In this document: positions 1 through 64,000 of the stretch, one piece after another
How positions within the stretch are numbered: the stretch's first letter is position 1
How the letters are laid out: the number at the start of each line of letters is the position of its first letter
Source: Acidimicrobiia bacterium
Lineage (GTDB): Bacteria > Actinomycetota > Acidimicrobiia > Spongiisociales > UBA5794
NCBI GenBank assembly: GCA_030066875.1
Contig: JASJAS010000005.1
Span: forward strand, 6,080 to 70,079
Direction: 5' to 3'
Length of the DNA: 64,000 bases
Made by a program: the position numbers and the translations under genes
Notes under the pieces: model-generated
Told to the model about the DNA's origin: nothing
The model's input: the letters and a program-made list of their open reading frames with translations, nothing else
Databases searched by the model: none

Positions 1-1377
1 AGCGCCGATGTGTTGTGGGACAGCGGGGCTTACACCGCGTATACCGTCGGCGTTGCCATCCGTGGTTCACAGACCATCGTCGGTCCGTACCGAATTCCCA
101 ATGTCAAGATCCGGTCGCGCCAGGTCTACACCAACAAGGCCATCACCGGTTCATATCGCGGCTACGGCACGACCCAAGTCACCTGGGCCTGCGAGTCGCA
201 GATGGACGAAATCGCCAACGAGCTCGGGATCGACCCGGTCGTTTTCAGACTCCAGAACGGCTACGAAGAGGGCGATCCGTACCTCAACGGCCAGATCATG
301 CACGGCGTCGGGTTGCGGGAGACAATCGAAACCGCGCGTGACGAGATTGGGTGGGGTTCTGTTGAGCGCAAGCCGGCGCCACATCTGCGACGTGGCAAAG
401 GCTTGGCAACGATGATCAAACCGACCTTGACGCCGTCCAGTTCCAATGTTGTCATCAACCTGGGCCAGGACGGCAGGGTCCAGGTCGTGTGTGCAGCTCC
501 CGAGGTGGGCTCCGGACAGGACACGGTGCTGGCACAGATGGCAGCCGATGCCGTGGGTGTTCCGATCGACGTCGTCTCGGTACCGGCGACCGACACCGCA
601 CTGACACCGTACAACGGGCCCGTGGCGTCGAGCCGAACTACCTACCACATGGGAAACGCCATTGTCGCTGCCGGCGCTGAGATAAGAGAGAAGGTGCTCG
701 GTCTAGCCGCCGACTTCTTCGGGACAGACGCGGACTACCTCGAGATGTACGACGGGGAGATACGCGACGAAAACGGCGAACTTCTCATAACTCTCAAGGA
801 CTTGCTCGCCAGGCACCAGAGTGAGGGCTACGCGCTGACCGCGGGCGGGCGATACTCGTCAACCGGATCGCCCTTGCTGAAGGCAAACCCGGGGGAGGAG
901 TGGATCAGCAGCATCTTCTGGATGCTCTGCACCCAGGCAGCCGAGATCGAGGTCGACACCGAAACCGGCGTGATTCGCGTTATCAAGGTGGCAGCGTCGG
1001 CCGACGTGGGCAAAGCGATCAACCCAATGACCTGTGAGCAGCAGGTCGAGGGCGGGGTCGTCATGGGCCTCTCGAACGGGCTATTCGAGGACTTCAAGAT
1101 CGACAACGGTCGCATCGAGAACGCCTCCCTTGTCGATTACAAGGTGGCCACGATCGAGGATATGCCGGAGATCGTCCCGATTCTGGTCGAGTCCGTTCAC
1201 AATGAAGCGCCCTTCGGTGCCAAGGGAATCGGCGAACCGGCCGCAGCAGCGACTCCGCCGGCGATCGCCAATGCGCTGTTCGATGCTGTAGGGATTCGTA
1301 TTCGCGACTTGCCGATCACCCCGGAAAAGGTGCTTGCCGCCCTAGCCGAGAAGGCGGCCACCGAGCCAGGGGACTAG
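1..1377 (+). CDS. Xanthine dehydrogenase/aldehyde oxidase-family molybdopterin-binding large subunit, C-terminal part (5' end lies outside the window)
   Basis: Frame 1 is open from base 1 to the stop at 1375-1377. The translation carries XDH-family C-terminal hallmarks (YRGYGTTQV, APFGAKGIGEPAAAATPPAIANAL). The listed ORF 10..1377 begins only at the first in-frame start codon. Confidence 0.85.
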   Translation, partial: SADVLWDSGAYTAYTVGVAIRGSQTIVGPYRIPNVKIRSRQVYTNKAITGSYRGYGTTQVTWACESQMDEIANELGIDPVVFRLQNGYEEGDPYLNGQIMHGVGLRETIETARDEIGWGSVERKPAPHLRRGKGLATMIKPTLTPSSSNVVINLGQDGRVQVVCAAPEVGSGQDTVLAQMAADAVGVPIDVVSVPATDTALTPYNGPVASSRTTYHMGNAIVAAGAEIREKVLGLAADFFGTDADYLEMYDGEIRDENGELLITLKDLLARHQSEGYALTAGGRYSSTGSPLLKANPGEEWISSIFWMLCTQAAEIEVDTETGVIRVIKVAASADVGKAINPMTCEQQVEGGVVMGLSNGLFEDFKIDNGRIENASLVDYKVATIEDMPEIVPILVESVHNEAPFGAKGIGEPAAAATPPAIANALFDAVGIRIRDLPITPEKVLAALAEKAATEPGD

Positions 1378-1384
1378 CTCCGGA

Positions 1385-1398
1385 GAGCGGCGCCGCTC
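1385..1398 (+). terminator. Short GC-rich perfect inverted repeat GAGCGGC/GCCGCTC just after the stop codon
   Basis: Seen directly 8 nt downstream of the 1377 stop. There is no T-tract, so it is only a weak terminator candidate. Confidence 0.25.
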
Positions 1399-1538
1399 CC
1401 AACCCAACTGCTCCTGCGAACTGTTCCTGCGGACATCGAACTGATCTTGCGGACATAACGCCGGGATAGCGGTGGTATATCCGCAAGAAGAGTGGATCGA
1501 CCCAGTCCCGCGCGGGAGCAAGCGCAACCCATCATCAT

Positions 1539-1554
1539 GGATTATCGATTATCG
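1539..1554. promoter_or_regulatory. Operator-like site S1 (GGATTATCGATTATCG)
   Basis: Contains the recurrent 11-mer ATCGATTATCG. It is intergenic, 66 bp upstream of the ATG at 1620, and overlaps the -35 position relative to TAGAAT at 1565-1570. Confidence 0.6.
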
Positions 1555-1619
1555 GTGATCCGGCTAGAATGGCTGTGTCCTGTAGCGCGGTCGGAGGGCC
1601 GTATCGGAAGGAGACAGCA

Positions 1620-2630
1620 ATGCTCAAGGTCGCCCAGGTAGGTCTCGGCTGGTGGGGAGCTCAGGTCACCAAGGTCTTGCAGGGAAGCGAGAAGATCGAG
1701 GTCATTTGTGGGGTGGATCCGGCGCAACCCATTGCCGACAAGTACACGGCGGATTTCGGGCTCTCTGTCTACTCCGACTACCAGGAAGCCCTGGACGATC
1801 CGGCCGTCGAAGGCGTGATTCTCACCATTCCACACCGGCTTCACGAGTCGATGCTGTTGCAAGCGGTCGCCGCGGGGAAGCAGGTCTTTTGCGAGAAGCC
1901 GCTGTCGCTCGACGTCGCCAGCGCCAGACGAATGATCCAGGCGTGCGACGACGCCGGGCTCGTGATGGGCATCGGTCATGAGCGGCGTTTCGAGCCGGCC
2001 TGGGAAGAGATGAAGCGGATGGCGGACGCCGGCGAGTTTGGCACAATCCTCCATATGGAAGCCCATTGGAGCCACGACCGGTGGCTCAACATGGCGGCGG
2101 ACAACTGGCGGGGGAGCAAGGAAGAGTCGCCGGCAGCAGGTTGGACTGGGATGGGCGTGCACCTGAGCGACATGATGCTCAGCTTGGCGGGTGAGGTAGT
2201 CGAGGTGCACACTCACGTCGAGAAGCGCATCCTCGCCATTCCCACCGGAGACGTCGTCTCGGTTCACTTCAAGTTTGCCGACGGTTCCACCGGCCACATC
2301 GCCGCACTCTCAGCGACACCCGACTATGCGCGACTGGCGGTCTTCGGCAGCCACGCATGGGCCGAGGCGCGGGAGACCCAGCATGTTGATCCCGGCGGAA
2401 CCACCAACTTCTACCTGAGGCGACGTGGTGACGCAGAGCAAACCCGAACCGACTTCGAACCTGCCAGCCCGGTCAAGGCCGGCTACGAACACTGGGCCGA
2501 TGCAGTCGCCGGTCGGGTCGAGTACCGGTTCAGCAACGAAGAGAGACTCGGCAACGTGGCGATTCTGGAGTCGTTGGTGCGCTCATCTGAGACAGGCCAA
2601 CCGGAGCCGGTACAGAGATTTGCCGAGTGA
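1620..2630 (+). CDS. Gfo/Idh/MocA-family NAD(P)-dependent oxidoreductase
   Basis: N-terminal Rossmann motif MLKVAQVGLGWWG, then FCEKPL and GHERRFEP motifs. GGAAGGAG RBS precedes the ATG at 1620. The ORF-track start at 1569 is probably an upstream extension. Confidence 0.85.
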   Translation: MLKVAQVGLGWWGAQVTKVLQGSEKIEVICGVDPAQPIADKYTADFGLSVYSDYQEALDDPAVEGVILTIPHRLHESMLLQAVAAGKQVFCEKPLSLDVASARRMIQACDDAGLVMGIGHERRFEPAWEEMKRMADAGEFGTILHMEAHWSHDRWLNMAADNWRGSKEESPAAGWTGMGVHLSDMMLSLAGEVVEVHTHVEKRILAIPTGDVVSVHFKFADGSTGHIAALSATPDYARLAVFGSHAWAEARETQHVDPGGTTNFYLRRRGDAEQTRTDFEPASPVKAGYEHWADAVAGRVEYRFSNEERLGNVAILESLVRSSETGQPEPVQRFAE

Positions 2631-2673
2631 GCTTAAGGCTCCGTTCGGCTGCTTGGACACGTAGGATCAGGAG

Positions 2674-2703
2674 TTGACGTGAAGGCAGGTTCATCCGTAG
2701 TCT
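2674..2703 (+). promoter_or_regulatory. Sigma-70-like promoter candidate TTGACG-18-TAGTCT
   Basis: Hexamers read directly. The -10 ends 3 nt before operator site S2. Confidence 0.35.
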
Positions 2704-2705
2704 AT

Positions 2706-2721
2706 GCGTGATCGATTATCG
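2706..2721. promoter_or_regulatory. Operator-like site S2 (GCGTGATCGATTATCG)
   Basis: Contains ATCGATTATCG. It is intergenic and lies immediately downstream of a candidate -10, about 283 bp upstream of the ATG at 3004. Confidence 0.55.
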
Positions 2722-3003
2722 AGGATCGTTGTGGATCATGGTCGAGAGCCAATGAGGGCAGGCTGTTCCGCTCGCCTCGAACGTCCCTGCAGATTCGTTT
2801 GCTCCCCAAGCAGCACTCACGTCTTTCCGCTGTCAATGCTGTTTCGCCGTGCGGAACAGACATCATCCGTCACCGGCTGTCGGTCGCGGCGCGTCCCGAG
2901 GGAGCCGCACCGAGATCGCCGCGATCACGAAGGGAGATGAAGCGCAACCTTGGCCGCTGACGGCCATCAGGACACGTAGTTGGACAGGAAGGAGATCCGC
3001 CGT

Positions 3004-4761
3004 ATGGCAGATACCAGCAAGGTAGTTGCCCAGTTCCTGGGTGACGAGAGTTTTCCGATCGAGTGGGAGAACGAGAAGGAAAAGGATCTGTTCTGGGTCT
3101 ACGACGACCTGCATTGCCCGCGGCCGGTGTCGCCGATGTACGACGACATCGCCAACTGGGTGAACACGTGCGATCACATGTTCCGCAGGTTCGGCACGCC
3201 GTTTGCCTCAGACTGGGTCAAGAAGATTGTCAACGGGTACCTGTACACCGCAGCGATCCCGTGTGATCCCGACATGGCCGTTCCGGCCACCGAATTCGCC
3301 AACGTCTACTACCCGCGGGTCCCCAAGGATGATCCCGAGTATGCGGCCAAGATTGGCGCCTACCTGGGTGCAGTGCTTCCGACATACGGTTCGAACTTCC
3401 CGGACTGGTGGCACAACCGTCTCGTCCCAGAGATGGACGCCAACCTGAAGTACCTCGAGTCGAAGATCGACATGTGGGAAGACATCCCGCTCATGGAGTG
3501 GGCAACGATTCTCGAAGATGCCATCGACATCGTGGACAGGCACTGGAAGATCCACTGGATGCTCAACTTCTCGCAGCTGTCGGCAACCTTGGCCTTGCGC
3601 GGAGCGCTCGGGGCCGCGTTGGGTGGCGAGGACAAGATCACCCAGAAGCATGAGGAGATTCTGGGCAGGCTGCAGAACTCGGCCGCGGACCGGAACTGGG
3701 ACGCCATCGAGGTGCTGGTCGGGCTCAAGGATGAGGTCAAGGGCGATCCCGTCCTCTCCGAGGCTTTCACTAACGAAGCCGGTGCAGATATTCTCGCGGC
3801 TCTCGAGGCCACCGATCGGGGCAAGGTATTCCTCGCCGGCGGTTTCAAGGCCTACCAGCGCGAGTTTGGCTGGCACGCGGTGTGGAGCCATGAGTTCATC
3901 TACCCCTCACGCTTTGAGACACCGGAGCCGGTGCTCGACGTGATCAAGGGCTATCTGGACTCCGATTACGACCACAGGCCAGTCGTAGCGCACCTGAAGG
4001 AAGACATCCAGGCAGCGTCGCTAGAGCTGCTTGAGGGTATTCCGGAGGGGCCAGAGCTCGATGCTTTGAAGGCCGCCAACGAGATCAACCTGAAGATGGC
4101 TCCGCTCACCCCGGATCACCACTTCTACATCGATCAGGGCACGCACCAGCACACCCGGGTCGTGTTGATCTGCATTGGCCGTCACCTGGTCAAGATGGGT
4201 CTGCTCAACGAGCCGGACGATGTCATCTACATGAAGTACAACGAGCTGCGCTATCTGATGGGCGATCCCAGCCTCATCGATGCCAAGGCCGTTGTTGCCG
4301 AGCGCCGGCGTATCCGCGCCGAGCAAGAGAAGATCCGGCCGCCGGACTTCATCGGTACTGCGACCGAAGATCAGCTCGCCTTCCCGTATCTGAATCTGTG
4401 GGGCTTCCCGGAGAAGCTGCACCACGATACGGAGACCAAGGGTCGGATTGAAGGTCTCGGCGTTTCGCCTGGTGTCATCGAGGCGACCGCCAAGGTCGTG
4501 GCCTCGCCGGCAGAGTTCGACGAGGTCAAGCAGGGCGACATCCTGGTTTGTCAGATGACGAACCCGGCGTGGACTCCCTTGTTCGCCATCATCGGCGGCA
4601 TCGTTTGTGACGCCGGCGGCATGGTGGCGCATCCGGCCGTCATGGCTCGCGAGTTCGGCATCCCCGGCGTCACCGGGACTGCGATTGCCACCCGCGAGAT
4701 CAAGACCGGCGACCGGCTCCGTGTTGACGGATCCAACGGTGTTGTGGAGATCCTCGGATAG
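3004..4761 (+). CDS. PEP-utilizing-enzyme family protein: non-canonical N-terminal region plus C-terminal swivel phosphohistidine domain, with no ATP-grasp and no PEP/pyruvate TIM barrel
   Basis: The C-terminus reads GVSPGVIEATAKVV..GDILVCQMTNPAWTPLF..GGMVAHPAVMAREFGIPGVTG, the mobile-domain signature with the His at codon 543. AGGAAGGAG RBS precedes the ATG at 3004. Confidence 0.8.
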   Translation: MADTSKVVAQFLGDESFPIEWENEKEKDLFWVYDDLHCPRPVSPMYDDIANWVNTCDHMFRRFGTPFASDWVKKIVNGYLYTAAIPCDPDMAVPATEFANVYYPRVPKDDPEYAAKIGAYLGAVLPTYGSNFPDWWHNRLVPEMDANLKYLESKIDMWEDIPLMEWATILEDAIDIVDRHWKIHWMLNFSQLSATLALRGALGAALGGEDKITQKHEEILGRLQNSAADRNWDAIEVLVGLKDEVKGDPVLSEAFTNEAGADILAALEATDRGKVFLAGGFKAYQREFGWHAVWSHEFIYPSRFETPEPVLDVIKGYLDSDYDHRPVVAHLKEDIQAASLELLEGIPEGPELDALKAANEINLKMAPLTPDHHFYIDQGTHQHTRVVLICIGRHLVKMGLLNEPDDVIYMKYNELRYLMGDPSLIDAKAVVAERRRIRAEQEKIRPPDFIGTATEDQLAFPYLNLWGFPEKLHHDTETKGRIEGLGVSPGVIEATAKVVASPAEFDEVKQGDILVCQMTNPAWTPLFAIIGGIVCDAGGMVAHPAVMAREFGIPGVTGTAIATREIKTGDRLRVDGSNGVVEILG

Positions 4762-4767
4762 AAACAA

Positions 4768-4820
4768 CCCGCGATGAGTGAGTGCGCCCGGGCAAGACCC
4801 GGGCGCACGCTCATTGCGGG
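4768..4820 (+). terminator. Long imperfect hairpin (core GTGCGCCCGGG-caaga-CCCGGGCGCAC) after the swivel-His gene
   Basis: Inverted repeat read directly, starting 7 nt after the stop at 4761. Confidence 0.6.
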
Positions 4821-4847
4821 GGAGATCGACGACCGGGCCGCTTTTAC

Positions 4848-4876
4848 TCGACTTTCCCCCAGGTACGTGATATTCT
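4848..4876 (+). promoter_or_regulatory. Promoter candidate TCGACT-17-TATTCT
   Basis: Hexamers read directly. The -10 ends 1 nt before operator site S3. Confidence 0.35.
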
Positions 4877-4892
4877 CGATAATCGATTATCG
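4877..4892. promoter_or_regulatory. Operator-like site S3, perfect 16-bp palindrome CGATAATCGATTATCG
   Basis: Perfect dyad symmetry. It is intergenic, 42 bp upstream of the ATG at 4934. Confidence 0.7.
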
Positions 4893-4933
4893 GGGAATCT
4901 GGGTTTTGGCGAGGGATGAGAAGGAGCGACGAC

Positions 4934-6448
4934 ATGGCTGAACGCCTCAAGTATCTGGTTGGTGGCGAGTGGAGAGACACCACGAGCGGCGAGTATTACC
5001 CAATCACCAACAGCAGCACCGGCGAGGTCATGGCCGAGGCGCCCCGCTGTACCGCTGAAGAGGTCGATGCGGCCGTTGAAGCTGCCGCCGCTGCTTTCCC
5101 CGCTTGGAGAGATACGCCGATAACCAGGCGAGTCCAGGTCATGTTCAAGATGAAGATGCTGCTCGAGGACAATCTTCACGATCTCGCCAAGCTGTTGGCC
5201 ACCGAGATGGGCAAGACCTATGCCGAGGCCAGAGGCGATGTCCTCAAAGCCATTGAGGTTGTTGAGCTAGCGTGTGCGGTTCCCGTGACCATGCAGGGTG
5301 ATTCACTCATGAACGTCGCCGAGGGCTACGACACGGTCACGTTCCGCGAGCCGCTCGGTGTGTTTGCCGGAATTGTGCCGTGGAACTTCCCGGCGATGAT
5401 CCCGATGGGGTGGATGACCCCGCTGGCGATTACCACCGGAAACACGTTCGTACTGAAGGCGGCGTCGTTCGTACCGCAGACGGCGATGGCCATCGCCAAG
5501 CTGTTCGAGGAGGCCGGATTGCCCCCCGGAGTCTTCAACCTCGTCACCTGCTCGCGGCACGAGGCAGAGCGGCTGCTGGTTCATCCCAAGGTGCAAGGCG
5601 TGAGCTTTGTCGGCTCCACAGCGGTTGGGATGCACATCTACTCGACTGCGGCTGCCAACGGCAAGCGTGTCCAGGCTCTCACGGAGGCCAAGAATCACGC
5701 GTTGGTGATGCGTGATGCGCCGATCCGGGCTACAGCCCAGCGCATCATCAACTCTGCGTTTGGTTGCGCCGGCGAACGCTGCATGGCGCTGCCGGCGATT
5801 GCTGTTGAGGAAGAGATCGCCGACGAATTGGTGGCGACCATCGCCGAGCTCGCCCAGGAGCGCAGAGTGGGTCCGGCCTACGAGGAAGACACCGAGATGG
5901 GACCTCTGGTCAATGAGGGACACAAGGAGTTCGTCCTCAACTGGATCGACAAGTCTGTTGATGAGGGCGCAAAACTCGTCCTCGACGGGCGCGACCTCAA
6001 GGTCGAAGGCTTCGAAAACGGGTTCTTCGTTGGCCCGACCGTCTTCGACTTCGTCACCCCAGAGATGACTTGCGGCAATGAGGAGGTATTTGGGCCCGTC
6101 CTCTATGTGAAGCGGGTCAAGTCCTTCGATGAGGGTCTCGAGCTGATCAACTCGAGCGAGTTCGCCAATGGGGCGACGATCTTCACCCAGAGCGGACACT
6201 ATGCCCGCGAGTTTGCCCGCCGCATCGATGCGGGAATGGTTGGCGTCAACGTCGGCATTCCCGTTCCGATCTCGGTGTTCCCGTTCAGCGGACACAAGAA
6301 CAGCTTCTTCGGCGATCTCCACGTCATGGGCCGCGACGGCGTCCTGTTCTATACAGAGACCAAGGCAGTCACCAGCTTCTGGTTCGACGAGGAAGCAATG
6401 AAGGGCGACAAAGTCGGCACCTGGGAGGGAACCATCACTCGAACTTGA
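4934..6448 (+). CDS. mmsA: Aldehyde dehydrogenase, CoA-acylating methylmalonate-semialdehyde dehydrogenase-like
   Basis: ALDH motifs VPWNFP and FGCAGERCMALP (catalytic Cys in the MMSDH-type ERCMA context). AAGGAG RBS at 4921-4926. Confidence 0.75.
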   Translation: MAERLKYLVGGEWRDTTSGEYYPITNSSTGEVMAEAPRCTAEEVDAAVEAAAAAFPAWRDTPITRRVQVMFKMKMLLEDNLHDLAKLLATEMGKTYAEARGDVLKAIEVVELACAVPVTMQGDSLMNVAEGYDTVTFREPLGVFAGIVPWNFPAMIPMGWMTPLAITTGNTFVLKAASFVPQTAMAIAKLFEEAGLPPGVFNLVTCSRHEAERLLVHPKVQGVSFVGSTAVGMHIYSTAAANGKRVQALTEAKNHALVMRDAPIRATAQRIINSAFGCAGERCMALPAIAVEEEIADELVATIAELAQERRVGPAYEEDTEMGPLVNEGHKEFVLNWIDKSVDEGAKLVLDGRDLKVEGFENGFFVGPTVFDFVTPEMTCGNEEVFGPVLYVKRVKSFDEGLELINSSEFANGATIFTQSGHYAREFARRIDAGMVGVNVGIPVPISVFPFSGHKNSFFGDLHVMGRDGVLFYTETKAVTSFWFDEEAMKGDKVGTWEGTITRT

Positions 6449-6500
6449 TCCCCCCAACAGACCGGTCCGACCCGTCGCCCCGACGGGAAACCGGTCGATA

Positions 6501-6564
6501 GTCACGGACCCCTCCCCGTGACTGTGATCCCGGGCCACACACCGTCGTCGCGTGGCCCGGGATC
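6501..6564. terminator. Two adjacent hairpins between convergent genes (GTCACGG..CCGTGAC and GATCCCGGGCCAC..GTGGCCCGGGATC)
   Basis: A 7-bp and a 13-bp perfect stem, read directly. They lie between the mmsA-like stop (6448) and the E1-beta stop (6593). Confidence 0.6.
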
Positions 6565-6592
6565 CCTGCGTCTGGGCTCGATGTCGGAGCAG

Positions 6593-7567
6593 CTATCCGG
6601 ACATGGCTGAGATCGCGTCGACCACACGTTCTACCGACGGGATGGCCAGGTCTTCTAGCTCGCCGGCCGCCGGGAGGGGGATGTGTGGAGTGGTGACGCG
6701 GACAATGGGGCCGTCCAGATCCCAGAAGGCCTCCTCGGCGACGAGTGACGAGATCTCGGCACCCCAGCCCACCAGACGTGGGTTCTCCTCGACCGTGGCA
6801 AGCCGGGTGGTCTTGGCAACCGAATTCAAGATCGTCTGCGTGTCCAGAGGGACGAGCGAGCGTAGGTCAATGACCTCCGCCGAGATACCCAACCCGCCGA
6901 GAATCTTGGCGGCGTCGAGAGCGGTGTGAACCATGGCCGCCAGAGCGACGATCGTCACGTCATCGCCCTCACGCAGGACCCGTGCCGTGCCGAGGGTGTC
7001 GACGATTTCGCCGTCCGGGACTTCACCCTTGGTAGCAAACAGTGCTTTGTGCTCAAAGACAATCACCGGATCGGGGTCGCGGATCGCAGCAGCCATCAGG
7101 CCGATGACGTCGGCCGGAGTGGCCGGCGCCACTACCTTGAGGCCGGGAACTGCCATCGCCCAATTCTCGAGACTCTGGGCGTGCTGACCGCCAAAGCGAG
7201 ATCCGCCACCATTGGCCGTGCGAATCACCAGCGGCAGCTCGACTTGTCCGCCCGTCATGTACCGGGTCTTGGCGATCTGGTTGGCGACTATGTCCCAACA
7301 TGTCGCCAAGAAGTCGCTGAACATCAACTCCCCAACCGGAATCAGGCCGTTCATAGCGGCCCCCATGATCATTCCGGTGATGGCCTCCTCCGAGATAGGA
7401 GTGTCACGTACTCGCGTGGGTCCAAACTGCTCGTAGAGCCCAACCGTGGTCTTGAAGACGCCGCCGGCCTTGGCGACATCTTCGCCAATGAGGACAACAC
7501 GCTCATCGCGCTCCATCTCCTGGGCGAGCCCGCGGGCCACAGCGTCGCGATAACTCAGTTCCGCCAT
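6593..7567 (-). CDS. TPP-dependent 2-oxoacid/acetoin dehydrogenase E1 component, beta subunit
   Basis: MAELSYRDAVARGLAQEMERDERVVLIGEDV is a typical E1-beta N-terminus. The start at 7567 overlaps the alpha-subunit stop. The ORF-track start at 7759 is an upstream extension. Confidence 0.85.
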   Translation of the reverse strand: MAELSYRDAVARGLAQEMERDERVVLIGEDVAKAGGVFKTTVGLYEQFGPTRVRDTPISEEAITGMIMGAAMNGLIPVGELMFSDFLATCWDIVANQIAKTRYMTGGQVELPLVIRTANGGGSRFGGQHAQSLENWAMAVPGLKVVAPATPADVIGLMAAAIRDPDPVIVFEHKALFATKGEVPDGEIVDTLGTARVLREGDDVTIVALAAMVHTALDAAKILGGLGISAEVIDLRSLVPLDTQTILNSVAKTTRLATVEENPRLVGWGAEISSLVAEEAFWDLDGPIVRVTTPHIPLPAAGELEDLAIPSVERVVDAISAMSG

Positions 7568-8538
7568 GACGAGCCTCCATCGGCCCAGACGTCGGTCAGG
7601 AGTACGGCCGGATCGGGTGGGGGAGCGTTCTTCGAGGCCTCGGTAGCCGCGTCCACCTCGGCGGCTGCCTTGGCTTCGATCTCGTCGAGCTTCGCCGGCT
7701 CGACCCCCAACGACAACAGGCGTTCCCGGTAGATGTCGATGGGATCGCGCTTCAGCCACTCCTCGACTTCCTCGTCGGGCCGGTACTTCCCCGGATCAGC
7801 CCTCGAGTGTCCTTTGTGCCGATAGGTGAGCGCTTCTATCAGAGAGGGGCCCTCACCGGCGCGGGCCCGCTGGTAGGCGGCTACCGCGACTTCGTAGACG
7901 GCATCGGCGTCATTTCCGTCGACGACGATCCCTTCGAGACCGTATGCGGAGGCCCGATCGGCGGCGGGATGCTCGACCGCGATCACGTCGCTGATCGCCG
8001 TGTATTCCATGTAGAGGTTGTTCTCACAGACGAACACCACCGGGAGATCCCAGACGGCGGCCATATTGAGCGACTCGTGAAACGCCCCGATGTTGGTGGT
8101 CCCATCTCCGAAGAAACACACGGAAACCTGATCCGTACCTCGCAACTGCGCCGCCCACGCCGCTCCTGCCGCCACCGGTAAGTGGGCTCCGACTATGGCG
8201 TACGAGCCCATCGCGCCCTTACTCACGTCGGTGAGATGCATCGAGCCGCCTTTGGCCTCGCAGATGCCGTTCGAACGTCCCATCAGTTCACCCATCAGGG
8301 CGTTCATGGGTGCGCCCCGCAAGAGTGTGTGGTTGTGACCGCGGTAGGTGCAATACGACATGTCGTCGGGCTGCATGGCGACCGCGAACCCAGCAGCCAC
8401 GGCTTCCTGGCCGAGGCCCAGGTGCGTGGTGCCCTTGACGAGTCCTTGCATGAACAGGTCGTAGGCGCGCTTCTCGAAGTAACGGGCGCGCACCATGCCG
8501 TCATACATTGCCAGCCTGATGTCTAGTGCTATCTCCAT
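7555..8538 (-). CDS. TPP-dependent 2-oxoacid/acetoin dehydrogenase E1 component, alpha subunit
   Basis: TPP-binding motif GDGTTNIGAFHESLNMAAVWDLPVVFVCENN. Confidence 0.85.
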   Translation of the reverse strand: MEIALDIRLAMYDGMVRARYFEKRAYDLFMQGLVKGTTHLGLGQEAVAAGFAVAMQPDDMSYCTYRGHNHTLLRGAPMNALMGELMGRSNGICEAKGGSMHLTDVSKGAMGSYAIVGAHLPVAAGAAWAAQLRGTDQVSVCFFGDGTTNIGAFHESLNMAAVWDLPVVFVCENNLYMEYTAISDVIAVEHPAADRASAYGLEGIVVDGNDADAVYEVAVAAYQRARAGEGPSLIEALTYRHKGHSRADPGKYRPDEEVEEWLKRDPIDIYRERLLSLGVEPAKLDEIEAKAAAEVDAATEASKNAPPPDPAVLLTDVWADGGSSWRN

Positions 8539-8641
8539 AGGGCCTCCACGTTACTTAGGACAGAGACATGGTAAAACTTGGGCTGACTGTTGCCGCATAG
8601 TCCACACCGGCCGAGGCGGGCGGTTTTGCCGCCTCTTTGGG

Positions 8642-8670
8642 TTGCGAATACATGCTAGAGCCCGTATCCT
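8642..8670 (+). promoter_or_regulatory. Promoter candidate TTGCGA-17-TATCCT
   Basis: Hexamers read directly. The -10 ends 1 nt before operator site S4. Confidence 0.35.
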
Positions 8671-8671
8671 T

Positions 8672-8687
8672 CAGTAATCGATTATCG
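8672..8687. promoter_or_regulatory. Operator-like site S4 (CAGTAATCGATTATCG) in a divergent intergenic region
   Basis: Contains TAATCGATTATCG. It lies between the E1-alpha start (8538, minus) and the UPF0261 start (8887, plus). Confidence 0.6.
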
Positions 8688-8886
8688 AAGATAGAGGATT
8701 TGAGATCGTATTGCTACTGAGGGCGTCCTCAGAGACAACAGGAGAAGGGCCCACGGTGGAAGTCGGAGTGAAGCACTGCTTGTTCCCCACGAGTAGTCGG
8801 GTCGGAATCAACCGTATGAATGATCACTCCATGCCCCTCTGCACGCCTGCCGCCACCGCCACCAACCAGAAGGGCGAAGGCTGATC

Positions 8887-10137
8887 ATGCCCACTGTGGG
8901 CCTTCTGGGCGCTCTTGACACGAAAGGTGCAGAATACGCGTTTCTGCGCGATCGGATCGAAGGATCCGGGTGCGGCGTGATCATGATCAATGCCGGCGTC
9001 ATGGCTGATCCGGATTACCCCGTGGACTATTCACGAGAGGATGTCGCTGCGGCGGCGGGGGTCGACATAACTGCACTATTGGCTGCAGGAGACCGCGGTG
9101 CGGCCGTGACCCGCCAAGCCGAAGGAGCCACCGCGCTCGTCGTCCGCCTTTTCGAGGAGGGTCGCATCGACGGGCTGCTGGGCATGGGGGGGTCGGGTGG
9201 TACCACGCTGGTGAGTCAGGCGATGCGTGGGCTCCCGGTGGGGTTTCCCAAGCTGCTCGTTTCGACAATGGCATCGGGAGATACGTCTCCATATGTGGAT
9301 ACTTCCGACATCACGATGATGTATTCCGTCGTCGACATCGCGGGAATCAACGCCGTTTCCGCGCAGATCCTGACCAACGCGGCCGCCGCCATCACCGGCA
9401 TGGCTGTTGGCTACGAATCGGGCCGACCGGTTTCTCGAGGGCGACCCGCCGTGGGAGCCACCATGTACGGGACCACAACTCCGTGTGTGAGCACCGCAAA
9501 GCGGTGGCTCGAGGACGCCGGCTTCGAGGTGTTGGTCTTCCACGCCAACGGTCCCGGAGGTCGGGCGATGGAGGCGTTGATGCGAGACGGCCACATCGCG
9601 GCGGCTCTCGACATAACCACGACCGAACTAACAGACGAGCTAGCCGGGGGTACAACCACGGCCGGCCCCGACCGCCTCGAATTGGCCGGGTCGCTCGGGC
9701 TTCCGCAGGTGGTTTCGGTCGGCAGTGTGGAGCAGATCACGTTCTCCCCGCCGAGCGCAATCCCCGCAGAGTATGCAGACCGGCTGTCGTACGAACACAA
9801 CCAATCGGTCACCCTGATTCGGAGTGACGCCAAGGAGATGGCACGACTGGGCCGTGTGATGAGCGACAAGCTCAACGCGGCCAAGGGGCCGGTGTCTGTC
9901 TTCCTGCCACTACGAGGCACCTCAGAGTATGCGGTCGCCGGCGCTGTATTCCATGACCCTGAGGCGGACGAAGCTCTCTTCGAGTCTCTCCGGGTCAACC
10001 TCGATCCCGAGGTCGAGTTGATCGAGATGGACACCCACATCAACGATCCCGTCTTCGCGGTAGCGATGGCCGAGAAACTCGCCGAGCTGTTCGGTGATCT
10101 GGAAGGGACTGTCAACCCGAAGGGGTCGACACCATGA
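8887..10137 (+). CDS. UPF0261 family protein (Tm-1-like N-terminal nucleotide-binding module)
   Basis: The N-terminus MPTVGLLGALDTKGAEYAFLRDRI and the overall glycine-rich pattern fit UPF0261. Its stop overlaps the next gene as ATGA. Confidence 0.7.
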   Translation: MPTVGLLGALDTKGAEYAFLRDRIEGSGCGVIMINAGVMADPDYPVDYSREDVAAAAGVDITALLAAGDRGAAVTRQAEGATALVVRLFEEGRIDGLLGMGGSGGTTLVSQAMRGLPVGFPKLLVSTMASGDTSPYVDTSDITMMYSVVDIAGINAVSAQILTNAAAAITGMAVGYESGRPVSRGRPAVGATMYGTTTPCVSTAKRWLEDAGFEVLVFHANGPGGRAMEALMRDGHIAAALDITTTELTDELAGGTTTAGPDRLELAGSLGLPQVVSVGSVEQITFSPPSAIPAEYADRLSYEHNQSVTLIRSDAKEMARLGRVMSDKLNAAKGPVSVFLPLRGTSEYAVAGAVFHDPEADEALFESLRVNLDPEVELIEMDTHINDPVFAVAMAEKLAELFGDLEGTVNPKGSTP

Positions 10138-10994
10138 ACGGACGAGAGGCGCTCGCCAGGCTGCGCAAAACGGTCGCCGACGGCGGAGTGATCATCGGCT
10201 CGGGAGCGGGGACCGGCATCTCGGCCAAGCTAGCCGAGGCCGGCGGTGCCGACCTGATCATCGTCTACAACTCCGGTCGGTACCGGATGGCCGGTCGCGG
10301 CTCGCTTTCCGGCATGATGCCCTACGGCGACGCTAACGCCATCGTGCTCGACATGGCCGGCGAGGTTCTGCCCATCGTCGGCAACACACCGGTCCTGGCG
10401 GGCGTCTGCGGAACGGACCCGTTTCGAATCATGGGGAGCTTTCTCGACACCGTCGCCGCCGCCGGCTTTGTAGGTGTGCAGAACTTCCCGACGGTGGGGC
10501 TAATCGATGGGACCTTCCGACAGAACCTCGAAGAGACCGGAATCAGCTATGACCTCGAGGTGGCGATGATCAAGTCGGCGAGGGAGAAGGGCTTGCTCAC
10601 CGCACCTTACGTATTCGATGCTCGTCAGGCCGAAGCGATGACTGGTGCCGGAGCCGATCTGGTTGTCGTCCATGTTGGGCTGACGGTGTCCGGATCAATC
10701 GGCGCCCAGACGGCTCGCTCGATGGATGAGTCCATCGACATGATCCAGGAACTCGGGGATGCCGCACGCGCGGTCAGAGATGACGTTCTAGTCCTGTTTC
10801 ACGGCGGTCCGATTGCCGCCCCCGAGGACGTTGAACACGTACTCACCCGCACCACCGGAACCCATGGCTTCTTTGGCGCCTCGAGTGTTGAGCGTTTGCC
10901 GGTCGAGGCTGCGGTGACAGAAACGATGAAACAGTTCAAGAAAACAGCCAGGGGACGGCACACCTCTGGTGCCGGAAAGGAAGCACTCATATGA
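10134..10994 (+). CDS. Phosphoenolpyruvate hydrolase-like TIM-barrel protein (usual partner of UPF0261)
   Basis: GGADLIIVYNSGRYRMAGRGSL..GVQNFPTVGLIDG pattern. Translationally coupled to the UPF0261 gene. Confidence 0.7.
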   Translation: MNGREALARLRKTVADGGVIIGSGAGTGISAKLAEAGGADLIIVYNSGRYRMAGRGSLSGMMPYGDANAIVLDMAGEVLPIVGNTPVLAGVCGTDPFRIMGSFLDTVAAAGFVGVQNFPTVGLIDGTFRQNLEETGISYDLEVAMIKSAREKGLLTAPYVFDARQAEAMTGAGADLVVVHVGLTVSGSIGAQTARSMDESIDMIQELGDAARAVRDDVLVLFHGGPIAAPEDVEHVLTRTTGTHGFFGASSVERLPVEAAVTETMKQFKKTARGRHTSGAGKEALI

Positions 10995-11067
10995 CTGACG
11001 ACCAGCAAGTCCTCAGCGGCGAGGCGATCTCCTGTGAGTGCGGTGCCGAACGAGGAGGGAGAACGTC

Positions 11068-11772
11068 ATGACCCTTCCGACGGAACGCCGCTCCGATCCC
11101 GTCGCTCGCAATGTGCTGAGCGAGCAGGTCAAAGACCGCATCTTGCAGTGGATTCTCGAAGGAGAGCTGGCGCCCGGCTCACGCATCATCGAGACCAGGG
11201 TGGCCCGCGAACTCGGGGTCAGCCAAGCCCCGGTCCGCGAAGCGCTGCGTGACCTGACGACCCTGGGTGTTGTCGAGATGCAGCCCTATCGCGGCGCGAG
11301 CGTCCGACAGCCAAGCAAAACAGATCTAGTGGAGGCAATGGAGGTGCGCGCTGAACTGGAGGCGTTGGCCGCCCGCCAAGCCGCCACCAGGATGACGCAA
11401 GCGTGCCTTGACGAATTGCAGGACCTCATCGATGAGATGCACCGGCTGGCCGAGGCGGGAGACGCGCATGGTCACGCTCTCAACAACACCGCCTTCCACG
11501 GCACGGTTGTCCGGGCGTCCGGCAACAAGACGTTGTTGCGCATGTGGTCGATGCTGGAGCCCTATGCCAGGACCTATGTAACGGCGATGCTGCCTGGTAC
11601 CGACCTCGTGTGGCTGGGGGATCGTCATAGCGCGATCGTTGAGGCCCTCACGGCCGGTGATCCAGAACAGGCAGCAGAGACGATGCGAGTGCATGCCCGT
11701 GAAGCCGAGGAGCTGGTGCTGGCCATGGATGAAGCGGCGTTTGGTGGAGCGGAGGTCAACGCTGACCTCTAG
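11068..11772 (+). CDS. GntR-family transcriptional regulator with FCD (FadR C-terminal-like) domain
   Basis: Winged-HTH segment RIIETRVARELGVSQAPVREALRDL followed by a helical C-terminal domain. GGAGGGAG RBS precedes the ATG at 11068. Confidence 0.85.
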   Translation: MTLPTERRSDPVARNVLSEQVKDRILQWILEGELAPGSRIIETRVARELGVSQAPVREALRDLTTLGVVEMQPYRGASVRQPSKTDLVEAMEVRAELEALAARQAATRMTQACLDELQDLIDEMHRLAEAGDAHGHALNNTAFHGTVVRASGNKTLLRMWSMLEPYARTYVTAMLPGTDLVWLGDRHSAIVEALTAGDPEQAAETMRVHAREAEELVLAMDEAAFGGAEVNADL

Positions 11773-11865
11773 GTGAAGCTGAGAGTCCGGCCCGAACGTG
11801 TCCGGGCATTGACAAGTGAGAACGAAAGGCAGAGCCGCTCGGGCGGCTACAAAAAGGAGAAACGA

Positions 11866-12693
11866 ATGTTGCAGCTGTCAGAGGAGATGTCAGGCGGGAG
11901 TGCTCGACTCCGAGTCGACGTATACGGACCGGAGCCACGCGAGCACGTCCTCGAGGACATGAACTTCCTCAACTACCGGCTCGCCAAGGTGAACATCGAG
12001 CCCGAGGTGACCCTGCCCGAACCCGACATCGTCTGGCACCAGGAAGGTGATAAGTCCATCTCGTACGACGGCAAGCGGATGACCTTCGTTGGTGACTGGG
12101 CGGCCGGACCGCTGCAGAAGGTCGTGGTCACCATGCTGGCTCTCAAGATGGAAGCCGAGGGGCTCCATCCGTTCCACTCGGCGGCGGTCAACTATCGGGG
12201 CAAGACCATGCTGTTCCTCGGTGGCGAATCGAACCACGGCAAAAGCATGGGTCAGATCGAGGCCTGTCGTCGCGGCGGCTTGCTCGTCGCTACCGAGACG
12301 ACTGTGATTGACGAGGATGGCGTCGCCATCATGGGATCGGAAGATGTCTTCCTAAAGAAGCGCGCCGAGGGCACCGAACGGGCGGATAAGGCTGCACCGA
12401 ACAAAGGTGTCGAGAAGTTCTTCGGGTCGATGCCCACCTGGGACGACTTCGAAGGACCGACCAATATCGACCTCGTGATCGTCCCGGCGATCGACGGCAA
12501 CTTCGATCCCAGCACCGTCGAGATGGGCAAGTTCGAGGCCAGCTTCCAGACTCTGCACAGCTTGCAGAACTACTTCCTGCTGAACGAACTGCTTGCGGAG
12601 GGCCACGTCATGCCTATGGTCGATACCGAGGAGCTCAGGGCCAAGCGCGCCGAATACGTCAAGCGATTCGTTGCCCCCGGCCCTTCTTCATGA
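11866..12693 (+). CDS. Hypothetical P-loop protein with HPr-kinase C-terminal-like core
   Basis: HPFHSAAVNYRGKTMLFLGGESNHGKSMGQIEACRRGGLLVATETTVID mirrors the HprK layout (H-x-S/G-x-V .. G-x-S-x-x-GKS .. LVADD). AAGGAGA RBS precedes the ATG at 11866. Confidence 0.5.
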   Translation: MLQLSEEMSGGSARLRVDVYGPEPREHVLEDMNFLNYRLAKVNIEPEVTLPEPDIVWHQEGDKSISYDGKRMTFVGDWAAGPLQKVVVTMLALKMEAEGLHPFHSAAVNYRGKTMLFLGGESNHGKSMGQIEACRRGGLLVATETTVIDEDGVAIMGSEDVFLKKRAEGTERADKAAPNKGVEKFFGSMPTWDDFEGPTNIDLVIVPAIDGNFDPSTVEMGKFEASFQTLHSLQNYFLLNELLAEGHVMPMVDTEELRAKRAEYVKRFVAPGPSS

Positions 12694-12755
12694 TTCGGGC
12701 TGCCACGCCCCAGGTGCTGCTCGATGAAGTAGACAAGGTCTTCTGAGAGGTAACC

Positions 12756-13625
12756 ATGAACCGTTTTCAGTACGCCCGACCGGAGACGGTGGGCGAGGCC
12801 GTGGCCCTGCTGGAAGAGCATGGCGACGATGCACGCCTGCTCGCCGGCGGTACCGACCTGGTGATCGAACTGCGCAACCGATGGGTTGAGCCCAAGGTCG
12901 TCATCGACTTGAAGCGGATTCCCGACCTGGCGCCGGCAATCGTAGAGCGTGATGGATTCCTGTCGATCAGTGCTTCCACTGTGATGACCGATATCGCCGA
13001 GGATGAGCGGGTGCAACGGTACTTTCCGGCATTGGTCGAGTCGGCTGTGGTGGTCGGTTCGGTGCAGATACGGGCCCGGGCCACCATGGCAGGCAACATA
13101 TGCAACGGTTCTCCTGCGGCGGACACGGCACCACCATTGCTGGTGTACGACGCAGTCGTTGTAGTCGCGGGGTCGGACGGCGAGCGGCGGGTCCCCATCG
13201 ATGACTTCATCGTGGGCCCCGGCAAGACGGCATTGCAGCGCGGCGAGCTGGTGACCGCGATTGAACTGCCCATTCCGGAGCGCCCCTACGGTGCGGCATA
13301 TACACGCCTGACCCGGCGTCGCGGCACGGACCTCGCATCGATCACCTTGTGCGCCGGTGTCGACGCAGACGGGCAGGCTCGAATCGCCTACGGCAGTGTC
13401 GGCCCGAGGGCTTTCCTCGTCGAGGACGAATCCGGCATCCTCGGTGACTCAACCATCCCCTCTGAGGACAAGATTGATTCGCTCGACCAGATCTTTTACC
13501 GGGCTAGTCCATCCCTGAAATCATTGCGCGCCAGCCCCGACTATCGGCTGGCGATGCTGCGCGTGCTCGGGGCGCGCGCTCTGGAAACTGCGATTGGCCG
13601 GCTGACCAAGGAACTGGTCTCATGA
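12756..13625 (+). CDS. Mo-hydroxylase FAD-binding medium subunit (CoxM/XdhB-like)
   Basis: LLAGGTDLVIEL FAD-binding motif. Its stop overlaps the next gene as ATGA. Confidence 0.85.
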   Translation: MNRFQYARPETVGEAVALLEEHGDDARLLAGGTDLVIELRNRWVEPKVVIDLKRIPDLAPAIVERDGFLSISASTVMTDIAEDERVQRYFPALVESAVVVGSVQIRARATMAGNICNGSPAADTAPPLLVYDAVVVVAGSDGERRVPIDDFIVGPGKTALQRGELVTAIELPIPERPYGAAYTRLTRRRGTDLASITLCAGVDADGQARIAYGSVGPRAFLVEDESGILGDSTIPSEDKIDSLDQIFYRASPSLKSLRASPDYRLAMLRVLGARALETAIGRLTKELVS

Positions 13626-14098
13626 ACCGAACCCTCACTATCGAAACAACCATCAACGGTCGGCGACGGTCGCTGGATGTCGCGGTCAACCACACGCTGC
13701 TCGACGTGTTGCGCGACGACATCGATCTGACCGGAACCAAGGAATGCTGCGTCGTCGGCGAGTGCGGTGCCTGCACTGTGATCATCGACGGTCGGCCGAT
13801 GAACTCATGTTTGATGCTCGCCGTTGAAATCGACGGGTCAGAGGTCACGACGGTAGAAGGCCTGGAACTGGAGGAGGGTCTCAGCCCCCTGCAGGGCGCG
13901 TTCCTCGACGAAGGTGCCACGCAGTGTGGGTTCTGTATTCCTGGTCAGCTGATGGCGGCAACCGCGTTGTTGCAGCAGAACCCAGATCCGACGGTGGAGG
14001 AGATCCAGGAAGGCCTCGCCGGCAACTTGTGTCGCTGTGCCGGATACGAACAGATCACTAAGGCTGTGCTGGCCGCGGCAAGGGGGGTGAAGCAATGA
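13622..14098 (+). CDS. Mo-hydroxylase [2Fe-2S] small subunit (CoxS-like)
   Basis: Cys clusters ECGACTV, QCGFCIPG and CRCAGY. Confidence 0.9.
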   Translation: MNRTLTIETTINGRRRSLDVAVNHTLLDVLRDDIDLTGTKECCVVGECGACTVIIDGRPMNSCLMLAVEIDGSEVTTVEGLELEEGLSPLQGAFLDEGATQCGFCIPGQLMAATALLQQNPDPTVEEIQEGLAGNLCRCAGYEQITKAVLAAARGVKQ

Positions 14099-16338
14099 AT
14101 GCTGTCGGCAGTTCACCGCGCCGGGGCGGTGGCTATGGGCGGGTCACAGGCCATCAGGAATACCTGGCAGACATCAAGCTCCCCGACGCCCTTCATGTGA
14201 AGCTGGTGACATTGGAGTGCGCTCGCGCCAGGATCAACGCGATCGATTCGACGGAGGCCGAGCAAGTGCCCGGCGTGCACTTCGTCATGACCGCCGCCGA
14301 CCTCCCCGACCCGATGCCTCGCTTTGGTCCGCAATTCCAAGATCGGCCCGTTATTGCCGTTGGGGAGACCAAGTACCACGGCGAACCGGTTGCAGCCGTG
14401 GCGGCTGAGACCAAGGATGCCGCCGAAGAGGCTGCCCTCCTGGTCAAAGTCGACTACACGAAGCTGGAGGACGGCATCTTCAGCGTCGCTGACGCGCTTG
14501 CTCCGGACGCAGTCCTGGTTCAAGACCCGGCGTTGCGCGGTGCCAGCTCGTTTGCCCAAACGAACATCATTGACGAGAAGCACTTCGGCTGGGGTGACAT
14601 AGACGACCAGGAGGCCCACCTGGTCGTCGAGGATTCGTTCCAGTTCCCGATGGTGACTCACTTCGCCATCGAGCCTCACGGATTCATGGCTGCTCCCGAC
14701 GGCGACGGAATCGAGGTTTGGAGCACGATTCAACATCCGTACCTACTTCAGAAGATCATGGCCAAGATGCTCGACCTGCCGCTGTCCAAGGTCCGGGTCC
14801 ACGCACCGGATCCGGGCGGCGGATTCGGCGGCAAACAGATCCCCAAATTCGAGCCGCTAGTGGCGTTCATGGCGTTGCGCGCCGGCCGCCCGGTGCGGCT
14901 GGTGCTCAGCCTTGACGAGACCTTTCAGCAGGTGCGCCGCTCGTCGGCCGAGATCCGGGTCAGGGCCGGATTCACCGCCGAAGGGGTCTTCACCTTCATG
15001 GACATAGAAACCAACTTCTTGGTTGGTGCCTACGTTGACATTGCCGACCGGGTCGTTTCGAAGTCGAGCTACTCCGGGGCAGGGCCTTACCGCATCCCGG
15101 CCGTCAAGATCATCGGTAGAACGATCTTGTCCCACACCACACCATCGACCGCGTTCCGCGGGTTCGGGATCCCACAGATCGGCTGGGCGCGAGAGTCGCT
15201 CATCGACGAGGCGGCGCTGCAATTGGGTATCGACCGCCTACAGATTCGGCTACTCAACCTGGCTCGTTACAAAGAGCCGTTCATCCCGAGCGAGGAGGCC
15301 GATGGCGATTGGGAGCAGACCGTACGCACAGCGGCGAAACGAATCGGTTGGGGTGATCCGCTGCCGCCGAATCGGGGTCGCGGCATCGCAGTTGGCCTCA
15401 AATCAGGTCCGACTACTGGCCTGTCCTATTCAACCGTCCGCTTGCTCTACGACGGCAGCGCCATGGTGTACGCCGGAACCTCAGACATGGGCCAAGGTGC
15501 CCGTACCATCTTCGCCCAGATTACGGCCGAAGAACTCGGCGTCCCGCTGGATGACATCACCGTCGTCATGGGGGACACCTCTGTCGTTCCTTACGATCAG
15601 CAGACCTCGGCCAGCCGATCCTCGGTGCTGATGGGAACTGCTGTGCAGCGCGCCTGTTTCGAGATCCAGGGCAAGGTCCGGGCGATGGCGGCGAAGCTCT
15701 ACAACGTCGACGAAGGCGATATCAAGGTCGACCAGGGAAGACTCCTGCTGCCAGACCGGGAGTTCAGCGTCGTCGACGTCATGCAGGAGGCTCTCGCCCC
15801 GCTCGGAGGTGAGGTGATCGGCAATGGCGAAATGCGGAAGGACAAGGAACCGGATCATCCGTTGGGAGGCACGGCCGCATTCTTCGAGTTCAACTGCACC
15901 GCGTCTGAGGTCGAGGTCGACATGGAGACCGGGCATGTCACCTTGGTGAAACACGTCACGGTGGGCGACGTCGGCAAAGCGCTCAACCCATTGCAGGTGA
16001 CCATGCAAGACGACGGTGCTGCCATCATGGGCCTGGGACACACCCTGATGGAGCACTACATATTCGACAACGAAGGGCGGGTGCGGAACATCGGGGCGAT
16101 CGACTACCGCATCCTCACCAGCATGGATCTGCCGCTCGATCTACACAGCGAGAGCGTGGAGAACGCCGACGGTCCCGGTCCCTACGGGATCAAAGGCGTG
16201 TCGGAAGGAAGTCTGCTCGTCACTGCCCCAGCAGTAGGGGCCGCAGTGCGCGAAGCGACGGGCAAAATAATCCGAGACCTACCGCTCACCCCACAGCGGG
16301 TGTGGGAAGCACTTCAGGAGGACGAGAATGGATCCTGA
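14095..16338 (+). CDS. Mo-hydroxylase molybdopterin-binding large subunit (xanthine dehydrogenase/aldehyde oxidase family)
   Basis: 747 aa, with an ATGA overlap to the small subunit. Motifs GGGFGGK and GPYGIKGVSEGSLL. Confidence 0.9.
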   Translation: MNAVGSSPRRGGGYGRVTGHQEYLADIKLPDALHVKLVTLECARARINAIDSTEAEQVPGVHFVMTAADLPDPMPRFGPQFQDRPVIAVGETKYHGEPVAAVAAETKDAAEEAALLVKVDYTKLEDGIFSVADALAPDAVLVQDPALRGASSFAQTNIIDEKHFGWGDIDDQEAHLVVEDSFQFPMVTHFAIEPHGFMAAPDGDGIEVWSTIQHPYLLQKIMAKMLDLPLSKVRVHAPDPGGGFGGKQIPKFEPLVAFMALRAGRPVRLVLSLDETFQQVRRSSAEIRVRAGFTAEGVFTFMDIETNFLVGAYVDIADRVVSKSSYSGAGPYRIPAVKIIGRTILSHTTPSTAFRGFGIPQIGWARESLIDEAALQLGIDRLQIRLLNLARYKEPFIPSEEADGDWEQTVRTAAKRIGWGDPLPPNRGRGIAVGLKSGPTTGLSYSTVRLLYDGSAMVYAGTSDMGQGARTIFAQITAEELGVPLDDITVVMGDTSVVPYDQQTSASRSSVLMGTAVQRACFEIQGKVRAMAAKLYNVDEGDIKVDQGRLLLPDREFSVVDVMQEALAPLGGEVIGNGEMRKDKEPDHPLGGTAAFFEFNCTASEVEVDMETGHVTLVKHVTVGDVGKALNPLQVTMQDDGAAIMGLGHTLMEHYIFDNEGRVRNIGAIDYRILTSMDLPLDLHSESVENADGPGPYGIKGVSEGSLLVTAPAVGAAVREATGKIIRDLPLTPQRVWEALQEDENGS

Positions 16339-17218
16339 GAAGGAAGTCGGACCGGTCAGGGATATGCCTGCGGCGAAAGTCGTTGAGGCTGCCCAGTTTG
16401 TTAAAACGGGCAAGAGCTACTCGCTTTCGGTTCCCCGGTTTCCGGGGATGCCACTCTTCCCGGGGCATCCGCCGTTCCAGGTGGTCAACTACCGGACCCC
16501 GCCCGGGATCATTGCTGGCAACGTGGAACCGTGGGGCCCGCCCAACGAGGTCAACCTCGGCTACATGGCGGAGTACCTGATGGCCTGTTCGCATTCAGGT
16601 GCGCACATCGACGGGCTAGCGCACATGACCATTGGCGAGGACAACCATTGGTACGGCGGCGGGAACACAGCGGACCACCTCACCGACCACGGGCCAAACT
16701 TTGGCGATGCCGCGAAGCTCCCGGCGTTCTTTACCCGGGGGGTCTTGCTCGATCCTCCAACGTACCGTGGAGTTGACGCACTGCCTGCTCACGAGCCGGT
16801 GAGTGCCGACGAGCTGCAGGCGGTCGCAGCGGCGCAGGGTGTCGAAGTGAAGCCTTGGGATGTTGTGCTCATCAGGACCGGCTATCTCAAATACTGGCCA
16901 GATGCCGAGAGGATGAATGAGCATCTCACCGCCGGGCCCGACCTATCGGCGGCGGAATGGCTCCTAGAAAGCGGCGTTGTTGCCACCGGCACCGACACCG
17001 AGACCTACGAAGTAATGCCAACACCGGATCGCGGTGATCCGCCCAATCCGCAGCCGGTGCACACGAAGCTGCTCATCGAGAACGGTATCTATCTACTGGA
17101 GAGCATCTACCTCGAGGACATTGCCCGTGACAAGGTGTACGAGTTCCTGTTTGTGATGTTGCCGCTGAAGATCAAGGGGGCAACCGGCTCGATGGTGGAC
17201 CCGCTCGTGGTCATCTAG
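16328..17218 (+). CDS. Cyclase-family (kynurenine formamidase/isatin hydrolase-like) metal-dependent hydrolase
   Basis: HSGAHIDGLAHM matches the HxGxHxDxxxH cyclase-family motif. It overlaps the upstream gene by 11 nt. Confidence 0.75.
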   Translation: MDPEKEVGPVRDMPAAKVVEAAQFVKTGKSYSLSVPRFPGMPLFPGHPPFQVVNYRTPPGIIAGNVEPWGPPNEVNLGYMAEYLMACSHSGAHIDGLAHMTIGEDNHWYGGGNTADHLTDHGPNFGDAAKLPAFFTRGVLLDPPTYRGVDALPAHEPVSADELQAVAAAQGVEVKPWDVVLIRTGYLKYWPDAERMNEHLTAGPDLSAAEWLLESGVVATGTDTETYEVMPTPDRGDPPNPQPVHTKLLIENGIYLLESIYLEDIARDKVYEFLFVMLPLKIKGATGSMVDPLVVI

Positions 17219-17242
17219 CCGAGGAAGCAATAGGAGCACGGA

Positions 17243-18286
17243 ATGAAAGCTCTGGTTGTCACCGAGCCGAACGAATTCGCCATCGAAGAGCTGCCGATGC
17301 CGGTCGCTGGCGAAAACGAGGTCGTCGCACGCGTGCGTGCAGTCTCGATCTGCGGCACGGACGCGCACTTGATCGCCGGACACTATCCGAATTTCTGGCC
17401 GCCGAGTTTTCCCTTCACTCCGGGTCACGAATGGGCCGGCGAGTTGGTCGAGGTGAGTTCAGGCGCCGCCGATTTGGGCTGGAAGGTTGGCGATCGGGTG
17501 TGCGGTACCTCACATGATGCCTGCGGGTTCTGCCAGAAGTGTGTGGAGGGGCGCTACAACCTGTGCGAGAACTACGGCAACATGGCGGTCCATCGCCAGT
17601 ACGGCCATAACTATCAGGGCAGTTTCGCCGAGTTCGTGCTCCACGGTGTCAAGTCGATCTTTCGTCTTCCCGACGAGATGGACTTCGCGACCGGTGCGGT
17701 GATCGATCCAGCGTCGATAGCCCTGCACACGGCAAACCGCGGAGGAGTGCGGCCCGGGGATACGGCCGTTGTATTCGGACCAGGGCCGGTCGGTTTGTTG
17801 GTGGCCGATGCGTGTCGCATCCGCGGCGCCGCCCACGTTATTGTCGTCGGCCGCGGTCAGCGGCTCGAGCTGGCTGCGTCGATGGGCAACGAGGTGATCA
17901 ACTTCGAGAAGGTGAACCCGGTGGGAGAGATACTGGAGATCACCGACGGTCACGGTGCCGATGTCATCCTGGACTGCGCCGGCGTATCTGAGACGTTCCA
18001 GTGGTCAATTCCAGCGCTACGCAAAGGCGGTCGGATTGCCGCGGTCGGGATTCCCGTGCAACGGGTCGATCTCGACTTCCAGGAGCTCGTGCTCTACGAG
18101 AAGGAACTCGTCGGGGTGCGGGCGACCGCAGGGGAGATGCGTCACGTGTTACCGCTGGTCGCCGATGGCTCGATCCGGGCCAAGGAGCTGATCACGCATC
18201 GCTTCTCTCTCGATGAGTTTGCGGAGGCCCTGGCGACCTTCAACGAGCGTCGCGGCGGTGCCATGAAGGTGATTGTCGAACCGTGA
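17243..18286 (+). CDS. Zinc-dependent medium-chain alcohol/polyol dehydrogenase
   Basis: CGTDAHL, GHEWAG and the GPGPVGLL Rossmann motif. Confidence 0.85.
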   Translation: MKALVVTEPNEFAIEELPMPVAGENEVVARVRAVSICGTDAHLIAGHYPNFWPPSFPFTPGHEWAGELVEVSSGAADLGWKVGDRVCGTSHDACGFCQKCVEGRYNLCENYGNMAVHRQYGHNYQGSFAEFVLHGVKSIFRLPDEMDFATGAVIDPASIALHTANRGGVRPGDTAVVFGPGPVGLLVADACRIRGAAHVIVVGRGQRLELAASMGNEVINFEKVNPVGEILEITDGHGADVILDCAGVSETFQWSIPALRKGGRIAAVGIPVQRVDLDFQELVLYEKELVGVRATAGEMRHVLPLVADGSIRAKELITHRFSLDEFAEALATFNERRGGAMKVIVEP

Positions 18287-18753
18287 GAATCCTGGTTCTT
18301 TGCACCGGGAACATCGGTCGTTCGCCGCTGGCAGAAGTGATGTTGCGCAAGGCGCTGGCGAGCGGTCTTGGCGTCGAGGACGCAGAGTTGGCGGATCGCG
18401 GATTTGTCGTGACCTCTGCGGGAATCGCCGCACCCGAAGGTCATCCCGCATCGCGCCGCAGCATCGCGGTAGCCGCCGGTCGGGGGCTCGACCTGAGCAA
18501 TCACAGCGCCACTCAGCTGACCGCGCTGGCTGTGGCTGCGGCCGACCGCATCTACTGCATGGACGGGGGCCAGCTGGCGGCAGTGAAGGCAATCGATCCT
18601 GCAGCGGCTTCGAAGACCGGGTTGATCGCAGGGGAGGGGATCGAAATACCCGACCCCCACTACCAGGACGACGAGTTCTTCTGGCGGGTTGCCCAACAGG
18701 TCGAAGCGGCCGCGCTGAGCCGGGCTGCAGAGCTTCTCGAACAGGTCTCGTAG
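18283..18753 (+). CDS. Low-molecular-weight protein-tyrosine-phosphatase family protein
   Basis: CX5R(S) loop LCTGNIGRS and the downstream IPDP Asp loop. Its start overlaps the ADH stop as GTGA. Confidence 0.8.
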   Translation: MRILVLCTGNIGRSPLAEVMLRKALASGLGVEDAELADRGFVVTSAGIAAPEGHPASRRSIAVAAGRGLDLSNHSATQLTALAVAAADRIYCMDGGQLAAVKAIDPAAASKTGLIAGEGIEIPDPHYQDDEFFWRVAQQVEAAALSRAAELLEQVS

Positions 18754-18778
18754 CGACACAGCAAGCTGCCATGCGTGT

Positions 18779-18807
18779 TTGACTCGGTTGTTTGGGACGG
18801 CGATAAT
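18779..18807 (+). promoter_or_regulatory. Promoter candidate TTGACT-17-GATAAT
   Basis: Near-consensus hexamers with 17-nt spacing. The -10 ends 2 nt before operator site S5. Confidence 0.5.
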
Positions 18808-18809
18808 TC

Positions 18810-18825
18810 ACATAATCGATTATCG
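18810..18825. promoter_or_regulatory. Operator-like site S5 (ACATAATCGATTATCG)
   Basis: Contains ATAATCGATTATCG. It covers the predicted transcription start, 15 bp upstream of the GTG at 18840. An extra half-site-like CGATAAT lies at 18801-18807. Confidence 0.65.
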
Positions 18826-18839
18826 AGGATGGAGACACC

Positions 18840-20984
18840 GTGACGTTTGCCTACGCGTTCGACTACTCGCATGGGTTGACCCTGCCTGAAGTTGCCTCGC
18901 TGATTGGGGGGAAGGCGGCAAACCTCGGTGTGATGTCGCGAGAGTTGGGGCTACCTGTGCCTCCCGGATTCGCAATCAGCACGACGGCTTGCAAGCTCTA
19001 TCTCGAGAACGGCTGGCCCTACGGGCTCGACAGCGAGATCAATGATCAGATGAGCCGGCTCGAGAAGACGGTGGGTCGTGGATTCGGCGATCCCAATGAT
19101 CCTCTGCTGCTCAGCATTAGGTCGGGTGCGCCGGTGTCGATGCCGGGAATGATGGACACCATCCTCAACCTCGGCCTCAACGATGAAACCGCCGCTGCAC
19201 TCGAGAAGGTCACGAGCGATCCGAGTTTTGTGACCGCTTGCCGGGCTCGTTTTGAAGAGACCTATCTGGACATCGTTGGCGCTGTAGTTCCGGACGATCC
19301 ATGGTTGCAGCTGCGCGGAGCGATCGAAGCTGTGTTCCGCTCATGGAATAGTGATCGAGCCCGCAGCTACCGCGCCCGTGAGGGAATCGCGGATGACCTC
19401 GGTACCGGCGTCATTATCCAGACGATGGTGTTCGGGAACCGCGGAGAGGACTCGGCTACCGGGGTCCTCTTCACGAGGAATCCCGCCACCGGCGAGGACG
19501 TGCTCTACGGAGATCTGATGTTCAACGCCCAGGGCGAAGACGTTGTGGCCGGTACGCATCAGACAGAGCCGATAGCAGTTCTCGACCAAAGAATGCCCAA
19601 GATCGCAGCGGAACTGAGGGCTTACGCCGCGATGCTGGAGCGCCACTACTCCGACGTGTGTGACATCGAATTCACCATCGAGCAGGGTCGTCTGTGGATG
19701 CTGCAGACCCGGATAGGCAAGCGCAGCCCGCAGGCGGCGCTACGAATTGCAGTTGAAATGGCCGAGGACGACGAGTTTCCGCTAGATAGGGCGGAGGCCG
19801 TTGCCCGGGTCGCCCACCACCTGGCCGACCCGCCGGTGGCGCCGGCCGAGCGGACGGCGGATGCAGTAGCCGCCGCAGTCGGCCTGGGCGCATCACCTGG
19901 GATCGCAGTCGGTGAGATCGCGACGACACCCGAAGCCGCGGTGATCATGGCCGAGGCCGGCAAGGATGTGCTGCTGGTCCGTCGGGAAACCTCTCCGGAT
20001 GATGTACACGGCATGGCCCGGTCGGCTGGGATCTTGACCACCACCGGCGGCCTTGCCAGTCACGCTGCGGTCGTTGCTCGCGGTTGGGGCATCCCGGCGG
20101 TTGTCGGCGCCGCTGCCGTCGAGGTCGTCGACGATGCGGTCACGATCGACGGAGACCTCTTCGAATCAGGAGAGGTACTTACTATCGACGGAGGCACCGG
20201 CGAAGTGTTTGTCGGAGCCATCACCAGCGGGGCGGAGATCGTCCCCGAAGCGAGCACCCTGTTGGCCTGGGCAGAACAGCATGGAATCGAGATTGAGGCG
20301 GAATCACGGGAACCGGGAGAAGCGATGGGCGAGACGTTTGAAGGCTCAGACATAAGTCGAGAAGACATCATCCACGTATTGCTGATCAAGGGATTCGTCG
20401 TACTCGACGACCTTGCGCACATCCTCTTCGGCGACTCGGAAGCGATCGGCCGAGAGCTGGACGAGATCGTTGCGGACGGGCTTGCTGAGTTGCTTGGCGG
20501 GAGTGCGCTCGCCGGGATGTTCCAGCTGACCGAGGACGGGAAGGCTGTCGGAGCCGAGAGGGTCGCTGCAGACCGCGAGCAATGGGGTCTGGAGAACGCC
20601 GTGCAGGCGCTCGACGATCTGCTCCCGCTCGATCTGCGGATGAAGGAGATAATGACGGGCTGGCAGCTGCGGGAAGTGGAGGGCCAGCAGGTAATCAATG
20701 ATCACAGCGACGAAGCCCACGATGCCGCCATCCTGGCGGACTTCGGAGCCCTCCATGTGGACGCCGGAGTGTGGCTGGGTTCACTTGCCGAAGGGCTGCC
20801 GCGCCTTGAGTCTTACGTCGCCCGCCTCGATCGAGCCGCCGGGCTGGTCGATGAAGGCAATACCGACTATCTGGCATCACCGCGCCTCGACAGCTATCAC
20901 AACGTGTGGTTCGAACTACACGAAGACTTGATTCTGCTGGCAGACCGCACCCGCGAGGAAGAAGTGGCCGCCGGCCGGGCCTAG
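18840..20984 (+). CDS. Truncated pyruvate,phosphate dikinase-like protein: ATP-grasp N-domain plus swivel His domain plus a roughly 245-aa unassigned C-terminal region, with no PEP/pyruvate TIM barrel
   Basis: GGKAANLG and PPGFAIST (PPDK N-terminal type). The phosphohistidine motif TTTGGLASHAAVVARGWGIPAVVG has its His at codon 408. From about 20250 the sequence lacks the PEP-utilizer C-terminal motifs. Confidence 0.8.
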   Translation: MTFAYAFDYSHGLTLPEVASLIGGKAANLGVMSRELGLPVPPGFAISTTACKLYLENGWPYGLDSEINDQMSRLEKTVGRGFGDPNDPLLLSIRSGAPVSMPGMMDTILNLGLNDETAAALEKVTSDPSFVTACRARFEETYLDIVGAVVPDDPWLQLRGAIEAVFRSWNSDRARSYRAREGIADDLGTGVIIQTMVFGNRGEDSATGVLFTRNPATGEDVLYGDLMFNAQGEDVVAGTHQTEPIAVLDQRMPKIAAELRAYAAMLERHYSDVCDIEFTIEQGRLWMLQTRIGKRSPQAALRIAVEMAEDDEFPLDRAEAVARVAHHLADPPVAPAERTADAVAAAVGLGASPGIAVGEIATTPEAAVIMAEAGKDVLLVRRETSPDDVHGMARSAGILTTTGGLASHAAVVARGWGIPAVVGAAAVEVVDDAVTIDGDLFESGEVLTIDGGTGEVFVGAITSGAEIVPEASTLLAWAEQHGIEIEAESREPGEAMGETFEGSDISREDIIHVLLIKGFVVLDDLAHILFGDSEAIGRELDEIVADGLAELLGGSALAGMFQLTEDGKAVGAERVAADREQWGLENAVQALDDLLPLDLRMKEIMTGWQLREVEGQQVINDHSDEAHDAAILADFGALHVDAGVWLGSLAEGLPRLESYVARLDRAAGLVDEGNTDYLASPRLDSYHNVWFELHEDLILLADRTREEEVAAGRA

Positions 20985-21009
20985 CCCTTCGCAAGGAGGG
21001 AGGGAGCCT

Positions 21010-21483
21010 ATGCCTGACCCAAACGAGACATCGGCCGAGGACTATTTCGATCGCAGGGAGGGCGGCCGTAGCGAACGCAGCGGCTCGATCACTCACATGG
21101 ACGATCTGGCCAGCTATGAGATCGCGGCAGGTTTGTTCTTCCGCCCCATGTTTGCCGAGAACGTCTCATTGAACTTCGTCACGTTCCCTCCGAATAGCGG
21201 CTTCCCAACACACGTCCATCCCGAGGAGCAAATCAGCATCGTGCGGGAAGGCGAGATGGAATTCACCGTCGGCGATGTCACCCGAATGGTTCGGCCGGGT
21301 GATGTCGTCCACATGCCTCCGGACGTCCCCCACTCGGGAAGGACTTTCGACAGCAGCTGCCGGCTGATCGACGTATTCGCCCCGAGCCGCTCCGGGATTC
21401 GCGACGTTATCGCGGCTGCCAATCCGGTGCGTGCCGCCGAGGTCGACCGGTGGTGGTTCGACGAGAACGAGGTTGTCGACTAA
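21010..21483 (+). CDS. Cupin-domain protein
   Basis: FPTHVHPEEQISIVREGEMEF..VHMPPDVPHS is the cupin two-motif pattern. The true start may be an internal Met. Confidence 0.7.
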   Translation: MPDPNETSAEDYFDRREGGRSERSGSITHMDDLASYEIAAGLFFRPMFAENVSLNFVTFPPNSGFPTHVHPEEQISIVREGEMEFTVGDVTRMVRPGDVVHMPPDVPHSGRTFDSSCRLIDVFAPSRSGIRDVIAAANPVRAAEVDRWWFDENEVVD

Positions 21484-21487
21484 CGGG

Positions 21488-21751
21488 TCAGTCGTCCTTA
21501 CCGAACCGGCTCTCACCGTCCTCCCCGGTGTGGATGTGATGTGAGATCGAGTGATCGACTTGCGAGAACATGTCGCCGGTCTTCATGTAGTCCCATGTCG
21601 CCCATACCGCCGCGGCGAGCAACAACAGGGACCACCAGCCTGCCCAGAGCCACAGCGCGACAAACACCGGAATGCCGACGACAATCCACAAGACCACGAC
21701 GAGGATCAATCGGGTACGTGGCGAAATGGGTTTCTCGGTGCCGTAGACCAT
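21488..21751 (-). CDS. Small membrane protein (two predicted TM helices, His-rich tail)
   Basis: Hydrophobic stretches LILVVVLWIVVGIPVFVALWLW and WWSLLLLAAAVWATW. No family recognised. Confidence 0.5.
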   Translation of the reverse strand: MVYGTEKPISPRTRLILVVVLWIVVGIPVFVALWLWAGWWSLLLLAAAVWATWDYMKTGDMFSQVDHSISHHIHTGEDGESRFGKDD

Positions 21752-21807
21752 GACATCTCCTTAGACCTATCTCCCATCTTGCCCCACCAGCCTGGATGTG
21801 GGAAGGC

Positions 21808-22644
21808 CTAAGCGACGACCGGTGCTAAGTGCTCGGCAAACCTGCCCAAGTTGGCAGGGTCATGCGGCGCGGCAAAGTGGGCGATGACGTGATCGGCCCC
21901 GGCTTGGCGATAGGCGGCAACGAGCTCCGCAAACGGCCTCGGGCCGATGTCGGTCTCGGCCTTGACCGACACAGTGATGTCGTGCGGATCCCGCCCGACG
22001 TCGGCACAGTGGAGGCGCAGAACTCCGATCAGTTCGGCCAGTTCGGCGGGTTCTCCTCCTGGGAAGTTCCATTCATCGGCCCACTGTGCGGCGATACGCA
22101 GAGTGCGTTTGCGGCCCTTGCCACCGATCAGCAGCGGTGGCCGGGGGCGCTGGATGGGTTTGGGGTTGCACATGGCATCGCGGAGTTTGTAGTGGGCTCC
22201 ATCGAAGTCAAACCGATCCTGTGTGAGCAGCCCGCTGATGACAGCACACGATTCCTCGAGTCGATCGAAGCGCACCGGCCATGGAGGGAGATCGATACCG
22301 TAGGCCGTGTGTTCCTCCTCGCTCCAGCCGGCGCCCAACCCCAGCTCGAGCCGACCGCCCGAAGCCACGTCCACGGTGGCTGCCATGTTCGCTAGCACCG
22401 CGGGGTGCCGGTGCGTATTGCCGGTGACCAGGACCCCGAGCCGGATGCGCTTGGTGACTCCAGCCATGTAGGCAAGCATCGTCCAACCTTCGAGACAGGG
22501 CCCGGTGGGATCACTGAAGATGGGATAGAAGTGGTCGAAGGTCCAGCCCGTCGAGTAGAGCTCGATTTGGTCAGCTTCCTTCCAGAAGTCGACCATCGGC
22601 CCCCATTCCGCGTGCTGGGGGCGGGTCTTGAACGACACCTTCAT
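21808..22644 (-). CDS. Luciferase-like monooxygenase (LLM)-class oxidoreductase, possibly F420-dependent
   Basis: TIM-barrel LLM pattern (GRLELGLGAGW). AGGAGG RBS precedes the ATG at 22644. The ORF-track start at 22749 is an extension. Confidence 0.7.
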   Translation of the reverse strand: MKVSFKTRPQHAEWGPMVDFWKEADQIELYSTGWTFDHFYPIFSDPTGPCLEGWTMLAYMAGVTKRIRLGVLVTGNTHRHPAVLANMAATVDVASGGRLELGLGAGWSEEEHTAYGIDLPPWPVRFDRLEESCAVISGLLTQDRFDFDGAHYKLRDAMCNPKPIQRPRPPLLIGGKGRKRTLRIAAQWADEWNFPGGEPAELAELIGVLRLHCADVGRDPHDITVSVKAETDIGPRPFAELVAAYRQAGADHVIAHFAAPHDPANLGRFAEHLAPVVA

Positions 22645-22931
22645 CGTCAACCTCCTGGTAGCGGAGCGTAGATGCGTTGGCGTTTCTCTCACTGCAGGCA
22701 CTCGGTGTGCCGCGGCGCGAGCCGCAGCGATTGCATCGGCAACTCCCACGCCGTGTCATCCCGCCAGTCGGCGTCGGAGGCGAGGGTGATCGGAGCCACC
22801 TACGGGCTACCCGATCAAAGCGCTCCGTCCATGTCGAGGACAGGCCGCGACCGCGCTGTCCCAATGCCTCAACCCATCATTCAGCGTAGAATACCCGCCC
22901 CGAAATCCCATCAACCAGGACCCACAGAACC

Positions 22932-23900
22932 ATGAGCAAATTCAAGGTCGTACTGACGGACAACATCTTCCCGGATCTCCTCATTGAGAGAGAGATGCTC
23001 GGCAAGGTCGACGCTGAGCTAGTCGAAGTAACCGACCTCGCCACCCTTGCGGACGAAGTCAAGGACGCCGACGCCGTCATGAACACGTACGCACAGGTGA
23101 CTTCCGAAATCATTGGCGGAATGGAGAAGTGCAAACTCATAATCCGCAACGGCATTGGTGTAAATACCATCGACGTGGATGCCTGCAACGCCAAGGGCAT
23201 CATGGTCGGCAACATTCCGACGTACTGCATAGAAGAAGTGGCTACTCACGCCGTGTCGTTGATGCTGGCTCTGAACCGCAAGCTCTTTCTGTACAACCGA
23301 ACCGTCCGCGAAGGCATCTGGGATGTGAAGCAAGGTATGAAGATCAACTCCGTGGTCGGTGCGACACTCGGCCTGGTTGGCTTTGGAAACATCCCTCGAC
23401 TGGTCAACGAGCAAGCTCAGGCTTTAGGCATGAGTGTTCTTGCCTACGATCCTTTCGTCACCGCGGAGGACATCGCGGAAGCCGGTGCCACCAAGGCTGA
23501 GATGGACCAGATCATCGCCGAAAGTGACTTCATCTCGATCCACTGTCCCCTTACTAGGGAAACCCGCGGGATGTTTGACTACGAGGCTTTCACGGCAATG
23601 AAAGACTCCGCCTACCTGATCAACACCGCTCGCGGCCCGATAGTCAACGAATCCGATCTGGGTCGCGCGCTTGAAGAAGGCTTGATAGCCGGTGCCGGCC
23701 TGGACGTGCTGATGGAGGACAAAGGTCAGACCGATCACCCGCTCTACAAGTTCGAGAACTGCATCATCACGCCACATGCTGCCTGGTATTCAGAGACTTC
23801 CATCCTGCGCCGCCGTACCCAAACGGTGGATAGTGTGATCGAGGTGCTCGAGGGTCGTGAACCTCACTCCTTTCTGAATAGGGCTGCGCTGGAGTCCTGA
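22932..23900 (+). CDS. D-isomer-specific 2-hydroxyacid dehydrogenase family protein
   Basis: GLVGFGNIPRLV (GxGxxG), HCPLTRETRGM and ITPHAAW motifs. Confidence 0.85.
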   Translation: MSKFKVVLTDNIFPDLLIEREMLGKVDAELVEVTDLATLADEVKDADAVMNTYAQVTSEIIGGMEKCKLIIRNGIGVNTIDVDACNAKGIMVGNIPTYCIEEVATHAVSLMLALNRKLFLYNRTVREGIWDVKQGMKINSVVGATLGLVGFGNIPRLVNEQAQALGMSVLAYDPFVTAEDIAEAGATKAEMDQIIAESDFISIHCPLTRETRGMFDYEAFTAMKDSAYLINTARGPIVNESDLGRALEEGLIAGAGLDVLMEDKGQTDHPLYKFENCIITPHAAWYSETSILRRRTQTVDSVIEVLEGREPHSFLNRAALES

Positions 23901-24254
23901 GCCGGCGGTTTCCAGCGGTCGCAATGAGGAGGCCATCCTTGCGGGGCTCTTGTCGGCCCGGGCCCGGCCATGCGCTTGAACACAGTGATCCGGCGCCGCA
24001 GGTCGTCGGCATGTTGCCCATCCGATAATCCCTGATCCGGCGGCCCATCGGCGCCGTCGTTGCAGGACAACACGACGTGTGGGCCATAGCCCGCCGCTGC
24101 ATGAGCCTCGACGCGCATCCGACTCATCGAACCCGACCCGCAACCCAGGAGATGGCAACACTCGAAGCAACTGGTCGAAACGCAACAACAGGGCCCACAT
24201 GGTCTCATCCCATACACCACACGTCAGCCCGTCACCGCGTCTTGAAAGAGCCTC

Positions 24255-25151
24255 TCATTGGGTGTCCTCAATCTCCGGAAAGGGCACGTAGATGCGCTGG
24301 CGTGCGTGGAACCGAAGATGTCGGGTATAGCCCGCAGCTCGGGCAGCGGCGATGACTTCCGGCATACCCCACGCCGTATCACCAGGTCGGTGCGCATCCG
24401 ACGCCATGGTCATCGGTACGCCTGCATCGTGGAACATCCGGAGGAAGGTGGGAGCCGGATAGACCTCTTTGGGAGCCTGCCGCAAACCTGCACTCGATAC
24501 CTCGACTGCAGTGCTGGTGGTAACGGCCGCCTGCACGACGGGTGCGTACAGATCGACCGGAGCAGGGTCGAGATGGGCGCCGGTGCGCTTCACGAAGTCG
24601 GCGTGTGCGAGTACGTCGACCAAGCCTGAAGCCGCCAGGGCAGCTTCGGCCGCGAAGTACTTCTCGTAGGACCTGCGCACTCCCAGGCGCGCAAACTCTG
24701 CGAGACCCTCCGCTCGATCCGGCCACCATGCTCCCACCCAGTGCACCGACCCAATGAGGAAGTCGAATGGATAGGGCGCGAGCAGTTCGACAATCTTCTC
24801 TTCGGTTCCCGGCTGGAAGTCGACCTCCAAGCCCAGTTTGACCGGCAAGCCTCGCTGCTTGGCATCGAGCACGACCTCGACGTACCTGCCAAGCGACAGG
24901 TTTCGCTCCGTGCGCACGATTTCGGCGATCTCGGCGGCAAGGAGTGGGTTCGGATCTTCTTCCCACCAGCGCCCCAGAACCGACTCCGATTCGGCGCAGC
25001 GATAGAGATGCTCGGTGAAGCCGACCTCGGTGCAACCGCGCTCGAGCGCGGTCTCGACGAAGCTATCTATGTAGCCCGGCGGATACTCGCCCATCGGGGG
25101 CACGTCCGACTCGGGATGGTGGGGATGAAGATGGAGGTGATAGTCGCTCAT
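24255..25151 (-). CDS. PHP-domain phosphoesterase (histidinol-phosphatase HisK-like family)
   Basis: N-terminal MSDYHLHLHPHH metal-binding motif. The start at 25151 overlaps the MFS stop (TAATG). Confidence 0.75.
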   Translation of the reverse strand: MSDYHLHLHPHHPESDVPPMGEYPPGYIDSFVETALERGCTEVGFTEHLYRCAESESVLGRWWEEDPNPLLAAEIAEIVRTERNLSLGRYVEVVLDAKQRGLPVKLGLEVDFQPGTEEKIVELLAPYPFDFLIGSVHWVGAWWPDRAEGLAEFARLGVRRSYEKYFAAEAALAASGLVDVLAHADFVKRTGAHLDPAPVDLYAPVVQAAVTTSTAVEVSSAGLRQAPKEVYPAPTFLRMFHDAGVPMTMASDAHRPGDTAWGMPEVIAAARAAGYTRHLRFHARQRIYVPFPEIEDTQ

Positions 25152-26332
25152 TAGGTCCTTTGGTTGCGAACATACAGGATCAGGGTGGCGGCAACGAGCA
25201 ATACCGTCGTACTGAACCACCACGCCGCGGTGAATGAGAACGTGTCGGCGATCCATCCAAAGACCGGCGGTCCGGCAGCGGCTCCGACGTACTTGCCGAG
25301 CTGGGTCACTCCGGTAGCCGCCGCCGGCGCATTTGGGTTGTCTCTGACAACGGCGAAGGTAAAGAGACCGGCCCAGCCCCAGGCAGCGGCAAAGGCAAGC
25401 AGCGATCCTCCGTACAGACCTGCGGTTCCGCCCAGATTCAACAGAACCATTCCGACGGCGCCGGTTGCGATCATCGCGGCCACGGCCGTCAAGTCCGCTT
25501 TCTGGCTTCGATCGATGAAGAATCCAGCAAGAACTCGCGCCGAGAGCCCGACGAAACTTCCCAAGGCAAGTAGCAATCCAGCTGTCGATTCGGCCACACC
25601 GATGTCGACCGAGTAGCTAACGATGAAGCTGCCTAGGGTGTCGCCGCCGCCGGTCCCGAGGCCAACGGCCACGGCGAGCACCAGCAGCAAGGATAAGGGT
25701 GTGCTCGGTCGAGCTCTGTCGCCGTTGGGGCGCAGTGGGGCCGGGTTGACCACGTAGCGCGCTTCTCGACGCGGTATGGATGCGGCCGCGACCAACGCCA
25801 GGGCGGCGCCGAGTCGAAATCCCCATTCCCAGCCGATGGAGACGGTGATCGTAGGGACCGCCAATCCGGCAAGCAGAGCCGCCACGGGGACCGAGGCGTG
25901 CCGGAGACCGAAGACAAACCCTTGCCGGGCCGGATGAACACATCGCGCCACCGTGAGGTTCGAGGCGATCTGACCCAGCGAGCTGGCCACTCCACCGATG
26001 ACCAGGAACGCGGCAAGTCCAAGGTAGGAATCGGCAAGCCAGCCGACGCCACCCAGGCTGAGAGCGGCCAGCAGCGCAGCCAGGCGGAGTGCGGCCGCCC
26101 AGCCGACCCGTTCGCTCAAACGACCCATCGGTGGAGAGACAACTGCCGCGACGCCGAAGAAGACGCCGATGAGAATGCCTAGACCGGTCAGCGAGAAGTC
26201 GATGTCGGCCCGCAGTTGCACGGCCGATGCTGCGATCAGGAAACCGGGGAGCATCCCGACCGCGGTTGCTGCGAATGCAGGAACTACCCCGCGCCAAGCC
26301 ACGGCTGCTTGCGGGTGCGGTTGTGCCGTCAT
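25151..26332 (-). CDS. MFS transporter
   Basis: 393 aa, uniformly hydrophobic with about 12 predicted helices and Gly/Ala-rich MFS-type loops. Confidence 0.75.
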   Translation of the reverse strand: MTAQPHPQAAVAWRGVVPAFAATAVGMLPGFLIAASAVQLRADIDFSLTGLGILIGVFFGVAAVVSPPMGRLSERVGWAAALRLAALLAALSLGGVGWLADSYLGLAAFLVIGGVASSLGQIASNLTVARCVHPARQGFVFGLRHASVPVAALLAGLAVPTITVSIGWEWGFRLGAALALVAAASIPRREARYVVNPAPLRPNGDRARPSTPLSLLLVLAVAVGLGTGGGDTLGSFIVSYSVDIGVAESTAGLLLALGSFVGLSARVLAGFFIDRSQKADLTAVAAMIATGAVGMVLLNLGGTAGLYGGSLLAFAAAWGWAGLFTFAVVRDNPNAPAAATGVTQLGKYVGAAAGPPVFGWIADTFSFTAAWWFSTTVLLVAATLILYVRNQRT

Positions 26333-26374
26333 AGCGGCCCGGCCCGCCGCATTGGCGCCGGCCTCAACAAGCCT

Positions 26375-27232
26375 CTAACTGGTAGCCGTCAGTTTCTCGT
26401 AAAGCGACTTGGCGTTCCACTCGTTGATGTAATCCATCATGTATTCCTGGCCGATATCCACCGGGTAGCGGTCTTTGAAGTGGACCCGCTCCATCGTCTC
26501 TTCCTTCGACCAGCCCTTGGCGACGGCGACGGCGACGGCCGTCTTCCACTCCATGAGCATCGAGCGTTGTACTGCCAGGTACTCCTTGGTCGTTACCGGA
26601 CCGTGGCCGGGTACAACGTGATCGACTTCCAGTTGCCCGATTCGTTCGAGAGCGGCCAGCCAGCCATCGACATCAGACGTCATTAACCAGGTCTGGCATT
26701 CGCTGAAGATCGTATCGCCGGTGAACACCGCCCGTTCCTCGGGAACATGAACGGCAATCTGCCCCGGTGTATGTCCCGGCGTGTGGAGAAGCTCAAACGT
26801 ATGTCCACCCACCCGGAGCGTCAGATCACCGCTGAAGACGATCTGGCCCTTGTTGGGATCGGCGTAATACTCGTCGCGATCGGGGAAGATCTCCTCGCCA
26901 GCGGGATCGTCGGTCGGTAGCGCCTCTTTGGCATATGCAAACGGATCGAGTTCGGGACCGACAACCATGAAGTTGTCATAGACGCCCTGATGGTGGACGA
27001 CTTGGCCCGCGCCCTTGAAGTAGTAGTTGCCAAAGATGTGGTCGACGTGATGCTCGGTGTTGATGACGTAGCGGATCGGACCGTGCTGCTCCGCGTCCTT
27101 TCTCATCTGAACGGCCTTGGTAGGCAGCTGCGGTGTGTCGATTACGACGACGCCATCGGATGTCGTTACATAGCTCGGGTTGCAGCCGCGCACCTTGGTT
27201 TCGGTGAAGATATTGCTGGTGACGTTCTCCAT
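26375..27232 (-). CDS. Metallo-beta-lactamase-fold hydrolase
   Basis: INTEHHVDH (HxHxDH) and downstream HTPGHTPG motifs. GGAG RBS. Confidence 0.8.
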   Translation of the reverse strand: MENVTSNIFTETKVRGCNPSYVTTSDGVVVIDTPQLPTKAVQMRKDAEQHGPIRYVINTEHHVDHIFGNYYFKGAGQVVHHQGVYDNFMVVGPELDPFAYAKEALPTDDPAGEEIFPDRDEYYADPNKGQIVFSGDLTLRVGGHTFELLHTPGHTPGQIAVHVPEERAVFTGDTIFSECQTWLMTSDVDGWLAALERIGQLEVDHVVPGHGPVTTKEYLAVQRSMLMEWKTAVAVAVAKGWSKEETMERVHFKDRYPVDIGQEYMMDYINEWNAKSLYEKLTATS

Positions 27233-27244
27233 TGGTTCTCCTGC

Positions 27245-28030
27245 CTATTGGGTCGCCGTGAGCCCACCATCGATGGTGAGGATCTGCCCCGTGACGAACG
27301 ATGATGCGTCGGATGCGAACAGCAGTACCGGACCTAGCAAGTCCTTGGTTTCGCCGACCCGGCCTATCGGGATGCGGCTGACCACGCCAGCCTTGAAATC
27401 CGGATCGTCGAGCAGCATCGCTACCTGTGGCGTATCGACGAAAGTAGGTGCAATGGCGTTCACCGTGATTCCATACTTGGCCCACTCAGTGGCCCACTGT
27501 CGGGTGAGCGAACTAACCGCTCCCTTGGCGGCAACGTAGGCCGAATAGCCCGCATTGATACCTAGCTGAGCGCGTACCGACGAGATGTTGATCACCTTGC
27601 CGCCTTCGCCCTGCTTGACCATCTGTTTGACCGCAGCCTGGGTGGGCAGCAGCGTTGCGGTCAGGTTCAAGTCCATGATCCAGTTCCACTCTTGCTCGGG
27701 GTAGTCCTGGGCCTCAAACAACACCTTGCCTGCGCCGCCGCCGATGGCGTTGACGATGATGTCGAGCCGGCCGTAGTGGGCGACCGTCTCGGCTACGGCG
27801 CGCTCGGCTGCTTCCTTGTTCGTCAAGTCGGCGGCTATAGGAAGGGGTTGGGAGCCCGCTTCCCGCATGCGTTGGCACGTGCGATCCAAGCCATCCCCAT
27901 CTCGATCAACGACGGCAATCGAGGCGCCCGCCTCGCACATCCCGGCGGCGAGGGCGGATCCGATGCCGCCGCTCCCACCAGGAATGAAGGCGACCTTGCC
28001 CTCCAGGCTGAACATATCGATATTGCTCAT
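27245..28030 (-). CDS. Short-chain dehydrogenase/reductase (SDR)
   Basis: GGSGGIGSALA cofactor motif and YVAAKGAV catalytic YxxxK. RBS AGAGAGGGAA precedes the ATG at 28030. Confidence 0.85.
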   Translation of the reverse strand: MSNIDMFSLEGKVAFIPGGSGGIGSALAAGMCEAGASIAVVDRDGDGLDRTCQRMREAGSQPLPIAADLTNKEAAERAVAETVAHYGRLDIIVNAIGGGAGKVLFEAQDYPEQEWNWIMDLNLTATLLPTQAAVKQMVKQGEGGKVINISSVRAQLGINAGYSAYVAAKGAVSSLTRQWATEWAKYGITVNAIAPTFVDTPQVAMLLDDPDFKAGVVSRIPIGRVGETKDLLGPVLLFASDASSFVTGQILTIDGGLTATQ

Positions 28031-28071
28031 CGGTTCCCTCTCTTTAGTCACCTTCAGTTGTGGTGGCACCT

Positions 28072-29022
28072 CTACCTATGCGCCGCCAGGAACCCTTTGA
28101 CCGCGCTCTCGACATGGGGGGCAGAGATCCCGTATTTGTCGAGGAGCGCATCGTTTGGCCCGGACTCGCCGAAGACGTCCTGGAGCCCGTGTCGTTTCAT
28201 CGGCAGGGGTGAGTTCTCGGCAAGCGCCTCGGCGATCGCTCCACCAAGACCGCCGACGATCGTATGCTCCTCGCTGGTCATCACCAGGCCCGTCTTTTCG
28301 GCCGCAGCGACCACGGCATCGACGTCGAGCGGCTTGATCGTCGGCACGTGCACCAGATGGACATCGATCCCGTCTGCGGCGAGTTTCTCACTGGCCTCGA
28401 AGGCGCGGGCAGTCTGGGTACCGGTGGCAAACAACGTCAGGTCGCTTCCTTCGCGCACCGTGACCAGCTTGCCCAGCTCGAACTTGTAGTCCTCATCCAT
28501 AAGGATCGGCGTGTTGGGACGTGTCAGCCGGAAGTAGACCGGGCCTTCGTATTCGATGATTGCTTCGAGGGCGGTCCGAGTTTCCACTTCGTCGACCGGG
28601 GCGACAACGGTCATGTGCGCCATGGCCCGCATGATCGAAACGTCATCGAACATCAGGTGGGTCTTGCCCGTCATCCCTGCCAGCAGCCCGGCGTAGCCGC
28701 CCATCATCTTGACGTTGGCGTTGGGTTGGGCGATCAGCACCCGGATCGAGTCATGGGCCCGCGAGACGATGAAGCAGCTAAAGGTGCTGACGATGGGGAT
28801 CAAACCCAGCGTGGCCATGCCAGCCGCCATCCCCAGCATGTTCATTTCGGTGATGCCCATCTGGAAGAAGCGATCTGGGTAGGCCTTCTCGAAGATGTCG
28901 GTCCTTGTGGAGCTTCCGGTGTCACCATCGAGGACGACAATGCGATCGTTGGTAGCCGCCAATTCGGTGATCGTCTCGCCAAACGCAACCCGGAGCGCCT
29001 TGCCTGGTGCCAGCGTCGTCAT
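28072..29022 (-). CDS. Transketolase-like protein, C-terminal (pyrimidine-binding) subunit
   Basis: FQMGITEMNMLGMAAGMA motif. Its start overlaps the stop of the N-terminal subunit gene. Confidence 0.85.
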   Translation of the reverse strand: MTTLAPGKALRVAFGETITELAATNDRIVVLDGDTGSSTRTDIFEKAYPDRFFQMGITEMNMLGMAAGMATLGLIPIVSTFSCFIVSRAHDSIRVLIAQPNANVKMMGGYAGLLAGMTGKTHLMFDDVSIMRAMAHMTVVAPVDEVETRTALEAIIEYEGPVYFRLTRPNTPILMDEDYKFELGKLVTVREGSDLTLFATGTQTARAFEASEKLAADGIDVHLVHVPTIKPLDVDAVVAAAEKTGLVMTSEEHTIVGGLGGAIAEALAENSPLPMKRHGLQDVFGESGPNDALLDKYGISAPHVESAVKGFLAAHR

Positions 29023-29885
29023 TCTGCACCCCCTTCACCTAGTTCCTCCATCGCTTGGGCAAACTCCTCGTCGGTCGGCACCTTGCTGTGCCACTTGTAG
29101 TTGCCCTCCATGTACGAGACACCCTTGCCCTTGACGGTGTGTGCCACGATCGCCACAGGAACCCCGCTCACCTCTTTGGCCGCAGCGAGCGTGCTGAGAA
29201 TCTCGGGGATGTTGTGCCCATCCATCTCCATGGTGTGCCAGCCAAATGCACGCCAACGGTCGGCGAGTTGGGATTCGGTGTACGGCGTGATCCGCTCTTC
29301 AACCGATGAGCCCGTCCACCCGAACTGTTGGAGCTTGTTGTGGTCGATGATGGCAATGATGTTGTCGAGCTTGTAGCGGGCTGCGACGTGGGCACCCTCC
29401 CACACCACTCCCTCGTTGCACTCTCCGTCGCCAAGCATCACATAGGTGGTGAAGTCACGCCCGGCGGCACGGCCGCCCAGTGCGATCCCCAGCGCACCGG
29501 CGAAACCGAGACCCAGCGAACCCGATGACATATCGATTCCCGGGGTCACCGTCATGTCGGGATGACCCTGCAGGCGGGAGTCGATGGCGTCGAATGTGAG
29601 CAGCTCTTCGACCGGGAAGAAGCCGCGCAGCGCCAACATCGTGTACAGCGCAATCGAGCTATGACCTTTGGACAGGACAAATCGATCGCGGTCGGGCCAT
29701 TCGGGCTCCTCGGGGCGAACGTTCATTACCCCGAAGTACAGAGCAGCCAGCATCTCAGCCGCTGAGTAGGGACCACCGACGTGACCGCCGCCGGCATGCT
29801 TGACCGCCTCGAGGATGCGGACCCGGGCTTGCCGGGCGTACTCCGCCATGTCCTCCGGCGTGTATGTCATTGTTGCTTGGGTCAT
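29019..29885 (-). CDS. Transketolase-like protein, N-terminal (TPP-binding) subunit
   Basis: GGGHVGGPYSAAEMLAALY and GDGECNEG motifs. GAGGAGGA RBS precedes the ATG at 29885. Confidence 0.85.
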   Translation of the reverse strand: MTQATMTYTPEDMAEYARQARVRILEAVKHAGGGHVGGPYSAAEMLAALYFGVMNVRPEEPEWPDRDRFVLSKGHSSIALYTMLALRGFFPVEELLTFDAIDSRLQGHPDMTVTPGIDMSSGSLGLGFAGALGIALGGRAAGRDFTTYVMLGDGECNEGVVWEGAHVAARYKLDNIIAIIDHNKLQQFGWTGSSVEERITPYTESQLADRWRAFGWHTMEMDGHNIPEILSTLAAAKEVSGVPVAIVAHTVKGKGVSYMEGNYKWHSKVPTDEEFAQAMEELGEGGAE

Positions 29886-29910
29886 GAATGCTGTCCTCCT
29901 CGGATGAGCT

Positions 29911-30276
29911 CTAGTCCTCTTCGTACGAGCCCGGAACAACCGGGGGAGAGAACGACGTGACCATCGTCAGCGGCTCGTCACCGTCATTCACGGTTTGATG
30001 ATGAAGGCCGATCGGGATGTAGACCACCGTGCCCGGCTCGAGATCCACCGTGTTGAGAGGGGAGACGAGCTTGCCCGTGCCCGAGACGATGTAGATGACT
30101 TCCTCTTGGGTGGGATGGACATGACCTTCGGGGGCTGAACCGGCAGGGAACTCGGAGAAGCCGACGGTGATGTTCTTGGACCCGGTAACCGACGGTCCGA
30201 CGTAGTGAAGCCAGCTTCGACCCGGCAAGTCGAAGACCTCGGCCTTTTCCTTTTTGACGGCCTTGAGTGGTTCCAC
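29911..30276 (-). CDS. Cupin-domain protein
   Basis: GHVHPTQEEVIYIVSGTG..VVYIPIGLHH cupin motifs. The GTG at 30276 is preceded by AGGAGG. The ORF-track ATG at 30321 would lie inside operator site S6. Confidence 0.7.
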   Translation of the reverse strand: MEPLKAVKKEKAEVFDLPGRSWLHYVGPSVTGSKNITVGFSEFPAGSAPEGHVHPTQEEVIYIVSGTGKLVSPLNTVDLEPGTVVYIPIGLHHQTVNDGDEPLTMVTSFSPPVVPGSYEED

Positions 30277-30314
30277 GAAGCGCCTCCTTGGGCTCCACTG
30301 CTCATCAGCTGAAC

Positions 30315-30330
30315 AGATCATCGATTATCG
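30315..30330. promoter_or_regulatory. Operator-like site S6 (plus strand AGATCATCGATTATCG)
   Basis: Contains ATCGATTATCG. It lies 39 bp upstream of the minus-strand GTG at 30276 and just downstream of the minus-strand promoter candidate. Confidence 0.6.
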
Positions 30331-30337
30331 AGTATCT

Positions 30338-30367
30338 AGGATAGTTGGTGGTGGAGAGTGCGGTCAA
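30338..30367 (-). promoter_or_regulatory. Promoter candidate TTGACC-18-TATCCT (minus strand)
   Basis: Hexamers read on the reverse complement. The -10 lies 7 nt upstream of site S6. Confidence 0.35.
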
Positions 30368-30428
30368 GGTCGCGGATTCATTGAGGATTCTCTCTTTGCT
30401 GCCGAAGGTCCCGCGACCACATTTGGCG

Positions 30429-30941
30429 TCATTCGACATCGAGGGTCCTCAACATCTCATCCCAAATGACGGGGTCGGCCAGGCTGTGGAGCCGGGCAAC
30501 GGCGAACTCGATCTGCTTCATACAGGTGCCCTTCCACACGCCGGACTCGATGAATTCGTCGTGTTGGGTCGTGAGGTCGTAGTCGATCAGATCTGAGCAG
30601 TTGTTGCTTCCGAATTCGTCCTCGAACTCCGCCATCACCAACTGGACCAGACGGCGGGCCGTTCTCTTGGCCCTGCGATGGTCTGCGATGCGCCCGCCAG
30701 CGAGCTTGCCGACGGCAAGCGCCGCCCCTGAGATCGCACCGCATACTCCGCCGCTGTAGGCAACACCGCCATTGAGCACCATCGCCGCAGATGAGTCCGC
30801 GGCATCGGGAAGCCCGTAGAGCTCCTGGAGTGCAACCATTGCCGACTCGGCGCAGCCGTAGTTGTTGTCATCTCGCAAGAACAGGCTGCGGGCCAGCTCG
30901 ATGGCGGTTCTGGACTCGGGACTGTCGTCGGGGAATGTCAT
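30429..30941 (-). CDS. C_GCAxxG_C_C family protein (putative redox-active protein, function unknown)
   Basis: Ordered motifs NYGCAES, GGVCGAISGA, NCSD and GTCMK. GAAGGA RBS precedes the ATG at 30941. Confidence 0.65.
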   Translation of the reverse strand: MTFPDDSPESRTAIELARSLFLRDDNNYGCAESAMVALQELYGLPDAADSSAAMVLNGGVAYSGGVCGAISGAALAVGKLAGGRIADHRRAKRTARRLVQLVMAEFEDEFGSNNCSDLIDYDLTTQHDEFIESGVWKGTCMKQIEFAVARLHSLADPVIWDEMLRTLDVE

Positions 30942-31135
30942 GATCCTTCTTGCCGGCCAGGGGCTCGATCGCATCGTCGCCACGACCGCGGCACCCATCT
31001 TGGTTCTATCCCGCTCCCAAAGTGGATGCGATCGCATGCTGCACATGGCGGCGCTACCCACTCCGTCACCCGGGATGAGGGCTACCGATCCTCAAGTAGG
31101 GAGTCCCAGTGGCAGTGGCCCGTTCGCCCATATCT

Positions 31136-31176
31136 TCAAGAAAAACGGTGGCAGCGGTTTGCCCGCTGCCACCGTT
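31136..31176 (-). terminator. Rho-independent terminator after the solute-binding-protein gene
   Basis: On the minus strand, a 14-bp perfect stem (AACGGTGGCAGCGG / CCGCTGCCACCGTT) with a 5-nt loop, followed by TTTTTCTTG. Confidence 0.8.
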
Positions 31177-31196
31177 GATCGCTAGCTGTCTATGTC

Positions 31197-32624
31197 CTAC
31201 CACTCGCAGACGTTGTCGGCGTCACACTCGGCCTGAACACCGATCAACTCGATAATCTCGAGGGCACGATCACCGTCGAGCGGAATCGGGTCGCCAACGC
31301 TGCCGTCAGCGTTGAACGGGGTGTAGGCGCGGGCGACATCGTTGACGCCACCATCGCTGTATGTACCCGAACCGGTGACACCTTCGTAGTCGATGTCGTT
31401 GCCGGCCCTGATCTCTGCCAGGCACTCTGCATACGTGTAGCAAACGGTTCCCGGGGGCTCTCCAACGTCATTCATGGCCTGTGCCCATGCACTTGCGGCG
31501 TACGAGCCACCGTACTCGACGGCCAGTGCCGTCTGCACGAGCAGGTCGTACGTCGAGAAGTGATACAGGTCCGCTGCAGGGCCGAATTCGGCCTCATTCA
31601 CCGAGTCCCACAGCGGCTGGAAGAACTCCCAGGCGGGGGTGTCTTCGTTGGCTGCAAACGCGGCAAAGCCGATACCCTGCTGCGTGCCGACGACATCGCC
31701 GCCCAGAGTATCGATGAATTCAGGCTGGATCCAGCCGGTCTCACCGATCCAATTCAGCGAAAGGCCGGCCTCGGCGGCTGCCTTGATCAACGTTGCCGAC
31801 TCGACCGAACCGGCTTGAACGATGACCGCATCCGGATTGAGCTCGGCGATCCGCTGCGCCTCCGCCGTATATGACGGCTGCTCGGCCGGAACGTCGATGC
31901 GGGCTAGGAGCTCCAGCCCAATGGCCTCGGCGGCCTTCTCAGCCGCTCCGGACGCGAGCTGGAAGCCCTCGACCTGAGTAGCGAAGATCACCAGGGTCTC
32001 AGCGCCAATGTTCTCGGCATGCATCACGCCGGAAATGCCCAGACCCTCATCGAGGCCCTGTGCCCGGAACAGCGGCTCTGCAGCCGTGCCGCCCAGGTTG
32101 CCGGGAATCGATCCACCGTGGACCGTTGGACCGAGCGGCGAGTCGTTCTCCGCCCATTGCTCGATCATGAAGTCGCGATAGGTCCGATACCCGTGAGCAA
32201 TGCTCACAATGATCTCGGCGTTGTGCTGCTCGAGACACGTACGAGCTGCTTGAGCTTCGCCGGGCGTACCGAGGTCTTCACCGTAGTACTCCCAGGTCCT
32301 GCCCAGCGGCGGATCCAGGTTGATCACCTGCTCGATCGGGAACTTGACGTCTGCCGTCAGTGACGGTCCATACGCGGCGAATTCGCCCGTGAAGTACGCG
32401 AGCTCGCAGACCGCCACCGGTTCGGCGGCCGCCGGAGCAGCCGTCGTTTCTGCCGGGGCGGCAGTAGTTTCTGCCGGGGCTGCGGTTGTCTCTGCCGGGG
32501 CTGCGGTTGTCTCGGCCGGTTCGCCGCCGTCACCGGCGTCGTCGTCGCCACCGCATGCCGCTGCGATCAGCGCAAAGGCGAAGATCACGGCCAGTAGTGG
32601 TAGAAATGTCTTCAGTTTTCTCAT
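31197..32624 (-). CDS. ABC transporter substrate-binding lipoprotein (Leu/Ile/Val-binding-protein-type fold) with a repeat linker
   Basis: Signal peptide plus lipobox LIAAAC, then an acidic/PAETTAA x4 linker and a type-I periplasmic-binding-like body. It lies downstream of the Liv-type permease and ATPase genes. Confidence 0.8.
   Translation of the reverse strand: MRKLKTFLPLLAVIFAFALIAAACGGDDDAGDGGEPAETTAAPAETTAAPAETTAAPAETTAAPAAAEPVAVCELAYFTGEFAAYGPSLTADVKFPIEQVINLDPPLGRTWEYYGEDLGTPGEAQAARTCLEQHNAEIIVSIAHGYRTYRDFMIEQWAENDSPLGPTVHGGSIPGNLGGTAAEPLFRAQGLDEGLGISGVMHAENIGAETLVIFATQVEGFQLASGAAEKAAEAIGLELLARIDVPAEQPSYTAEAQRIAELNPDAVIVQAGSVESATLIKAAAEAGLSLNWIGETGWIQPEFIDTLGGDVVGTQQGIGFAAFAANEDTPAWEFFQPLWDSVNEAEFGPAADLYHFSTYDLLVQTALAVEYGGSYAASAWAQAMNDVGEPPGTVCYTYAECLAEIRAGNDIDYEGVTGSGTYSDGGVNDVARAYTPFNADGSVGDPIPLDGDRALEIIELIGVQAECDADNVCEW
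32436..32519 (-). repeat. 4 x 21-bp tandem repeat encoding (PAETTAA)4
   Basis: Read directly. The units differ at synonymous positions. Confidence 0.9.
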
Positions 32625-32667
32625 ATATCTCTCTCCCGTCGTGTCGCTTCCTTGCCGAAAATGGCTT

Positions 32668-33384
32668 CTAGATCCGGTAGCCCTCCTTGAGCTTCTCTGT
32701 GGTGAGCTCTGCGGCGTCCATCACCGCAAAGGCCTCACCAAGGCTCAGCACCATGACCCGGTCGGCGACCTCGAGCGCCTTGGTGGCGTTCTGCTCCGCC
32801 AGGATGATGCTGACACCTCTGGTCTGGTGGATTTCGTCGATCTTCTCGAAGAACATGTCGACATACAGCGGTGACAGCCCGGCCGTCGGTTCGTCGAGCA
32901 GCAGCAGCACGGGGTCCTGCATCAGGGCTCGCGCACACGCCACCATGCGCGATTCGCCGCCGGAGAGTGTTCCCGCCAGTTGACCCTGGAGGGCTTCGAG
33001 ATCTGGGAACAGATCGAATACCTCGCGCATCCGCTCATAAGCGGACCGCTCGCCGATCATGCCGCCGACGAGAAGATTCTCCAGGACCGTCAACTCGGGA
33101 AACACCCCGCGCTCCTGCGGGACATAGCCCATCCCGCGAGCTGCCGTCTCGAATGCCGGGATGTGGGTCACGTCCTCGCCCTGGAAGGTGATCGCACCCG
33201 CCGTGAGTGGAATGAGTCGCGCCAGTGTTCCTAGAAGCGTTGTCTTGCCGGCACCGTTGGCCCCCAGCACCGAGAACACCTCGTTGCCAACCTCCAGGTC
33301 GATGTCTTTGAGGACGTTGACGCCGTGATACCCGCTACGCAGGCCGCTGACCTCGAGCACGAGTGAGCCGTTTGTCTCAGACAT
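32668..33384 (-). CDS. ABC transporter ATP-binding protein (LivF-like)
   Basis: Walker A GANGAGKTT, signature LSGGE, Walker B LLLLDEP. Confidence 0.85.
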   Translation of the reverse strand: MSETNGSLVLEVSGLRSGYHGVNVLKDIDLEVGNEVFSVLGANGAGKTTLLGTLARLIPLTAGAITFQGEDVTHIPAFETAARGMGYVPQERGVFPELTVLENLLVGGMIGERSAYERMREVFDLFPDLEALQGQLAGTLSGGESRMVACARALMQDPVLLLLDEPTAGLSPLYVDMFFEKIDEIHQTRGVSIILAEQNATKALEVADRVMVLSLGEAFAVMDAAELTTEKLKEGYRI

Positions 33385-34171
33385 GCCCTTCTCCCAGGTA
33401 CTTCTCGATGACGGTCTTGTTTTCCCGAATCTCCGCGGGGCTGCCGTGCATCACAACGCTGCCTTCTGCCATGAAGTGCACATCATCGCTCAGATTCCAA
33501 ATTACGTTGAGATCGTGCTCGACGATGACCACCGAAGTCCCGGCAACAGCAAGGTCGCGAATGATCGCCATGACCTTCTCTGTTACGTCGTCTGGCAGAC
33601 CGGCAGTCGGCTCATCGAGCAGCAGGAACCTCGGCTCGAGCAACAAACAGCGGATGATGTCGAGTAGCTTCTTCTCCCCGGCGGAGCCGGCAAACCGATA
33701 GGGATCACCAAGCTCGAAATACTCCATGTACTCATGCACCCGCTCCACGGCTGCGTCGTAGACCTGGGTTTCGACGAAAAGGCGATGGGGTTGCTCGTAC
33801 TTGGCTTGAGCGATGGCAAGCAGCATCGAGTCGAGGATCGTGAGCTTGTCGAAGTCCATGATGACCTGGTTGCTCTTGACGAGACCGTGCGGAGCCATCC
33901 AGTGCGTTGGCAGATCGGAGATCACGACGTCGCCCCCGCCGTTGGCGTTGGACATGGTGATCGTGCCGCGGTCGAGCGGGGTGGAGTGCATGATCATCCG
34001 CATCAGCGTCGTCTTGCCTGCCCCGTTGGGCCCGATCAGGCCCTCGATGGCGTGATCGCCAAGGGTGAGCTCGTCGACGTCGACGACAACGCGCCCGCTG
34101 AAGCTCTTGACCGCGTTCTGGATGTGGATCTGGGGACGAATGATGGTCGCCACCGGCGTGTCATCAACCAT
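33377..34171 (-). CDS. ABC transporter ATP-binding protein (LivG-like)
   Basis: Walker A GPNGAGKTT, Walker B FLLLDEPTAGL, and a divergent signature GSAGEKK. Confidence 0.8.
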   Translation of the reverse strand: MVDDTPVATIIRPQIHIQNAVKSFSGRVVVDVDELTLGDHAIEGLIGPNGAGKTTLMRMIMHSTPLDRGTITMSNANGGGDVVISDLPTHWMAPHGLVKSNQVIMDFDKLTILDSMLLAIAQAKYEQPHRLFVETQVYDAAVERVHEYMEYFELGDPYRFAGSAGEKKLLDIIRCLLLEPRFLLLDEPTAGLPDDVTEKVMAIIRDLAVAGTSVVIVEHDLNVIWNLSDDVHFMAEGSVVMHGSPAEIRENKTVIEKYLGEGHV

Positions 34172-35111
34172 GGACCCTCCGCATCAGCTTGTCGCGACGC
34201 ATGTCGCCGAGGATCCCCAAAGGACGGAACAGCAGGACGACGATCAACAAAGCTCCAAAGACAATCTCCTTGATGTTTGGGATCGCCTGTCCGTACCACT
34301 CCTTGGGCAGCGGTAGATAGCTCTGCACGATGATGTCGAAGAAGCCAATAATGAGGAACCCACCTATGACGGCGCCCCAGGCGCGAGCGGTCCCGCCGAG
34401 AACCAGCGCGACCATTGCCGCCAAGGTGACGTCGATACCTAGATTCTCTGGGGCCAGGAATCGCTCCATCACTCCAAAGAGCGCACCAATCAGACCCATT
34501 CCGGCCGACCCGACTGCAAACAACCACAGCTTGGTGCGAAACGCTGGCTTGCCGAGGCTCTTGGCCAGCGGCTCATTGCCCCCGATGGCGATCAGCAGCC
34601 GACCGTAGGGGGTGCGGTGCACCCACCACACATACAGAAAGATCAGGGCGACCACGATGCTGACGATCACGAGCCAAAGGAACTCGTCCGCTTTGACCGT
34701 TCCCACGTCGTAGGGGAACTTGAGTCCGCCGAGACCAAGGGCGCCTCCGGTGAGGTCCTGTTCCGTCGTCGCCAGAATGAATACGGCGGTGGCAAAACCA
34801 AGCGTCCCGACGAGAACCCCATCCTCGTCGAGATCGGCGATGAGCCATCCAACGAGTAGACCGGACAGCCCGGCGACGAGGGTTCCGAACGCCAGCGAGA
34901 TGAGGAATGCCCACAGATCGCCGAACGGCCAGTCCACCTTGGTGAAGAGCACACCAAACGAGTACATCCCGATTCCGAAGAAGCCAACGACTCCGAAGTT
35001 GGCGATCCGGGTCAGCCCCAACTGCAGATGTAGCAACAACCCGAGCCCAACGATGACCACAACCGAAAAGAGCCCGGAGATGAGGAACGCGTCTAGCCAG
35101 TCGAGATTCAT
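34164..35111 (-). CDS. Branched-chain-amino-acid-type ABC permease (LivM-like)
   Basis: Polytopic membrane protein in the Liv gene order, overlapping its neighbours. Confidence 0.8.
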   Translation of the reverse strand: MNLDWLDAFLISGLFSVVVIVGLGLLLHLQLGLTRIANFGVVGFFGIGMYSFGVLFTKVDWPFGDLWAFLISLAFGTLVAGLSGLLVGWLIADLDEDGVLVGTLGFATAVFILATTEQDLTGGALGLGGLKFPYDVGTVKADEFLWLVIVSIVVALIFLYVWWVHRTPYGRLLIAIGGNEPLAKSLGKPAFRTKLWLFAVGSAGMGLIGALFGVMERFLAPENLGIDVTLAAMVALVLGGTARAWGAVIGGFLIIGFFDIIVQSYLPLPKEWYGQAIPNIKEIVFGALLIVVLLFRPLGILGDMRRDKLMRRVHG

Positions 35112-35113
35112 GG

Positions 35114-35989
35114 CTACACCTTCGCTGTCTCGATTGCGCGCTTGCTACGCCACTTCAGCAGCACGACGAATGCCACGATCAAGGCCAGTTGGGCGTACAG
35201 CACCTGACCAAATTGAAGTGTCATTGCAGCAAGGCCGATTCCGGTGAGGGCGCCGGTGATGATGACGCCGCCGAGTCCCTTCCTTCCGCCGACGACCACT
35301 ACCAGGAAGATGAAGAGGAACTGCCGCCAGCCCAGAAGCGGAGCCACTGCGGAGCTGACCCCGTAGAACGCCCCCGCCATCCCACCGGCCACACCGGCGA
35401 TAAACCAGATCAAGACCGTTACGAACAGCGGGCGAATGCCGCTGGCTTGCGCTAGGTCCTCATCGCTTGCCAGCGCCCTGATCTGCAGCCCAAAGCTCGA
35501 CCTCTGAATGAACAGGTAGAGGAGGAAGGAAAGCAGCGCAACGCTGGCCACGGCGAGGATGCGGAATGAACCGACGCCGACGCCTAGTACCCGAATGGTG
35601 TCTGGTGGCGGCACTTCGAAGAAACGCACCGGGTATCCGAAAACGAATTGGAGGCCGTGGCGGAGGACAATGGACAGGCCAAACGAGATGATGATCATCT
35701 CCAGCACACCCACGTTGAGCTTCTTGGCCGGACGGAAGATTGCGAAGTAGGTCCCGACGCTGATCAATCCTGCCATCAATCCGGCAGGGAGGAGGACCGT
35801 GTAGAAGTTCAGGTCGAAGGTCGTGTTGGTCCACATCCCGAAGTACGCACCCAGCGTGATGGTCTCGGAGTAGGCGACATTGATGAGACCGGTAAGGCGG
35901 TAGAGGAGCGCGAAGCCGATAGCGGCGAGGATGAGGGGTGCGTGTTCCGTGAGCCCAATGACGATTGAGTCGCTCAGGAAGTCGAGCAT
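35114..35989 (-). CDS. Branched-chain-amino-acid-type ABC permease (LivH-like)
   Basis: Polytopic membrane protein and first gene of the transporter unit. Confidence 0.8.
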   Translation of the reverse strand: MLDFLSDSIVIGLTEHAPLILAAIGFALLYRLTGLINVAYSETITLGAYFGMWTNTTFDLNFYTVLLPAGLMAGLISVGTYFAIFRPAKKLNVGVLEMIIISFGLSIVLRHGLQFVFGYPVRFFEVPPPDTIRVLGVGVGSFRILAVASVALLSFLLYLFIQRSSFGLQIRALASDEDLAQASGIRPLFVTVLIWFIAGVAGGMAGAFYGVSSAVAPLLGWRQFLFIFLVVVVGGRKGLGGVIITGALTGIGLAAMTLQFGQVLYAQLALIVAFVVLLKWRSKRAIETAKV

Positions 35990-36097
35990 CAGCTGTGGCC
36001 TCGATGCAGACTATCCGGGTTCTCGACACCGAGCAGAGTCCCTCTGATGGTACTCACACGTCCGTCCTTCCCGCAGGCGTAGCGTGACCCCTCTAAT

Positions 36098-36113
36098 TGA
36101 TAATCGATGATAG
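36098..36113. promoter_or_regulatory. Operator-like site S7 (plus strand TGATAATCGATGATAG)
   Basis: 13 of 16 matches to the perfect palindrome. It is intergenic, 109 bp upstream of the minus-strand ATG at 35989, and overlaps the candidate -10. Confidence 0.5.
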
Positions 36114-36136
36114 ATGAGCCCGTCTGGGGACGTCAA
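36107..36136 (-). promoter_or_regulatory. Promoter candidate TTGACG-18-TATCAT (minus strand)
   Basis: Hexamers read on the reverse complement. The -10 lies within site S7. Confidence 0.35.
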
Positions 36137-36330
36137 CCCAGGAGGCCATCTGGGGTCAGGTCACCGGGCAATCTGGCTAGCGGGCTAGAAGCGCCAGTTG
36201 TTGGGACTGTGCCATCAGGCGGCCGGAGGAATCGCAGACCTCCATGTTCTCCTCGACGGACCCGCCGCCCATAAGACACGATGTCGACTGACAGACCAGC
36301 CACCCGGGCTGCGGTGCGTACCGGTCGGTG

Positions 36331-36945
36331 TTAGGAATCGGTGGGATCGAGGGCGCCGGCAAACTCACCCTGGCAAGCCTCATTGGCGGCCTGGAAATCG
36401 GGGTCATCGGTATCGAGCGCCCCAAAGGGCCCGGAGTCCTCCTCAGACGGTCCCAATGTGAGCCCACCACCCAAGTCAGGGTCGGGCATGTCGTAGCCGT
36501 TCTCTCTCATGCAGGTTGCGTAGCGCAGCAGCCGGTCTCCCATTTCGACGTTGTCGAAAGCCGGAAACTGCTGTGCCATACCAATGAAATAGGGCAAACA
36601 CGCATCCAGTGCGGCCCTGGACTCGTCGCGGTTCATGCGCTCGACGAACTCCTCCATCGGCATGTTGAGCCGGACACCGCCGTCGGCGCCAACCTGGGCG
36701 TCCTCAACCTCGAGACCTTGGTCCCGCAGGCATTGGGTGAAGGCGAGCATCGCCTCCTCCGTCTCCCTGAGGGTGTCGCCCTCATCTGGCTGATCGGCGG
36801 TCTCCTCAGCCGCTGGCTCGGTTGTCTCGAGGGTTGCAACACCGTCTTCGGTTTCGGATCCGCAGCCCGCACCTAGCAAACCAAGCACAACCAGGAGCAG
36901 CGCCGCCGACCTCATGCGGCTGGGTCGCATTGCCGTCTCGCTCAT
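36331..36945 (-). CDS. Secreted lipoprotein, function unknown
   Basis: Signal peptide plus lipobox LLGAGC. It has an internal duplicated Cys-containing module (FTQCLRDQG / YATCMRENG) and an ATGA overlap with the upstream FG-GAP gene. Confidence 0.65.
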   Translation of the reverse strand: MSETAMRPSRMRSAALLLVVLGLLGAGCGSETEDGVATLETTEPAAEETADQPDEGDTLRETEEAMLAFTQCLRDQGLEVEDAQVGADGGVRLNMPMEEFVERMNRDESRAALDACLPYFIGMAQQFPAFDNVEMGDRLLRYATCMRENGYDMPDPDLGGGLTLGPSEEDSGPFGALDTDDPDFQAANEACQGEFAGALDPTDS

Positions 36946-39137
36946 TCGTTATAGATCTCGAGTTCCAGGTCAACCTCGATCGGGCCATTGCCGAACGTGA
37001 CCTTCTCGCTGCCAATCAGGTAGTCGGTGCCCACCACGGGTTGGAACTGGCCTCCGCCTTCGACATAGACCCCGACAACCACGTGATAGTCGCCGGTGAC
37101 CCCGACGTCTTCTATGGCAAGAACCAAGTCCTGGTCGGCGGACAGGATCTGGTCGACGTCAAGGGCCCCGTCACCATCGGCGTCCTCGTTCTCGACCAGT
37201 GCCAGCAGCGCCGCGGGGATGCCGGTCACCGGGAGCTCGTTCGCCAGGGTGACGACCATCCGAGTCACGGTCTGGTCGAAGTCATCTGGCAGGGAGACGT
37301 TCACGATCAACCCAGACGGTGGAGTCGTCTGCTCGACGATGAAGGCCTGCCCCAGAGTCATGGAGACGCCGACCCAGTCGAGATCCCCGTCCTCATCGAG
37401 GTCGACCATGGCGAAGTCTCCGGGCATCCCGATATTGCGGAAGATGGAGCCGCCGCCTGCCCATGCGCCGCTGGTGTTGGGGTTGACGTGCCATTCACCC
37501 TCGTGGGCGGTGTGGTCGGCGCTGACGACGTCGATGTGCCCGTCCCCGTCCATGTCGGTAAGCCACATGTCGCTCGGTGAGGTCAGGCCGCTGATGATGA
37601 TCTCCGGCTCCCAGACGTGGGTCAGATCGGCCCCGGGATGTCGGTACCGGGTAACAGTCGAGGAGAAGATCTGGTTGGCGACCAGATCGAGGTGGCCGTC
37701 GCCGTCGAAGTCGTTGAACCACATGTCGGCGGACGCCCAGTTGTCGTCGTCAACGACCACCTTTTGCCAGGGCTCGTCCCAACCGTCCGGACCGGGGTTG
37801 ATCCCGAACCAGATCTCTCCCCGGTACCGCGGGGGCTGAGTATCGGGGATGTCGAACATCGCGTTGTAGGCGACCTCCGGATATCCGTCGTCGTTGAGGT
37901 CGGTGCACTTGTAGCCGAGTGTTCCCCGAATCGCGGGGTCGGTGTCGGCCGCCATCGTCTGCAGGTGAGGGAGCCAGGCGGGGTCTCGCTCCCCAGTATT
38001 CTCCATCCAGCTCCCGACGGCGGAGGTGCCGAAGGCGGAGCTGAGCGCCAGGTCCTCATCGCCGTCCGCATCCAGGTCGCAGACGACCACAATCATGGCG
38101 TTGTAGTTCTCTTCCCGCGGATCGGGGTTCGCTCTCACCACTTCGCGGACCCAATCCCCGTCTGCCATCCGATAAGAGAACACGTCTCCAAACCCCTCCT
38201 CGAGTGGAAGGAGATCCGGGATATTGGTGCCGACGAGGATCATCGGCTCTCCGCCGTGATCGATCACGTGGACCCCCCACGGGCTGTAGAGGGCCGGATC
38301 GTCTTCGGACCACTGATCAATGATCTCTGCCTCCCGAACGGTCAGGTCGGCGTTCATGTAGTACACGCCGAGCTTGAGCGTCGTCAGCGGCAACGACGGC
38401 TCGGAGAAGTGTGGCTCACCCACGGTTACGATGTCAGACACGCCGTCACCGTCGATGTCGGCTACATCGAGGTAGACCGCCCCGGGTACGAAGTCCTCCT
38501 CTCCGAGGAGGTGTGTCGCCCAGAACTTGTCGCCCGTGAGGCAATCCGGGTGATAGGGGTTTAGCTCGCAGGTGTCGCCGGCCGGAAGCGCGATCTCTAC
38601 GGTCCCGAAGTCCATGGCTGCGCCCGGCTCGAAGACCAGAGTGCCGTCTGAGAAGCCTCGAGCGTCGGTCGATTCAACAGTCATGATCGAGTCGACACCG
38701 CTGGCGATCGCCAAACCCATCCGGGCGCCCTCGACAGTCTCGGTGGAGATGGCGAACAGGTTCTCCGGGAACGGCATCCGAATCCGCAGCGGAAACGCCT
38801 CCGGAACGGCCGGGTATTCGCTGATCACCCAGCTCGGCGTCGGTAGGGAGCGGAAGCCGTGGGGCCATTCGTCTTCAGTCGCGGCATAGAGCATCAACCG
38901 CAACTCCTTGCCGATCGACTCGGTTGCCGTGATGGTCACGCAGAGCTCATCGGGCAGGCACTCCTCGTCGACGTCCGCGACGGGTTCCGCGACTGCGGCG
39001 CCACCCCCTGCTGTGGTCGATGGCGCCTCCTGAGCGGGCGACGGCTCCTGCGGCTCGCTGTCGGCGTTGCCGCTACAGGCCGCTGCCAGCAGCATCAGTG
39101 TGACAACGGCGGTCAATCCTCGACTTCGAGTAATCAT
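36942..39137 (-). CDS. FG-GAP/VCBS-repeat (integrin-alpha-like beta-propeller) lipoprotein
   Basis: Lipobox LLAAAC. Repeated D-x-D-x-DG loops (DIDGDGVSDIV, DLDADGDEDL, DLNDDGYPEV, DFDGDGHLDLV, DMDGDGHIDVV, DLDEDGDLDWV). An alternative start lies at 39173. Confidence 0.75.
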   Translation of the reverse strand: MITRSRGLTAVVTLMLLAAACSGNADSEPQEPSPAQEAPSTTAGGGAAVAEPVADVDEECLPDELCVTITATESIGKELRLMLYAATEDEWPHGFRSLPTPSWVISEYPAVPEAFPLRIRMPFPENLFAISTETVEGARMGLAIASGVDSIMTVESTDARGFSDGTLVFEPGAAMDFGTVEIALPAGDTCELNPYHPDCLTGDKFWATHLLGEEDFVPGAVYLDVADIDGDGVSDIVTVGEPHFSEPSLPLTTLKLGVYYMNADLTVREAEIIDQWSEDDPALYSPWGVHVIDHGGEPMILVGTNIPDLLPLEEGFGDVFSYRMADGDWVREVVRANPDPREENYNAMIVVVCDLDADGDEDLALSSAFGTSAVGSWMENTGERDPAWLPHLQTMAADTDPAIRGTLGYKCTDLNDDGYPEVAYNAMFDIPDTQPPRYRGEIWFGINPGPDGWDEPWQKVVVDDDNWASADMWFNDFDGDGHLDLVANQIFSSTVTRYRHPGADLTHVWEPEIIISGLTSPSDMWLTDMDGDGHIDVVSADHTAHEGEWHVNPNTSGAWAGGGSIFRNIGMPGDFAMVDLDEDGDLDWVGVSMTLGQAFIVEQTTPPSGLIVNVSLPDDFDQTVTRMVVTLANELPVTGIPAALLALVENEDADGDGALDVDQILSADQDLVLAIEDVGVTGDYHVVVGVYVEGGGQFQPVVGTDYLIGSEKVTFGNGPIEVDLELEIYNE

Positions 39138-39265
39138 GTCTTCGCCCCGTTTACCCGCTCGGTTCGTGCTCAATTCGTGCTAAATAGCGTTGCTATTGGT
39201 TACTTGAGATTAGGACTGCTAGGCCTCCAATGAGTATTCAACAACCCGAATCTGGCTAGTCAGCG

Positions 39266-40060
39266 CTACGCCGATTGGCAGGTGTTGCACCACCAGATGC
39301 CACGTCCCGCCATCTGGCCGGTCGAGATCGGGCTGCCGCAGACGCGACACGGGAATCGCTCTCGCTTGTACACGTAGAGGCGGTCCGTCTCCTCCGTCGT
39401 TCCCAGCGGGACCCGAGGCAGTGTGGCGATACGACCTTCCGAGACTCCCCGTTCCAGCAGCTCGACACTTGTGTCCCACAGTGCTGCGACTTTGTCGGCG
39501 GGTACTTCATTGGCAGGAATCTCCGGATGGATACTCGTCAGGAATAAGCTCTCGGCGCGATAGATGTTCCCGATGCCGGCGATGACGCTCTGGTCGAGGA
39601 TGGCAGCTCCGATCGGGATTCGTCGCCGTGCCAGGTTTGCGGCAAAGGCTTCGGGTGAGTTGCCGTCGGTGTCGACCTTGAGCGGATCCGGACCGAGCCG
39701 AGCCATGATGGCGTCTTCTTGCGAGGGCATGATCAGCTCGCACACCGTGGGTCCGGCGAGGTAGATCGTCACTTCGTCGGCGGCCAGAGCCAACCTCGTT
39801 GCGGGAGTTGGCGGTGGGGGGTCAGAGCGAAAGAGGCGGAACTTGCCGTACAAACCGAGGTGTATGTGGAGTGTCTCAGCTCGGCGCCAGCGATAGAACA
39901 GATGCTTGCCATGGGCTTCGACGTCCAGCAGCTCCCTCCCGTCGAGGCGCCGTGCGCCTGCCGCAAACCTACCCTGGGGCGAGCTGGCGGCAACCTGACG
40001 TCCGGCCAGCACCGCGCGATGCCGGTCCGCATAGCGACGGATGGTGTGGCCCTCGGGCAT
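39266..40060 (-). CDS. nei: Fpg/Nei-family DNA glycosylase (endonuclease VIII-like)
   Basis: N-terminal MPEGHT and C-terminal zinc finger CRVCGSP..WWCNTC. Confidence 0.8.
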   Translation of the reverse strand: MPEGHTIRRYADRHRAVLAGRQVAASSPQGRFAAGARRLDGRELLDVEAHGKHLFYRWRRAETLHIHLGLYGKFRLFRSDPPPPTPATRLALAADEVTIYLAGPTVCELIMPSQEDAIMARLGPDPLKVDTDGNSPEAFAANLARRRIPIGAAILDQSVIAGIGNIYRAESLFLTSIHPEIPANEVPADKVAALWDTSVELLERGVSEGRIATLPRVPLGTTEETDRLYVYKRERFPCRVCGSPISTGQMAGRGIWWCNTCQSA

Positions 40061-40263
40061 CAGGTTTCCGGTTGTCGGGGCAATTCAACTCCCCTGGGGT
40101 GGTGGGCCAACGCGGGCCTCCCGTCGTGATCATTCGGCTCCCGGCGGAACCGGCCGCGCGTAGCCCAGTTGTTAGCTTGCACGTGCGACGATAGCCGGGC
40201 GTGACCGCTTCACCCCGGTGGAGGCGAACCGTACTTCCGAGCGCATTGGCGAGTCGGCCGACT

Positions 40264-40455
40264 CTAGGAGGAGGCGTGATTGGGGGTCGAGAGCACCTCG
40301 ACATTGCCGTCCATGACGATCTCGAGGTCTCCCGGGCTATTCGCCTGGTCCAACCGGTAGACCTCGTTGAACCGCAGGTAGAGGAACATCAAGGTTGCCC
40401 AGGTGAGAAAGATGAACAGGACAGCCCCGATCGAGAAGAGCAGTATCTCGTTCAT
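40264..40455 (-). CDS. Small single-pass membrane protein
   Basis: The 63-aa product begins MNEILLFSIGAVLFIFLTWATLMFLY. It has an ATGA overlap with the upstream small ORF. Confidence 0.45.
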   Translation of the reverse strand: MNEILLFSIGAVLFIFLTWATLMFLYLRFNEVYRLDQANSPGDLEIVMDGNVEVLSTPNHASS

Positions 40456-40679
40456 TGCCGGTCCTCGCCCACGAGCACGAGGCTTCCCAATGAGTGAATG
40501 GCGGGAACCCACAGCCCAACGAAGAGCCCGACCTCGCGGTCGACCAGGAACCACAGTGTCACCGATAGCACAAACGAGAAGAACGCCGCACCGAGGAACA
40601 CCAACTTGGTGCGGTGGAACGACGAGAGCGATGACCATGTTCGACGGTCGACACGGTCTGACGATATTCCCATACTCAT
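40452..40679 (-). CDS. Small membrane protein (two TM helices)
   Basis: 75 aa, with LVFLGAAFFSFVLSVTLWFLV and GLFVGLWVPAIHSLGSLVLV. AGGAG RBS precedes the ATG at 40679. Confidence 0.45.
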   Translation of the reverse strand: MSMGISSDRVDRRTWSSLSSFHRTKLVFLGAAFFSFVLSVTLWFLVDREVGLFVGLWVPAIHSLGSLVLVGEDRQ

Positions 40680-40960
40680 GAAGACTCCTGGATAGACCAA
40701 CGTGGGTTGTTCGTTGCGAGGGGCTGCAACGGACGACGGGTGAGGAAGCACCTGGGGCTCATCCAACGCTCGTTTGGTACCGAACGTGTTATGACAGCAT
40801 TCATGAATCTCAGCCGCCGACCTTCTTTCCCTCCCTCCCCGGACGGCTGAGAGAGACCGGGCCCGACTCTCCAGGGGCCCGGTCTCGTTCATTTGGGGCT
40901 CGCTGCGCGAGTCCGGGTAATCTCAAGCGCCATGGCCAACTCTCCAGGCGCAGGGCTGCG

Positions 40961-41626
40961 ATGACAGCAGGCGATCCTCTGCAAGGTCGACTGGGCAAGC
41001 TCGCCAACTCCATTGCCGCGATGGTCGTGCAGACGCTCGATCTTCCCGGCCTCGTGTCGGAGATCGATGTGGCGGCGATCGTCGATCAGATCGACATCGT
41101 CGAGATAATGGATCAGTCGGATCTCGATGCAATCCTGCAACAGGCCGACATGGATGCTGTGCTCGACAACGTCGATGTGGACCGGCTGATTTCCCGGGTC
41201 GACGTGAACGCCCTTCTTGCCGAGGTCGATGTGAACACGTTGCTCGACAAGGTCGATGTGAACGCCTTGCTCGATCGAGTCGAAGTCGATCAGCTGCTGC
41301 TGCGGGTCGACATCAATGCTCTCCTCGATCGGGTCGACGTCGAGCGGGTGATCAATCGGGTCGATGTGGATCAGCTGATCGCCCAAGTGGACCTCAATGC
41401 CGTTCTCGAGCGGGTGCCCGTCGATGAGCTGGCGCAACGCGCCGGCATTCCGGAAATCGTTCAAGACAGCACAAGCCACATGGCGGCGTCGTTCATCGAC
41501 ATGCTGCGTCGCATCACCGTCGGTCTCGACCACGTCATTTACGGAGTCGTCCAGCGTGTACTCGGCCGCAAGCTGCACGAATTGCCGCAACGTCCCCACC
41601 TTCTCAGCAGAGGCGAGGGAGCGTGA
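40961..41626 (+). CDS. Nonapeptide-repeat protein, (V/I)D(V/I)NALLDR x 14, function unknown
   Basis: Its frame is coupled by a GTGA overlap to the downstream RDD gene. The 236-aa antisense ORF is a mirror artefact of the repeat. Confidence 0.6.
   Translation: MTAGDPLQGRLGKLANSIAAMVVQTLDLPGLVSEIDVAAIVDQIDIVEIMDQSDLDAILQQADMDAVLDNVDVDRLISRVDVNALLAEVDVNTLLDKVDVNALLDRVEVDQLLLRVDINALLDRVDVERVINRVDVDQLIAQVDLNAVLERVPVDELAQRAGIPEIVQDSTSHMAASFIDMLRRITVGLDHVIYGVVQRVLGRKLHELPQRPHLLSRGEGA
41063..41440 (+). repeat. 14 tandem 27-bp (9-codon) units
   Basis: Read directly: IDVAAIVDQ IDIVEIMDQ SDLDAILQQ ADMDAVLDN VDVDRLISR VDVNALLAE VDVNTLLDK VDVNALLDR VEVDQLLLR VDINALLDR VDVERVINR VDVDQLIAQ VDLNAVLER VPVDELAQR. 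Confidence 0.9.
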
Positions 41627-42159
41627 GATCGGTGAGACAGGACGTATCGGGCAACTATGCCGGGCCGGTGACCAGGTTGCTGGCGCACTGGGTCGACATC
41701 GCCCTCGCCGGATTCATGTTCGTGGCCGGCCTGGTCGCGTTCGACTACGTGCTGCGTACCATCGCCGGCGTCGAGACAAATGTCACGGAGCCGAGCTGGG
41801 TGCGCGGCTCGGCGGGGGCGCTGTGGTTTTTGCTGTACTGGTGGGTCTGCATCGGCGTTGCCGGGAAGACCCCGGGCAAGGCGCTTCTTGGTCTGAGGGT
41901 GCTGAGCAAAGATGGGGAGAATCTCTCCGGATGGAGGGCCGGGTTGCGCGCACTCTCGCTGCCATTGAGCTACCTGGTGTTTGGCATCGGCTTTCTCGGC
42001 ATCCTCGCCGGCAGGGAACGTCGGGCCCTTCACGATGTGATCGCCGGCTCGGCGGTTGTCTACGACTGGGGACCGCGTACCGCCGAGCTACCAACGCCTA
42101 TCTCCGCTTTCGTCGCTAGGCGCTCTGGTGCCGACACTGCCGAGCAAGAGACTCAGTAG
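41623..42159 (+). CDS. RDD-family membrane protein
   Basis: Three hydrophobic segments and the C-terminal RRALHDVIAGSAVV motif typical of RDD proteins. Confidence 0.7.
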   Translation: MRSVRQDVSGNYAGPVTRLLAHWVDIALAGFMFVAGLVAFDYVLRTIAGVETNVTEPSWVRGSAGALWFLLYWWVCIGVAGKTPGKALLGLRVLSKDGENLSGWRAGLRALSLPLSYLVFGIGFLGILAGRERRALHDVIAGSAVVYDWGPRTAELPTPISAFVARRSGADTAEQETQ

Positions 42160-43133
42160 CCCCAATCCGCCAGGAATCTCTGCAGTCGCGGGAAGACAAC
42201 CTCGTAGTAGTCCGACGGATCGTCTTGCAGGTTCGCCACGTAATTGACGAACATCAGTGAGCGGGCCGCCATGAAGTGTTCCAGTTCGCCCGCGTAGCCA
42301 ACCGGCCACGGCGCCACCGTCCGGTATCCCTCCTCGAAGGCGGTGCGCAAATCGGTGTAGGCCGGATCGTTCCGCTCGTAGAACAGCGTCGTGGCTACGT
42401 CTTGCACCGGATGGCCCCAGGTGACGTCCTCGAAGTCGAAAGCGATGACCCGGGAGCGGTAGGCGTGGACATTCCATGGGTGGAGATCGCCGTGGATCGT
42501 TTGTGCCCGGGCCGGCTGGAGACGCTCGAAGGCAGCCTCCGCGGCAGCAATGGCACGGTCGAGGATGTCGCGCCGCTGACCAGCGAAATGGTGGGCCATC
42601 TCCGGACTGAAGATCACGACCGGGTCGACTTCTTCGGGCCAGTAGAAGACACGGTCCCAGGCGAGCGGGGGACGCGGGGGAGTGAAGGTTGCGCCGTGGA
42701 GATGAAGACCGGCCGACAATCTCCCGAGAGCGTGGTAATTGCCCTCAGTCAGATTCTCGGCGAGCGGTCGTCCTGGGATCCAGTGGAAGAGTACGCAGCG
42801 GCGTGCTCCGGGAACCCCGTCGGCTGATGCGTACACGAACAAGCTGGAGTCCGACGCTCTTTCGAAGCGAGCCACGTCGAGGTCGGTACCGGCAGCGATG
42901 GCCTCCAACCACGCCAACTCGTTCTCAACGTCCGCGTCGGAGTGGTCCTGGTGGAGGTCAACCCGCAGTGCGTAGACGTCTGTGGCCGTATCTACGCGAA
43001 AGATGACGTTGGTGAATCCGCCGACCAGCCTGATACGAATGGGTTCGATCGGGTACCTACGCAAGGCCGCCATCGCCAGCGGCCGTAACCGTCGAATCCG
43101 GCCGGATTCGGTGAGTCGATCCCATGGCTTCAT
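42153..43133 (-). CDS. Phosphotransferase-family (APH/choline-kinase-like) kinase
   Basis: HGDLHPWNV catalytic loop and the FDFED metal-binding motif. Confidence 0.75.
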   Translation of the reverse strand: MKPWDRLTESGRIRRLRPLAMAALRRYPIEPIRIRLVGGFTNVIFRVDTATDVYALRVDLHQDHSDADVENELAWLEAIAAGTDLDVARFERASDSSLFVYASADGVPGARRCVLFHWIPGRPLAENLTEGNYHALGRLSAGLHLHGATFTPPRPPLAWDRVFYWPEEVDPVVIFSPEMAHHFAGQRRDILDRAIAAAEAAFERLQPARAQTIHGDLHPWNVHAYRSRVIAFDFEDVTWGHPVQDVATTLFYERNDPAYTDLRTAFEEGYRTVAPWPVGYAGELEHFMAARSLMFVNYVANLQDDPSDYYEVVFPRLQRFLADWGY

Positions 43134-43248
43134 CTGCCCGCAGGCTAACCCCGGTTGTGCGCGGCTCGGTTGCGGCTTCCTGGCAGGACAGCCGATTGGG
43201 CCGGGTAGGAATCACCCCGCGGTGTCGTCGATCGGCGATACTGCTGTC

Positions 43249-43638
43249 ATGGAACGCAACGTCCTGGGCGGTGAGCTCGAGCTGTGCAGTGCCGATCCGT
43301 TGACCGGCTGGTTCCGCGACGGATCATGCAGAACCGCCTCGGCCGATCGGGGCAGTCACACCATCTGTGCCGTGGTCACTCGCGATTTCCTAGATCACCA
43401 GCGCAGCATCGGCAACGACCTCTCTACTCCGATGCCGCAGTACCGGTTCCCCGGCCTCGTTCCAGGCGATCGGTGGTGCGTCACGGCACCCAACTGGTTG
43501 CTCGCCCACGAGGCCGGCATGGCGGCGCCGGTTGTGTTGGCGGCGACCCATGAGCGAGTCGTCGACGTCGTCCCTTTCGAGATTCTCGAAGGCTACGCCG
43601 TCGATGTACCTCCAGATCTCAGCGAACTCGGGGAGTGA
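43249..43638 (+). CDS. DUF2237-family protein
   Basis: LGGELELCSADPLTGWFRDGSC..GDRWCV pattern. The ATG at 43249 is used; the ORF-track start at 42982 overlaps the kinase gene. Confidence 0.6.
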   Translation: MERNVLGGELELCSADPLTGWFRDGSCRTASADRGSHTICAVVTRDFLDHQRSIGNDLSTPMPQYRFPGLVPGDRWCVTAPNWLLAHEAGMAAPVVLAATHERVVDVVPFEILEGYAVDVPPDLSELGE

Positions 43639-43644
43639 GCGGGC

Positions 43645-44454
43645 TTATCGGGTGGGCAATGATTCCAGGAACTCGACCACGGCTGCGATGAGTGCCGAGC
43701 CGGCGAGAAGCTCGAAATCGTTGTGGTCGGCGCCCTCGATCTCGACGAGCCGCTTGGGCTGAGCTGCTAGGTCGTAGATGGTGCGGCTCTGACCCGGGGG
43801 CACGATCGAGTCGGCGGTGCCGAGCACGACCAATACCGGTGCAACGACATCACCGATGCGCTCATCCGACGGGAAGGTGTCCCACAGGAGGAGCCCCACG
43901 GGAAGGAAGGGGTAGTGGACGGACGCCGCGTCGACCAGGGAAGCGAACGGAGAGCGCAGGATCAGCCCCGCTACCGGTTCGCCGGTTGCCAGCTCGATGG
44001 CAACCGCGGCCCCTAGCGACTCACCGAACAGCACGACTTCGTGGCCAGGGGCCCGGTTTCGGACAAACGATGTAGCCGCCCGGGCGTCCTTGGCAAGTCC
44101 GGTCTCAGTCGGGTTGCCCGGGTTGCCCCCGTACCCGCGATAGTCGACCAGCAAGACGCCGAACCCTTCTGAGACCAGGCGAGCCCCGAGAGGTGCACGA
44201 CCGCTGCGGTTCCCGGCGTTGCCGGGGAAGACCACCACCACAGGTCGACCTGGCTGCGGCGCGGAGAACCATGCCTGGAGCTCGAGCCCGTCGCTGGTCA
44301 GGATCGTTTCCTCTGCCCAGCCGGGGAGCACCTCGTCTATTGGGGGAGCTTTGCCGCTGGGGAGGTAGATCAATTGCCGCTGGAAGAGCCAGAGACCGCC
44401 CACGAGGAGGACGACGACACCGACGAGCCAAAACACCAATCGAAGCCTTCCCAC
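43645..44454 (-). CDS. Alpha/beta-hydrolase with an N-terminal membrane anchor
   Basis: Nucleophile elbow GESLGAA and the N-terminal helix LVFWLVGVVVLLVGGLWLF. Confidence 0.75.
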   Translation of the reverse strand: MGRLRLVFWLVGVVVLLVGGLWLFQRQLIYLPSGKAPPIDEVLPGWAEETILTSDGLELQAWFSAPQPGRPVVVVFPGNAGNRSGRAPLGARLVSEGFGVLLVDYRGYGGNPGNPTETGLAKDARAATSFVRNRAPGHEVVLFGESLGAAVAIELATGEPVAGLILRSPFASLVDAASVHYPFLPVGLLLWDTFPSDERIGDVVAPVLVVLGTADSIVPPGQSRTIYDLAAQPKRLVEIEGADHNDFELLAGSALIAAVVEFLESLPTR

Positions 44455-44461
44455 TTACGTC

Positions 44462-45424
44462 CTAGCGTTCATCGAATCTCCACAGCCCCGCGTCTCGGGC
44501 GGCCGCGTAGGCCGCCTCCATCTCGACGGGCCTCACCCGTCTGTTGACGTCGCGATAGCGGTCGCTCCCAGGTACCCGATGCTCCGGCCGATACTGCCCC
44601 ATGATGTTGACGTAGGTGTCAGTAGAGAGTTCGTTTGCAAGCCAGCCGAAGATCTGGCGTGCGTCACTCAGCTGTCCCGGCATCACGAGGTGCCGGACGA
44701 GGACACCGCGTTGCGCCAGGCCATTCCGATCCATGGTGAGCACTCCCACCTGGCGGTGCATCTCGGTGATAGCCCGGCGTGCCACCTCCGGGTAGTCACG
44801 TGCCCGTGCGAGACGACGGGCTGTCTCGGGATCCCAGAACTTGAAGTCGGGCATGTAGATGTCGACCAGCCCATCCATCAGCCGCAGCGAAGCCAGCGAG
44901 TCGTAGGCGCTGGTGTTGTAGACAATCGGCACGCGCAGTCCGCGCGGCACTGCGGCCGCGATCGCCTCGACCACCTGCGGTGCTACGTGCTCGGGGGTGA
45001 CGAAGTTGATGTTGTGGCATCCGTTTTCTTGAAGCTGCAGCATCACGTCGGCGATGCCGTCTGCGGACATCTCCGAACCACCCGGCGCCTGCGAGATGTC
45101 CCAGTTCTGGCAGAACACGCATCGCAAGTTGCAGAAGGCAAAGAAGATGGTGCCCGAACCGCGTCTACCGCGGAGACAGTTCTCCTCCCCGAAGTGGGCA
45201 AACGCTGAAGCGAGCCTCGCGTAGCGACCGGTGTGACATGCGGCTGCTTCGTCTCGGAGCCGGTTGTTGTCGCAATTGCGGGGACAAACCCTGCAGCGTT
45301 CCAGCTCAGAAAGGGCGGCGCGGACCTTGGCGTCGAGCTCCCCGCGGCGCCACAGCTCGAGATAGGCCGGCTCGAGATCATTGATCACAAAGCGATCGCT
45401 ACTGCCGGGTTTGGCCGCGCCCAT
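44462..45424 (-). CDS. Radical SAM protein, PflX-like (pyruvate-formate-lyase-activase-related, uncharacterised)
   Basis: AHFGEENCLRGRRGSGTIFFAFCNLRCVFCQNWDIS (CxxxCxxC). The start at 45424 is chosen at MGAAKPG. Confidence 0.8.
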   Translation of the reverse strand: MGAAKPGSSDRFVINDLEPAYLELWRRGELDAKVRAALSELERCRVCPRNCDNNRLRDEAAACHTGRYARLASAFAHFGEENCLRGRRGSGTIFFAFCNLRCVFCQNWDISQAPGGSEMSADGIADVMLQLQENGCHNINFVTPEHVAPQVVEAIAAAVPRGLRVPIVYNTSAYDSLASLRLMDGLVDIYMPDFKFWDPETARRLARARDYPEVARRAITEMHRQVGVLTMDRNGLAQRGVLVRHLVMPGQLSDARQIFGWLANELSTDTYVNIMGQYRPEHRVPGSDRYRDVNRRVRPVEMEAAYAAARDAGLWRFDER

Positions 45425-45461
45425 GGTGTCAGCGTATCGGATGCGATCCTGCCGTGGCCGG

Positions 45462-45770
45462 CTAGAAGCGCACTTCGAAACGGTGCAACGTGAGGTCCGG
45501 TTCGACCTCAGCAACGTCCAGTGACGTAACGTGAGCCGACCGCGGCCCCTCTTCGAGGAAGGCGGCGAACTGAGCCACGGCGTCGTCGGGTCCCTGGGCC
45601 CAGGTTTCAACCGATCCATCGCGGCGGTTGCGCACCCAGCCGACCACGCCCAATCTGCGGGCCGCGTTCTCGGTCGAGTAGCGGAATCCCACGCCCTGAA
45701 CTCGCCCGGTGACGATCACGTTGATGGCAGTCGTGTTGTAGAGGGCGGGGTGTCGAGCATCATCCGTCAT
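45462..45770 (-). CDS. acyP: Acylphosphatase
   Basis: VTGRVQGVGFRY signature. The start lies 1 nt after the AMMECR1 stop. Confidence 0.8.
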   Translation of the reverse strand: MTDDARHPALYNTTAINVIVTGRVQGVGFRYSTENAARRLGVVGWVRNRRDGSVETWAQGPDDAVAQFAAFLEEGPRSAHVTSLDVAEVEPDLTLHRFEVRF

Positions 45771-45771
45771 A

Positions 45772-46308
45772 TCAGATGATGATGGTGGCCGGGAAGCGGT
45801 AAAGGCGAATCGGGTCGTATGGCGAGAACGAGGCCTTCTTGAGCACGAGATCGACCTGCTGTGCCACAGTAGTGATGCCGGGAAGTGCGGGGAGCAGCAA
45901 GCCCGTGCGCCCACCGGGCCCCTCCACGAGAACACCGAACCGGGCCGGGTCGAGTTCGTCGAGGTTCTCGACGGGCTCGGTCTCACCCAACAGATAGACG
46001 GTCACGTGGAGGTCGTCGACCTCGCCCGGGGCAAGGGGAGGAAAGCGAGGATCCGAAACCGCGGCAGCAACCGCTGATTGAGCGATCTCACGGCCCAGCG
46101 TCCGCTCGCGAGGTCGGTAAGAGCCAACGCAACCGCGCAGTGGGCCGTCGGCCTCGCCCGGAGGCGGTGTCTGGTGGAGCGAGACAAACACGCCACACGG
46201 CGGCGGATCGTCTCGGCGCGACCCGGGATCGAGTATCTCGCCGGTGGCTAGGTAGTGCCTGATGGCTTTCCTGGCCAGAGCAACGTAGCGGTGTTCTTCT
46301 GCCGTCAC
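45772..46308 (-). CDS. AMMECR1-domain protein (AmmeMemoRadiSam system protein A-like)
   Basis: LRGCVGS motif. Confidence 0.8.
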   Translation of the reverse strand: MTAEEHRYVALARKAIRHYLATGEILDPGSRRDDPPPCGVFVSLHQTPPPGEADGPLRGCVGSYRPRERTLGREIAQSAVAAAVSDPRFPPLAPGEVDDLHVTVYLLGETEPVENLDELDPARFGVLVEGPGGRTGLLLPALPGITTVAQQVDLVLKKASFSPYDPIRLYRFPATIII

Positions 46309-46412
46309 AGTTCCAACCTATTCGCCCGCACGCTACGAGTGAAGAGGGATTAGGAAACCGTGGAATCTCGGCGCTCGTCTGCGTATGTTGGTTGGGTAGG
46401 GAGAAGGGACCC

Positions 46413-47204
46413 ATGAGTTCATCGGTTCGTCATGCCGCCGTTGCCGGCAGTTTCTACCCGCTGGATCCGGAGGCGTTGCGCCGCTCGGTCCGCCATCACC
46501 TCGACTCGGCCGCGATTCTCGAGCTTGGCTTCCGCCTGCGGGTCTTGATTGTCCCGCACGCTGGATACATCTATTCGGGTCCGATCGCGGGCACCGGCTA
46601 TAGGCTGCTGGAAGGCGCGGAGCCGCCCGACCGAGTCGTGATGCTCGGGCCTTCGCACTATGTGCCCTTCTCCGGGCTGGCCCTGCCCGACGCCGACCTG
46701 CTGGCAACACCGCTCGGCAGAGTTGCGGTCGATAAAGCCGTAGCGGACACCCTGTTGGCTCACCCGCTGGTACAAGGTTCGAGCGAGGCCCATAGTCGCG
46801 AGCATTCACTCGAGGTTCAACTTCCATTCCTCCAGACCGTCCTTCCCGACGTTCCGGTGGTTCCACTGGTAACCGGCACTGTCGATCCCGCAGCCGCCGC
46901 AGACTTGGTCGAGTCGATTCTCGACAAAGCAACTCTGCTGTTGGTCTCCTCCGACCTGTCTCACTTCCACGACTCGGCGACGGCACGCCGCCTCGATGCA
47001 CAAACCGTGGCGGCCATCGAGCGACTCGATCCGGATGCGCTCGACTGGGAGTCGGCGTGCGGGAGGACGGGAATCCAGATAGCTCTCCACATCGCAGCAC
47101 GTCGAGGCTATCGGGTTCAGGTCCTCGACCTGCGCAACTCAGCGGACACCGCAGGCTCTCCCGATAGGGTCGTCGGCTATCCCTGCATCGCGATGGGGGC
47201 CTGA
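46413..47204 (+). CDS. MEMO1-family protein (AmmeMemoRadiSam system protein B-like)
   Basis: AGSFYP, PHAGYIYSG and EHSLEVQLPFL motifs. GGGAGAAGGG RBS precedes the ATG at 46413. Confidence 0.8.
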   Translation: MSSSVRHAAVAGSFYPLDPEALRRSVRHHLDSAAILELGFRLRVLIVPHAGYIYSGPIAGTGYRLLEGAEPPDRVVMLGPSHYVPFSGLALPDADLLATPLGRVAVDKAVADTLLAHPLVQGSSEAHSREHSLEVQLPFLQTVLPDVPVVPLVTGTVDPAAAADLVESILDKATLLLVSSDLSHFHDSATARRLDAQTVAAIERLDPDALDWESACGRTGIQIALHIAARRGYRVQVLDLRNSADTAGSPDRVVGYPCIAMGA

Positions 47205-47206
47205 AC

Positions 47207-48334
47207 TCAGCTCTTCCAGCCGGCGATCCGGACCGGTCTGCGGCCGGGCCCCCAGTCACCGGGGTGAGCCTCGAAGACCCCTGCACAGGCAACACCGCAA
47301 CTCGAGCATCGTCCTTCGCCATCGAGTCGCCAGTCGCCGAGCCGATACCAATCTCGTTCGATGACGCTGTCGCTACAGGCGTGGCAGTAGGTGGTCTGGC
47401 CGTCGGGGTCGTGGACGTTCCCGGTGTATACGTAGCGTTCCCCGTTGGCTACTGCTATCTCTCGTGCCCTAGTCAACGTCGTCGGCGGGGTGCGGGGCCG
47501 ATCCATCATCTTGAAGTCGGGGTGAAATGCAGTGAAATGGTGCGGGACTGCCGGGCCGAGGTTGTCAACCACCCACTTCGTCATCTGGTCAATCTCCTCA
47601 TCCGAGTCGTTCAGGCCGGGGATCAAGAGCGTGGTGATCTCGAGCCACACGTCCGTCCGGTTAGCGACGTAGTCCAGTGTGTCGAGGACCGGTCTGAGCG
47701 ATCCGGCGCATACCCGGTGATAGAACTGCTCAGTAAAGGCCTTGAGGTCGATGTTTGCCGCGTCCATGTGCTCGTAGAACTCGCGGCGCGGTTCGGGATT
47801 GACGTACCCGGCCGTGACCGCGACGGTCTTGATGCCGGCGGCGTTGGCGGCGCGTGCCGAATCGATTGCATATTCGTGGAAGACCGTGGGGTCGTTATAG
47901 GTGTAGGCGATGCTACGGCACCCCAGCTCCCGGGCAGCGGCGGCAAGTTTGGCGGGAGACGCCTGATCGGCGAGCACGTCGTATTCCTTGGCCTTCGAGA
48001 TGTCCCAGTTCTGACAGAAGCGGCAGGCGAGGTTGCAACCTGCCGTGCCGAAAGACAGGACTGCGGTTCCGGGGAGGAAATGATTGAGCGGCTTCTTCTC
48101 GATGGGGTCAACGCAGAAGCCGCTTGATCGACCGTAGGTCGTCAACACGATCTCATCGTCGATTCGTGCCCTGACGTAGCAAAGACCTCGCTGGCCTTCG
48201 CGCAGTTTGCACTCGCGGGGACAGACGTCGCACTGAATCCGCCCGTCGTCGAGCAGATGCCAGTAGTGGGTAGCCACCACCGACCCCGGTGCTCCGAGGT
48301 CGTCACGGGTCACAACCGGCTTGGTGTCACTCAT
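47207..48334 (-). CDS. AmmeMemoRadiSam-system-type radical SAM enzyme
   Basis: GTAGCNLACRFCQNWDIS and a C-terminal Cys-rich tail. It is convergent with the MEMO gene, with a 2-nt gap. Confidence 0.8.
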   Translation of the reverse strand: MSDTKPVVTRDDLGAPGSVVATHYWHLLDDGRIQCDVCPRECKLREGQRGLCYVRARIDDEIVLTTYGRSSGFCVDPIEKKPLNHFLPGTAVLSFGTAGCNLACRFCQNWDISKAKEYDVLADQASPAKLAAAARELGCRSIAYTYNDPTVFHEYAIDSARAANAAGIKTVAVTAGYVNPEPRREFYEHMDAANIDLKAFTEQFYHRVCAGSLRPVLDTLDYVANRTDVWLEITTLLIPGLNDSDEEIDQMTKWVVDNLGPAVPHHFTAFHPDFKMMDRPRTPPTTLTRAREIAVANGERYVYTGNVHDPDGQTTYCHACSDSVIERDWYRLGDWRLDGEGRCSSCGVACAGVFEAHPGDWGPGRRPVRIAGWKS

Positions 48335-48391
48335 CGCAACTCTCCTCTAGACCGAGCATACGCCGTTAATCGTTATGATCGATCCGTGGAG

Positions 48392-49381
48392 ATGAAGCTT
48401 CGTCTTGCGGTTGTCGGGGTCGGTCGTATGGGGGCTTACCACGCTCGCGCCTTGGCCGGCTCACAGTCAATCGACGTTGTCGCGGTCAGCGACGCCAACG
48501 AGCCCGTAGCGGCGGCAATCGCGGCCGAGCTCGGTGCGGTTGCGTTGACGCTTGAGAATCTGGAATCCCAGCCGGATATCGAGGCCTGGCTGGTTGCAAC
48601 GCCAACGACGACCCATCCCGAAGTCGTGCGGCGCGCCCTTGTTGCCGGGGTGCACGTGTTCTGCGAGAAGCCGCTTGCGCTGGATCCGGAGGAGAGTGCC
48701 GAGTTGGGGGCACGGGCGGAGAAGTCCGGCCTCGTCCTGCAGGTTGGGTTCTGGCGTAGGTTTGCGCCGCCTTGGGCCTCGGCAAAACAACTCATCGATT
48801 CGGGTGCGATCGGTAGGCCGCTGCTCGTGCGTTTGTCGCAATGGGATGCCGATCCTCCGCCCGCCAGCTTCTGCGACCCGGCGAGCAGTGGCGGGCTCGC
48901 CATCGATTGTGGTGTTCATGAGTTCGACCTTGCGGAGTGGCTCACCGGGCTCCGAGTGCAAACGGCGACGGCACGCAATCTACCGTTGGTCGACGCTTCG
49001 CTTGCCGGAGTCGGCGACGTCGACAACCTTGTCGCAGTGCTCGATCTGGAGGACGGCGCTGTGGCCACCGTCGATTTGAGTCGCAACTGCCGATACGGCG
49101 ATGACGTGCGAACGGAGGTACTCGGTGCCGAGGGTGCCGTGTTCATCGATCTGCTGCCGACCAGCCGGACGCGGTTAGCCACTGCTGCCGGGACCGAGAT
49201 AGTCGCAGACTCAGTCACGCCGGACGCCTTTGAAGCCGGCATTCTGAGCCAGGCCGAGGTCTTTGCTCGGGCCGTTCGCGGCGAGCATGCGGAGTATCCC
49301 GGGGCCGCGGCTAGCACGCGAGCGGTCACAATCGGCCTTGCGGTGCGCAGCGCCGCAGCCGGCGACCCGGTTGCGATCTGA
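48392..49381 (+). CDS. Gfo/Idh/MocA-family oxidoreductase
   Basis: MKLRLAVVGVGRMGAYHA and FCEKPL motifs. An alternative GTG start lies at 48386. The ORF-track start at 48257 overlaps the neighbouring gene. Confidence 0.8.
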   Translation: MKLRLAVVGVGRMGAYHARALAGSQSIDVVAVSDANEPVAAAIAAELGAVALTLENLESQPDIEAWLVATPTTTHPEVVRRALVAGVHVFCEKPLALDPEESAELGARAEKSGLVLQVGFWRRFAPPWASAKQLIDSGAIGRPLLVRLSQWDADPPPASFCDPASSGGLAIDCGVHEFDLAEWLTGLRVQTATARNLPLVDASLAGVGDVDNLVAVLDLEDGAVATVDLSRNCRYGDDVRTEVLGAEGAVFIDLLPTSRTRLATAAGTEIVADSVTPDAFEAGILSQAEVFARAVRGEHAEYPGAAASTRAVTIGLAVRSAAAGDPVAI

Positions 49382-49398
49382 ATCGGAGGCAGCATCTC

Positions 49399-50163
49399 AT
49401 GAACAATCCGGACTTCCGACTCGACGGCGATGTAGCCGTGGTCACCGGCGCAAGCAAGGGCATCGGTCGCGACCTGGCCAAGGCGCTCGCCGCAGCCGGA
49501 GCGCGAGTGGCCGTAGCGGCGCGTAGTAGTGCGGAGCTCGATTCGCTAGTCGGTGAAATCGAGGCAGCCGGCGGTGAGGCTCTGGCCGTCGAACTCGATG
49601 TGCGCGCCACGGATCAAATCGAAGCTGCGATGAGCCGGGTGACGGATCGATTCGGATCGCTCGACATTCTTGTGAACAACGCGGGTCTCGGAGCCAACCA
49701 CCCAGCTGAGGAAATCACCCCGGCCGATTGGGATGAGATGATGGCGGTCAACCTGCGCGGGCTGTTCTTCTGTTGTCAAGCCGCCGGGCGCATCATGCTG
49801 CAGCAGGGGCGGGGTCGGATCATCAATATGAGCTCGCAGGCCGGGGTCGTCGGAATACGTGACCATGCCGTCTATTCAGCATCCAAAGGTGCGGTCAATC
49901 TGCTGACCAAAGTATTGGCGCTCGAATGGTCGTCCCGCGGAGTAACCGTCAACGCGGTTGCGCCTACCTTCATATACACACCGGGGACAGCGGCGCGGCT
50001 GGATCAGCCGGAGTACCTAGCGGGCGTTCTCGACCGGCTGCCGATCGGCCGGGTGGGGACTACGACTGACGTTGCCGGCGCCGTCATCTACCTCGCGTCC
50101 CCGGCGGGAGGCATGGTTTCGGGCCATGTGCTGCTGGTCGACGGTGGGTGGACGGCCCAATAA
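49399..50163 (+). CDS. Short-chain dehydrogenase/reductase (SDR)
   Basis: TGASKGIGRDLA and YSASKGAV motifs. GGAGG RBS. Confidence 0.85.
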   Translation: MNNPDFRLDGDVAVVTGASKGIGRDLAKALAAAGARVAVAARSSAELDSLVGEIEAAGGEALAVELDVRATDQIEAAMSRVTDRFGSLDILVNNAGLGANHPAEEITPADWDEMMAVNLRGLFFCCQAAGRIMLQQGRGRIINMSSQAGVVGIRDHAVYSASKGAVNLLTKVLALEWSSRGVTVNAVAPTFIYTPGTAARLDQPEYLAGVLDRLPIGRVGTTTDVAGAVIYLASPAGGMVSGHVLLVDGGWTAQ

Positions 50164-51017
50164 TCGTGGTGAACCTGCAATCCCATGTTGCCGCCGCGCT
50201 GGACGCCGACGTCATCGCGATGACACCGCTGGGCGGTGGCGATGTTGCCGATTCGTACCGAGTCCTGCTCGACGACGGAACCACCGTCTTCGCCAAGACC
50301 AAAGCCGCAGCCGTGCCCGGTTTCTTCATCACGGAGGCAGCTGGTCTGGCCTGGCTGCGCGACGCGGCAGCAGTCGCAGTCCCGGCGGTGCTGGCCGTTT
50401 CCGACGAACCCGCGTTCCTCATCCAGGAATGGATCGAACCGGGCTACCCGACGGCAACCACTGAGGCCGACTTGGGGATGGCACTGGCGGAGTTACACGA
50501 CAGCGGTGCTCCGCACTTCGGCCGGGAGGATCGGCGCAGCACCGGCAGCCGTGGCTTGCCCAATGAGCCCTGTGGCACCTGGGCCGAGTTCTATGCAACG
50601 CAGCGGCTGATTCCGCTAGCCCGGTTAGCGCACGACGGCCACGCCCTCCCTACAAGTGCCATTGACTCGCTCGAGAAGGTCGCCGAGCGCATCGACGAGC
50701 TGGTTGGTCCGGATGAACCTCCGGCCCGCCTCCATGGCGACCTCTGGGGCGGGAACAGGCTTGTTGGAGCCGGAGGTGTCAGCTGGCTGATCGATCCCGC
50801 GGCCCACGGCGGCCACCGCGAGTTCGATCTCGCCATGATGAGACTCTTCGGCGGCTTTGGTGAAGACTGCTACGCCGCGTATCAGGGAATCGCCCCGCTG
50901 GCGGACGGATGGGTCGAACGTATCCCGCTCCACCAACTGGCCCCGCTGGTCGTTCACTCGATCAAGTTCGGCGGCGCCTACGTCCCGGCCACGCAGCAAG
51001 CGCTCGCCGCCCTTTGA
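50148..51017 (+). CDS. Fructosamine/ketosamine-3-kinase-family protein
   Basis: HGDLWGGN catalytic loop. The start may instead be the GTG at 50166. Confidence 0.75.
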   Translation: MDGPIIVVNLQSHVAAALDADVIAMTPLGGGDVADSYRVLLDDGTTVFAKTKAAAVPGFFITEAAGLAWLRDAAAVAVPAVLAVSDEPAFLIQEWIEPGYPTATTEADLGMALAELHDSGAPHFGREDRRSTGSRGLPNEPCGTWAEFYATQRLIPLARLAHDGHALPTSAIDSLEKVAERIDELVGPDEPPARLHGDLWGGNRLVGAGGVSWLIDPAAHGGHREFDLAMMRLFGGFGEDCYAAYQGIAPLADGWVERIPLHQLAPLVVHSIKFGGAYVPATQQALAAL

Positions 51018-51026
51018 CTCGAGTCG

Positions 51027-51593
51027 CTAGGCCGGTTCGTTCCCCGGCTTCCACTTGATCGAGCAACCCAGCGACGGATACTGCTCGGCGGGCACGGCGA
51101 CCCCGGCGACGACAGCGTCTACAGCGGCCCGTAGATCGCGGCCGGTGACGGGCACATCTGAATTGGGGCGCGATTCGTCAAAGCGGCCGCGATAGACCAG
51201 TGCCCGATCCGGGCCGAAGACGAAGAAGTCAGGGGTGCACGCGGCGGTATAGGCCTTGGCCACCTCTTGGGTCTCGTCGTAGAGCACCGGGAACGTGTAC
51301 CCAAACTCTCGAGCAACCGCGCCGAGCCTGTCCGGCCCGTCATCGGGATAACTCACAGCATCGTTGGAGCCGATACCGACGATCGATACGTTTTGGTCTA
51401 CATAGTCTTTTCCGAATTCCACGAGGCCCTGCTGGACGTGTTTCACGTACGGGCAGTGGTTGCAGAGGAATATCACTACCAGCGCAGCACCGTCGAGTTC
51501 GGTCAATCCGACGAGGTTGCCGCTTACCGTGTCGGTGAGTTTGAAGTCCGGTGCGGGTGTACCGAGGGGAAGCATCGTTGATTCGACTGCCAT
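51027..51593 (-). CDS. Thioredoxin-fold (AhpC/TSA-like) thiol-disulfide oxidoreductase
   Basis: PAPDFKL and FLCNHCPYV (CxxC) motifs. The start at 51593 is chosen at MAVESTML. Confidence 0.7.
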   Translation of the reverse strand: MAVESTMLPLGTPAPDFKLTDTVSGNLVGLTELDGAALVVIFLCNHCPYVKHVQQGLVEFGKDYVDQNVSIVGIGSNDAVSYPDDGPDRLGAVAREFGYTFPVLYDETQEVAKAYTAACTPDFFVFGPDRALVYRGRFDESRPNSDVPVTGRDLRAAVDAVVAGVAVPAEQYPSLGCSIKWKPGNEPA

Positions 51594-51688
51594 GGCGCCT
51601 CCTGATAACTGCCTGAGGTACCCAGCATAGGTGGCTGTGCCGGGCTCGATCGCAGACAGAATTCCAGCGCGCATGCTAGTTTTCTGGC

Positions 51689-52684
51689 ATGAGACTTCGC
51701 GAGGAGCGGTTGCGCGCCGGTTTCACCCAGGCCGAGCTGGCAGCGCGAGCCGGCGTGAGCCGCCAGCTGGTCGGTTCCGTCGAAACCGGCCGGCACGTGC
51801 CACGGGTCGACGCAGCGTTGGCTCTAGCTGAGGCGCTCGGACTTGACGTCGGCGAGTTATTCGCCGCGGAAGCGGAGACCAAAGACATCATTTCTGGTCT
51901 GGTCCCCGCCGAGGGCGAGGCCGTCCGCTACAGCCGGGTTGGCGACCAAGTTGTGACCGCACCTGCCAGGGTGGGACCCGACGGCTGGGATGTTGCCGAC
52001 GGTTTGATCGAAGACGGCTCAGTTGCCGTGGCGATGCGCCCTGCTCTGGGCTTTGCTGTCGCAGGGTGCGAGCCGGGCCTCGAGGTGTTGGAACGGATCT
52101 TGCGCGAGCAGGGCGTGGGAGCGGTCGCCGCCACAGCATCGAGTCAGGCGGCGATTGCGGCTCTGCAAGCCGGTCGGCTACATGCCGCGGTCGTGCATGC
52201 ACCCGACCCGACCAGCGTCTACAAGCGCGATGATGCAACCGTTGCGAGGTACCAATTGGCCCGCTGGCGTGCCGGCCTGGCTGCGGCGGCCGACACAGGC
52301 CCTACCTGGTGGCAGGACGCCCTGCACGGCCGGGTGGCCGTTGTCCAACGTGAAGCCGGCGCCGGTGTGCAACGGGCATTCGAGAACGCCACGGTGGCAG
52401 ATCTCCCGATCCCGGGTCCGCGTGTCCATAGCCACATAGCTGCGGCGCGCCGGGCGGCGATCAGTGGACTCCCCGCAGTGACCATCGAGCCGGCGGCACT
52501 GGCAGCCGGCATCCGGTTCCATGCGCTCGAGGATCACGCGGTCGAGCTTTGGGTGGTTGGCGAACGGCTGGCTGATGCTGGGGTCGCTGCCGCCATGGAG
52601 GTCCTCGTCGGGACTCGTTTCCGACAGAGGCTCGCTTCGATTGGAGGCTACGACCTCACCGACATAGGGAAACGTGTCACATGA
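51689..52684 (+). CDS. XRE-type HTH regulator fused to a periplasmic-binding-protein-like sensor domain
   Basis: The N-terminus FTQAELAARAGVSRQLVGSVETG is an HTH. The long C-terminal domain and a 4-nt overlap with modA complete the picture. Confidence 0.65.
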   Translation: MRLREERLRAGFTQAELAARAGVSRQLVGSVETGRHVPRVDAALALAEALGLDVGELFAAEAETKDIISGLVPAEGEAVRYSRVGDQVVTAPARVGPDGWDVADGLIEDGSVAVAMRPALGFAVAGCEPGLEVLERILREQGVGAVAATASSQAAIAALQAGRLHAAVVHAPDPTSVYKRDDATVARYQLARWRAGLAAAADTGPTWWQDALHGRVAVVQREAGAGVQRAFENATVADLPIPGPRVHSHIAAARRAAISGLPAVTIEPAALAAGIRFHALEDHAVELWVVGERLADAGVAAAMEVLVGTRFRQRLASIGGYDLTDIGKRVT

Positions 52685-53421
52685 GCGGGCGGGTTGCCAG
52701 TGCTCTGTTGGCGGGTGTGCTCTCCGCCTGCAGCCCTGGTGGAGCGAGCGCCGAGGTGCTGGTCTCAGCGGCAGCTTCGTTGACGGACGTCTTCGCCGAA
52801 ATCGAGGATGCCTTCGAAACCGCAAATCCGGCCGTCGATGTCATCTTGAACGTGGCCGGAAGTGCGACGCTGCGTGAGCAGATCACGGCGGGAGCACCAG
52901 CCGATGTCTTTGCATCTGCCGACCTACGCAACATCACGGTGTTGAGTGAGGATGGCGCGATCAAGAGCGGTATCACCGTCTTTGCCACGAATCAGCTCGA
53001 GATTGCGGTTCCGCCGGGAAACCCGGCCGGTGTGTCGGGACTCGCGGACTTCGAACGCACGGACTTGCTCGTGGGCCTCTGCGCTCCCGGGGTGCCGTGC
53101 GGTGACTTTGCGCGCTCCGCTCTGCAGTTGGCCGGGGTCACACCTGCCCCGGACACCAACGAACCAAACGTGCGTGCCTTGCTCACCAAGATCGCAGCAG
53201 GCGAACTCGACGCCGGAATCGTCTACACGACGGACGTGGTCGCTGCAGCCAACGGAGTCGACGGGGTCATGATCCCTGCGTCACACAATGTGACAGCCCA
53301 ATATCCCGTGGCGACTCTGATCGACTCGCCCAACCCTGAGGGCGCTGCAGCCTTCGTGGCCTTCGTGCTCTCTCCCTCCGGTCGGTCGATTCTCGCCGAG
53401 CATGGCTTTGGGGTGCCCTAA
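52681..53421 (+). CDS. modA: Molybdate ABC transporter substrate-binding lipoprotein
   Basis: Lipobox LSAC, ModA-like LVSAAASL and IVYTTDV motifs, in the mod gene order. Confidence 0.8.
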   Translation: MSGRVASALLAGVLSACSPGGASAEVLVSAAASLTDVFAEIEDAFETANPAVDVILNVAGSATLREQITAGAPADVFASADLRNITVLSEDGAIKSGITVFATNQLEIAVPPGNPAGVSGLADFERTDLLVGLCAPGVPCGDFARSALQLAGVTPAPDTNEPNVRALLTKIAAGELDAGIVYTTDVVAAANGVDGVMIPASHNVTAQYPVATLIDSPNPEGAAAFVAFVLSPSGRSILAEHGFGVP

Positions 53422-54230
53422 TGGACCGCCCGACTGTGACTAAACGTGGTGTCTCCGGTCCGCCTCTAGTGATCGTTCTACTGGCGGCGGTCGGGTTGGC
53501 GGTCTTTGTCGTGCCCTTGTTCGGCTTGTTGGTCCAGACCCCCTGGGGCGGTTTGGCTCGTCTGTTGAGCAGCGATGTGGTGCTTGATGCGATCCGGTTG
53601 TCCTTGGTGTCCTCGATTGCCGCGACCGTGATATCTGCGGTTGTCGGTGTTCCCCTTGCCTGGCTGCTCGCCCGCGTCGACTTCCCGGGTCGAGCATTGG
53701 TCCGTGGCCTCGTGTTGCTTCCCTTGGTTTTGCCACCGGTCGTAGGCGGAGCCGCACTGCTCTTTGCGCTGGGACGGCGGGGTGTGGTCGGCGAGCCGCT
53801 CTACGAGATGACTGGGCTCGTGCTTCCGTTCTCCACCTGGGGTGTGATCCTCGCGGCGACATTTGTCTCGATGCCGTTCCTCGTCATAACGGTCGAGGGC
53901 GCTCTCAACAGCCTCGACCGTCGCTACGAAGGAGCTGCAGCCAGCCTCGGGGCGAAACGCGGAGCCGTGCTGCGCCGCATCACGCTGCCGTTGATCAGGC
54001 CTTCGCTGGTGGCGGGCTTGGTGCTCGCTTGGGCACGGGCTCTCGGCGAGTTTGGTGCAACCATCACATTTGCCGGGAACCTGCAGGGCCGGACTCAGAC
54101 CCTTCCTCTGGCCGTATTCGTCGCACTGGAGAGTGACCGTGACACCGCAATCGCCCTGAGCCTATTGATGGTCGTCATTTCGCTGACCGTGCTCGTCGTA
54201 TTGCGCAGCCGCTGGTGGCGGCCCTCGTGA
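53421..54230 (+). CDS. modB: Molybdate ABC transporter permease
   Basis: Polytopic protein with the EAA-type loop AASLGAKRGAVLRRITLPL. Confidence 0.8.
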   Translation: MDRPTVTKRGVSGPPLVIVLLAAVGLAVFVVPLFGLLVQTPWGGLARLLSSDVVLDAIRLSLVSSIAATVISAVVGVPLAWLLARVDFPGRALVRGLVLLPLVLPPVVGGAALLFALGRRGVVGEPLYEMTGLVLPFSTWGVILAATFVSMPFLVITVEGALNSLDRRYEGAAASLGAKRGAVLRRITLPLIRPSLVAGLVLAWARALGEFGATITFAGNLQGRTQTLPLAVFVALESDRDTAIALSLLMVVISLTVLVVLRSRWWRPS

Positions 54231-55285
54231 GTGGCCTCGAGGCACGGGTGCATGTCGAGCGCAGCGCGCAGTTCCGCTTGGATGTCGAGCTGACCATCCC
54301 CGAAGGTCGCACCGTCGCGCTGCTCGGTCCAAACGGGGCCGGCAAGTCGACGGCCGTCGCCACCCTTGCCGGGTTGACCCCGCTGCAGGCCGGGCACATC
54401 AAACTGGACGGACGGGTGCTGGACGACCCGGCTGCCGCGCGGTTCGTCCCGCCGGAGGAACGGCAGATTGGCGTCGTGTTCCAGGACTATGTGCTGTTTC
54501 CTCACCTGACGGTGGCCGAGAACGTTGCTTTCGGATTGCGTAGCGGTGGATCTACGCGCGCCGAAGTGAAGTCGGAGGTAGTGCGTTGGCTGGACAGGTT
54601 CGGGCTCGGCGACTTGGCGGTGGCGCGACCACCAGACCTGTCCGGCGGCCAGGCACAGCAGGTGGCACTGGCGCGAGCGTTGATAACGGAACCGAAGATG
54701 CTGCTTCTCGACGAACCGCTGGCGGCGCTGGATGTCACCACGCGGGCACAACTCCGCCACGAGTTGATCGACCACCTCGAGGGCTTCTCGGGTCCCCGTC
54801 TGCTGATCACCCACGATCCCACCGAAGCCTTCCTGCTGGCCGACGAGATCTACATCATCGAAGGCGGCCGGATTACACAGGTCGGCAGCGCCGACGACAT
54901 TCGGATCCGACCGCGTACCAGCTACATCGCCGACCTTGCCGGGTCAAACCTGCTGGTTGGATCTGCGGCCGCGGGAATAGTGATGGTGGAAGGTTTTGAG
55001 CTCCTAGTCGGAGATACGCACATCTCGGGCCCGGTTCTGGCGACCGTGCACCCTCGGGCCATTTCGGTGCACCGTCGGCATCCCGAGGGCAGCCCGCGCA
55101 ACACATGGCAGACAGAGATCCTGCGTATCGAACACTACGGGGATCGGGTACGGCTACGCACAGGCGATCCACTTCCGCTGACCGCCGAAGTCACCCCGGT
55201 GGCGGCGGAGGCCCTGGCTCTCTCCGCGGGGTCAAAGGTCTGGATCTCCGTCAAGGCAACCGAGATCGGTGTCGAGGCCGATTGA
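54215..55285 (+). CDS. modC: Molybdate ABC transporter ATP-binding protein with a TOBE-like C-terminal domain
   Basis: Walker A GPNGAGKST, signature LSGGQAQ, Walker B LLLLDEP, plus a roughly 120-aa C-terminal extension. Confidence 0.8.
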   Translation: MAALVSGLEARVHVERSAQFRLDVELTIPEGRTVALLGPNGAGKSTAVATLAGLTPLQAGHIKLDGRVLDDPAAARFVPPEERQIGVVFQDYVLFPHLTVAENVAFGLRSGGSTRAEVKSEVVRWLDRFGLGDLAVARPPDLSGGQAQQVALARALITEPKMLLLDEPLAALDVTTRAQLRHELIDHLEGFSGPRLLITHDPTEAFLLADEIYIIEGGRITQVGSADDIRIRPRTSYIADLAGSNLLVGSAAAGIVMVEGFELLVGDTHISGPVLATVHPRAISVHRRHPEGSPRNTWQTEILRIEHYGDRVRLRTGDPLPLTAEVTPVAAEALALSAGSKVWISVKATEIGVEAD

Positions 55286-55293
55286 TGCGAGCG

Positions 55294-55647
55294 TCAGTCG
55301 CGGCTCGTACACCAAGAGTCGATGACTGCCAGCAGGTCATCGGTCGCCGCCACCACCTCGGCTTCGTCTGTGAACTTCATGTACCGGGCAGTGTCGCCGC
55401 CCCCTTCCAGGCGGGCGTGATCCCCAGGGATTGAAGCTCCCGTGTGGAACATGAGGGAGACGTGCGACTTGGTACGCGGGTTGAAGCTGGCCATGTTTCC
55501 CTTGTACATGAAGGTCGGGCTCTTCCACTTGATGGTCTCGGTCATGCGCTCGTCCGACAAGATGATCTCGCGCACCCGCTGCACGAGTTCCTTCATGGGG
55601 TTTTCGTACTCGTCGAACCAAGCGTCGACCTCGGGGCTCCGGTTCAT
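55294..55647 (-). CDS. DUF1801-domain protein
   Basis: ETIKWKSPTFMYKGNMASF pattern. An upstream alternative start lies at 55725. Confidence 0.6.
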   Translation of the reverse strand: MNRSPEVDAWFDEYENPMKELVQRVREIILSDERMTETIKWKSPTFMYKGNMASFNPRTKSHVSLMFHTGASIPGDHARLEGGGDTARYMKFTDEAEVVAATDDLLAVIDSWCTSRD

Positions 55648-55736
55648 GGCGGCAAGGCTAGCGGGCCCGTTCCGGCCGTAGCGGCGCTGATCCTGCCCAC
55701 GCCGCCCGAAGATTGGATTGCTCAAGACAGGCCTGA

Positions 55737-56534
55737 TTGGTGACGAAGATCCGTCAAGTGAGCATGTTCAAGGGATCGCTGAGGATCCCCAACACCACAG
55801 ATACGATCGATGCCGTCTTCGAGGTCGGTGCAGAGTCGCTGCGTGTCACGACGGGCGATGAAGTGCTCGGGGACTGGTCGCTGACCGAGGTCGCGGTGGA
55901 AGACCGCGGCGATGGACTTCTGGTCACACTCGATGGGGAGAGCGTCATCGTCGATGTTCCCGACCGCAACGGCTTCGCTGCGGCACTTGGTCCACCGACG
56001 AAGTCGCGCAGGTCTCGCGCCAAGAAATCGCGTGCGCCCAAATCGCGGTCGAAAGCGGGACGTCCCGATAGTCGACCCAAATCCGATGCCGCACCCCCCG
56101 GACGGCCCCGAGCAGGGCGGGTTCCAAGCCTTCCGATACGCCGCCGGACCGAGAAAGCGGTCGAGGACTCGAGCCGGACCGGAGCTCCGCAAGAGCGGAA
56201 GAGTCTCTCTGATGTGCTGGGCATGACCCTTGCGGGTGTCCGGGCCGCGCTGAGCATTGACAACTGGAGGGAATGGCTTCAGGACCCAACGGTTCGCTGG
56301 TCCATCGCGTCCGTCGGTGTCATCTTGTTCGCCCTTTTGGCGCTGTTTGCGACCAATACTCTCGGGATGATCCTGGTGCTTGCCGGGATGGTCGGCCTGA
56401 TCATTGCTGCGCTGGCAGTTTCGGACGATCTGGACGCCTTCCGCCTGATGCCCAACTTCATTTCGGAGACCGGTCTGGTGATCAGCGGCGCAGTTGCCAT
56501 GGCAATCGGCGGCTTGTTGATTCTGATCGGCTAG
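55737..56534 (+). CDS. Hypothetical membrane protein (soluble N-domain, basic linker, C-terminal TM helices)
   Basis: Coherent ORF with three C-terminal hydrophobic helices. The 297-aa antisense ORF is Arg/Gly-rich and is rejected. The start may be the ATG at 55764. Confidence 0.5.
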   Translation: MVTKIRQVSMFKGSLRIPNTTDTIDAVFEVGAESLRVTTGDEVLGDWSLTEVAVEDRGDGLLVTLDGESVIVDVPDRNGFAAALGPPTKSRRSRAKKSRAPKSRSKAGRPDSRPKSDAAPPGRPRAGRVPSLPIRRRTEKAVEDSSRTGAPQERKSLSDVLGMTLAGVRAALSIDNWREWLQDPTVRWSIASVGVILFALLALFATNTLGMILVLAGMVGLIIAALAVSDDLDAFRLMPNFISETGLVISGAVAMAIGGLLILIG

Positions 56535-56863
56535 GTGCTGAAAAGCGTCAGAACCATGATGCTTGGCTCTAGGGCCCGTACGGCGTGATTCAACCGTGCC
56601 GGCATGTGCACCCACGACTTGGAGTCGATGGTGCTCGAATCACTGCCCAGCTTGACCTCCAGCCTTCCGGATAGAACTTGGATCAACGCAGGGCGGTCAG
56701 CCGAATGATCCGTGAGCTCTTGATCGCGGTCGAATGCAAACAGAACGACCCTCACCTGATCATCCCTGTAAAGGACACGACTCAGCGTGCCCTGCTCGGG
56801 AATCTCTACATTGTCGGTGACGTCGGCGAAGACGGTTCCTCGAAGTTCGCCGGAGCTGGTCAT
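56531..56863 (-). CDS. Cupin-domain protein
   Basis: HSADRPALIQVLSGRLEV..VHMPARLNH motifs. It overlaps the upstream Qor gene by 4 nt. Confidence 0.65.
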   Translation of the reverse strand: MTSSGELRGTVFADVTDNVEIPEQGTLSRVLYRDDQVRVVLFAFDRDQELTDHSADRPALIQVLSGRLEVKLGSDSSTIDSKSWVHMPARLNHAVRALEPSIMVLTLFST

Positions 56864-57828
56864 GGTACGAGCAGCACCTTTCCGGCCGTTTGGCGACCCT
56901 CGAGCATACGGTGCGCCGCCGCGGCTTCGCTGAGCGGCATCGTGCGATCGATACGGATCTCCAGCTCGCCGCTACTGGTCATTCTGAACAGGTCGTCGGT
57001 TCTTGCCTGTAGTTCGGTTCGAGTTGCGATGTAGGCGCCCATGGTGGGGCGGGTCACATACAAGGACCCCAGCCTGGAGAGTGCTCCAAGATCAAACGGC
57101 GGCACCACACCGCTCGATTGACCGAACAGGACCATCAGCCCTCGCGGCTTGAGGAGAGTGAGGCCCGGCTCGAACGTTGCGGCGCCTACCCCGTCATAGA
57201 CGACATCGAGCGAGCGGTCACCAGCTATCTGTTCGACGGCCTCTACGAAGTTGTCCTCCTTGTAGTTGATGACGTGGGTGGCGCCGGCTTCGCTCGCCAG
57301 ACGTGCCTTGGCGTCGGTCGACACCGTGGTGAAAACCTCGGCACCCACCCGGCGCGCCAGCTGGATGAGGAGCCTGCCGACACCCCCCGCTCCCGCGTGG
57401 ATCAGGCACCGATGGCCGGAGCGCAGTCGAAACGTGTCGATGGCCAGATAGTGCGCCGTGATTCCCTGGAGCATGATGGCGGCGGCGTTCATCAAAGGCG
57501 TCGCTTCTGGGACTCTGACGGCTCTATCGGCCGCGATGACGACGAGTTCGCTGTACGACCCAAGTTGATCGGTCCAGGCTACGCGGTCGCCTGGCACGAA
57601 GTCGGTCACGCCGTCACCGACATCTTCGACGATACCGGCGCCCTCGAGGCCTGGTACGAAAGGCAGACCGAGAGGGTAGATGCCGCTCCGGTGATACGTG
57701 TCTATGTAGTTGATCCCGGCAGCGACTATCGATACGAGAAGTTCTCCCGGGCCGAGGGAGCTGGCCGAGCTTTCTTCCCACGTGAGAACCTCGGGTCCTC
57801 CGGTTTGGTGCACGACTACTGATTGCAT
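56860..57828 (-). CDS. qor: NADPH:quinone oxidoreductase-like MDR-family protein
   Basis: AAGINYIDT and HAGAGGVG motifs typical of zeta-crystallin-type quinone reductases. Confidence 0.75.
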   Translation of the reverse strand: MQSVVVHQTGGPEVLTWEESSASSLGPGELLVSIVAAGINYIDTYHRSGIYPLGLPFVPGLEGAGIVEDVGDGVTDFVPGDRVAWTDQLGSYSELVVIAADRAVRVPEATPLMNAAAIMLQGITAHYLAIDTFRLRSGHRCLIHAGAGGVGRLLIQLARRVGAEVFTTVSTDAKARLASEAGATHVINYKEDNFVEAVEQIAGDRSLDVVYDGVGAATFEPGLTLLKPRGLMVLFGQSSGVVPPFDLGALSRLGSLYVTRPTMGAYIATRTELQARTDDLFRMTSSGELEIRIDRTMPLSEAAAAHRMLEGRQTAGKVLLVP

Positions 57829-57896
57829 GTTCTGAGATTAACGACCGGCCGACCGGCGGCGCATGCTTGATAGTGTGCTCGTAGCCGGCAACGGAG

Positions 57897-59528
57897 ATGA
57901 GGATGGACTTCGACCTAGCCGAACCGCATTGGGAAGAGCTGCGCGATTACCAGGAGCAGAACCGTTTCGACCTTCGTGAGCAGTTTGCCGCAGACCCGCA
58001 GCGCGCTGTCCGGTTCACTTACACCGCCGGCGATCTCATTGTCGATTTGTCGAAACACCTGATCGATGAGGGTGTTCTCACCAGGCTGGTGGCATTGGGT
58101 GAAGCTTGCTCGTTGGAGCAGCGGATCGCTGCGATGTTTCGCGGCGACCCGATCAACACCACAGAGAATCGGGCCGTCCTGCACGTCGCCTTGCGCGCCC
58201 AACCGGGTGACACCTTCAAGGTGGATGGGGTCGACGTCGTTGCCGACGTCCGCAGCGTGCTGACGGCAATGCGGTCCTTCTCCGACCGGGTACGCCAAGG
58301 CGATTGGCTCGGGCATACCGGCAACAGGATTCGCACAGTGGTCAACATTGGAATCGGCGGCTCCGATCTTGGCCCGGCGATGGCCTACGAGGCACTGCGT
58401 CACTACCGAAGCCCGGATATCGATGTCCGGTTCGTGAGCAACGTCGATCCTGCTCATCTGGTTGCACAGCTGGCCGGCGCAGATCCGGAAGCGACTCTCT
58501 TCGTGATTGCATCGAAGACGTTCACCACGCTCGAGACGATGACCAACGCCCGGGCTGCGAAGAGCTGGCTGTTGGATCGGCTGGGTGGTGACGAGAGCGC
58601 GATCGCCAAACACTTCGTGGCGGTGTCGACCAACGCAACAGCAGTTGCCGATTTCGGAATCGACCCCGCCAACATGTTCGGTTTCTGGGATTGGGTAGGC
58701 GGGCGTTATTCGTTCGACTCGGCAATTGGCCTGCCGTTGATGATCGCGATCGGTGCCGATGCCTTCGAGGACATGCTCGACGGGTTCCGGACCATCGATC
58801 GGCACTTCCGATCGACACCGCTGGAGCGAAACGTACCGGCACTACTCGGCTTGCTCGGGGTCTGGTACCGCAACATCGTTGGTCATCCAACCTACGCCGT
58901 GCTGCCGTACTCGCAGGATCTTCACCGATTCCCGGCCTACCTGCAGCAGCTCGATATGGAGTCAAATGGCAAGAGAGTCAGACTCGACGGCTCAGCCGTG
59001 CCCGGCGACACCGGGCCGATCGTGTGGGGGGAGGCCGGCACCAACGGACAGCATGCCTTCTACCAGCTGCTGCACCAGGGAACCAGCGTGGTTCCCGCCG
59101 ATCTCATCGGGTTCCTCGAGGCGAATGACGATCTCGGTGAGCAGCATGACCTGTTGATGGCCAACTTGTTTGCCCAATCGGAAGCCCTGGCATTCGGCAA
59201 GACCGCCGCCGAAGTCGGCGCTGCGGGCGTGAGTCCTGAGTTGATACCCCATCGAACCTTCCCAGGCAATCGACCCACTTCGGTGATCCTTGCCCCGAAG
59301 CTGACCCCGTCCGTTCTCGGCCAGTTGGTCGCTCTATACGAGCACAAGGTGTTCGTCCAGGGAGCCATCTGGGGGATCAACTCGTTTGACCAATGGGGGG
59401 TCGAGCTGGGGAAGGTCCTTGCGTCACAGATCATCGAGGAACTGGGGGCGGAGCAACCCGATCTCAGCCACGATTCTTCGACGAATGCCTTGATCGAACG
59501 CTACAAGGCTCACAAGCGGCGGCTCTAG
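57897..59528 (+). CDS. pgi: Glucose-6-phosphate isomerase
   Basis: [25 protein letters not shown] and [15 protein letters not shown] signatures. Confidence 0.9.
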
Positions 59529-59537
59529 CCACTTGAT

Positions 59538-59963
59538 TCAGCCAGCCGGCGCCACTCCGAGCGAGCTCATCAACTCCCGCACCCGCAGCTCGATCTCGTC
59601 ACGAACCTCGCGGACGACCTCGATCGGCTGACCCGCCGGGTCGGTCAGATCCCAGTCCTCGTAGCGCTTCCCGGGGTAGAACGGGCAGACGTCACCACAA
59701 CCCATGGTGACAACAACGTCGGCTGCACGGACGACATCGTCGGTCCATAGCTTCGGTTGCCGATCCCCCATGTCGATGCCGACCTCGGCCATTGCCTTTA
59801 CCGCGGCCGTGTTGATCTCCGCCGCGGGCGCTGACCCGCCCGAGTAGACGTCGATACTGTCGTCGGCAAGGTGGCCCAACCAGGCCGCGGCCATCTGGGA
59901 GCGTCCTGCGTTGTGCACGCACATAAAGAGCACGGCCGGCTTGCTTGGTTTGTCGCGGTTCAT
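59538..59963 (-). CDS. arsC: Arsenate reductase of the LMW-PTP fold (thioredoxin/mycothiol-coupled type)
   Basis: FMCVHNAGRSQMA P-loop and the TMGCGDVCP second Cys pair. Confidence 0.65.
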   Translation of the reverse strand: MNRDKPSKPAVLFMCVHNAGRSQMAAAWLGHLADDSIDVYSGGSAPAAEINTAAVKAMAEVGIDMGDRQPKLWTDDVVRAADVVVTMGCGDVCPFYPGKRYEDWDLTDPAGQPIEVVREVRDEIELRVRELMSSLGVAPAG

Positions 59964-60055
59964 GGCAGCCACATCTCCCTTCTTTTGGGAGCCTACAAGC
60001 AACAGACAAACAACTCCGACATAGCGTCGGCGCAGGTGAGCAATACGATGGTCAC

Positions 60056-60862
60056 ATGACGGAACCGGCGACAGTTAATTCCTCACGAACGCGGTGGCGC
60101 TCGATAGCGCTGCCGACCGAACACGGCGGCTGGGGCTTCACCCTGGAACCGATCCTGCTCGGCCTGCTTGTTGCGCCGTCACCGGCGGCGTGGGAACTCT
60201 CGGTTGCCGCGCTGGCCGTGTTCCTCGCACGCAGACCGACAAAGCTGGTCATCACCGATTTGGTGCGGCGTCGCTGGTTACGAAGAACCTCAGTCGCGCT
60301 GGGCTTCGTCGGCGGCTACGGGGCCCTGGCCTTGGCCGGGCTGGCTGGAGCTGTCGTTACCGCCGAGGCCGCCTTCTGGTCGCCGCTTCTAGTTGCGGCC
60401 CCGTTGGCCGCCATCGCCCTCTACGCCGACTCCCAGAGCCAGAGCCGGGGATTGGTTCCGGAAATCGCAGGGTCCAGCTCGATGGGCGCCACCGTGGCAA
60501 TGATCGCCCTCGCCGATGGTTGGGAACCGGCGGCTGCTTTCGGGCTCTGGGCCGTACTGGTGGCGCGGGCGGTGACCACGGTCGTGCTGGTGCGCGGCCA
60601 GATCCGGCGGGTTCACGGCAGGCCGGTGGGCGCCGGCCGCATCTACGCCACCCAAGGGCTCACTGTGCTGGTGGTGGCCGCGGGTGCAGCGGCCGAAATT
60701 CTTCCCTGGTTGTCGGTTATTGCGATAGCCGCAATCGGGTTGGTGGCATACGTGTCGTTGCAGCGGCCACCGGCAGCTGCCCGAGTTGTCGGTTGGACGC
60801 AAATCACTGTCGGGCTGTGTGTCGTGCTTCTCACCGCCGTCGGGATCCGGGCGGGGTGGTAA
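60056..60862 (+). CDS. YwiC-like family membrane protein
   Basis: TEHGGWGFTLEPILLGLLVAP N-terminal motif and a polytopic body. The ATG at 60056 is used. Confidence 0.6.
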   Translation: MTEPATVNSSRTRWRSIALPTEHGGWGFTLEPILLGLLVAPSPAAWELSVAALAVFLARRPTKLVITDLVRRRWLRRTSVALGFVGGYGALALAGLAGAVVTAEAAFWSPLLVAAPLAAIALYADSQSQSRGLVPEIAGSSSMGATVAMIALADGWEPAAAFGLWAVLVARAVTTVVLVRGQIRRVHGRPVGAGRIYATQGLTVLVVAAGAAAEILPWLSVIAIAAIGLVAYVSLQRPPAAARVVGWTQITVGLCVVLLTAVGIRAGW

Positions 60863-60866
60863 TCGG

Positions 60867-61193
60867 CTAGCCGGTCCAGTGGACCCGGCACCATGTGCGC
60901 CGCTCACACTCCGGGCACTGCATCCACCGGCTGTACTTCTTGCCGGGTATCCAGGCTGAGATGAAGGCAATCCGTACGAGCGCTTCGATGGTCGTCATGC
61001 GGGTGTGATTGAGGCAATTGGAGCACGCAACGACGACTGTTCCGGAGCGGCGGGGCCCGGCGCTGTAGAGGGCGTGCCTGCCTTCGGCGTGATCCCCGCC
61101 TACCAGGGGCTCCTGGTCGAGATGGTCGTCGGCCGGTTCCATCGGAGGCGGGCTGAAGAGGGCGCTCTTGCCGAGCGGATCATTGCTGGTCAT
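60867..61193 (-). CDS. Small zinc-ribbon-like protein (CSNC .. CPEC)
   Basis: 108 aa, with its start overlapping the ParA stop as ATGA. The longer 236-aa ORF is an Arg/Pro-rich extension through the ParA gene. Confidence 0.5.
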   Translation of the reverse strand: MTSNDPLGKSALFSPPPMEPADDHLDQEPLVGGDHAEGRHALYSAGPRRSGTVVVACSNCLNHTRMTTIEALVRIAFISAWIPGKKYSRWMQCPECERRTWCRVHWTG

Positions 61194-61948
61194 ACCTTGC
61201 TCGCAATCGTTGACGCCAACTCGCGGTAGGCCAACGCCGGTTTCGATGACTTGGCGTGGGCGAGCACAGAGCGCCCCTTTCCCGGCGCCTCGGCCACTCG
61301 GACCGATTTCGGGATTGGTGGCGGGAGTACGTGGAGGCCGTATTGCTCCTCGACCGCAGCGAGTACTTCGTGTGCCAGCCGGGTCCTTCCATCGAACAGC
61401 GTGGCGACGCCGCCCAGGATCTCCAGGTCGTCGTTGGTGAACGCCCGAACATCGGCAACGGTCTCGAGGAGTTGTCCAACGCCGCGGTGGCTGAGTGTGT
61501 CGCATTGGAACGGGATCGCGACGAGGTCGGCGGCTGTGAGTCCATTGATTGTGAGGATTCCCAGAGAGGGACCGCAATCGACCAGAAGGTAGTCGTAGTG
61601 TCCGACGAGCGGCTTGAGCGCTCGAGCTAGTACGAATTCGCGCCCGGTCTTCGTCAGCAGGTGTACCTCCGCACCCGCGAGATCAATCGAGGACGGGAGC
61701 AGCGAGGGGCCTGAATCGAGTTCGACGACGACATCCTTTGTCTGCACGCGGCCTGCGAAGACGTCATGCATTGTCGACTCGAGTGCCTCCGGATCGATGC
61801 CCATCGCGTAGGTCAGACAGGCCTGGGGATCGAGGTCAACCAGCAGGACGTTCTTGCCCAACTCGACAAATGCATCGCCGAGCGAGTGGACCGTCGTTGT
61901 CTTGGCGACTCCGCCCTTCTGGTTTGCGAAGGCAATTGTCGAACCCAT
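61190..61948 (-). CDS. ParA/Soj-family ATPase (orphan)
   Basis: Deviant Walker A NQKGGVAKTT. Confidence 0.85.
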   Translation of the reverse strand: MGSTIAFANQKGGVAKTTTVHSLGDAFVELGKNVLLVDLDPQACLTYAMGIDPEALESTMHDVFAGRVQTKDVVVELDSGPSLLPSSIDLAGAEVHLLTKTGREFVLARALKPLVGHYDYLLVDCGPSLGILTINGLTAADLVAIPFQCDTLSHRGVGQLLETVADVRAFTNDDLEILGGVATLFDGRTRLAHEVLAAVEEQYGLHVLPPPIPKSVRVAEAPGKGRSVLAHAKSSKPALAYRELASTIASKV

Positions 61949-61992
61949 CGCCGGGATTCTAATGATGAGGGCAGTAGCCCGACTCGCCGATC

Positions 61993-63462
61993 TCAGACGT
62001 TGTAGTTGGTCGACGCGACGTTCCCGCCGGTTCCCGTCCAGTTGGTGTGGAAGAACTCGCCTCGCTCCCGGTCGACCCGTTCGTAGGTGTGCGCTCCGAA
62101 GTAGTCGCGCTGGGCTTGGATCAGGTTCGCGGCAACCCGATCCGATCGGTAACTATCAAAGAACGACAGCGCCGAGCTATAGGCGGGCACGGGGATACCT
62201 GCGATTGCGGCACGTGCCACGGTTCTGCGCCAGCCGTCCTGGGCGTTCGCGACCGCCGACCCGAAGAAGTCGCTGAGCAGGATGTTGGGGAGATCGGGAT
62301 CCGCCGCATAGACATCCATCAATTCGCCCAGGAACCGAGATCTGATGATGCATCCCCCACGCCACATCGCAGCAATCGAGGAGAAGTCCAGATCCCATCC
62401 GAACTCCGCAGCGGCGGCATCCAAGAGCATGAAACCCTGGGCGTAGGAAACGATCTTCGACGCGTATACCGCGGCGTGGAGATCCGACACGATCTCGTTG
62501 GGATCACCGGCGATAGCGCTGTCAGGTCCGACCAGGGTTCCGGCAGCCGATCGACGCTGCTCGAGAAGTGACGAAATCACGCGGGCGTAGACGGCTTCGG
62601 CGACAAGGGTGGTCGGCTGACCCAAATCCATCGAGGAGACCACCGTCCATTTGCCGGTTCCCTTCTGACTGGCAGTGTCCAGGATCTTCTCGAGCAGTGG
62701 GTCGCCGTCATCGTCGGCGGTGCCCATGATGTTTGTTGTGATCTCCACGAGATAGGAGTCGAGAGGCCCGGAGTTCCAATCGGCAAAGACCTTCTGCATG
62801 TCGCGATGGCCCATGCCCAGCCCGCGGTGCATCACGTCGTAGGCCTCAGCGAGCACCTGCATGTCGCCGTACTCGATGCCGTTGTGGACCATCTTCAGGT
62901 AGTGACCGGCTCCGTCGGAACCGACCCAGTCACAGCACGGTCGGCCATCGACCGAAGCCGCGATTGACTGGAAGATGTCCTTGAAGTGCGGCCAGGCCGC
63001 CTCGCTTCCGCCCGGCATGATCGAAGGCCCGTAGCGCGCGCCTTCCTTGCCACCTGATATGCCGCAACCGACGTAGTGGAGCCCCATCGCTTCGAGTTGT
63101 CTGGTACGTCTGATCGAATCGGTGAACAGCGAGTTCCCGCCATCGATGACTATGTCGCCCGGATCGAGGAAAGGAAGCAGGGAATCGATCGTTGCGTCAA
63201 CCGCCTCTCCGGCCTTGACCATGAGCAAGATCCTGCGCGGTCTGCGGAGCAGGGCGACGAAATCCTCGATGCTGTGGGCTCCGAGCACAGACGTCCCTGC
63301 GGCGTCACCCGCAAGAAACTCGTCGACTCGGGCGGTGGTGCGGTTGTAGACAGCAACGGTGACACCGTGGTCATTCATGTTCAGAACGAGGTTGCGGCCC
63401 ATGACCGCAAGGCCGATCACGCCGAAGTCTGCGCTCCGCTGTATCTGTTGTTGAGCTGCCAC
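61993..63462 (-). CDS. gnd: 6-phosphogluconate dehydrogenase (decarboxylating)
   Basis: GVIGLAVMGRNL Rossmann motif and a 489-aa Gnd-like body (GISGGKEGARYGPSIMPGG). Confidence 0.9.
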   Translation of the reverse strand: MAAQQQIQRSADFGVIGLAVMGRNLVLNMNDHGVTVAVYNRTTARVDEFLAGDAAGTSVLGAHSIEDFVALLRRPRRILLMVKAGEAVDATIDSLLPFLDPGDIVIDGGNSLFTDSIRRTRQLEAMGLHYVGCGISGGKEGARYGPSIMPGGSEAAWPHFKDIFQSIAASVDGRPCCDWVGSDGAGHYLKMVHNGIEYGDMQVLAEAYDVMHRGLGMGHRDMQKVFADWNSGPLDSYLVEITTNIMGTADDDGDPLLEKILDTASQKGTGKWTVVSSMDLGQPTTLVAEAVYARVISSLLEQRRSAAGTLVGPDSAIAGDPNEIVSDLHAAVYASKIVSYAQGFMLLDAAAAEFGWDLDFSSIAAMWRGGCIIRSRFLGELMDVYAADPDLPNILLSDFFGSAVANAQDGWRRTVARAAIAGIPVPAYSSALSFFDSYRSDRVAANLIQAQRDYFGAHTYERVDRERGEFFHTNWTGTGGNVASTNYNV

Positions 63463-63531
63463 TCGGGCATCTTCGCATATGAGTTTGTTGCCGGTGACGG
63501 CGCAGACCGGTTTCCGTGCTTTGATAGGCCT

Positions 63532-64000
63532 GTGGGTCGAGTTCCTCGTGTCGTCATGCTGCTACTGCTGCTACCGGCGGTGGTTTCGTCGTGTGATTTG
63601 CAGAGCCCCGATGCCACGGAGGTGTCAGCCGCTTCGGGTGAGGTCACTGTTGCTGGCAGCTTTGACTGGTCCGTTCCTGACAGGTTCGGGCTGGACTCGA
63701 ACCGTGATGGCCGCATTGACATTCCCAACACCACTGAATACGTCCTGAACCTCGCTGCCGGCACGTGCGCTCCGGGTTGTGACGGAGTCGTTCCCACTTT
63801 CAGCGTCGTCCTCGACGCATCCGAGGTTTCCATGGTCGATGATCGGGGGGCGCCTCGGCCCATTGACACGTTCGGCTGGACCGTCTCCGGCGAAGGGATC
63901 GATCCGATCGAAGTCACCGCGGGATCGAGCCAGGCCGTCGTTGAGCTTGCTGAAGGCTCCTACGACGTGACGTTGGAGGTGCGCTCCGGCGCCGCGGTTG
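63532..64000 (+). CDS. Secreted lipoprotein, N-terminal part (3' end outside the window)
   Basis: This frame is open to the window end, so it is absent from the ORF track. GTG 63532 or ATG 63556 gives (VGRVPRVV)MLLLLLPAVVSSC, a lipobox, followed by DSNRDGRIDIPNT. The listed ORF 63479..63748 is in another frame and looks non-protein-like. Confidence 0.45.
   Translation, partial: MGRVPRVVMLLLLLPAVVSSCDLQSPDATEVSAASGEVTVAGSFDWSVPDRFGLDSNRDGRIDIPNTTEYVLNLAAGTCAPGCDGVVPTFSVVLDASEVSMVDDRGAPRPIDTFGWTVSGEGIDPIEVTAGSSQAVVELAEGSYDVTLEVRSGAAV

Follow-up and report, generated by a model that had tools for sequence, protein, structure and literature searches.

Arrays of the hexamer ATCGAT at seven promoters form a putative operator, most probably of an island-encoded GntR/FCD regulator

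Introduction

In the 64-kb window from an uncultured Acidimicrobiia bacterium, the whole stretch of DNA analysed here, a short motif recurs at the promoters of a 36-kb gene island, raising the question of which protein reads it and with what effect. The initial annotation had described a single palindromic operator that links the transcription units, in an arrangement expected for a repressor. Our analysis supports this promoter-proximal element as a putative binding site for a protein, common to seven or eight units. From sequence comparison, we consider it probable that a local repressor of transcription uses the motif as its operator, and that this repressor is the GntR/FCD protein encoded within the island. 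If this is true, a single island-encoded GntR-type repressor would act as the on-off switch of the entire island, a control of an ordinary kind exerted through an unusual recognition sequence.

Results

The motif is in excess and confined to seven intergenic sites

A string search of the window located ATCGATTATCG on the plus strand at positions 1544, 2711, 4882, 8677, 18815 and 30320, in agreement with the end positions of the six copies reported initially. A seventh match was the reverse-strand reading at 4877, which arises because the copy there is palindromic; the perfect 16-bp palindrome CGATAATCGATTATCG was found exactly at 4877-4892. The close variant at 36098-36113 is TGATAATCGATGATAG, with 3 mismatches. 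The 11-mer had been estimated to occur about 0.03 times by chance, and 100 dinucleotide shuffles gave the same mean (0.03 matches), none of them reaching 7.

A weight matrix made from the sites of the window and of its relatives (maximum score 40.6 bits) gave matches of at least 10 bits in the window exclusively at the seven reported spots (22 overlapping matches, as compared to 0.2 in mononucleotide shuffles). Outside these spots there was one further match, of 9.5 bits, within a gene at 3501-3522, and a scan of 37-64 kb returned none. All seven sites are intergenic and promoter-proximal, as first described, even though the ORF-based gene list covers around 91% of the window, a rough figure that is slightly over-counted, some of the ORFs overlapping. 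The sites and the units that they precede are listed in Table 1.

Table 1. Putative operator sites, candidate promoter elements, transcription units and regulator gene in the window
Feature	Coordinates	Strand	Location or content	Sequence	Score (bits)	Promoter or start elements	In related loci
Site 1	1534..1562	+	Upstream of Gfo/Idh/MocA gene	ATCATGGATTATCGATTATCGGTGATCCG; heptads TCATGGA-TTATCGA-TTATCGG-TGATCCG	22.9 and 19.8	Overlaps candidate -35 TTATCG (1542-1547); -10 TAGAAT (1565-1570)	Fetched loci show no comparable intergenic stretch ahead of this gene, which in L022 directly follows the preceding gene
Unit 1	1620..2630	+	Gfo/Idh/MocA oxidoreductase			ATG 1620 with SD GGAAGGAGA favoured as start over 1569	
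Site 2	2708..2729	+	Upstream of 593-aa swivel-His protein gene	GTGATCGATTATCGAGGATCGT	33.1	Candidate TTGACG (2674-2679), 18-nt spacer, TAGTCT (2698-2703)	Before swivel-His ortholog in L005, L012, L022, L026
Site 3	4869..4900	.	Upstream of MMSDH-type aldehyde dehydrogenase gene	Three hexamer units, tCGAT-A-ATCGAT-T-ATCGg, containing the perfect 16-mer; best-scoring strand - (ATAATCGATTATCGAGAATATC)	35.8 on -, 26.3 on +	Abuts candidate -10 TATTCT (4871-4876)	L003, L010, L012, L014, L022, L026
Units 2 and 3	2980..6448	+	Swivel-His protein 2980-4761; CoA-acylating MMSDH-type aldehyde dehydrogenase 4916-6448; one site each				
Site 4	8674..8702	+	Between E1 alpha/beta (-) and UPF0261-to-LMW-PTP operon (+), divergent	GTAATCGATTATCGAAGATAGAGGATTTG	40.2, near the matrix maximum	Candidate TTGCGA (8642-8647), 17-nt spacer, TATCCT (8665-8670)	
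Unit 4a	6593..8538	-	E1 alpha and E1 beta of a TPP-dependent dehydrogenase, reading away from site 4				Synteny with site retained
Unit 4b	8887..18753	+	UPF0261, PEP_hydrolase-like, GntR, unk306 (P-loop), CoxM/S/L-type molybdenum hydroxylase, cyclase-family hydrolase, Zn-ADH, LMW-PTP				Gene order conserved
Regulator gene	11068..11772	+	GntR-family FCD (FadR-subfamily) regulator, PF00392 + PF07729				
Site 5	18812..18833	+	Upstream of PPDK-N/His-domain protein gene (GTG at 18840)	ATAATCGATTATCGAGGATGGA	38.3	TTGACT, 17-nt spacer, GATAAT, 18779-18807 (+); 10/12 consensus match	L001, L003, L005, L008, L012, L022, L026, L028
Unit 5	18840..21483	+	PPDK-N + His-domain protein (714 aa), cupin				
Site 6	30317..30345	+	Upstream of minus-strand cupin-TK-SDR-MBL-MFS-PHP operon	ATCATCGATTATCGAGTATCTAGGATAGT	30.2 and 22.0	Minus-strand TTGACC, 18-nt spacer, TATCCT, 30367-30338	Immediately before SDR-MBL operon in L017, L021, L042, L096, L102
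Unit 6	24255..30276	-	Cupin, split transketolase N/C, SDR, metallo-beta-lactamase fold, MFS transporter, PHP			Likely cupin start GTG 30276, preceded by AAGGAGG	
Site 7	36090..36121	.	Upstream of minus-strand LivHMGF + binding-protein operon	Heptads TAATTGA-TAATCGA-TGATAGA	22.1 on +, 18.3 on -	Overlaps -10 of minus-strand TTGACG, 18-nt spacer, TATCAT, 36136-36107	Before LivH orthologs in L010, L014, L017, L086
Unit 7	31197..35989	-	LivH, LivM, LivG, LivF, Peripla_BP_6 binding protein; terminator with 14-bp stem, 31176-31144				

The repeating unit is a self-complementary hexamer placed on the promoter

The conserved unit was found to be the self-complementary hexamer ATCGAT, present in 2-4 copies at 7-bp spacing, rather than the 16-bp even palindrome proposed at first. 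The left outer bases of that palindrome are unconserved, 5-8 conserved bases extend to its right, and conservation over 43 and more sites is asymmetric about the central CG. Two neighbouring hexamers make up a 13-bp odd palindrome, the dyad of which is the single base between them. The clade consensus is TAATCGATTATCGARGAT, and more distant relatives carry the hexamer pair ATCGAT-K-ATCGAT (consensus TAATCGAT-K-ATCGATGA). Orientation with respect to the gene is variable, the aldehyde dehydrogenase site scoring best on the strand opposite its gene.

The promoter geometry described initially was largely reproduced. Over 38 kb, a consensus promoter scanner reported only five promoter-like sites, and sites 5, 6 and 7 each adjoin one of them. 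Sites 1-4 have weaker candidates, which match the consensus at fewer than 9 of 12 positions and lie below the scanner threshold; they were located by eye, and their match counts come from reading rather than from tool scoring. In the related loci, 42 of 78 unique site contexts contain TTG-N19-22-TAnnnT with 6-11 nt between the end of the -10 and the first hexamer, which places the site over the predicted start of transcription, as for a repressor site. In the window, the expected start of transcription falls within the array at sites 2-6, and the array overlaps the -10 at site 7 and the -35 at site 1. This overlap bears out the repressor-like placement, since a protein bound at any of these positions would be expected to block RNA polymerase.

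The motif is retained at orthologous promoters

For the comparison we used 103 related loci that retain the cluster, comprising 23 genome loci anchored on the regulator and 80 metagenome loci anchored on unk306; because the unk306 and regulator genes are adjacent, the latter 80 are only partly independent. The motif was kept upstream of the UPF0261/E1a, swivel-His, ALDH, PPDK-N, LivH and SDR-MBL orthologs and was retained where the flanks have diverged. In an alignment of the E1a/UPF0261 spacer from 18 orthologous loci, AATCGATTATCGARGATAG was the sole invariant block. Across 939 kb of related loci, in which mapped genes make up 74% of the bases, only 1 of the 79 site clusters fell inside a mapped gene.

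The motif is co-conserved with the GntR/FCD regulator

The GntR/FCD gene had been noted as the only regulator in the block, and we found no other DNA-binding protein there; across the related loci it is likewise the only regulator retained in the cluster, adjoining unk306 in nearly all loci that show this region. A 100% identical protein is annotated in an Acidimicrobiia MAG, and the regulator has FadR-subfamily homologs of solved structure. Its gene is the third in the operon downstream of site 4 and is therefore probably autoregulated from its own putative operator.

The site was present in 39 of 40 loci having both the regulator and an available leader. The wHTH sequence ET[RQ]VARELG[VT]SQAPVREALR is nearly invariant in orthologs whose whole-protein identity drops to 48%, which parallels the invariance of ATCGAT. 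In the L052/L100 lineage, which has the same synteny (TAL / DUF1097-swivelHis-unk306), the regulator is absent, and a matrix scan of 20.9 kb gave no match of at least 6 bits; L052 and L100 are the same sequence, so this co-absence comes from one lineage. Paralogs with the same recognition helix in L011 and L019 have no site within 6-10 kb; thus, this wHTH is not always paired with a nearby site.

Counting against the GntR/FCD protein, the operator is devoid of the GT...AC core common to most FadR-subfamily sites. Arg35 and Arg45 of FadR, both of which make guanine-specific contacts, are replaced by Thr and Gln in the island regulator, and the lack of both guanine-reading arginines fits the absence of GT/AC boxes. 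The initial annotation left the cognate factor open; the comparative evidence now favours the GntR/FCD protein as the most likely candidate.

Discussion

A model for repression of the island

We propose that one wHTH dimer could occupy the 13-bp odd palindrome of two adjacent hexamers, and that a third or fourth hexamer would leave room for a second dimer, overlapping or cooperative. With the repressor bound, RNA polymerase would be blocked at each of the eight transcription units (approximately 31 genes in total), the repressor's own operon included. Binding of a pathway metabolite in the FCD domain might then release the repressor and turn the whole island on.

FadR-subfamily (FCD) GntR repressors with local catabolic regulons include FadR, PdhR, LldR, DgoR and GlcC (PMC4494728). 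The proposed system resembles them in its GntR wHTH and FCD architecture, in the location of the regulator gene within the regulated cluster, in an operator overlapping the promoter core, and in a single-base dyad flanked by G/C at +/-3 and by T/A at +/-5, the positions that they take in TKGT-N3-ACMA (PMC4494728). It also has a weaker extra half-site nearby, such half-sites being common 7-12 nt from the centre of FadR-type sites (PMC4494728). In contrast to the TKGT-N2-3-ACMA sites of the family, the island sites read ATCGAT-N-ATCGAT, and the predicted regulon, with 7 sites, exceeds the usual size for a local FCD regulator.

Within the same subfamily, several dimers of E. coli NanR bind to an operator made of (GGTATA)3 (PMC8012715), which is likewise an array of short hexamer repeats and not one simple palindrome. 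The NanR repeat differs in sequence (TGGTATAW) and has a period of 8 bp (PMC4494728), as compared to 7 bp here. It is also not self-complementary, whereas ATCGAT is, so that the island array can be read both as a direct repeat and as an inverted repeat. The atypical BioR site, TTATMKATAA (cited in PMC4494728), is another AT-rich palindromic operator of a FadR-subfamily protein outside the GT/AC consensus, but it has another sequence, is a single short palindrome, and serves biotin genes in Alphaproteobacteria.

Alternative explanations

It is possible, but unlikely, that the motif is a genuine operator of a trans-acting regulator encoded elsewhere, for example of the LacI, IclR or TetR type, and that the GntR/FCD protein binds something else. 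The visible part of the genome is 64 kb only, and the motif lacks the GT/AC core. LacI-family operators are even palindromes with a central CG and the core AANCGNTT; the island string AATCGATT resembles this core, and an even palindrome without mismatch is present at 4877. The initial annotation had taken the central CG as pointing to a LacI-type protein. This argument falls, since the dyad lies on the base between hexamers and not on CG, about which conservation is asymmetric. Furthermore, neither the window nor any related locus yielded a LacI-family gene, and genes of these types are absent from the window and, within 10 kb, from all 103 loci. The confinement of the sites to this cluster in the window and the related loci, the co-conservation of the GntR/FCD wHTH with the motif, and the lineage that lacks both gene and site also argue against an outside regulator.

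That the GntR/FCD protein binds these sites as an activator, or both activates and represses, appears very unlikely. FadR and some other FadR-subfamily proteins activate certain promoters, and the overlap of site 1 with a -35-like hexamer is a position also open to an activator. However, most sites either begin 6-11 nt past the -10, covering +1, or overlap the -10 itself, placements that are incompatible with polymerase binding, and with -35 and -10 elements that can be recognised, the promoters should have no need of an activator.

We give hardly any credence to the motif working at the RNA level, where it would be a riboswitch-like signal or 5'-leader element at the transcript start. At many promoters it would form the first ~20 nt of the mRNA, and two leaders are long (190-250 nt). 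In contrast, an Rfam search yielded no match even at E<=1, a 217-nt leader folded no better than its shuffles (z = +0.45), and local hairpins were weak and inconsistent. The motif is also self-complementary and occurs in both orientations with respect to the gene, and because site 7 lies on the -10 and site 1 on the -35, it is partly outside the transcript.

Finally, there is a negligible probability that the motif has no regulatory role and is either a REP/MITE-like remnant, dispersed as a repeat, or an artefact of chance or composition. The data contradict this reading. Although lone copies of ATCGAT are common in the window, numbering 47 and lying mostly within genes, the hexamer pair occurs there at seven promoters only, with unrelated flanks and no extended repeat around it, is nearly absent from coding DNA in the related loci, and persists at orthologous promoters even where the regulator ortholog has diverged to 48% identity.

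Predicted operator sites of the putative regulon

Sequence comparison indicates that the motif is probably a repressor operator that defines a regulon of ~31 genes, with the GntR/FCD protein encoded in the cluster as the likely repressor. The initial annotation had proposed one palindromic operator at seven promoter-proximal, intergenic positions, made up of six copies of the 11-mer ATCGATTATCG, one of them within a perfect 16-mer, and a variant of this 16-mer, and all of these were found again (Table). The reverse-strand match of the 11-mer at 4877 arises because that copy is palindromic. Its claimed rarity also held, as dinucleotide shuffles of the window contained 0.03 matches on average and none of 100 shuffles reached seven.

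A weight matrix was built from all exact-core sites of the window and its relatives and then run over the window. Matches of at least 10 bits were confined to the seven reported spots, all of them intergenic according to a rough ORF-based gene list covering ~91% of the window. The sole further match (9.5 bits) lay inside a gene, and the matrix found nothing between 37 and 64 kb.

Table. Coordinates of predicted operators, genes (Pfam annotation) and other features in the window
Feature	Position	Strand	Remark
Site 1	1534-1562		ATCGATTATCG from 1544 (+)
Site 2	2708-2729		ATCGATTATCG from 2711 (+)
Site 3	4869-4900		ATCGATTATCG from 4882 (+); perfect 16-mer CGATAATCGATTATCG at 4877-4892
Site 4	8674-8702		ATCGATTATCG from 8677 (+); spacer between E1 alpha/beta and the ten-gene operon
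Site 5	18812-18833		ATCGATTATCG from 18815 (+)
Site 6	30317-30345		ATCGATTATCG from 30320 (+)
Site 7	36090-36121		TGATAATCGATGATAG, variant of the 16-mer, at 36098-36113
Gfo/Idh/MocA oxidoreductase			
Swivel-His protein	2980-4761		593 aa; PEP-utiliser swivel-His domain at its end
Methylmalonate-semialdehyde-type aldehyde dehydrogenase (ALDH)			
E1 alpha/beta		-	Divergent
Ten-gene operon		+	UPF0261, PEP_hydrolase-like, GntR/FCD, unk306, CoxM/S/L-type molybdenum hydroxylase, cyclase-family hydrolase, Zn-ADH, LMW-PTP
GntR/FCD regulator	11068-11772	+	Candidate repressor
unk306	11773-12693	+	306 aa; directly after the regulator gene
PPDK-N + His-domain protein			With cupin
Cupin, split transketolase, SDR, MBL, MFS, PHP		-	
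LivHMGF + binding protein		-	Strong terminator at end
Phosphotransfer modules	2980-4761, 8887-10994, 18283-20984		
Swivel-His gene leader	2730-2979		~250 nt, untranslated
UPF0261 gene leader	8703-8886		~190 nt, untranslated
Terminator-like hairpin	31144-31176	-	14-bp stem, 10 GC pairs, then T run
AmmeMemoRadiSam-type set	44462-48334		
XRE/PBP gene and molybdate-type ABC genes	51689-55285		

Related loci were collected by a genome scan anchored on the regulator, which gave 23 loci, and by a metagenome scan anchored on the adjacent unk306, from which 80 loci were taken out of more than 500 relatives of this protein. The cluster was kept, with rearrangements, across these loci. The motif was present upstream of the UPF0261/E1 alpha, swivel-His, ALDH, PPDK-N, LivH and SDR-MBL orthologs, including loci whose regulator is only 48-64% identical to that of the window, and orthologous counterparts were found for all six comparable sites (sites 2-7). 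In an alignment of 18 orthologous E1 alpha/UPF0261 spacers, the sole invariant block was AATCGATTATCGARGATAG, and its flanks could not be aligned in the more distant loci. Orthologous operons of six types thus retain the site while the surrounding DNA has diverged, as a phylogenetic footprint. Over 939 kb of loci, there were 79 site clusters, only one of which fell inside a mapped gene, mapped genes making up 74% of the bases. The motif is found far above chance and is restricted to non-coding, promoter-proximal DNA.

The predicted recognition unit is an ATCGAT array

The initial annotation had taken an even 16-bp palindrome as the conserved unit and, from its central CG, had hinted at a LacI-type operator. 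Neither view was borne out. The three left-most positions of the 16-mer were essentially unconserved, and conservation extended to the right by 5-8 bases past its end (A, R, G, A, T). Symmetry about the CG, as a LacI-type operator would have it, thus failed at the left outer arm. Pfam annotation found no LacI-family gene in the 64 kb, and none was detected in the related loci.

Each site can instead be written as three to four nnATCGA heptads. The usual form in the more distant clade is TAATCGAT-K-ATCGATGA, that is, two whole ATCGAT copies with one base between them, which by our own count was present in 17 of the 28 listed sites. The matrix also scored at shifts of +/-7 nt at sites 1, 4, 6 and 7, confirming the periodicity. 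Because of the heptad form, these shifted matches and the hexamer pairs of the distant clade, the predicted recognition unit is the self-complementary hexamer ATCGAT repeated every 7 bp, with its dyad at the single base that separates two hexamers. The arrays hold two to four units, of which the third is degenerate. Since ATCGAT is its own complement, such an array is at once a direct and an inverted repeat, and the perfect palindrome at 4877 is no more than an array of three units.

The in-cluster GntR/FCD protein is the likely repressor

Apart from the GntR/FCD protein, the 64 kb encode just one other DNA-binding protein, an XRE/PBP protein beside modABC (51.7 kb). Pfam annotation of the window agreed with the initial annotation that the GntR/FCD protein is the sole regulator inside the block, and it is also the only regulator kept in the cluster among related loci. 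The protein is 100% identical to an annotated protein of an uncultured Acidimicrobiia MAG. It matched PF00392 (GntR wHTH, 57 bits) and PF07729 (FCD, 92 bits), both above cut-off, and its best solved homologs (7xp0, 6z74 and 4p9f) are of the FadR subfamily. It thus has the N-terminal wHTH and the all-helical FCD effector domain of GntR proteins of the FadR/FCD type. As its gene belongs to the operon that follows the best-conserved site, the regulator would be autoregulated.

The site and the regulator were also distributed together. Of the 40 loci with the regulator and sufficient sequence upstream, 39 had the site within a 1.3-kb search range, the loci having been anchored on the regulator itself or on its neighbour gene. 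The exception was a locus (L016) in which the operon is extended upstream and the site lies ~5 kb away. In a single lineage (L052 and L100; L052:6175-10903), the GntR gene was absent from an otherwise kept order of a minus-strand transaldolase gene (TAL) followed by DUF1097, swivel-His, unk306 and Cox genes, and no matrix match of at least 6 bits was found in 20.9 kb. Two loci syntenic with this lineage (L038 and L072) had both the regulator and the site. A second regulator had been considered for the distant clade; the gene between the site and the swivel-His gene proved to encode a DUF1097 membrane protein.

The wHTH sequence ET[RQ]VARELG[VT]SQAPVREALR hardly varied among orthologs whose overall identity ranged from 100% to 48%, and this matches the invariance of ATCGAT in the putative operators. 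In all orthologs, Thr and Gln replace FadR Arg35 and Arg45 (wHTH positions 28 and 38), the residues that make guanine-specific contacts in FadR. The replacement of these guanine-reading arginines fits a regulator that reads no GT/AC boxes. Binding of the sites by a distant regulator of another family is less probable; nothing in the 64 kb and the related loci points to one.

Two MAGs that bear the cluster carry a second copy of the regulator elsewhere (L011:10001-10672 and L019:6009-6662). These paralogs are 75% identical, with an identical recognition helix, and have no ATCGAT pair within 6-10 kb and no cluster genes nearby, a caveat to the assignment of the in-cluster protein. Such a paralog may act at the same operators as an additional sensor. 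Several cluster genes appeared broken or truncated in translation on a 1.03-Mb contig (L012) and a 733-kb contig (L022), among them the GntR gene in the former and an ALDH gene split in two in the latter; these look like assembly frameshift errors rather than biology.

Position of the array relative to predicted promoters

A consensus scanner found five promoter-like sites in 38 kb, three of which adjoin sites 5, 6 and 7, and weaker promoter candidates precede sites 1-4. Among 78 unique site contexts from the window and all loci, 42 had a predicted promoter of the form TTG-N19-22-TAnnnT whose -10 stops 6-11 nt (mode 7-9) short of the first hexamer, and in ten further contexts such a promoter was present on the opposite strand, with its end between -6 and +1 relative to the array. 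Given these distances, the array would cover the expected transcription start; at site 7 it would instead fall on the -10 and at site 1 on the -35. This corresponds to the repressor-type arrangement proposed in the initial annotation, and we infer from the predicted promoters a classical geometry of repression by occlusion.

It is unlikely that the motif acts instead in RNA, as a cis-regulatory element or riboswitch. Neither the Rfam gathering threshold nor E<=1 yielded a match, and the folds were neither stable nor consistent; both orientations relative to the gene occur, and at sites 1 and 7 the predicted promoters place the motif partly outside the transcript. The swivel-His and UPF0261 genes have leaders of 190-250 nt, in which we found no Rfam match, no fold better than random and no convincing small ORF. 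A dispersed repeat of the REP or MITE type is excluded by a distribution that, in the window and the 939 kb, is confined to promoter sites, with no many-copy pattern and no extended repeat body.

Comparison with known FadR-subfamily operators

Operators of the FadR subfamily have the consensus TKGT-N2-3-ACMA (PMC4494728). Relative to the scaffold TKGT-N3-ACMA, the ATCGAT array agrees in G/C at +/-3 and T/A at +/-5, whereas it has A/T instead of T/A at +/-2, and C/G at +/-4; the GT and AC boxes that flank the dyad of canonical sites are not found, nor is Arg at wHTH positions 28 and 38. Members of the subfamily often have additional, weaker half-sites at 7-12 nt from the centre, and non-canonical members include NanR, which binds repeats, and BioR (TTATMKATAA) (PMC4494728). 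Three NanR dimers bind one (GGTATA)3 array (PMC8012715). A NanR-type repeat array would be one of at least three tandem units occupied by cooperating dimers; the sites described here show two to four units with a 7-bp period and a degenerate third unit.

The control logic, a local autoregulated repressor acting on the promoters of a catabolic cluster, is textbook. What is new lies in the particulars, namely the ATCGAT-array operator, a wHTH without the canonical arginines, and a large, widespread and uncharacterised island. In the literature searched we found no earlier description, only unrelated papers, mostly on cloning sites; this does not prove that none exists. A broader reading can be put forward only tentatively, as we consider it rather less probable than not. 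A widespread FCD-type GntR lineage in which both guanine-reading arginines are replaced (Thr, Gln) might read 7-bp-spaced ATCGAT arrays as overlapping palindromes through one, two or more dimers, a mode undescribed for the family. Its regulon might amount to an entire catabolic island that is uncharacterised and occurs commonly in Actinomycetota of soil, peat and sediment. An unusual set of proteins for phosphotransfer would form its core: a MarK-type UPF0261 kinase, a PEP-hydrolase-like barrel, a split RPH/PigC-like dikinase, a new P-loop protein and an LMW phosphatase. If the assignment of the GntR/FCD protein is true, it would provide a clearly non-canonical case for the GntR recognition code, of use in specificity prediction.

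Gene content of the putative regulon

Phosphotransfer modules are unusually concentrated in the island. They comprise a UPF0261 kinase with a PEP_hydrolase-like barrel, a stand-alone substrate-binding and swivel-His protein, a protein with PPDK ATP-grasp and His domains, and an LMW phosphatase. MarK, a kinase that depends on ATP and takes aromatic ketones as substrates, belongs to the UPF0261 family (PMC12624787). The swivel-His protein is similar to the C-terminal half of rifampin phosphotransferase and to that of PigC/RedH, and the 714-aa PPDK-type protein has the ATP-grasp and His domains without the PEP/pyruvate barrel. The set has the appearance of a split dikinase system for small molecules.

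Among loci that cover the region, nearly all have unk306 (e.g., L001:5343-6218) directly after the GntR gene. The protein had no Pfam or NCBIfam match. Its P-loop FLGGESNHGKSM is invariant, and a profile of 12 sequences matched ATP-dependent PEP carboxykinase only weakly, in its P-loop region (E=0.009); the protein may be a new PEPCK/HprK-like kinase.

NCBIfam gave only below-threshold or generic matches for the regulon enzymes. Because phosphotransfer proteins are found together with a molybdenum hydroxylase, a cyclase-type hydrolase, dehydrogenases, a split transketolase and two transporters, the gene content suggests that an aromatic or heterocyclic compound is taken up and then broken down with the help of phosphorylation. 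The operator provides a sequence-level definition of which ~31 genes belong together, and this boundary guides pathway elucidation and the choice of genes for co-expression.

Other features of the window

The strong intrinsic-terminator-like hairpin directly follows the binding-protein gene and parts the Liv operon from a C_GCAxxG gene, for which there is no separate operator. Two radical SAM genes, one of them in a trio with AMMECR1 and Memo-like genes, form an AmmeMemoRadiSam-type set outside the regulon, also without the operator. Finally, an XRE-type HTH protein with a PBP-like domain is encoded directly upstream of molybdate-type ABC genes (binding protein, permease and ATPase with TOBE). 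It is probably a molybdate regulator and possibly of relevance here, as molybdenum hydroxylases are encoded in the regulon.

Follow-up and report, generated by a model that had tools for sequence, protein, structure and literature searches.

The window, i.e., the whole 64-kb stretch of DNA that was analyzed, comes from an Acidimicrobiia MAG and contains the following genes:

3004..4761, plus strand: PpsA/HpeH-like dikinase component with an RPH-type substrate-binding domain and a C-terminal phosphohistidine swivel domain (reading frame open from TTG 2980)
8887-10137, plus strand: UPF0261, Tm-1/MarK-like ATP-binding kinase (UPF0261 N and C domains; DTK lysine)
10134-10994, plus strand: PEP-hydrolase-like TIM barrel (PEP_hydrolase at 3.7e-123)
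11038..11772, plus strand: GntR/FCD transcriptional regulator
11866..12746, plus strand: orphan P-loop protein of PEPCK/HprK fold ("mini-PEPCK"), 293 aa once a frameshift is corrected
12756..16338, plus strand: three-subunit xanthine-oxidase-family Mo-hydroxylase
12756-13625, plus strand: its FAD subunit
13622-14098, plus strand: its 2x[2Fe-2S] subunit
14095-16338, plus strand: its Moco subunit
16328-17218, plus strand: cyclase-family metal hydrolase, a frequent downstream operon member (25/43 related loci)
17243-18286, plus strand: Zn-dependent alcohol dehydrogenase, likewise frequent downstream in the operon (26/43)
18283..18753, plus strand: LMW phosphotyrosine-phosphatase-family protein (LMWPc; CX5RS motif LCTGNIGRS and DP motif)
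18840..20984, plus strand: PPDK-like protein, 714 aa, with a PPDK-type ATP-grasp (PPDK_N) and its own swivel His domain
24255..25256 (or to 25151), minus strand: PHP-family phosphatase, histidinol-phosphatase-like

Domain and profile searches recovered all seven phosphate-handling genes listed in the original prediction, at or near the coordinates given there and in the families named. They had been placed between positions 3004 and 20984, where six of them do lie; the PHP gene falls outside, as the last gene of a minus-strand operon, TKn-TKc-SDR-MBL-MFS-PHP. As had also been stated, no single gene supplies the complete enzyme: none in the 64-kb window encodes a full PPDK, PEP synthase or EI, and positions 18906-19712 encode the sole ATP-grasp.

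The N-terminal domain of the PpsA-like protein, formerly regarded as unassigned, can be placed, for residues ~230-592 match the substrate-binding and swivel half of the RPH/PigC/PRK06241 and PRK08296 models. Its PEP-utilizers swivel domain comprises residues 517-587, with the catalytic His within VCDAGGMVAHPAVMAREFGIP. The protein is 45.8% identical over 581 aa to a "PEP-utilizing enzyme" of T. roseum and shares 40% identity with proteins carrying Rph_4th (Pfam) and PEP-utilizers domains, whose genes adjoin distant HprK-like genes.

The PPDK-like protein begins with an ATP-grasp domain and a swivel His domain (residues 375-454; His motif GGLASHAAVVARGWGIPAVVG), followed by a linker helix and a disordered spacer; then come a winged helix and, last, an alpha-helical bundle that ends in an invariant ...WFELHED...AAGRA segment. 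PDB PPDKs align with it only as far as PPDK residue ~550, and its C-terminal 250 residues are modelled (pLDDT 88.7) as the winged helix and an all-alpha bundle. By both the PDB alignment and the structure model, the PEP/pyruvate TIM barrel is absent from the C-terminus, as predicted, and a divergent PEP-utilizer barrel is not what lies there. A 506-aa "PPDK" of Diaphorobacter, made of ATP-grasp and swivel, is 45% identical over 446 aa; reading downstream, the gene order there is PEP-utilizing enzyme, a hypothetical protein of 206 aa, then this "PPDK". One relative of the same architecture (65% identity) is encoded beside tig/clpP without an operator, and family members therefore exist outside the Mo-hydroxylase context.

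The HprK-like gene carries a 1-nt frameshift in a C-run at about 12676-12686; the assembled ORF stops at 12693, and the conserved C-terminal end continues in another frame to a stop at 12744-12746. The product has no Pfam or NCBIfam match. Its AlphaFold model (pLDDT 90.3) retrieved ATP-PEPCKs at E~1e-7 and HprK/P at E~1e-4. The P-loop is FLGGESNHGKSM; K85, H104, K126/S127 and E144 align with PEPCK K213, H232, K254/T255 and D269 and are invariant or nearly so among relatives, so that the Lys-His-P-loop-acid set of PEPCK is kept. An hhalign comparison with PEPCK gave a probability of 18% and an E value of 0.0013 for a single comparison, which is weak alone. Judged by the modelled fold and the retained residues, the protein resembles PEPCK more closely than HprK/P. 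The P-loop and both swivel His motifs are invariant across about 80 loci.

Gene neighborhoods were counted in 43 related loci with full flanks, taking the HprK-like gene as the center. Every locus has the PpsA-like gene and the Mo-hydroxylase beside it (43/43 each); the GntR gene is present in 39/43 and the PPDK-like gene in 38/43. UPF0261 was present in 12/43, the PEP-hydrolase barrel in 8/43, the LMW-PTP in 3/43 (Acidimicrobiia only) and PHP in 2/43. Co-localization extends over both Acidimicrobiia and Chloroflexota, in several arrangements of the genes, and the three-gene module persists together with the Mo-hydroxylase at 30-40% identity, the PpsA-like gene being embedded among hydroxylase subunit genes. 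In L091/L092 (35% GC), for example, FAD-FeS-PpsA-like-MoCoL is divergent from SCP2-HprK-like-ATP-grasp-only (317 aa); in such distant relatives, the place of the PPDK-like protein is taken by one of 317-323 aa that consists of the ATP-grasp only and has no winged helix. The T. roseum cluster contains UPF0261, PEP hydrolase, GntR, cyclase, ATP-grasp, PEP-utilizing enzyme and an XDH-family enzyme. Since the HprK-like protein is absent from this cluster and from that of Diaphorobacter, it is not obligatory for the pairing of dikinase and Mo-hydroxylase. Thus, the check that had been put forward, co-occurrence and co-localization outside this genome, comes out strongly positive: the genes for the PpsA-like, PPDK-like and HprK-like proteins accompany the Mo-hydroxylase as a conserved, co-regulated module, and do so in hundreds of species of Acidimicrobiia and Chloroflexota.

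The remaining phosphate-handling genes are accessory or lineage-specific, and the proposed seven-gene toolkit shrinks accordingly. The UPF0261 protein (Tm-1 at 1.9e-78; MarK, 9MPY, at 1.3e-64) belongs to a separate, characterized kinase family, whose member MarK is an ATP-dependent aromatic kinase. The barrel (Mll9387, 2P10, at 8.6e-101) had been offered as the missing PEP-binding domain of the PPDK-like protein. We rejected it in this role: it occurs in 8 loci as against 38 for its supposed partner, it directly follows UPF0261 in every complete instance among the loci, and in Tm-1 the two are fused. UPF0261 and the barrel are an accessory two-gene module, also found in the T. roseum cluster (57% and 69% identity). 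The LMW-PTP is a lineage-specific candidate phosphatase for a phosphorylated intermediate.

An operator-like motif, ATCGATTATCGA, has 20 matches versus 1.1 expected. Copies of it lie upstream of the genes for the PpsA-like and PPDK-like proteins and of the UPF0261 and PHP operons. Its sites (no strand assigned) include:

1537..1556: two overlapping copies, upstream of a GFO/IDH/MocA gene
2711-2723: upstream of the PpsA-like gene
4875-4894: sites upstream of MMSDH
8677-8689: E1alpha/UPF0261 divergent region
18815..18827: 24 nt before the start of the PPDK-like gene
30320-30332: upstream of the TK...PHP operon
36096-36115: sites upstream of an ABC transporter operon

The motif is kept in related loci of both phyla, and the same 24-nt spacing is seen before the PPDK-like genes of relatives, including L086 and L087, whose PPDK-like gene is separated from the core cluster. 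The GntR/FCD regulator is the protein that probably binds this shared operator. Because synteny is conserved across two phyla and the operator is so strongly enriched, the grouping of the phosphate-handling genes far exceeds chance.

The idea of a distributed phosphotransfer system is thus supported in part, for the three-gene core with its Mo-hydroxylase, and split PEP-synthase-type enzymes are a fitting analogy. The part that called it "no complete known enzyme" with a PEP-binding barrel does not: a substrate-binding/swivel protein with a separate ATP-grasp protein is a recognized, complete class of split dikinases (HpeHI, CreHI, PpsAB, AcvAB), and these are ATP-driven; nothing in the results favors a PEP-driven system. 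Genetics also offer a direct precedent in Ensifer: the 3hpd Mo-hydroxylase, whose hydroxylation of 3-hydroxypyridine depends on adjacent "PPDK" and "PEP-utilizing" genes. We consider it reasonably probable that the locus is a GntR-controlled catabolic island whose conserved core is an ATP-dependent small-molecule dikinase tied physically and regulatorily to a xanthine-oxidase-family Mo-hydroxylase.

The phospho-genes could instead act independently within a co-regulated island, linked only by pathway or regulon, with no phosphorelay feeding the hydroxylase. The island does hold many unrelated enzymes (MMSDH, E1alpha/beta, a split transketolase, SDR, MBL, ADH, cupin, ABC transporter), UPF0261 is self-sufficient as a kinase in N. 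aromaticivorans, the LMW-PTP and PHP are sporadic, and 14 kb separate the PpsA-like and PPDK-like genes in the window. Yet characterized PpsA-like proteins of this class lack their own ATP site and depend on an ATP-grasp partner, and no second ATP-grasp besides the PPDK-like gene was seen in any locus. Together with the persistence of module and hydroxylase at low identity and the dependence of 3hpd on both genes, this makes independence unlikely. It is less likely still that the 714-aa protein is primarily a regulator, using its winged helix to bind a partner or DNA, perhaps the ATCGAT operator, and its ATP-grasp and swivel His to sense energy or phosphorylation state and so control the regulon. 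The winged helix is confidently modelled and matches MarR, GntR and TrmB types, one homolog also giving a weak match to HVO_A0261_N; the gene has its own operator copy, and one family member lies outside the cluster. However, the Foldseek matches are weak (all E >= 0.013), the cluster already has a conserved GntR/FCD regulator, distant relatives use the ATP-grasp without a winged helix or the 506-aa ATP-grasp-swivel form, and invariant His, Asp and Glu residues in the bundle point to more than DNA binding, namely a site for a ligand or a metal.

HprK/P is a protein kinase, and one might suppose that the Mo-hydroxylase itself, not the small molecule, is what the dikinase and the P-loop protein act on, in maturation, cofactor insertion or covalent regulation. 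In nearly all loci the HprK-like gene lies directly 5' of those for the hydroxylase subunits, the cluster showed no XdhC-type chaperone, and a phosphorylated intermediate was not detected by the authors of the 3hpd study. We nevertheless regard such a role as very improbable: the PpsA-like N-domain is homologous to the small-molecule-binding domains of RPH, PigC and HpeH, the HprK-like protein is nearer to PEPCK, a small-molecule enzyme, and L089 keeps PpsA-like-HprK-like-cupin on a 5.4-kb contig, on which short contig neither hydroxylase nor ATP-grasp is seen. This same adjacent pair, and an adjacency of 43/43 as against 38/43 for PPDK-like linkage, would fit a P-loop protein that charges the PpsA-like swivel His in place of an ATP-grasp subunit, the PPDK-like protein being unrelated to the kinase reaction. 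We give this the least credence, since on long contigs of distant relatives an ATP-grasp-only gene immediately adjoins the HprK-like gene and both are therefore kept, and since the Thr targeted by PDRP-type regulators is not conserved beside either swivel His.

For the preferred reading, a dikinase tied to a Mo-hydroxylase, we infer the first three steps by homology; the last two are conjectural. The 714-aa protein would bind ATP through its PPDK-type ATP-grasp domain, and a phosphoryl group would pass to a swivel His, either that of the same protein or, directly or by relay, that of the PpsA/HpeH-like protein. The latter would transfer it to the substrate held in the RPH-type domain, at a phenolic or enolic hydroxyl (ATP -> AMP + Pi + substrate-O-phosphate, as in HpeHI, CreHI, PpsAB and AcvAB). 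The Mo-hydroxylase, whose large subunit has 4-hydroxybenzoyl-CoA reductase alpha (1RM6, 6.9e-88) as its closest solved relative, may then act on the phosphorylated, less electron-rich (hetero)aromatic compound, in line with the 3-hydroxypyridine genetics of Ensifer. Finally, the mini-PEPCK, the most conserved and most tightly linked partner, may handle the aryl or enol phosphate as PEPCK does PEP; its most plausible role would be phosphoryl removal (to ADP, or phosphorolytically), which would account for the lack of a conserved dedicated phosphatase. Our best guess for the substrate is a hydroxylated N-heteroaromatic or phenolic compound.

By analogy, the module most likely represents a variation on the known two-component dikinases for small molecules, phosphorylating a hydroxy-aromatic substrate. 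The ATP-grasp partner of the characterized split dikinases is of PEPS type, measures ~40 kDa and lacks a swivel domain. The PPDK-type partner seen here differs in having a His domain of its own and a winged helix in its C-terminal part, a make-up that could point to a regulatory rather than a catalytic role. The mini-PEPCK is an uncharacterized third component of this otherwise known two-component dikinase type.

The window comes from an Acidimicrobiia MAG, and its PPDK-like and HprK-like proteins show 100% identity to MAG proteins at NCBI. Pfam and NCBIfam scans gave the gene map of the island listed below. The seven phosphoryl-handling genes of the original prediction are all real and correctly classed by these scans (the HprK-like protein by its structure model); the PHP gene lies outside the span ascribed to the set, on the other strand.

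10-1377, + strand, second (paralogous) Mo-hydroxylase large subunit, 3' part, cut by the window start
1569-2630, + strand, GFO/IDH/MocA oxidoreductase (GFO)
2980/3004-4761, + strand, PpsA-like protein
4916-6448, + strand, CoA-acylating methylmalonate-semialdehyde dehydrogenase (MMSDH)
6593-8538, - strand, E1beta (Transket_pyr/Transketolase_C) and E1alpha (E1_dh)
8887-10137, + strand, UPF0261 protein
10134-10994, + strand, PEP-hydrolase-like TIM barrel
11038-11772, + strand, GntR/FCD regulator
11866-12746, + strand, HprK-like protein (mini-PEPCK)
12756-16338, + strand, Mo-hydroxylase FAD, 2Fe-2S and Moco subunits
16328-17218, + strand, cyclase-family hydrolase
17243-18286, + strand, Zn-dependent alcohol dehydrogenase (ADH)
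18283-18753, + strand, LMW-PTP
18840-20984, + strand, PPDK-like protein
21010-21483, + strand, cupin
21808-22749, - strand, luciferase-like monooxygenase
22932-23900, + strand, 2-hydroxyacid dehydrogenase
29939 down to 24255, - strand, operon TKn-TKc-SDR-MBL-MFS-PHP
30429-35989, - strand, C_GCAxxG protein and branched-chain-type ABC transporter

Beyond ca. 36 kb of the window, no gene looks related to the island. Two plus-strand ORFs (6552-6929 and 6926-7732), which belong to no family and overlap E1beta/E1alpha, were rejected as spurious, since the real E1 genes are on the minus strand. The LMW-PTP has an LMWPc domain scoring 83.7 bits, with LCTGNIGRS as its CX5R(S/T) P-loop and IPDPHY as its DP motif. 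Several enzymes are of sugar or short-acid types: the MMSDH/IolA-like aldehyde dehydrogenase (4916-6448), which scores above its curated cut-off, the IolG-like GFO oxidoreductase (1569-2630) and the IolM/Tdh-like ADH (17243-18286). In a related locus, L087, PGK-, GAPDH- and isocitrate/isopropylmalate-dehydrogenase-family genes (4325-7752) separate the split transketolase from the PPDK-like gene. Such enzymes may serve downstream metabolism of ring-cleavage products or of a second substrate. Further along the window, a 329-aa ORF that belongs to no family (46333-47322) has a radical-SAM gene on either side (44462-45619 and 47207-48334, -). These genes, next to which are an alpha/beta hydrolase and, at 42153-43133, an APH-family phosphotransferase, form an unrelated small cluster (44462-48334, -).

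An alignment of the HprK-like protein was scanned against one genome per GTDB species; 377 species carried relatives, with identities of 71-96% across two phyla. All window proteins were mapped onto the best 80 of the loci found, which belong to Acidimicrobiia and Chloroflexota (Limnocylindria and relatives). Occurrence in the 43 loci with full flanks was as follows.

PpsA-like protein, 43/43
Mo-hydroxylase, 43/43
GntR/FCD regulator (GntR), 39/43
PPDK-like protein, 38/43
MBL, 29/43
SDR, 26/43
ADH, 26/43
cyclase-family hydrolase, 25/43
UPF0261 protein, 12/43
PEP-hydrolase barrel, 8/43
LMW-PTP, 3/43 (Acidimicrobiia only)
PHP, 2/43

The recurrent gene order is PpsA-like - GntR - HprK-like - FAD - FeS - Moco - (cyclase - ADH) - PPDK-like. 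The PPDK-like gene is found after Moco, after ADH, between GntR and HprK-like or in an Aldedh-SDR-MBL-PPDK-like operon, so its linkage has been held through rearrangements. No other ATP-grasp gene is present in any of the loci or in the window. The barrel gene directly follows UPF0261 in every locus with a complete barrel gene.

The genomes that encode more distant HprK-like proteins (37-45% identity) have GC contents of 35-44%. In one such locus (L089), the order is HMGL - PpsA-like - HprK-like - cupin; in another (L088), the HprK-like gene adjoins the start of a PPDK_N gene; in a further two (L091 and L092), the operon FAD - FeS - PpsA-like - Moco and the genes SCP2 - HprK-like - ATP-grasp-only protein (317 aa) diverge. 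Since the module is kept in very distant relatives, we conclude that the conserved unit consists of an ATP-grasp protein, the PpsA-like protein, the HprK-like protein and the Mo-hydroxylase, and that the long PPDK-like protein stands in for the short ATP-grasp subunit. The co-occurrence and co-localisation that the original prediction asked to have checked extend over two phyla for this unit, and its central hypothesis is supported in part; the idea of a PEP-binding barrel and the unity of all seven genes are not supported, as the UPF0261, barrel, LMW-PTP and PHP genes are found in a minority of loci.

Two annotated examples from cultured bacteria support the ATP-grasp/PEP-utilizing pairing. 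On the Thermomicrobium roseum megaplasmid (L085, NC_011961, 56118-69210), an ABC transporter, Tm-1-like protein, PEP hydrolase, GntR, cyclase and ATP-grasp protein (323 aa) are followed by a hypothetical protein, FAD subunit, FAH, ABM, PEP-utilizing enzyme, XDH Mo subunit and 2Fe-2S subunit; the PEP-utilizing enzyme is 46% identical to the PpsA-like protein of the window. The cluster of this cultured carrier combines the short ATP-grasp subunit with a fumarylacetoacetate-hydrolase-family gene and a DUF4202-like hypothetical protein, and is without an HprK-like gene. On a Diaphorobacter plasmid, a PEP-utilizing enzyme and a 206-aa hypothetical gene precede a 506-aa 'PPDK' (ATP-grasp plus swivel) with 45% identity to the window PPDK-like protein over 446 residues. 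Comparisons by hhalign and BLASTP revealed no relation between the HprK-like profile and a Diaphorobacter 305-aa hypothetical protein, between the two ~205-aa hypothetical proteins, or between the PPDK-like C-terminal domain and the T. roseum DUF4202-like protein.

The genes of the island also share an AT-rich motif, ATCGATTATCGA (two ATCGAT half-sites), which is present at seven promoter regions.

1537-1556, upstream of GFO
2711-2723, upstream of the PpsA-like gene
4875-4894, upstream of MMSDH
8677-8689, E1alpha/UPF0261 divergent region
18815-18827, 24 nt upstream of the PPDK-like gene
30320-30332, upstream of the TK...PHP operon
36096-36115, upstream of the ABC transporter operon

Matches with at most 2 mismatches number 20, where 1.1 would be expected and none of 100 shuffles gave more than 4. 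Related loci of Acidimicrobiia and Chloroflexota, 1.44 Mb in all, contain the exact motif core 80 times, preferentially upstream of PpsA-like, UPF0261, E1alpha, PPDK-like and SDR genes. The 24-nt spacing is kept before PPDK-like genes displaced by 8 kb (L087) or by more than 25 kb (locus L086) from the core cluster; a PPDK-like relative beside tig/clpP has no such site. The motif is predicted to be an operator defining a regulon of at least seven promoters between 1.5 and 36 kb, and its candidate binders are the GntR/FCD regulator and the winged helix of the PPDK-like protein. A fructosamine-kinase-family gene at 50148-51017 (+), which follows GFO/IDH/MocA and SDR genes (48257-50163), has no operator nearby and is unrelated to the regulon.

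The PPDK-like protein (714 aa; GTG start codon; the identical protein was found by homology search) matches PPDK_N at 7.1e-49 and PEP-utilizers at 5e-21 in Pfam, and its swivel motif GGLASHAAVVARG is invariant in relatives. As in PPDK (EC 2.7.9.1), an N-terminal ATP-grasp is followed by a central swivel His domain, and the two align with PPDKs at E ~1e-116. However, the PEP/pyruvate TIM barrel (PEP-utilizers_C) that forms the PPDK C terminus is replaced by a winged helix and a helical bundle. PPDK structures from the PDB can be aligned no further than their residue ~550, where the His-domain linker ends; residues 466-714 of the PPDK-like protein have no Pfam match even at E <= 10. In the AlphaFold model (pLDDT 88.7 for these residues), a linker helix and a disordered spacer are followed here by a winged helix and then by an all-alpha bundle, and Foldseek of the C-terminal domain against the PDB gave weak MarR-type winged-helix matches only, none at E <= 0.001. 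A cryptic TIM barrel, which the original prediction had named as the outcome that would speak against it, is therefore absent. The 714-aa architecture is kept in more than 120 protein clusters (62-75% identity) with the invariant C-terminal signature NDHxD...H...DSxH..WFELHE...AAGRA.

The protein passes the NCBIfam short 'PPDK' equivalog NF004531 (PRK05878; 534 positions) with 483 bits against a cut-off of 456 and is for this reason annotated as 'pyruvate, phosphate dikinase'; since it has no PEP/pyruvate TIM barrel, it cannot be an enzymatic PPDK. As proteins without the PEP/pyruvate domain pass NF004531, hundreds of Acidimicrobiia and Chloroflexota proteins are probably misnamed enzymatically. 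'Pyruvate, phosphate dikinases' without the catalytic barrel number in the thousands, and the present work suggests their function.

The PpsA-like protein carries a swivel domain at residues 517-587. The original prediction had recognised this His domain and left the N-terminal part unassigned; residues ~230-592 match the substrate-binding plus swivel C-terminal half of the RPH, PigC/RedH and PRK06241/PRK08296 models. RPH structures are matched as well, and relatives at 40% identity carry Pfam Rph_4th. The swivel His is invariant among relatives, within TDxGGxxxH in most of them and CDAGGMVAH in the window. In the related locus L043, the counterpart of the paralogous hydroxylase large subunit at 10-1377, with its FAD and FeS genes, lies directly upstream of the PpsA-like gene; for this reason, the displaced PpsA-like gene of the window may serve two hydroxylases.

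The HprK-like protein has no significant Pfam or NCBIfam match, PEPCK_ATP alone appearing far below threshold (E 0.055), and its assignment rests on structure rather than on sequence profiles. Its AlphaFold model (pLDDT 90.3, pTM 0.88) best matches ATP-dependent PEPCKs, in part of the fold (E 8e-8 to 1e-6, TMq 0.41-0.49, TMt ~0.3), with HprK/P as the next-best match (E 1.7e-4). By hhalign against E. coli PEPCK, K85, H104, K126-S127 and E144, which are invariant or nearly so in the family, align with K213, H232, K254-T255 and D269, which we take to form the metal and phosphate site of PEPCK. The protein thus keeps the P-loop and equivalents of the Lys/His/acid metal-site residues in 293 aa, compared to ~540 aa for PEPCK; a full-length PEPCK_ATP domain (~530 aa) is not present, nor is the MurE-like N-domain of HprK/P. 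The stretch GGESNHGKSM...RRGGLLVATE presumably resembles the HprK signature GxSGxGKS...RGHxLVADD. When 1.84 billion representatives were searched, the HMMER profile of the HprK-like protein found its own family alone, in 197 clusters at 50% identity, and nothing that would link it to HprK or PEPCK; a tblastn search of PLSDB was without a match. In the window, a 1-nt frameshift in a C-run near 12676-12686 ends the assembled ORF with ...FVAPGPSS and a stop codon at 12693, and the family-conserved end, ...RPFFMIRAATPQVLLDEVDKVF and stop, lies in another frame and runs to 12746; this frameshift is probably an assembly error in the MAG. A very highly conserved and wholly unannotated family is now tied to a defined biochemical setting.

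What has been shown for these proteins is their homology, their linkage, their membership in the regulon and the conservation of their residues; in the model that follows, we infer chemistry, substrate and the role of each phosphoryl transfer. The ATP-grasp of the PPDK-like protein and the PpsA-like protein would together make a dikinase that O-phosphorylates a hydroxylated (hetero)aromatic substrate via phosphohistidine, and the resulting phosphate ester would be the form processed by the Mo-hydroxylase. In the PPDK-like protein, the additional swivel and the winged-helix/helical domain at the C terminus may act in a His-to-His relay, docking or regulation. The mini-PEPCK would handle the aryl/enol phosphate, most plausibly removing the phosphoryl group, and this would explain why the Chloroflexota loci have no conserved phosphatase. 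A more specific version, in which the trio of PPDK-like protein, PpsA-like protein and mini-PEPCK makes up a novel ATP-coupled Mo hydroxylase (or dehydroxylase) system working through a transient aryl/enol phosphate that renders the substrate reactive at the Mo centre, with the mini-PEPCK then returning the phosphoryl group to ADP, appears unlikely to us; if true, it would make the mini-PEPCK an enol-phosphate:ADP phosphotransferase outside central metabolism.

Other assignments of the same components were considered. The PEP-hydrolase barrel, named in the original prediction as a candidate PEP-binding part, could have supplied the missing domain of a truncated PPDK, but it travels with UPF0261 and not with the PPDK-like gene, and is far rarer than the latter. 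The HprK-like protein could replace the ATP-grasp subunit; distant loci, however, keep both genes side by side. A role of the HprK-like protein as a PDRP-like regulator acting on a swivel Thr was rejected as well, that position not being conserved. The closest solved relative of the Mo subunit is 4-hydroxybenzoyl-CoA reductase 1RM6 (299 bits, full length). Reading the hydroxylase as that enzyme or as xanthine dehydrogenase was rejected, since every equivalog cut-off is missed. The subunits score far below the cut-offs of HcrABC (410/995, 125/405 and 171/258 bits), and the 289-aa FAD subunit matches the 321-position HcrB model TIGR03195 in two stretches (125 vs 404.55 bits), residues 2-117 being the best. 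HcrB has an extra [4Fe-4S]-binding insertion. HcrABC functions in anaerobic phenol metabolism, a pathway shared with phenylphosphate synthase; no CoA ligase, in contrast, was seen with the window hydroxylase.

The UPF0261 protein and the barrel can be compared with a recently described kinase. The window protein has both UPF0261 domains and, within the DTK of an N-terminal ...GALDTKG..., the ATP-contacting Lys that corresponds to Tm-1 K20 and MarK E16K (PMC12624787). Work of 2025 showed the UPF0261 protein MarK to be a kinase that phosphorylates phenolic aromatics with ATP (PMC12624787), and in plant Tm-1-like proteins a single polypeptide combines UPF0261 and TIM barrel (PMC5028733). Compared to MarK and Tm-1, the window protein has the Lys natively and is followed by a separate PEP-hydrolase-like (TBST) barrel gene; MarK is a stand-alone homodimeric aromatic kinase, whereas UPF0261 and barrel are here an optional accessory of a larger cluster. 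No functional study of such a cluster was found in the literature on Tm-1-like and PEP hydrolase proteins.

The original prediction saw no complete known enzyme in the island. Judged by sequence and structure models, the system instead appears to be a variant of the known two-component dikinase/Mo-hydroxylase theme, new in its PPDK-type long ATP-grasp subunit and in an orphan third component of putative PEPCK/HprK fold. HpeHI, CreHI, PpsAB and AcvAB are a recognised two-component small-molecule dikinase subfamily of 'split' rifampin phosphotransferases, in which HpeI is the ATP-grasp and HpeH holds the substrate-binding and swivel domains with an essential conserved His (PMC12167813). Their dikinase reaction turns ATP into AMP and Pi and passes a phosphoryl group to a phenolic OH. 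As in these systems, PpsAB(C) included, a protein of ~65-70 kDa in the island joins a substrate-binding domain of the RPH type to a swivel His near its C terminus (T/SxxGGxxxH), ATP is bound by another protein, which carries the ATP-grasp, and the context is that of catabolic clusters for hydroxy-aromatic compounds. Their ATP-grasp-only partner, however, is PEPS-type, ~40 kDa and adjacent, whereas that of the window is PPDK-type, 714 aa long with its own swivel His and winged-helix/helical domain, and lies 14 kb from the PpsA-like gene; the canonical form, of 317-323 aa, is seen in distant relatives of the module. The third component, of modelled PEPCK/HprK fold, differs from PpsC (CBS domains) of PpsABC, and the cluster is without a carboxylase and coupled to a Mo-hydroxylase.

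Such coupling has a counterpart in Ensifer adhaerens HP1. According to the 3hpd report (bioRxiv 10.1101/2020.01.08.898148), the Mo-hydroxylase HpdA (3-hydroxypyridine dehydrogenase) converts 3-hydroxypyridine only with the adjacent 'PPDK' and 'PEP-utilizing' genes, the cluster comprising HpdA1-4, orf9 ('PPDK'), orf10 ('PEP-utilizing protein') and the GntR gene orf7, and the authors left open why the kinase-like genes are required. The two systems share only the association of an XO-family Mo-hydroxylase with 'PPDK', 'PEP-utilizing' and GntR genes. In Ensifer, an SRPBCC subunit, separate and anchored in the membrane, belongs to HpdA, and maleamate-pathway genes (2,5-DHP dioxygenase, deformylase, amidase and isomerase) are adjacent; neither feature was seen among the scanned window genes. 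Since the cluster extends this unexplained 3hpd observation to Acidimicrobiia and Chloroflexota that are abundant in soil and freshwater, hydroxylation of hydroxy-(hetero)aromatics with the help of phosphorylation may be widespread.

Follow-up and report, generated by a model that had tools for sequence, protein, structure and literature searches.

Introduction

It was only in 2025 that two-component small-molecule dikinases were recognized as a subfamily, a handful of whose members act on phenolics (Dexter 2025, PMC12167813). Their acceptor subunits HpeH (Rhodococcus rhodochrous GD02), CreH (Corynebacterium glutamicum) and PpsA (Thauera aromatica), and with them AcvA/B (Sphingobium SYK-6), consist of a substrate-binding domain of the rifampin phosphotransferase (RPH) type followed by a C-terminal swivel histidine, and the polypeptide carries no ATP-grasp. 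A mechanism was published for this architecture in HpeHI, CreHI and PpsAB; HpeHI activity is abolished by the H581Q exchange, and HpeH alone moves phosphate between substrates (PMC12167813). RPH-Lm is one polypeptide that begins with the ATP-grasp and functions in antibiotic resistance, and PEP synthase and PPDK combine ATP-grasp, swivel and PEP/pyruvate TIM barrel.

The nearest experimental precedent for the pairing of a dikinase gene with a molybdenum hydroxylase is the 3-hydroxypyridine cluster of Ensifer, in which the dikinase-type genes orf9 and orf10 adjoin a multi-subunit molybdenum hydroxylase and, by genetic evidence, are needed for this enzyme to act on a hydroxylated N-heterocycle. 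A phosphorylated intermediate was not detected in that organism, and no later work on the mechanism of orf9/orf10 turned up in a literature search. The locus described here, a gene at positions 3004-4761 of a 64,000-nucleotide stretch of an Acidimicrobiia genome (the window) and its product P0001, is likened to the Ensifer cluster by gene context; a difference is that HpdA of Ensifer has a separate SRPBCC subunit.

Domain architecture and fold of P0001

The open reading frame is intact and stop-free and encodes 585 residues on the forward strand. Its ATG at 3004 is preceded by a GGAGA Shine-Dalgarno sequence 8 nt upstream, and residue 1 is also the alignment start for 33 homologues. Lengths of 577-595 residues and the same ends are found in more than 100 close homologues, length and ends are conserved across hundreds of homologues, and at least 544 relatives occur in species-level genomes. 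The sole Pfam family found is PF00391 (residues 509-579, E 9e-22), and PF01326 and PF02896 are absent even at E<=1, which is the outcome that the original prediction had expected of an HMM scan. Its description of a C-terminal PEP-utilizer mobile domain around His543, preceded by some 480 residues that match neither ATP-grasp nor TIM barrel, is thereby confirmed; from the PEP synthase/PPDK architecture P0001 matches the swivel only. His543 lies within GGMVAHPAVMAREFGIPG, is invariant in the alignment of the 33 homologues and occupies the GGxxxH motif as in HpeH, CreH and PpsA; from these features we infer that it is the catalytic phosphoryl carrier. The T/S of T/SxxGGxxxH is Cys535 in P0001, unlike in those three proteins, and Thr in most homologues.

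The only whole-length match in a Foldseek search of the P0001 model, which has low confidence over the N-terminal 130 residues, was RPH-Lm (5hv1, 5fbu and 5fbt, about 610 aligned columns; E 7.6e-19, TMq 0.67). The swivel region also aligns with the His domain at the C-terminus of RPH. Identity is about 20%, and RPH was likewise reported as the only whole-length structural relative of HpeH, at a similar identity. The NCBIfam models PRK08296, RPH and PigC give collinear matches below threshold from residue ~222 onwards and a weak N-terminal match. The scores against the PRK08296 subfamilies (NF006153, NF006151 and others) are 183 bits vs a cut-off of 578 and 154 vs 693, which sets P0001 apart from HpeH, CreH and PpsA; the RPH equivalog NF041857 is matched over model positions 682-864 only, with 121 bits vs a cut-off of 999. 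In precomputed annotations, homologues of P0001 are assigned Rph_4th (PF27448) together with PEP-utilizers. Judged by these sequence and model comparisons, the rifampin-binding domain of RPH has its homologue in the N-terminal ~480 residues of P0001. The likeness to the substrate-binding plus swivel portion of rifampicin phosphotransferase that had been proposed for this gene was thus borne out by structure search, collinear family matches and homologue annotation; the N-domain, which the proposal had left unassigned, is of a ligand-binding type as suggested but can be placed with this family.

The substrate-binding and His domains have the same fold in P0001 and RPH-Lm, and the swivel mechanism is presumably common to both, whereas P0001 lacks the ATP-grasp. 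By domain content and modeled fold P0001 is built like an acceptor subunit of the HpeH/CreH/PpsA type (PMC12167813), and this supports the earlier comparison with the His-carrying subunit of split PEP-synthase-like enzymes.

Table 1. Coordinates of the features discussed, numbered along the window.
Feature	Coordinates	Strand	Evidence
Promoter-like element (TTGACG 2674-2679, 18-nt spacer, TAGTCT 2698-2703)	2674..2703	+	Conserved in L008, L012
Operator-like site GATCGATTATCGAGGAT, core palindrome TCGATTATCGA at 2712-2722	2710..2726	.	Recurrence of 9-mer
Long 5' leader, about 280-290 nt	2727..3003	+	Length similar in L008, L012
P0001 substrate-binding domain, residues 1-478	3004..4437	+	Foldseek, NCBIfam, PF27448 in homologues
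P0001 phosphohistidine swivel domain, residues 479-585 + stop (His543 codon 4630-4632)	4438..4761	+	PF00391
Terminator-like GC-rich hairpin 3' of stop	4768..4820	+	dG -48.1 kcal/mol, z -8.4 vs shuffles
Ancestral host operon: UPF0261, PEP-hydrolase-like, GntR, P-loop protein, CoxM/S/L, cyclase, Zn-ADH, LMW-PTP	8887..18753	+	Pfam
GntR protein	11038-11772	+	Within 8887..18753 operon
P-loop protein	11773-12693	+	Within 8887..18753 operon
CoxM/S/L Mo-hydroxylase	12756-16338	+	Within 8887..18753 operon
P0122, likely phosphoryl donor, 714 aa	18840..20984	+	Pfam, NCBIfam, AF2 + Foldseek, shared operator

Regulatory elements and transcription unit

The gene had been described as a monocistronic unit with its own operator, a leader of about 300 nt and a strong terminator, and most of this description stands. 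An operator-like core palindrome is found about 280 nt before the ATG, and the exact 9-mer CGATTATCG occurs in seven copies in the window (1546, 2713, 4877 on the minus strand, 4884, 8679, 18817 and 30322), all of them intergenic and ahead of a gene or operon of the putative regulon. The GntR protein is a candidate for binding these sites, and its inducer would likely be the substrate of the pathway. The operator site is invariant in the leaders of L008 and L012, the closest relatives, which keep it as one block with the promoter-like element; this conservation is the basis on which the element is called promoter-like, with a putative transcript start near 2710, and a strict sigma-70 consensus scan called no promoter at the site. 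Outside this block and the Shine-Dalgarno sequence the leader is poorly conserved in sequence between P0001 and the same two relatives. It has no Rfam match at E<=1 over its ~290 nt, and a riboswitch or known RNA was rejected on these two grounds. The hairpin 3' of the gene is strong and has no T tract, and was therefore missed by a T-tract terminator consensus scan. The monocistronic arrangement holds in this genome but, by comparison of gene orders, is a derived state: in most relatives the orthologue is part of an operon, in which the GntR and Mo-hydroxylase genes follow it directly.

Gene neighborhood in the window and in orthologous loci

The context of the gene in the window is catabolic throughout (Mo-hydroxylase, cyclase, dehydrogenases, transporter), as for HpeH, CreH and PpsA and in contrast to the resistance function of RPH, and a phosphatase gene (LMW-PTP in the window operon, HAD in a paralogous cluster) again recalls the two-component systems. 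Linkage is to a molybdenum hydroxylase, however, and not to biotin carboxylase or phenylphosphate carboxylase. In relatives the P0001 orthologue is found within the host operon, between UPF0261 and GntR. The small P-loop protein of this operon, which is HprK/PEPCK-like, occurs in P0122-type clusters only and has no Pfam or NCBIfam assignment except a weak PEPCK_ATP match (E 0.066).

A survey covered 80 orthologous loci, 39 of them, from Acidimicrobiia and Chloroflexota, with at least 8 kb of flank on both sides. A CoxMSL-type molybdenum hydroxylase adjoins the P0001 orthologue in every one of these 39, and 31 of them have an ATP-grasp gene no more than 10 kb away. This gene is an orthologue of P0122 in 25 loci and a canonical ATP-grasp-only gene in 6; no locus has both, and 8 have neither. 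The last are close relatives of the window, and P0122 may lie farther off in them, as it does in the window; G198 and G297 are the only two for which a distant P0122 was confirmed. Over all 80 loci an ATP-grasp-only gene was found in 10 and an adjoining GntR gene in 54. One 98% complete genome (G074) has the ATP-grasp-only gene and nowhere an orthologue of P0122. In another, 95% complete (G126), the P0001 orthologue is present and neither type of ATP-grasp gene is detectable; a close orthologue of the neighboring luciferase-like gene is missing from it as well, and the P0122 region may therefore be absent or unassembled.

A megaplasmid cluster of Thermomicrobium roseum DSM 5159 (TRD_RS09590-09635), itself uncharacterized, encodes a full-length P0001 orthologue of 46% identity (TRD_RS09590) together with UPF0261, a PEP-hydrolase-like gene, GntR, cyclase and CoxL/M/S. 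It differs from the window in having a canonical 323-aa ATP-grasp-only gene (TRD_RS09615) and neither a P0122-type gene nor the P-loop protein, to which a 205-aa hypothetical protein of the cluster shows no similarity.

The candidate partner P0122

P0122 comprises a PPDK-type ATP-grasp, a swivel of its own with the invariant His408, and a ~210-aa C-terminal domain without annotation; its C-terminal 250 residues have no Pfam or NCBIfam assignment. A Foldseek search with the full-length AF2 model matched the PPDK part only, where 41% of ~537 aligned columns are identical to PPDK. In the same model the C-terminal region opens with a winged-helix-like element. The pairing of P0001 with this product, which had already been suggested, gains from three observations: the operator of P0122 (18817-18825) carries the same 9-mer as that of P0001, the orthologues are adjacent in L009 and G222, and P0122 and ATP-grasp-only partners are distributed in a complementary manner. 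P0122 is thus the likely phosphoryl donor for P0001.

The pair would nevertheless be unusual in comparison with HpeH, CreH and PpsA. The known partners of acceptor subunits belong to the PEP-synthase/RPH type, as do the in-operon ATP-grasp-only genes, whereas P0122 is of the PPDK type and brings a second swivel histidine and an extra domain. An ATP-grasp-only partner of the HpeI/CreI/PpsB type was not found near P0001, the PPDK-like protein standing in its place, nor anywhere in the genome assembly, where all three PPDK_N loci carry a swivel domain too. As this assembly is 81% complete, a canonical partner could be present but unassembled, and P0122, given its own invariant His408 and unannotated C-terminal domain, could be a self-contained enzyme.

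Proposed mechanism and alternative explanations

P0001 is probably the acceptor of a split RPH-like small-molecule dikinase whose most likely ATP-grasp partner is P0122 and whose product would pass to the Mo-hydroxylase. The helical N-terminal domain would bind a small substrate that bears a hydroxyl group and is probably heteroaromatic, phenolic or enolic, and the swivel would carry a phosphoryl group on His543 to this substrate from the ATP-grasp site of a second protein. Here the co-regulated P0122 would replace the usual ATP-grasp-only subunit, and because it has its own swivel histidine, either a His-to-His relay or direct loading of His543 at the P0122 ATP-grasp may be envisaged. The phosphorylated compound would then be handled by the adjacent CoxMSL-type enzyme and by downstream enzymes, and the LMW-PTP phosphatase may remove the phosphate later.

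A more elaborate scheme, which we regard as tentative, would make P0001 the terminal carrier of a multi-part phosphorelay with P0122 and the P-loop protein, coupled to the Mo-hydroxylase. ATP would charge P0122, seen as a truncated PPDK (ATP-grasp, swivel His408 and a new C-terminal domain), which would hand the phosphoryl group to His543 or straight into the substrate pocket of P0001, with the HprK/PEPCK-like P-loop protein in an assisting role. In this scheme the substrate would have to be activated by phosphorylation before it is hydroxylated, and a phosphorylation-coupled Mo-hydroxylase pathway would be widespread in Acidimicrobiia and Chloroflexota.

His543 could instead receive its phosphoryl group from the UPF0261 (MarK-like) kinase, from the PEP-hydrolase-like TIM barrel or from both, at the expense of PEP or ATP and through a distributed system resembling Enzyme I or PPDK. 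We consider this improbable, and we know of no phosphoryl transfer from a swivel to PF09370. The UPF0261 gene, with or without the PEP-hydrolase-like gene, does stand directly upstream of the orthologue in several relatives (L009-L011, L013-L015, L018, L020, L099, L102, L110 and T. roseum), but within 10 kb the two were found in only 8 and 4 of the 39 well-flanked loci, vs the 31 with an ATP-grasp gene. UPF0261 proteins can be aromatic kinases, yet the one described as MarK needs no second protein or swivel carrier and releases ADP (PMC12624787).

That the protein senses a ligand as a regulatory or accessory factor, for instance in control or maturation of the Mo-hydroxylase or in modulation of the GntR repressor, seems similarly doubtful. 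The frequent adjacency of GntR, the missing phosphorylated intermediate in Ensifer and the winged-helix-like element in the P0122 model are all compatible with such a role, and PEP-synthase-like regulators have reportedly been described in one study, going by its title. Against it stand the strict conservation of the catalytic histidine and of the whole RPH-like substrate domain, the proven enzymatic nature of the close architectural relatives, and the accompanying phosphatase gene, as in the Hpe pathway. Because the structure search led to an enzyme of antibiotic resistance as its best match, two further readings were weighed: that the gene is what a frameshift left of a full-length PEP synthase/RPH, or that it encodes the acceptor half of a phosphotransferase that inactivates antibiotics. 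Both are very improbable, and the context together with the conservation of the stand-alone length largely refutes them. A frameshifted fragment was ruled out since more than 100 homologues share length and ends, the 78-aa open reading frame upstream has no family match and the upstream region has no ATP-grasp coding potential; inactivation of an antibiotic agrees poorly with the low identity to RPH and with the catabolic surroundings.

Although the enzyme type as such is known, the Mo-hydroxylase context of P0001 and what appears to be an unusual ATP-binding partner are not typical of it. If the two-component dikinase reading is correct, this branch would extend such enzymes to a new pathway in marine and soil Actinomycetota and Chloroflexota, with hydroxylated N-heterocycles or similar compounds as probable substrates, and kinases of this kind could account for the dikinase-gene requirement in 3-hydroxypyridine hydroxylation. 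The apparent swap of a simple ATP-grasp subunit for a PPDK-like protein with a second swivel would be a natural experiment on the exchange of phosphoryl carriers between modules. T. roseum, which unlike the source of the window is a cultured organism, offers an orthologous system for biochemistry.

Domain Architecture and Integrity of the Swivel-Histidine Protein

The swivel-His gene (window 3004-4761, +) spans 585 uninterrupted codons; its start ATG is preceded by a GGAGA Shine-Dalgarno sequence, and the alignment of its product with 33 homologues begins at residue 1. The C-terminal PEP-utilizer mobile domain recognized in the original prediction was recovered as the sole Pfam domain (PF00391, PEP-utilising enzyme, mobile domain; residues 509-579, E 9e-22), as anticipated there for an HMM scan, and His543, located within GGMVAHPAVMAREFGIPG, is invariant in this alignment. 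The nucleotide-binding and PEP/pyruvate domains are indeed missing, neither PPDK_N (PF01326) nor PEP-utilizers_C (PF02896) being detected by Pfam even at E<=1. That the gene might be a fragment of a frameshifted PEP synthase is ruled out by the 120 best homologues, almost all of 577-595 aa with the same ends, and by the intergenic ORF upstream, which has no family match; the gene is intact.

The preceding ~480 residues match no ATP-grasp or TIM barrel, as originally stated, but they are not an orphan region. In NCBIfam, collinear sub-threshold matches were obtained to rifamycin phosphotransferase (its C-terminal two thirds), PigC, RedH and the stand-alone PRK08296 "hypothetical" families, and a further weak match extends over the N-terminus; homologues carry PF27448 (Rph_4th) together with PF00391 in their precomputed annotation. 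The AlphaFold2 model (mean pLDDT 75.8, pTM 0.77; residues 1-130 of low confidence) was matched over its whole length only by the rifampin phosphotransferase RPH-Lm (5hv1, 5fbu, 5fbt; E 7.6e-19, TMq 0.67, about 610 columns, 20% identity), the comparison that had been proposed, while PPDK, Enzyme I and pyruvate kinase matched through the swivel domain only.

Relationship to Two-Component Dikinases

The same structural search outcome was reported for HpeH, the acceptor subunit of the two-component dikinase HpeHI (Dexter et al., PMC12167813). HpeH and its relatives CreH and PpsA are partnered by the ATP-grasp-only subunits HpeI, CreI and PpsB; the swivel histidine receives the ATP beta-phosphate at the partner's ATP-grasp and hands it to a phenolic substrate, HpeHI is inactive when it bears the H581Q substitution, and HpeH alone suffices to move phosphate between substrates (PMC12167813). 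The fold and annotation matches to RPH and the mechanism of the HpeH/CreH/PpsA family thus support the earlier interpretation as the His subunit of a split dikinase, equivalent to the substrate-binding plus swivel portion of RPH, and the product is very probably a dikinase acceptor subunit. The architecture dates back to PpsA and received its formal description with HpeH in 2025, so the protein does not in itself represent a new kind.

Distribution and Conserved Context

A species-level genome scan yielded at least 544 relatives, the best 80 of which (56-96% identity) occur in Acidimicrobiia and Chloroflexota (Limnocylindria, Chloroflexia, Thermomicrobiales). The gene is accessory: the orthologue is carried by 10 of 301 sampled genomes of the class, all within one order. 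CoxM/S/L-type molybdenum hydroxylase genes adjoin it in all 39 well-flanked loci (flanks of 8 kb or more on either side). The megaplasmid of the cultured Thermomicrobium roseum DSM 5159 encodes a full-length orthologue (46% identical) in a cluster with a BCAA-type ABC transporter, UPF0261, a PEP-hydrolase-like gene, GntR, a cyclase, CoxM/L/S and a 323-aa ATP-grasp-only gene. The pair at the upstream end of the window, the large subunit of a second Mo-hydroxylase and a GFO/IDH/MocA oxidoreductase, also precedes the orthologue in the closest relatives (loci L033-L040).

Features of the window discussed in the text
Feature	Position	Strand	Remarks
Second Mo-hydroxylase large subunit and GFO/IDH/MocA oxidoreductase	1-2630		5' end of the large subunit beyond the window
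Operator-like site	1546		before GFO/IDH/MocA oxidoreductase
Operator-like site	2713		before swivel-His gene
Swivel-His gene	3004-4761	+	585-aa product
Operator-like double site	4877 and 4884		before methylmalonate-semialdehyde-dehydrogenase-like gene
E1 alpha/beta pair	6593-8538	-	TPP-dependent dehydrogenase
Operator-like site	8679		between divergent E1 alpha/beta pair and UPF0261 operon
UPF0261 and PEP-hydrolase-like TIM-barrel genes	8887-10994		head of operon 8887-18753; UPF0261 MarK/Tm-1-like kinase
GntR/FCD regulator	11038-11772
P-loop protein	11773-12693		306 aa
CoxM/S/L-type Mo-hydroxylase	12756-16338		in operon 8887-18753
Operator-like site	18817		before PPDK-like gene (P0122)
P0122, PPDK-like	18840-20984	+	714 aa
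P0122 C-terminal domain	20340-20984		residues ~505-714
Operon of cupin, split transketolase, SDR, metallo-beta-lactamase-fold (MBL), MFS transporter and PHP-domain genes	24255-30321	-	N and C halves of transketolase are separate genes
Operator-like site	30322		before cupin, split-transketolase, SDR, MBL, MFS, PHP operon

Operator-Like Motif and Transcription Unit

The exact 9-mer CGATTATCG, with the core palindrome TCGAT[T/A]ATCGA, occurs seven times in the 64 kb, each time in an intergenic position ahead of a gene or operon; by our estimate, chance alone would yield about 0.5 exact matches over 128 kb of two-strand sequence. This operator-like palindrome marks six promoter regions and defines a regulon of roughly 25-30 genes; the most evident candidate for binding it is the GntR/FCD regulator. 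A block TTGACG-18 nt-TAnnCT and the operator-like site are conserved in the two closest relatives, and the rest of the ~290-nt leader, which has no Rfam match, is not. Past the stop codon the sequence can form a strong hairpin (dG -48.1 kcal/mol, z -8.4), and the downstream gene has an operator-like site of its own. The monocistronic unit originally proposed is reasonable in this genome, yet this arrangement is derived, the orthologue in almost all relatives lying inside the operon, immediately 5' of the GntR and Mo-hydroxylase genes and often immediately 3' of UPF0261.

A PPDK-Like Protein as Candidate Phosphoryl Donor

Three PPDK_N loci are present in the own genome (81% complete), each also with a swivel domain and none of them an ATP-grasp-only gene; P0122 is the only one within the regulon. 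Its first ~500 residues form a genuine PPDK ATP-grasp plus swivel; they score above the cut-off of NCBIfam PRK05878 and share 41% identity with PPDK structures; His408 is invariant. The PEP/pyruvate barrel of PPDK is replaced by a confidently modelled C-terminal domain of ~210 residues with a winged-helix-like start followed by long helices, for which no Pfam or PDB match was obtained; a search restricted to this region returned 791 hits, almost only ~710-aa proteins of P0122 architecture. A fourth swivel-domain ORF of this genome, outside the window at a contig end (G000:C114:13351-14232), lies in a 692-aa open frame with a weak PPDK_N match.

Several observations connect P0122 with the swivel-His gene. 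The same operator-like motif precedes both, the P0122 orthologue is located immediately 5' of the swivel-His orthologue in locus L009 and genome G222, and in many Chloroflexota loci it stands at the end of the operon of the latter. In the class sample, full-length P0122 orthologues occur in six of the nine other genomes with a swivel-His orthologue and in only one genome beyond these. Within 10 kb, a P0122 orthologue is present in 25 of the 39 well-flanked loci and an ATP-grasp-only gene in six; no locus has both and eight have neither. These eight all belong to close Acidimicrobiia relatives, and the window's own P0122 sits 14 kb off; a P0122 orthologue was located in only two of the eight, G198 (at a distance of ~13 kb) and G297 (on a different contig). 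The alternative donor is illustrated by G074 (98% complete), where a PEP-synthase/RPH-type ATP-grasp-only gene lies inside the operon and no P0122 orthologue was found anywhere in the genome; in G126 (95% complete) neither donor was found. An additional 367-aa ATP-grasp-only gene at L113 (G078:C94:22000-36000) belongs to a separate canonical dikinase pair with its own 572-aa swivel-His acceptor, a HAD phosphatase and SDR, E1 and ABC transporter genes. On balance, P0122 is probably the donor for the swivel-His protein, and the simplest reading is that it displaced an HpeI-type subunit non-orthologously.

Unlike HpeI-type partners, P0122 is of PPDK rather than PEPS/RPH type and has a carrier histidine of its own, and therefore two transfer routes come into play: phosphoryl groups could pass from P0122 to the swivel-His protein by relay or by direct loading of His543.

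Additional Components and Proposed Function

The slot between GntR and CoxM is filled by a P-loop protein with an HprK-like GxxxxGKS core and no family assignment except a weak PEPCK_ATP match. It is present in 47 of 80 orthologous loci, often together with P0122 (23 loci) and in none of the 10 that have the ATP-grasp-only variant, and the P0122-type system may accordingly include it as a third component. The UPF0261 and PEP-hydrolase-like genes of the operon head are directly 5' of the swivel-His gene in many relatives, and are frequent, inconstant neighbours (8/39 and 4/39 loci, respectively); ATP-dependent aromatic kinases are known among UPF0261 proteins (MarK, PMC12624787). The last gene of the operon encodes an LMW-PTP, recalling the phosphatase step of the Hpe pathway.

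[quoted passage not shown] Because of this analogue, phosphorylation is proposed to precede hydroxylation: the swivel-His protein would phosphorylate a hydroxylated heteroaromatic, phenolic or enolic compound, the CoxMSL enzyme would then hydroxylate it, and the cyclase-type hydrolase, dehydrogenases and TPP enzymes would process the product. Three features appear to be undescribed in the literature searched: that this acceptor branch is strictly coupled to Mo-hydroxylases in both phyla, that a PPDK-like protein bearing a second swivel and a new domain stands in for the ATP-grasp-only subunit, and that a P-loop protein goes with it.

Two further units carry operator-like sites. The E1 alpha/beta pair, within the regulon, has neither E2 nor E3 genes in its vicinity and is conserved beside the cluster in many relatives. 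The operon with the cupin and split-transketolase genes is conserved beside P0122 orthologues in genomes G078 and G297.
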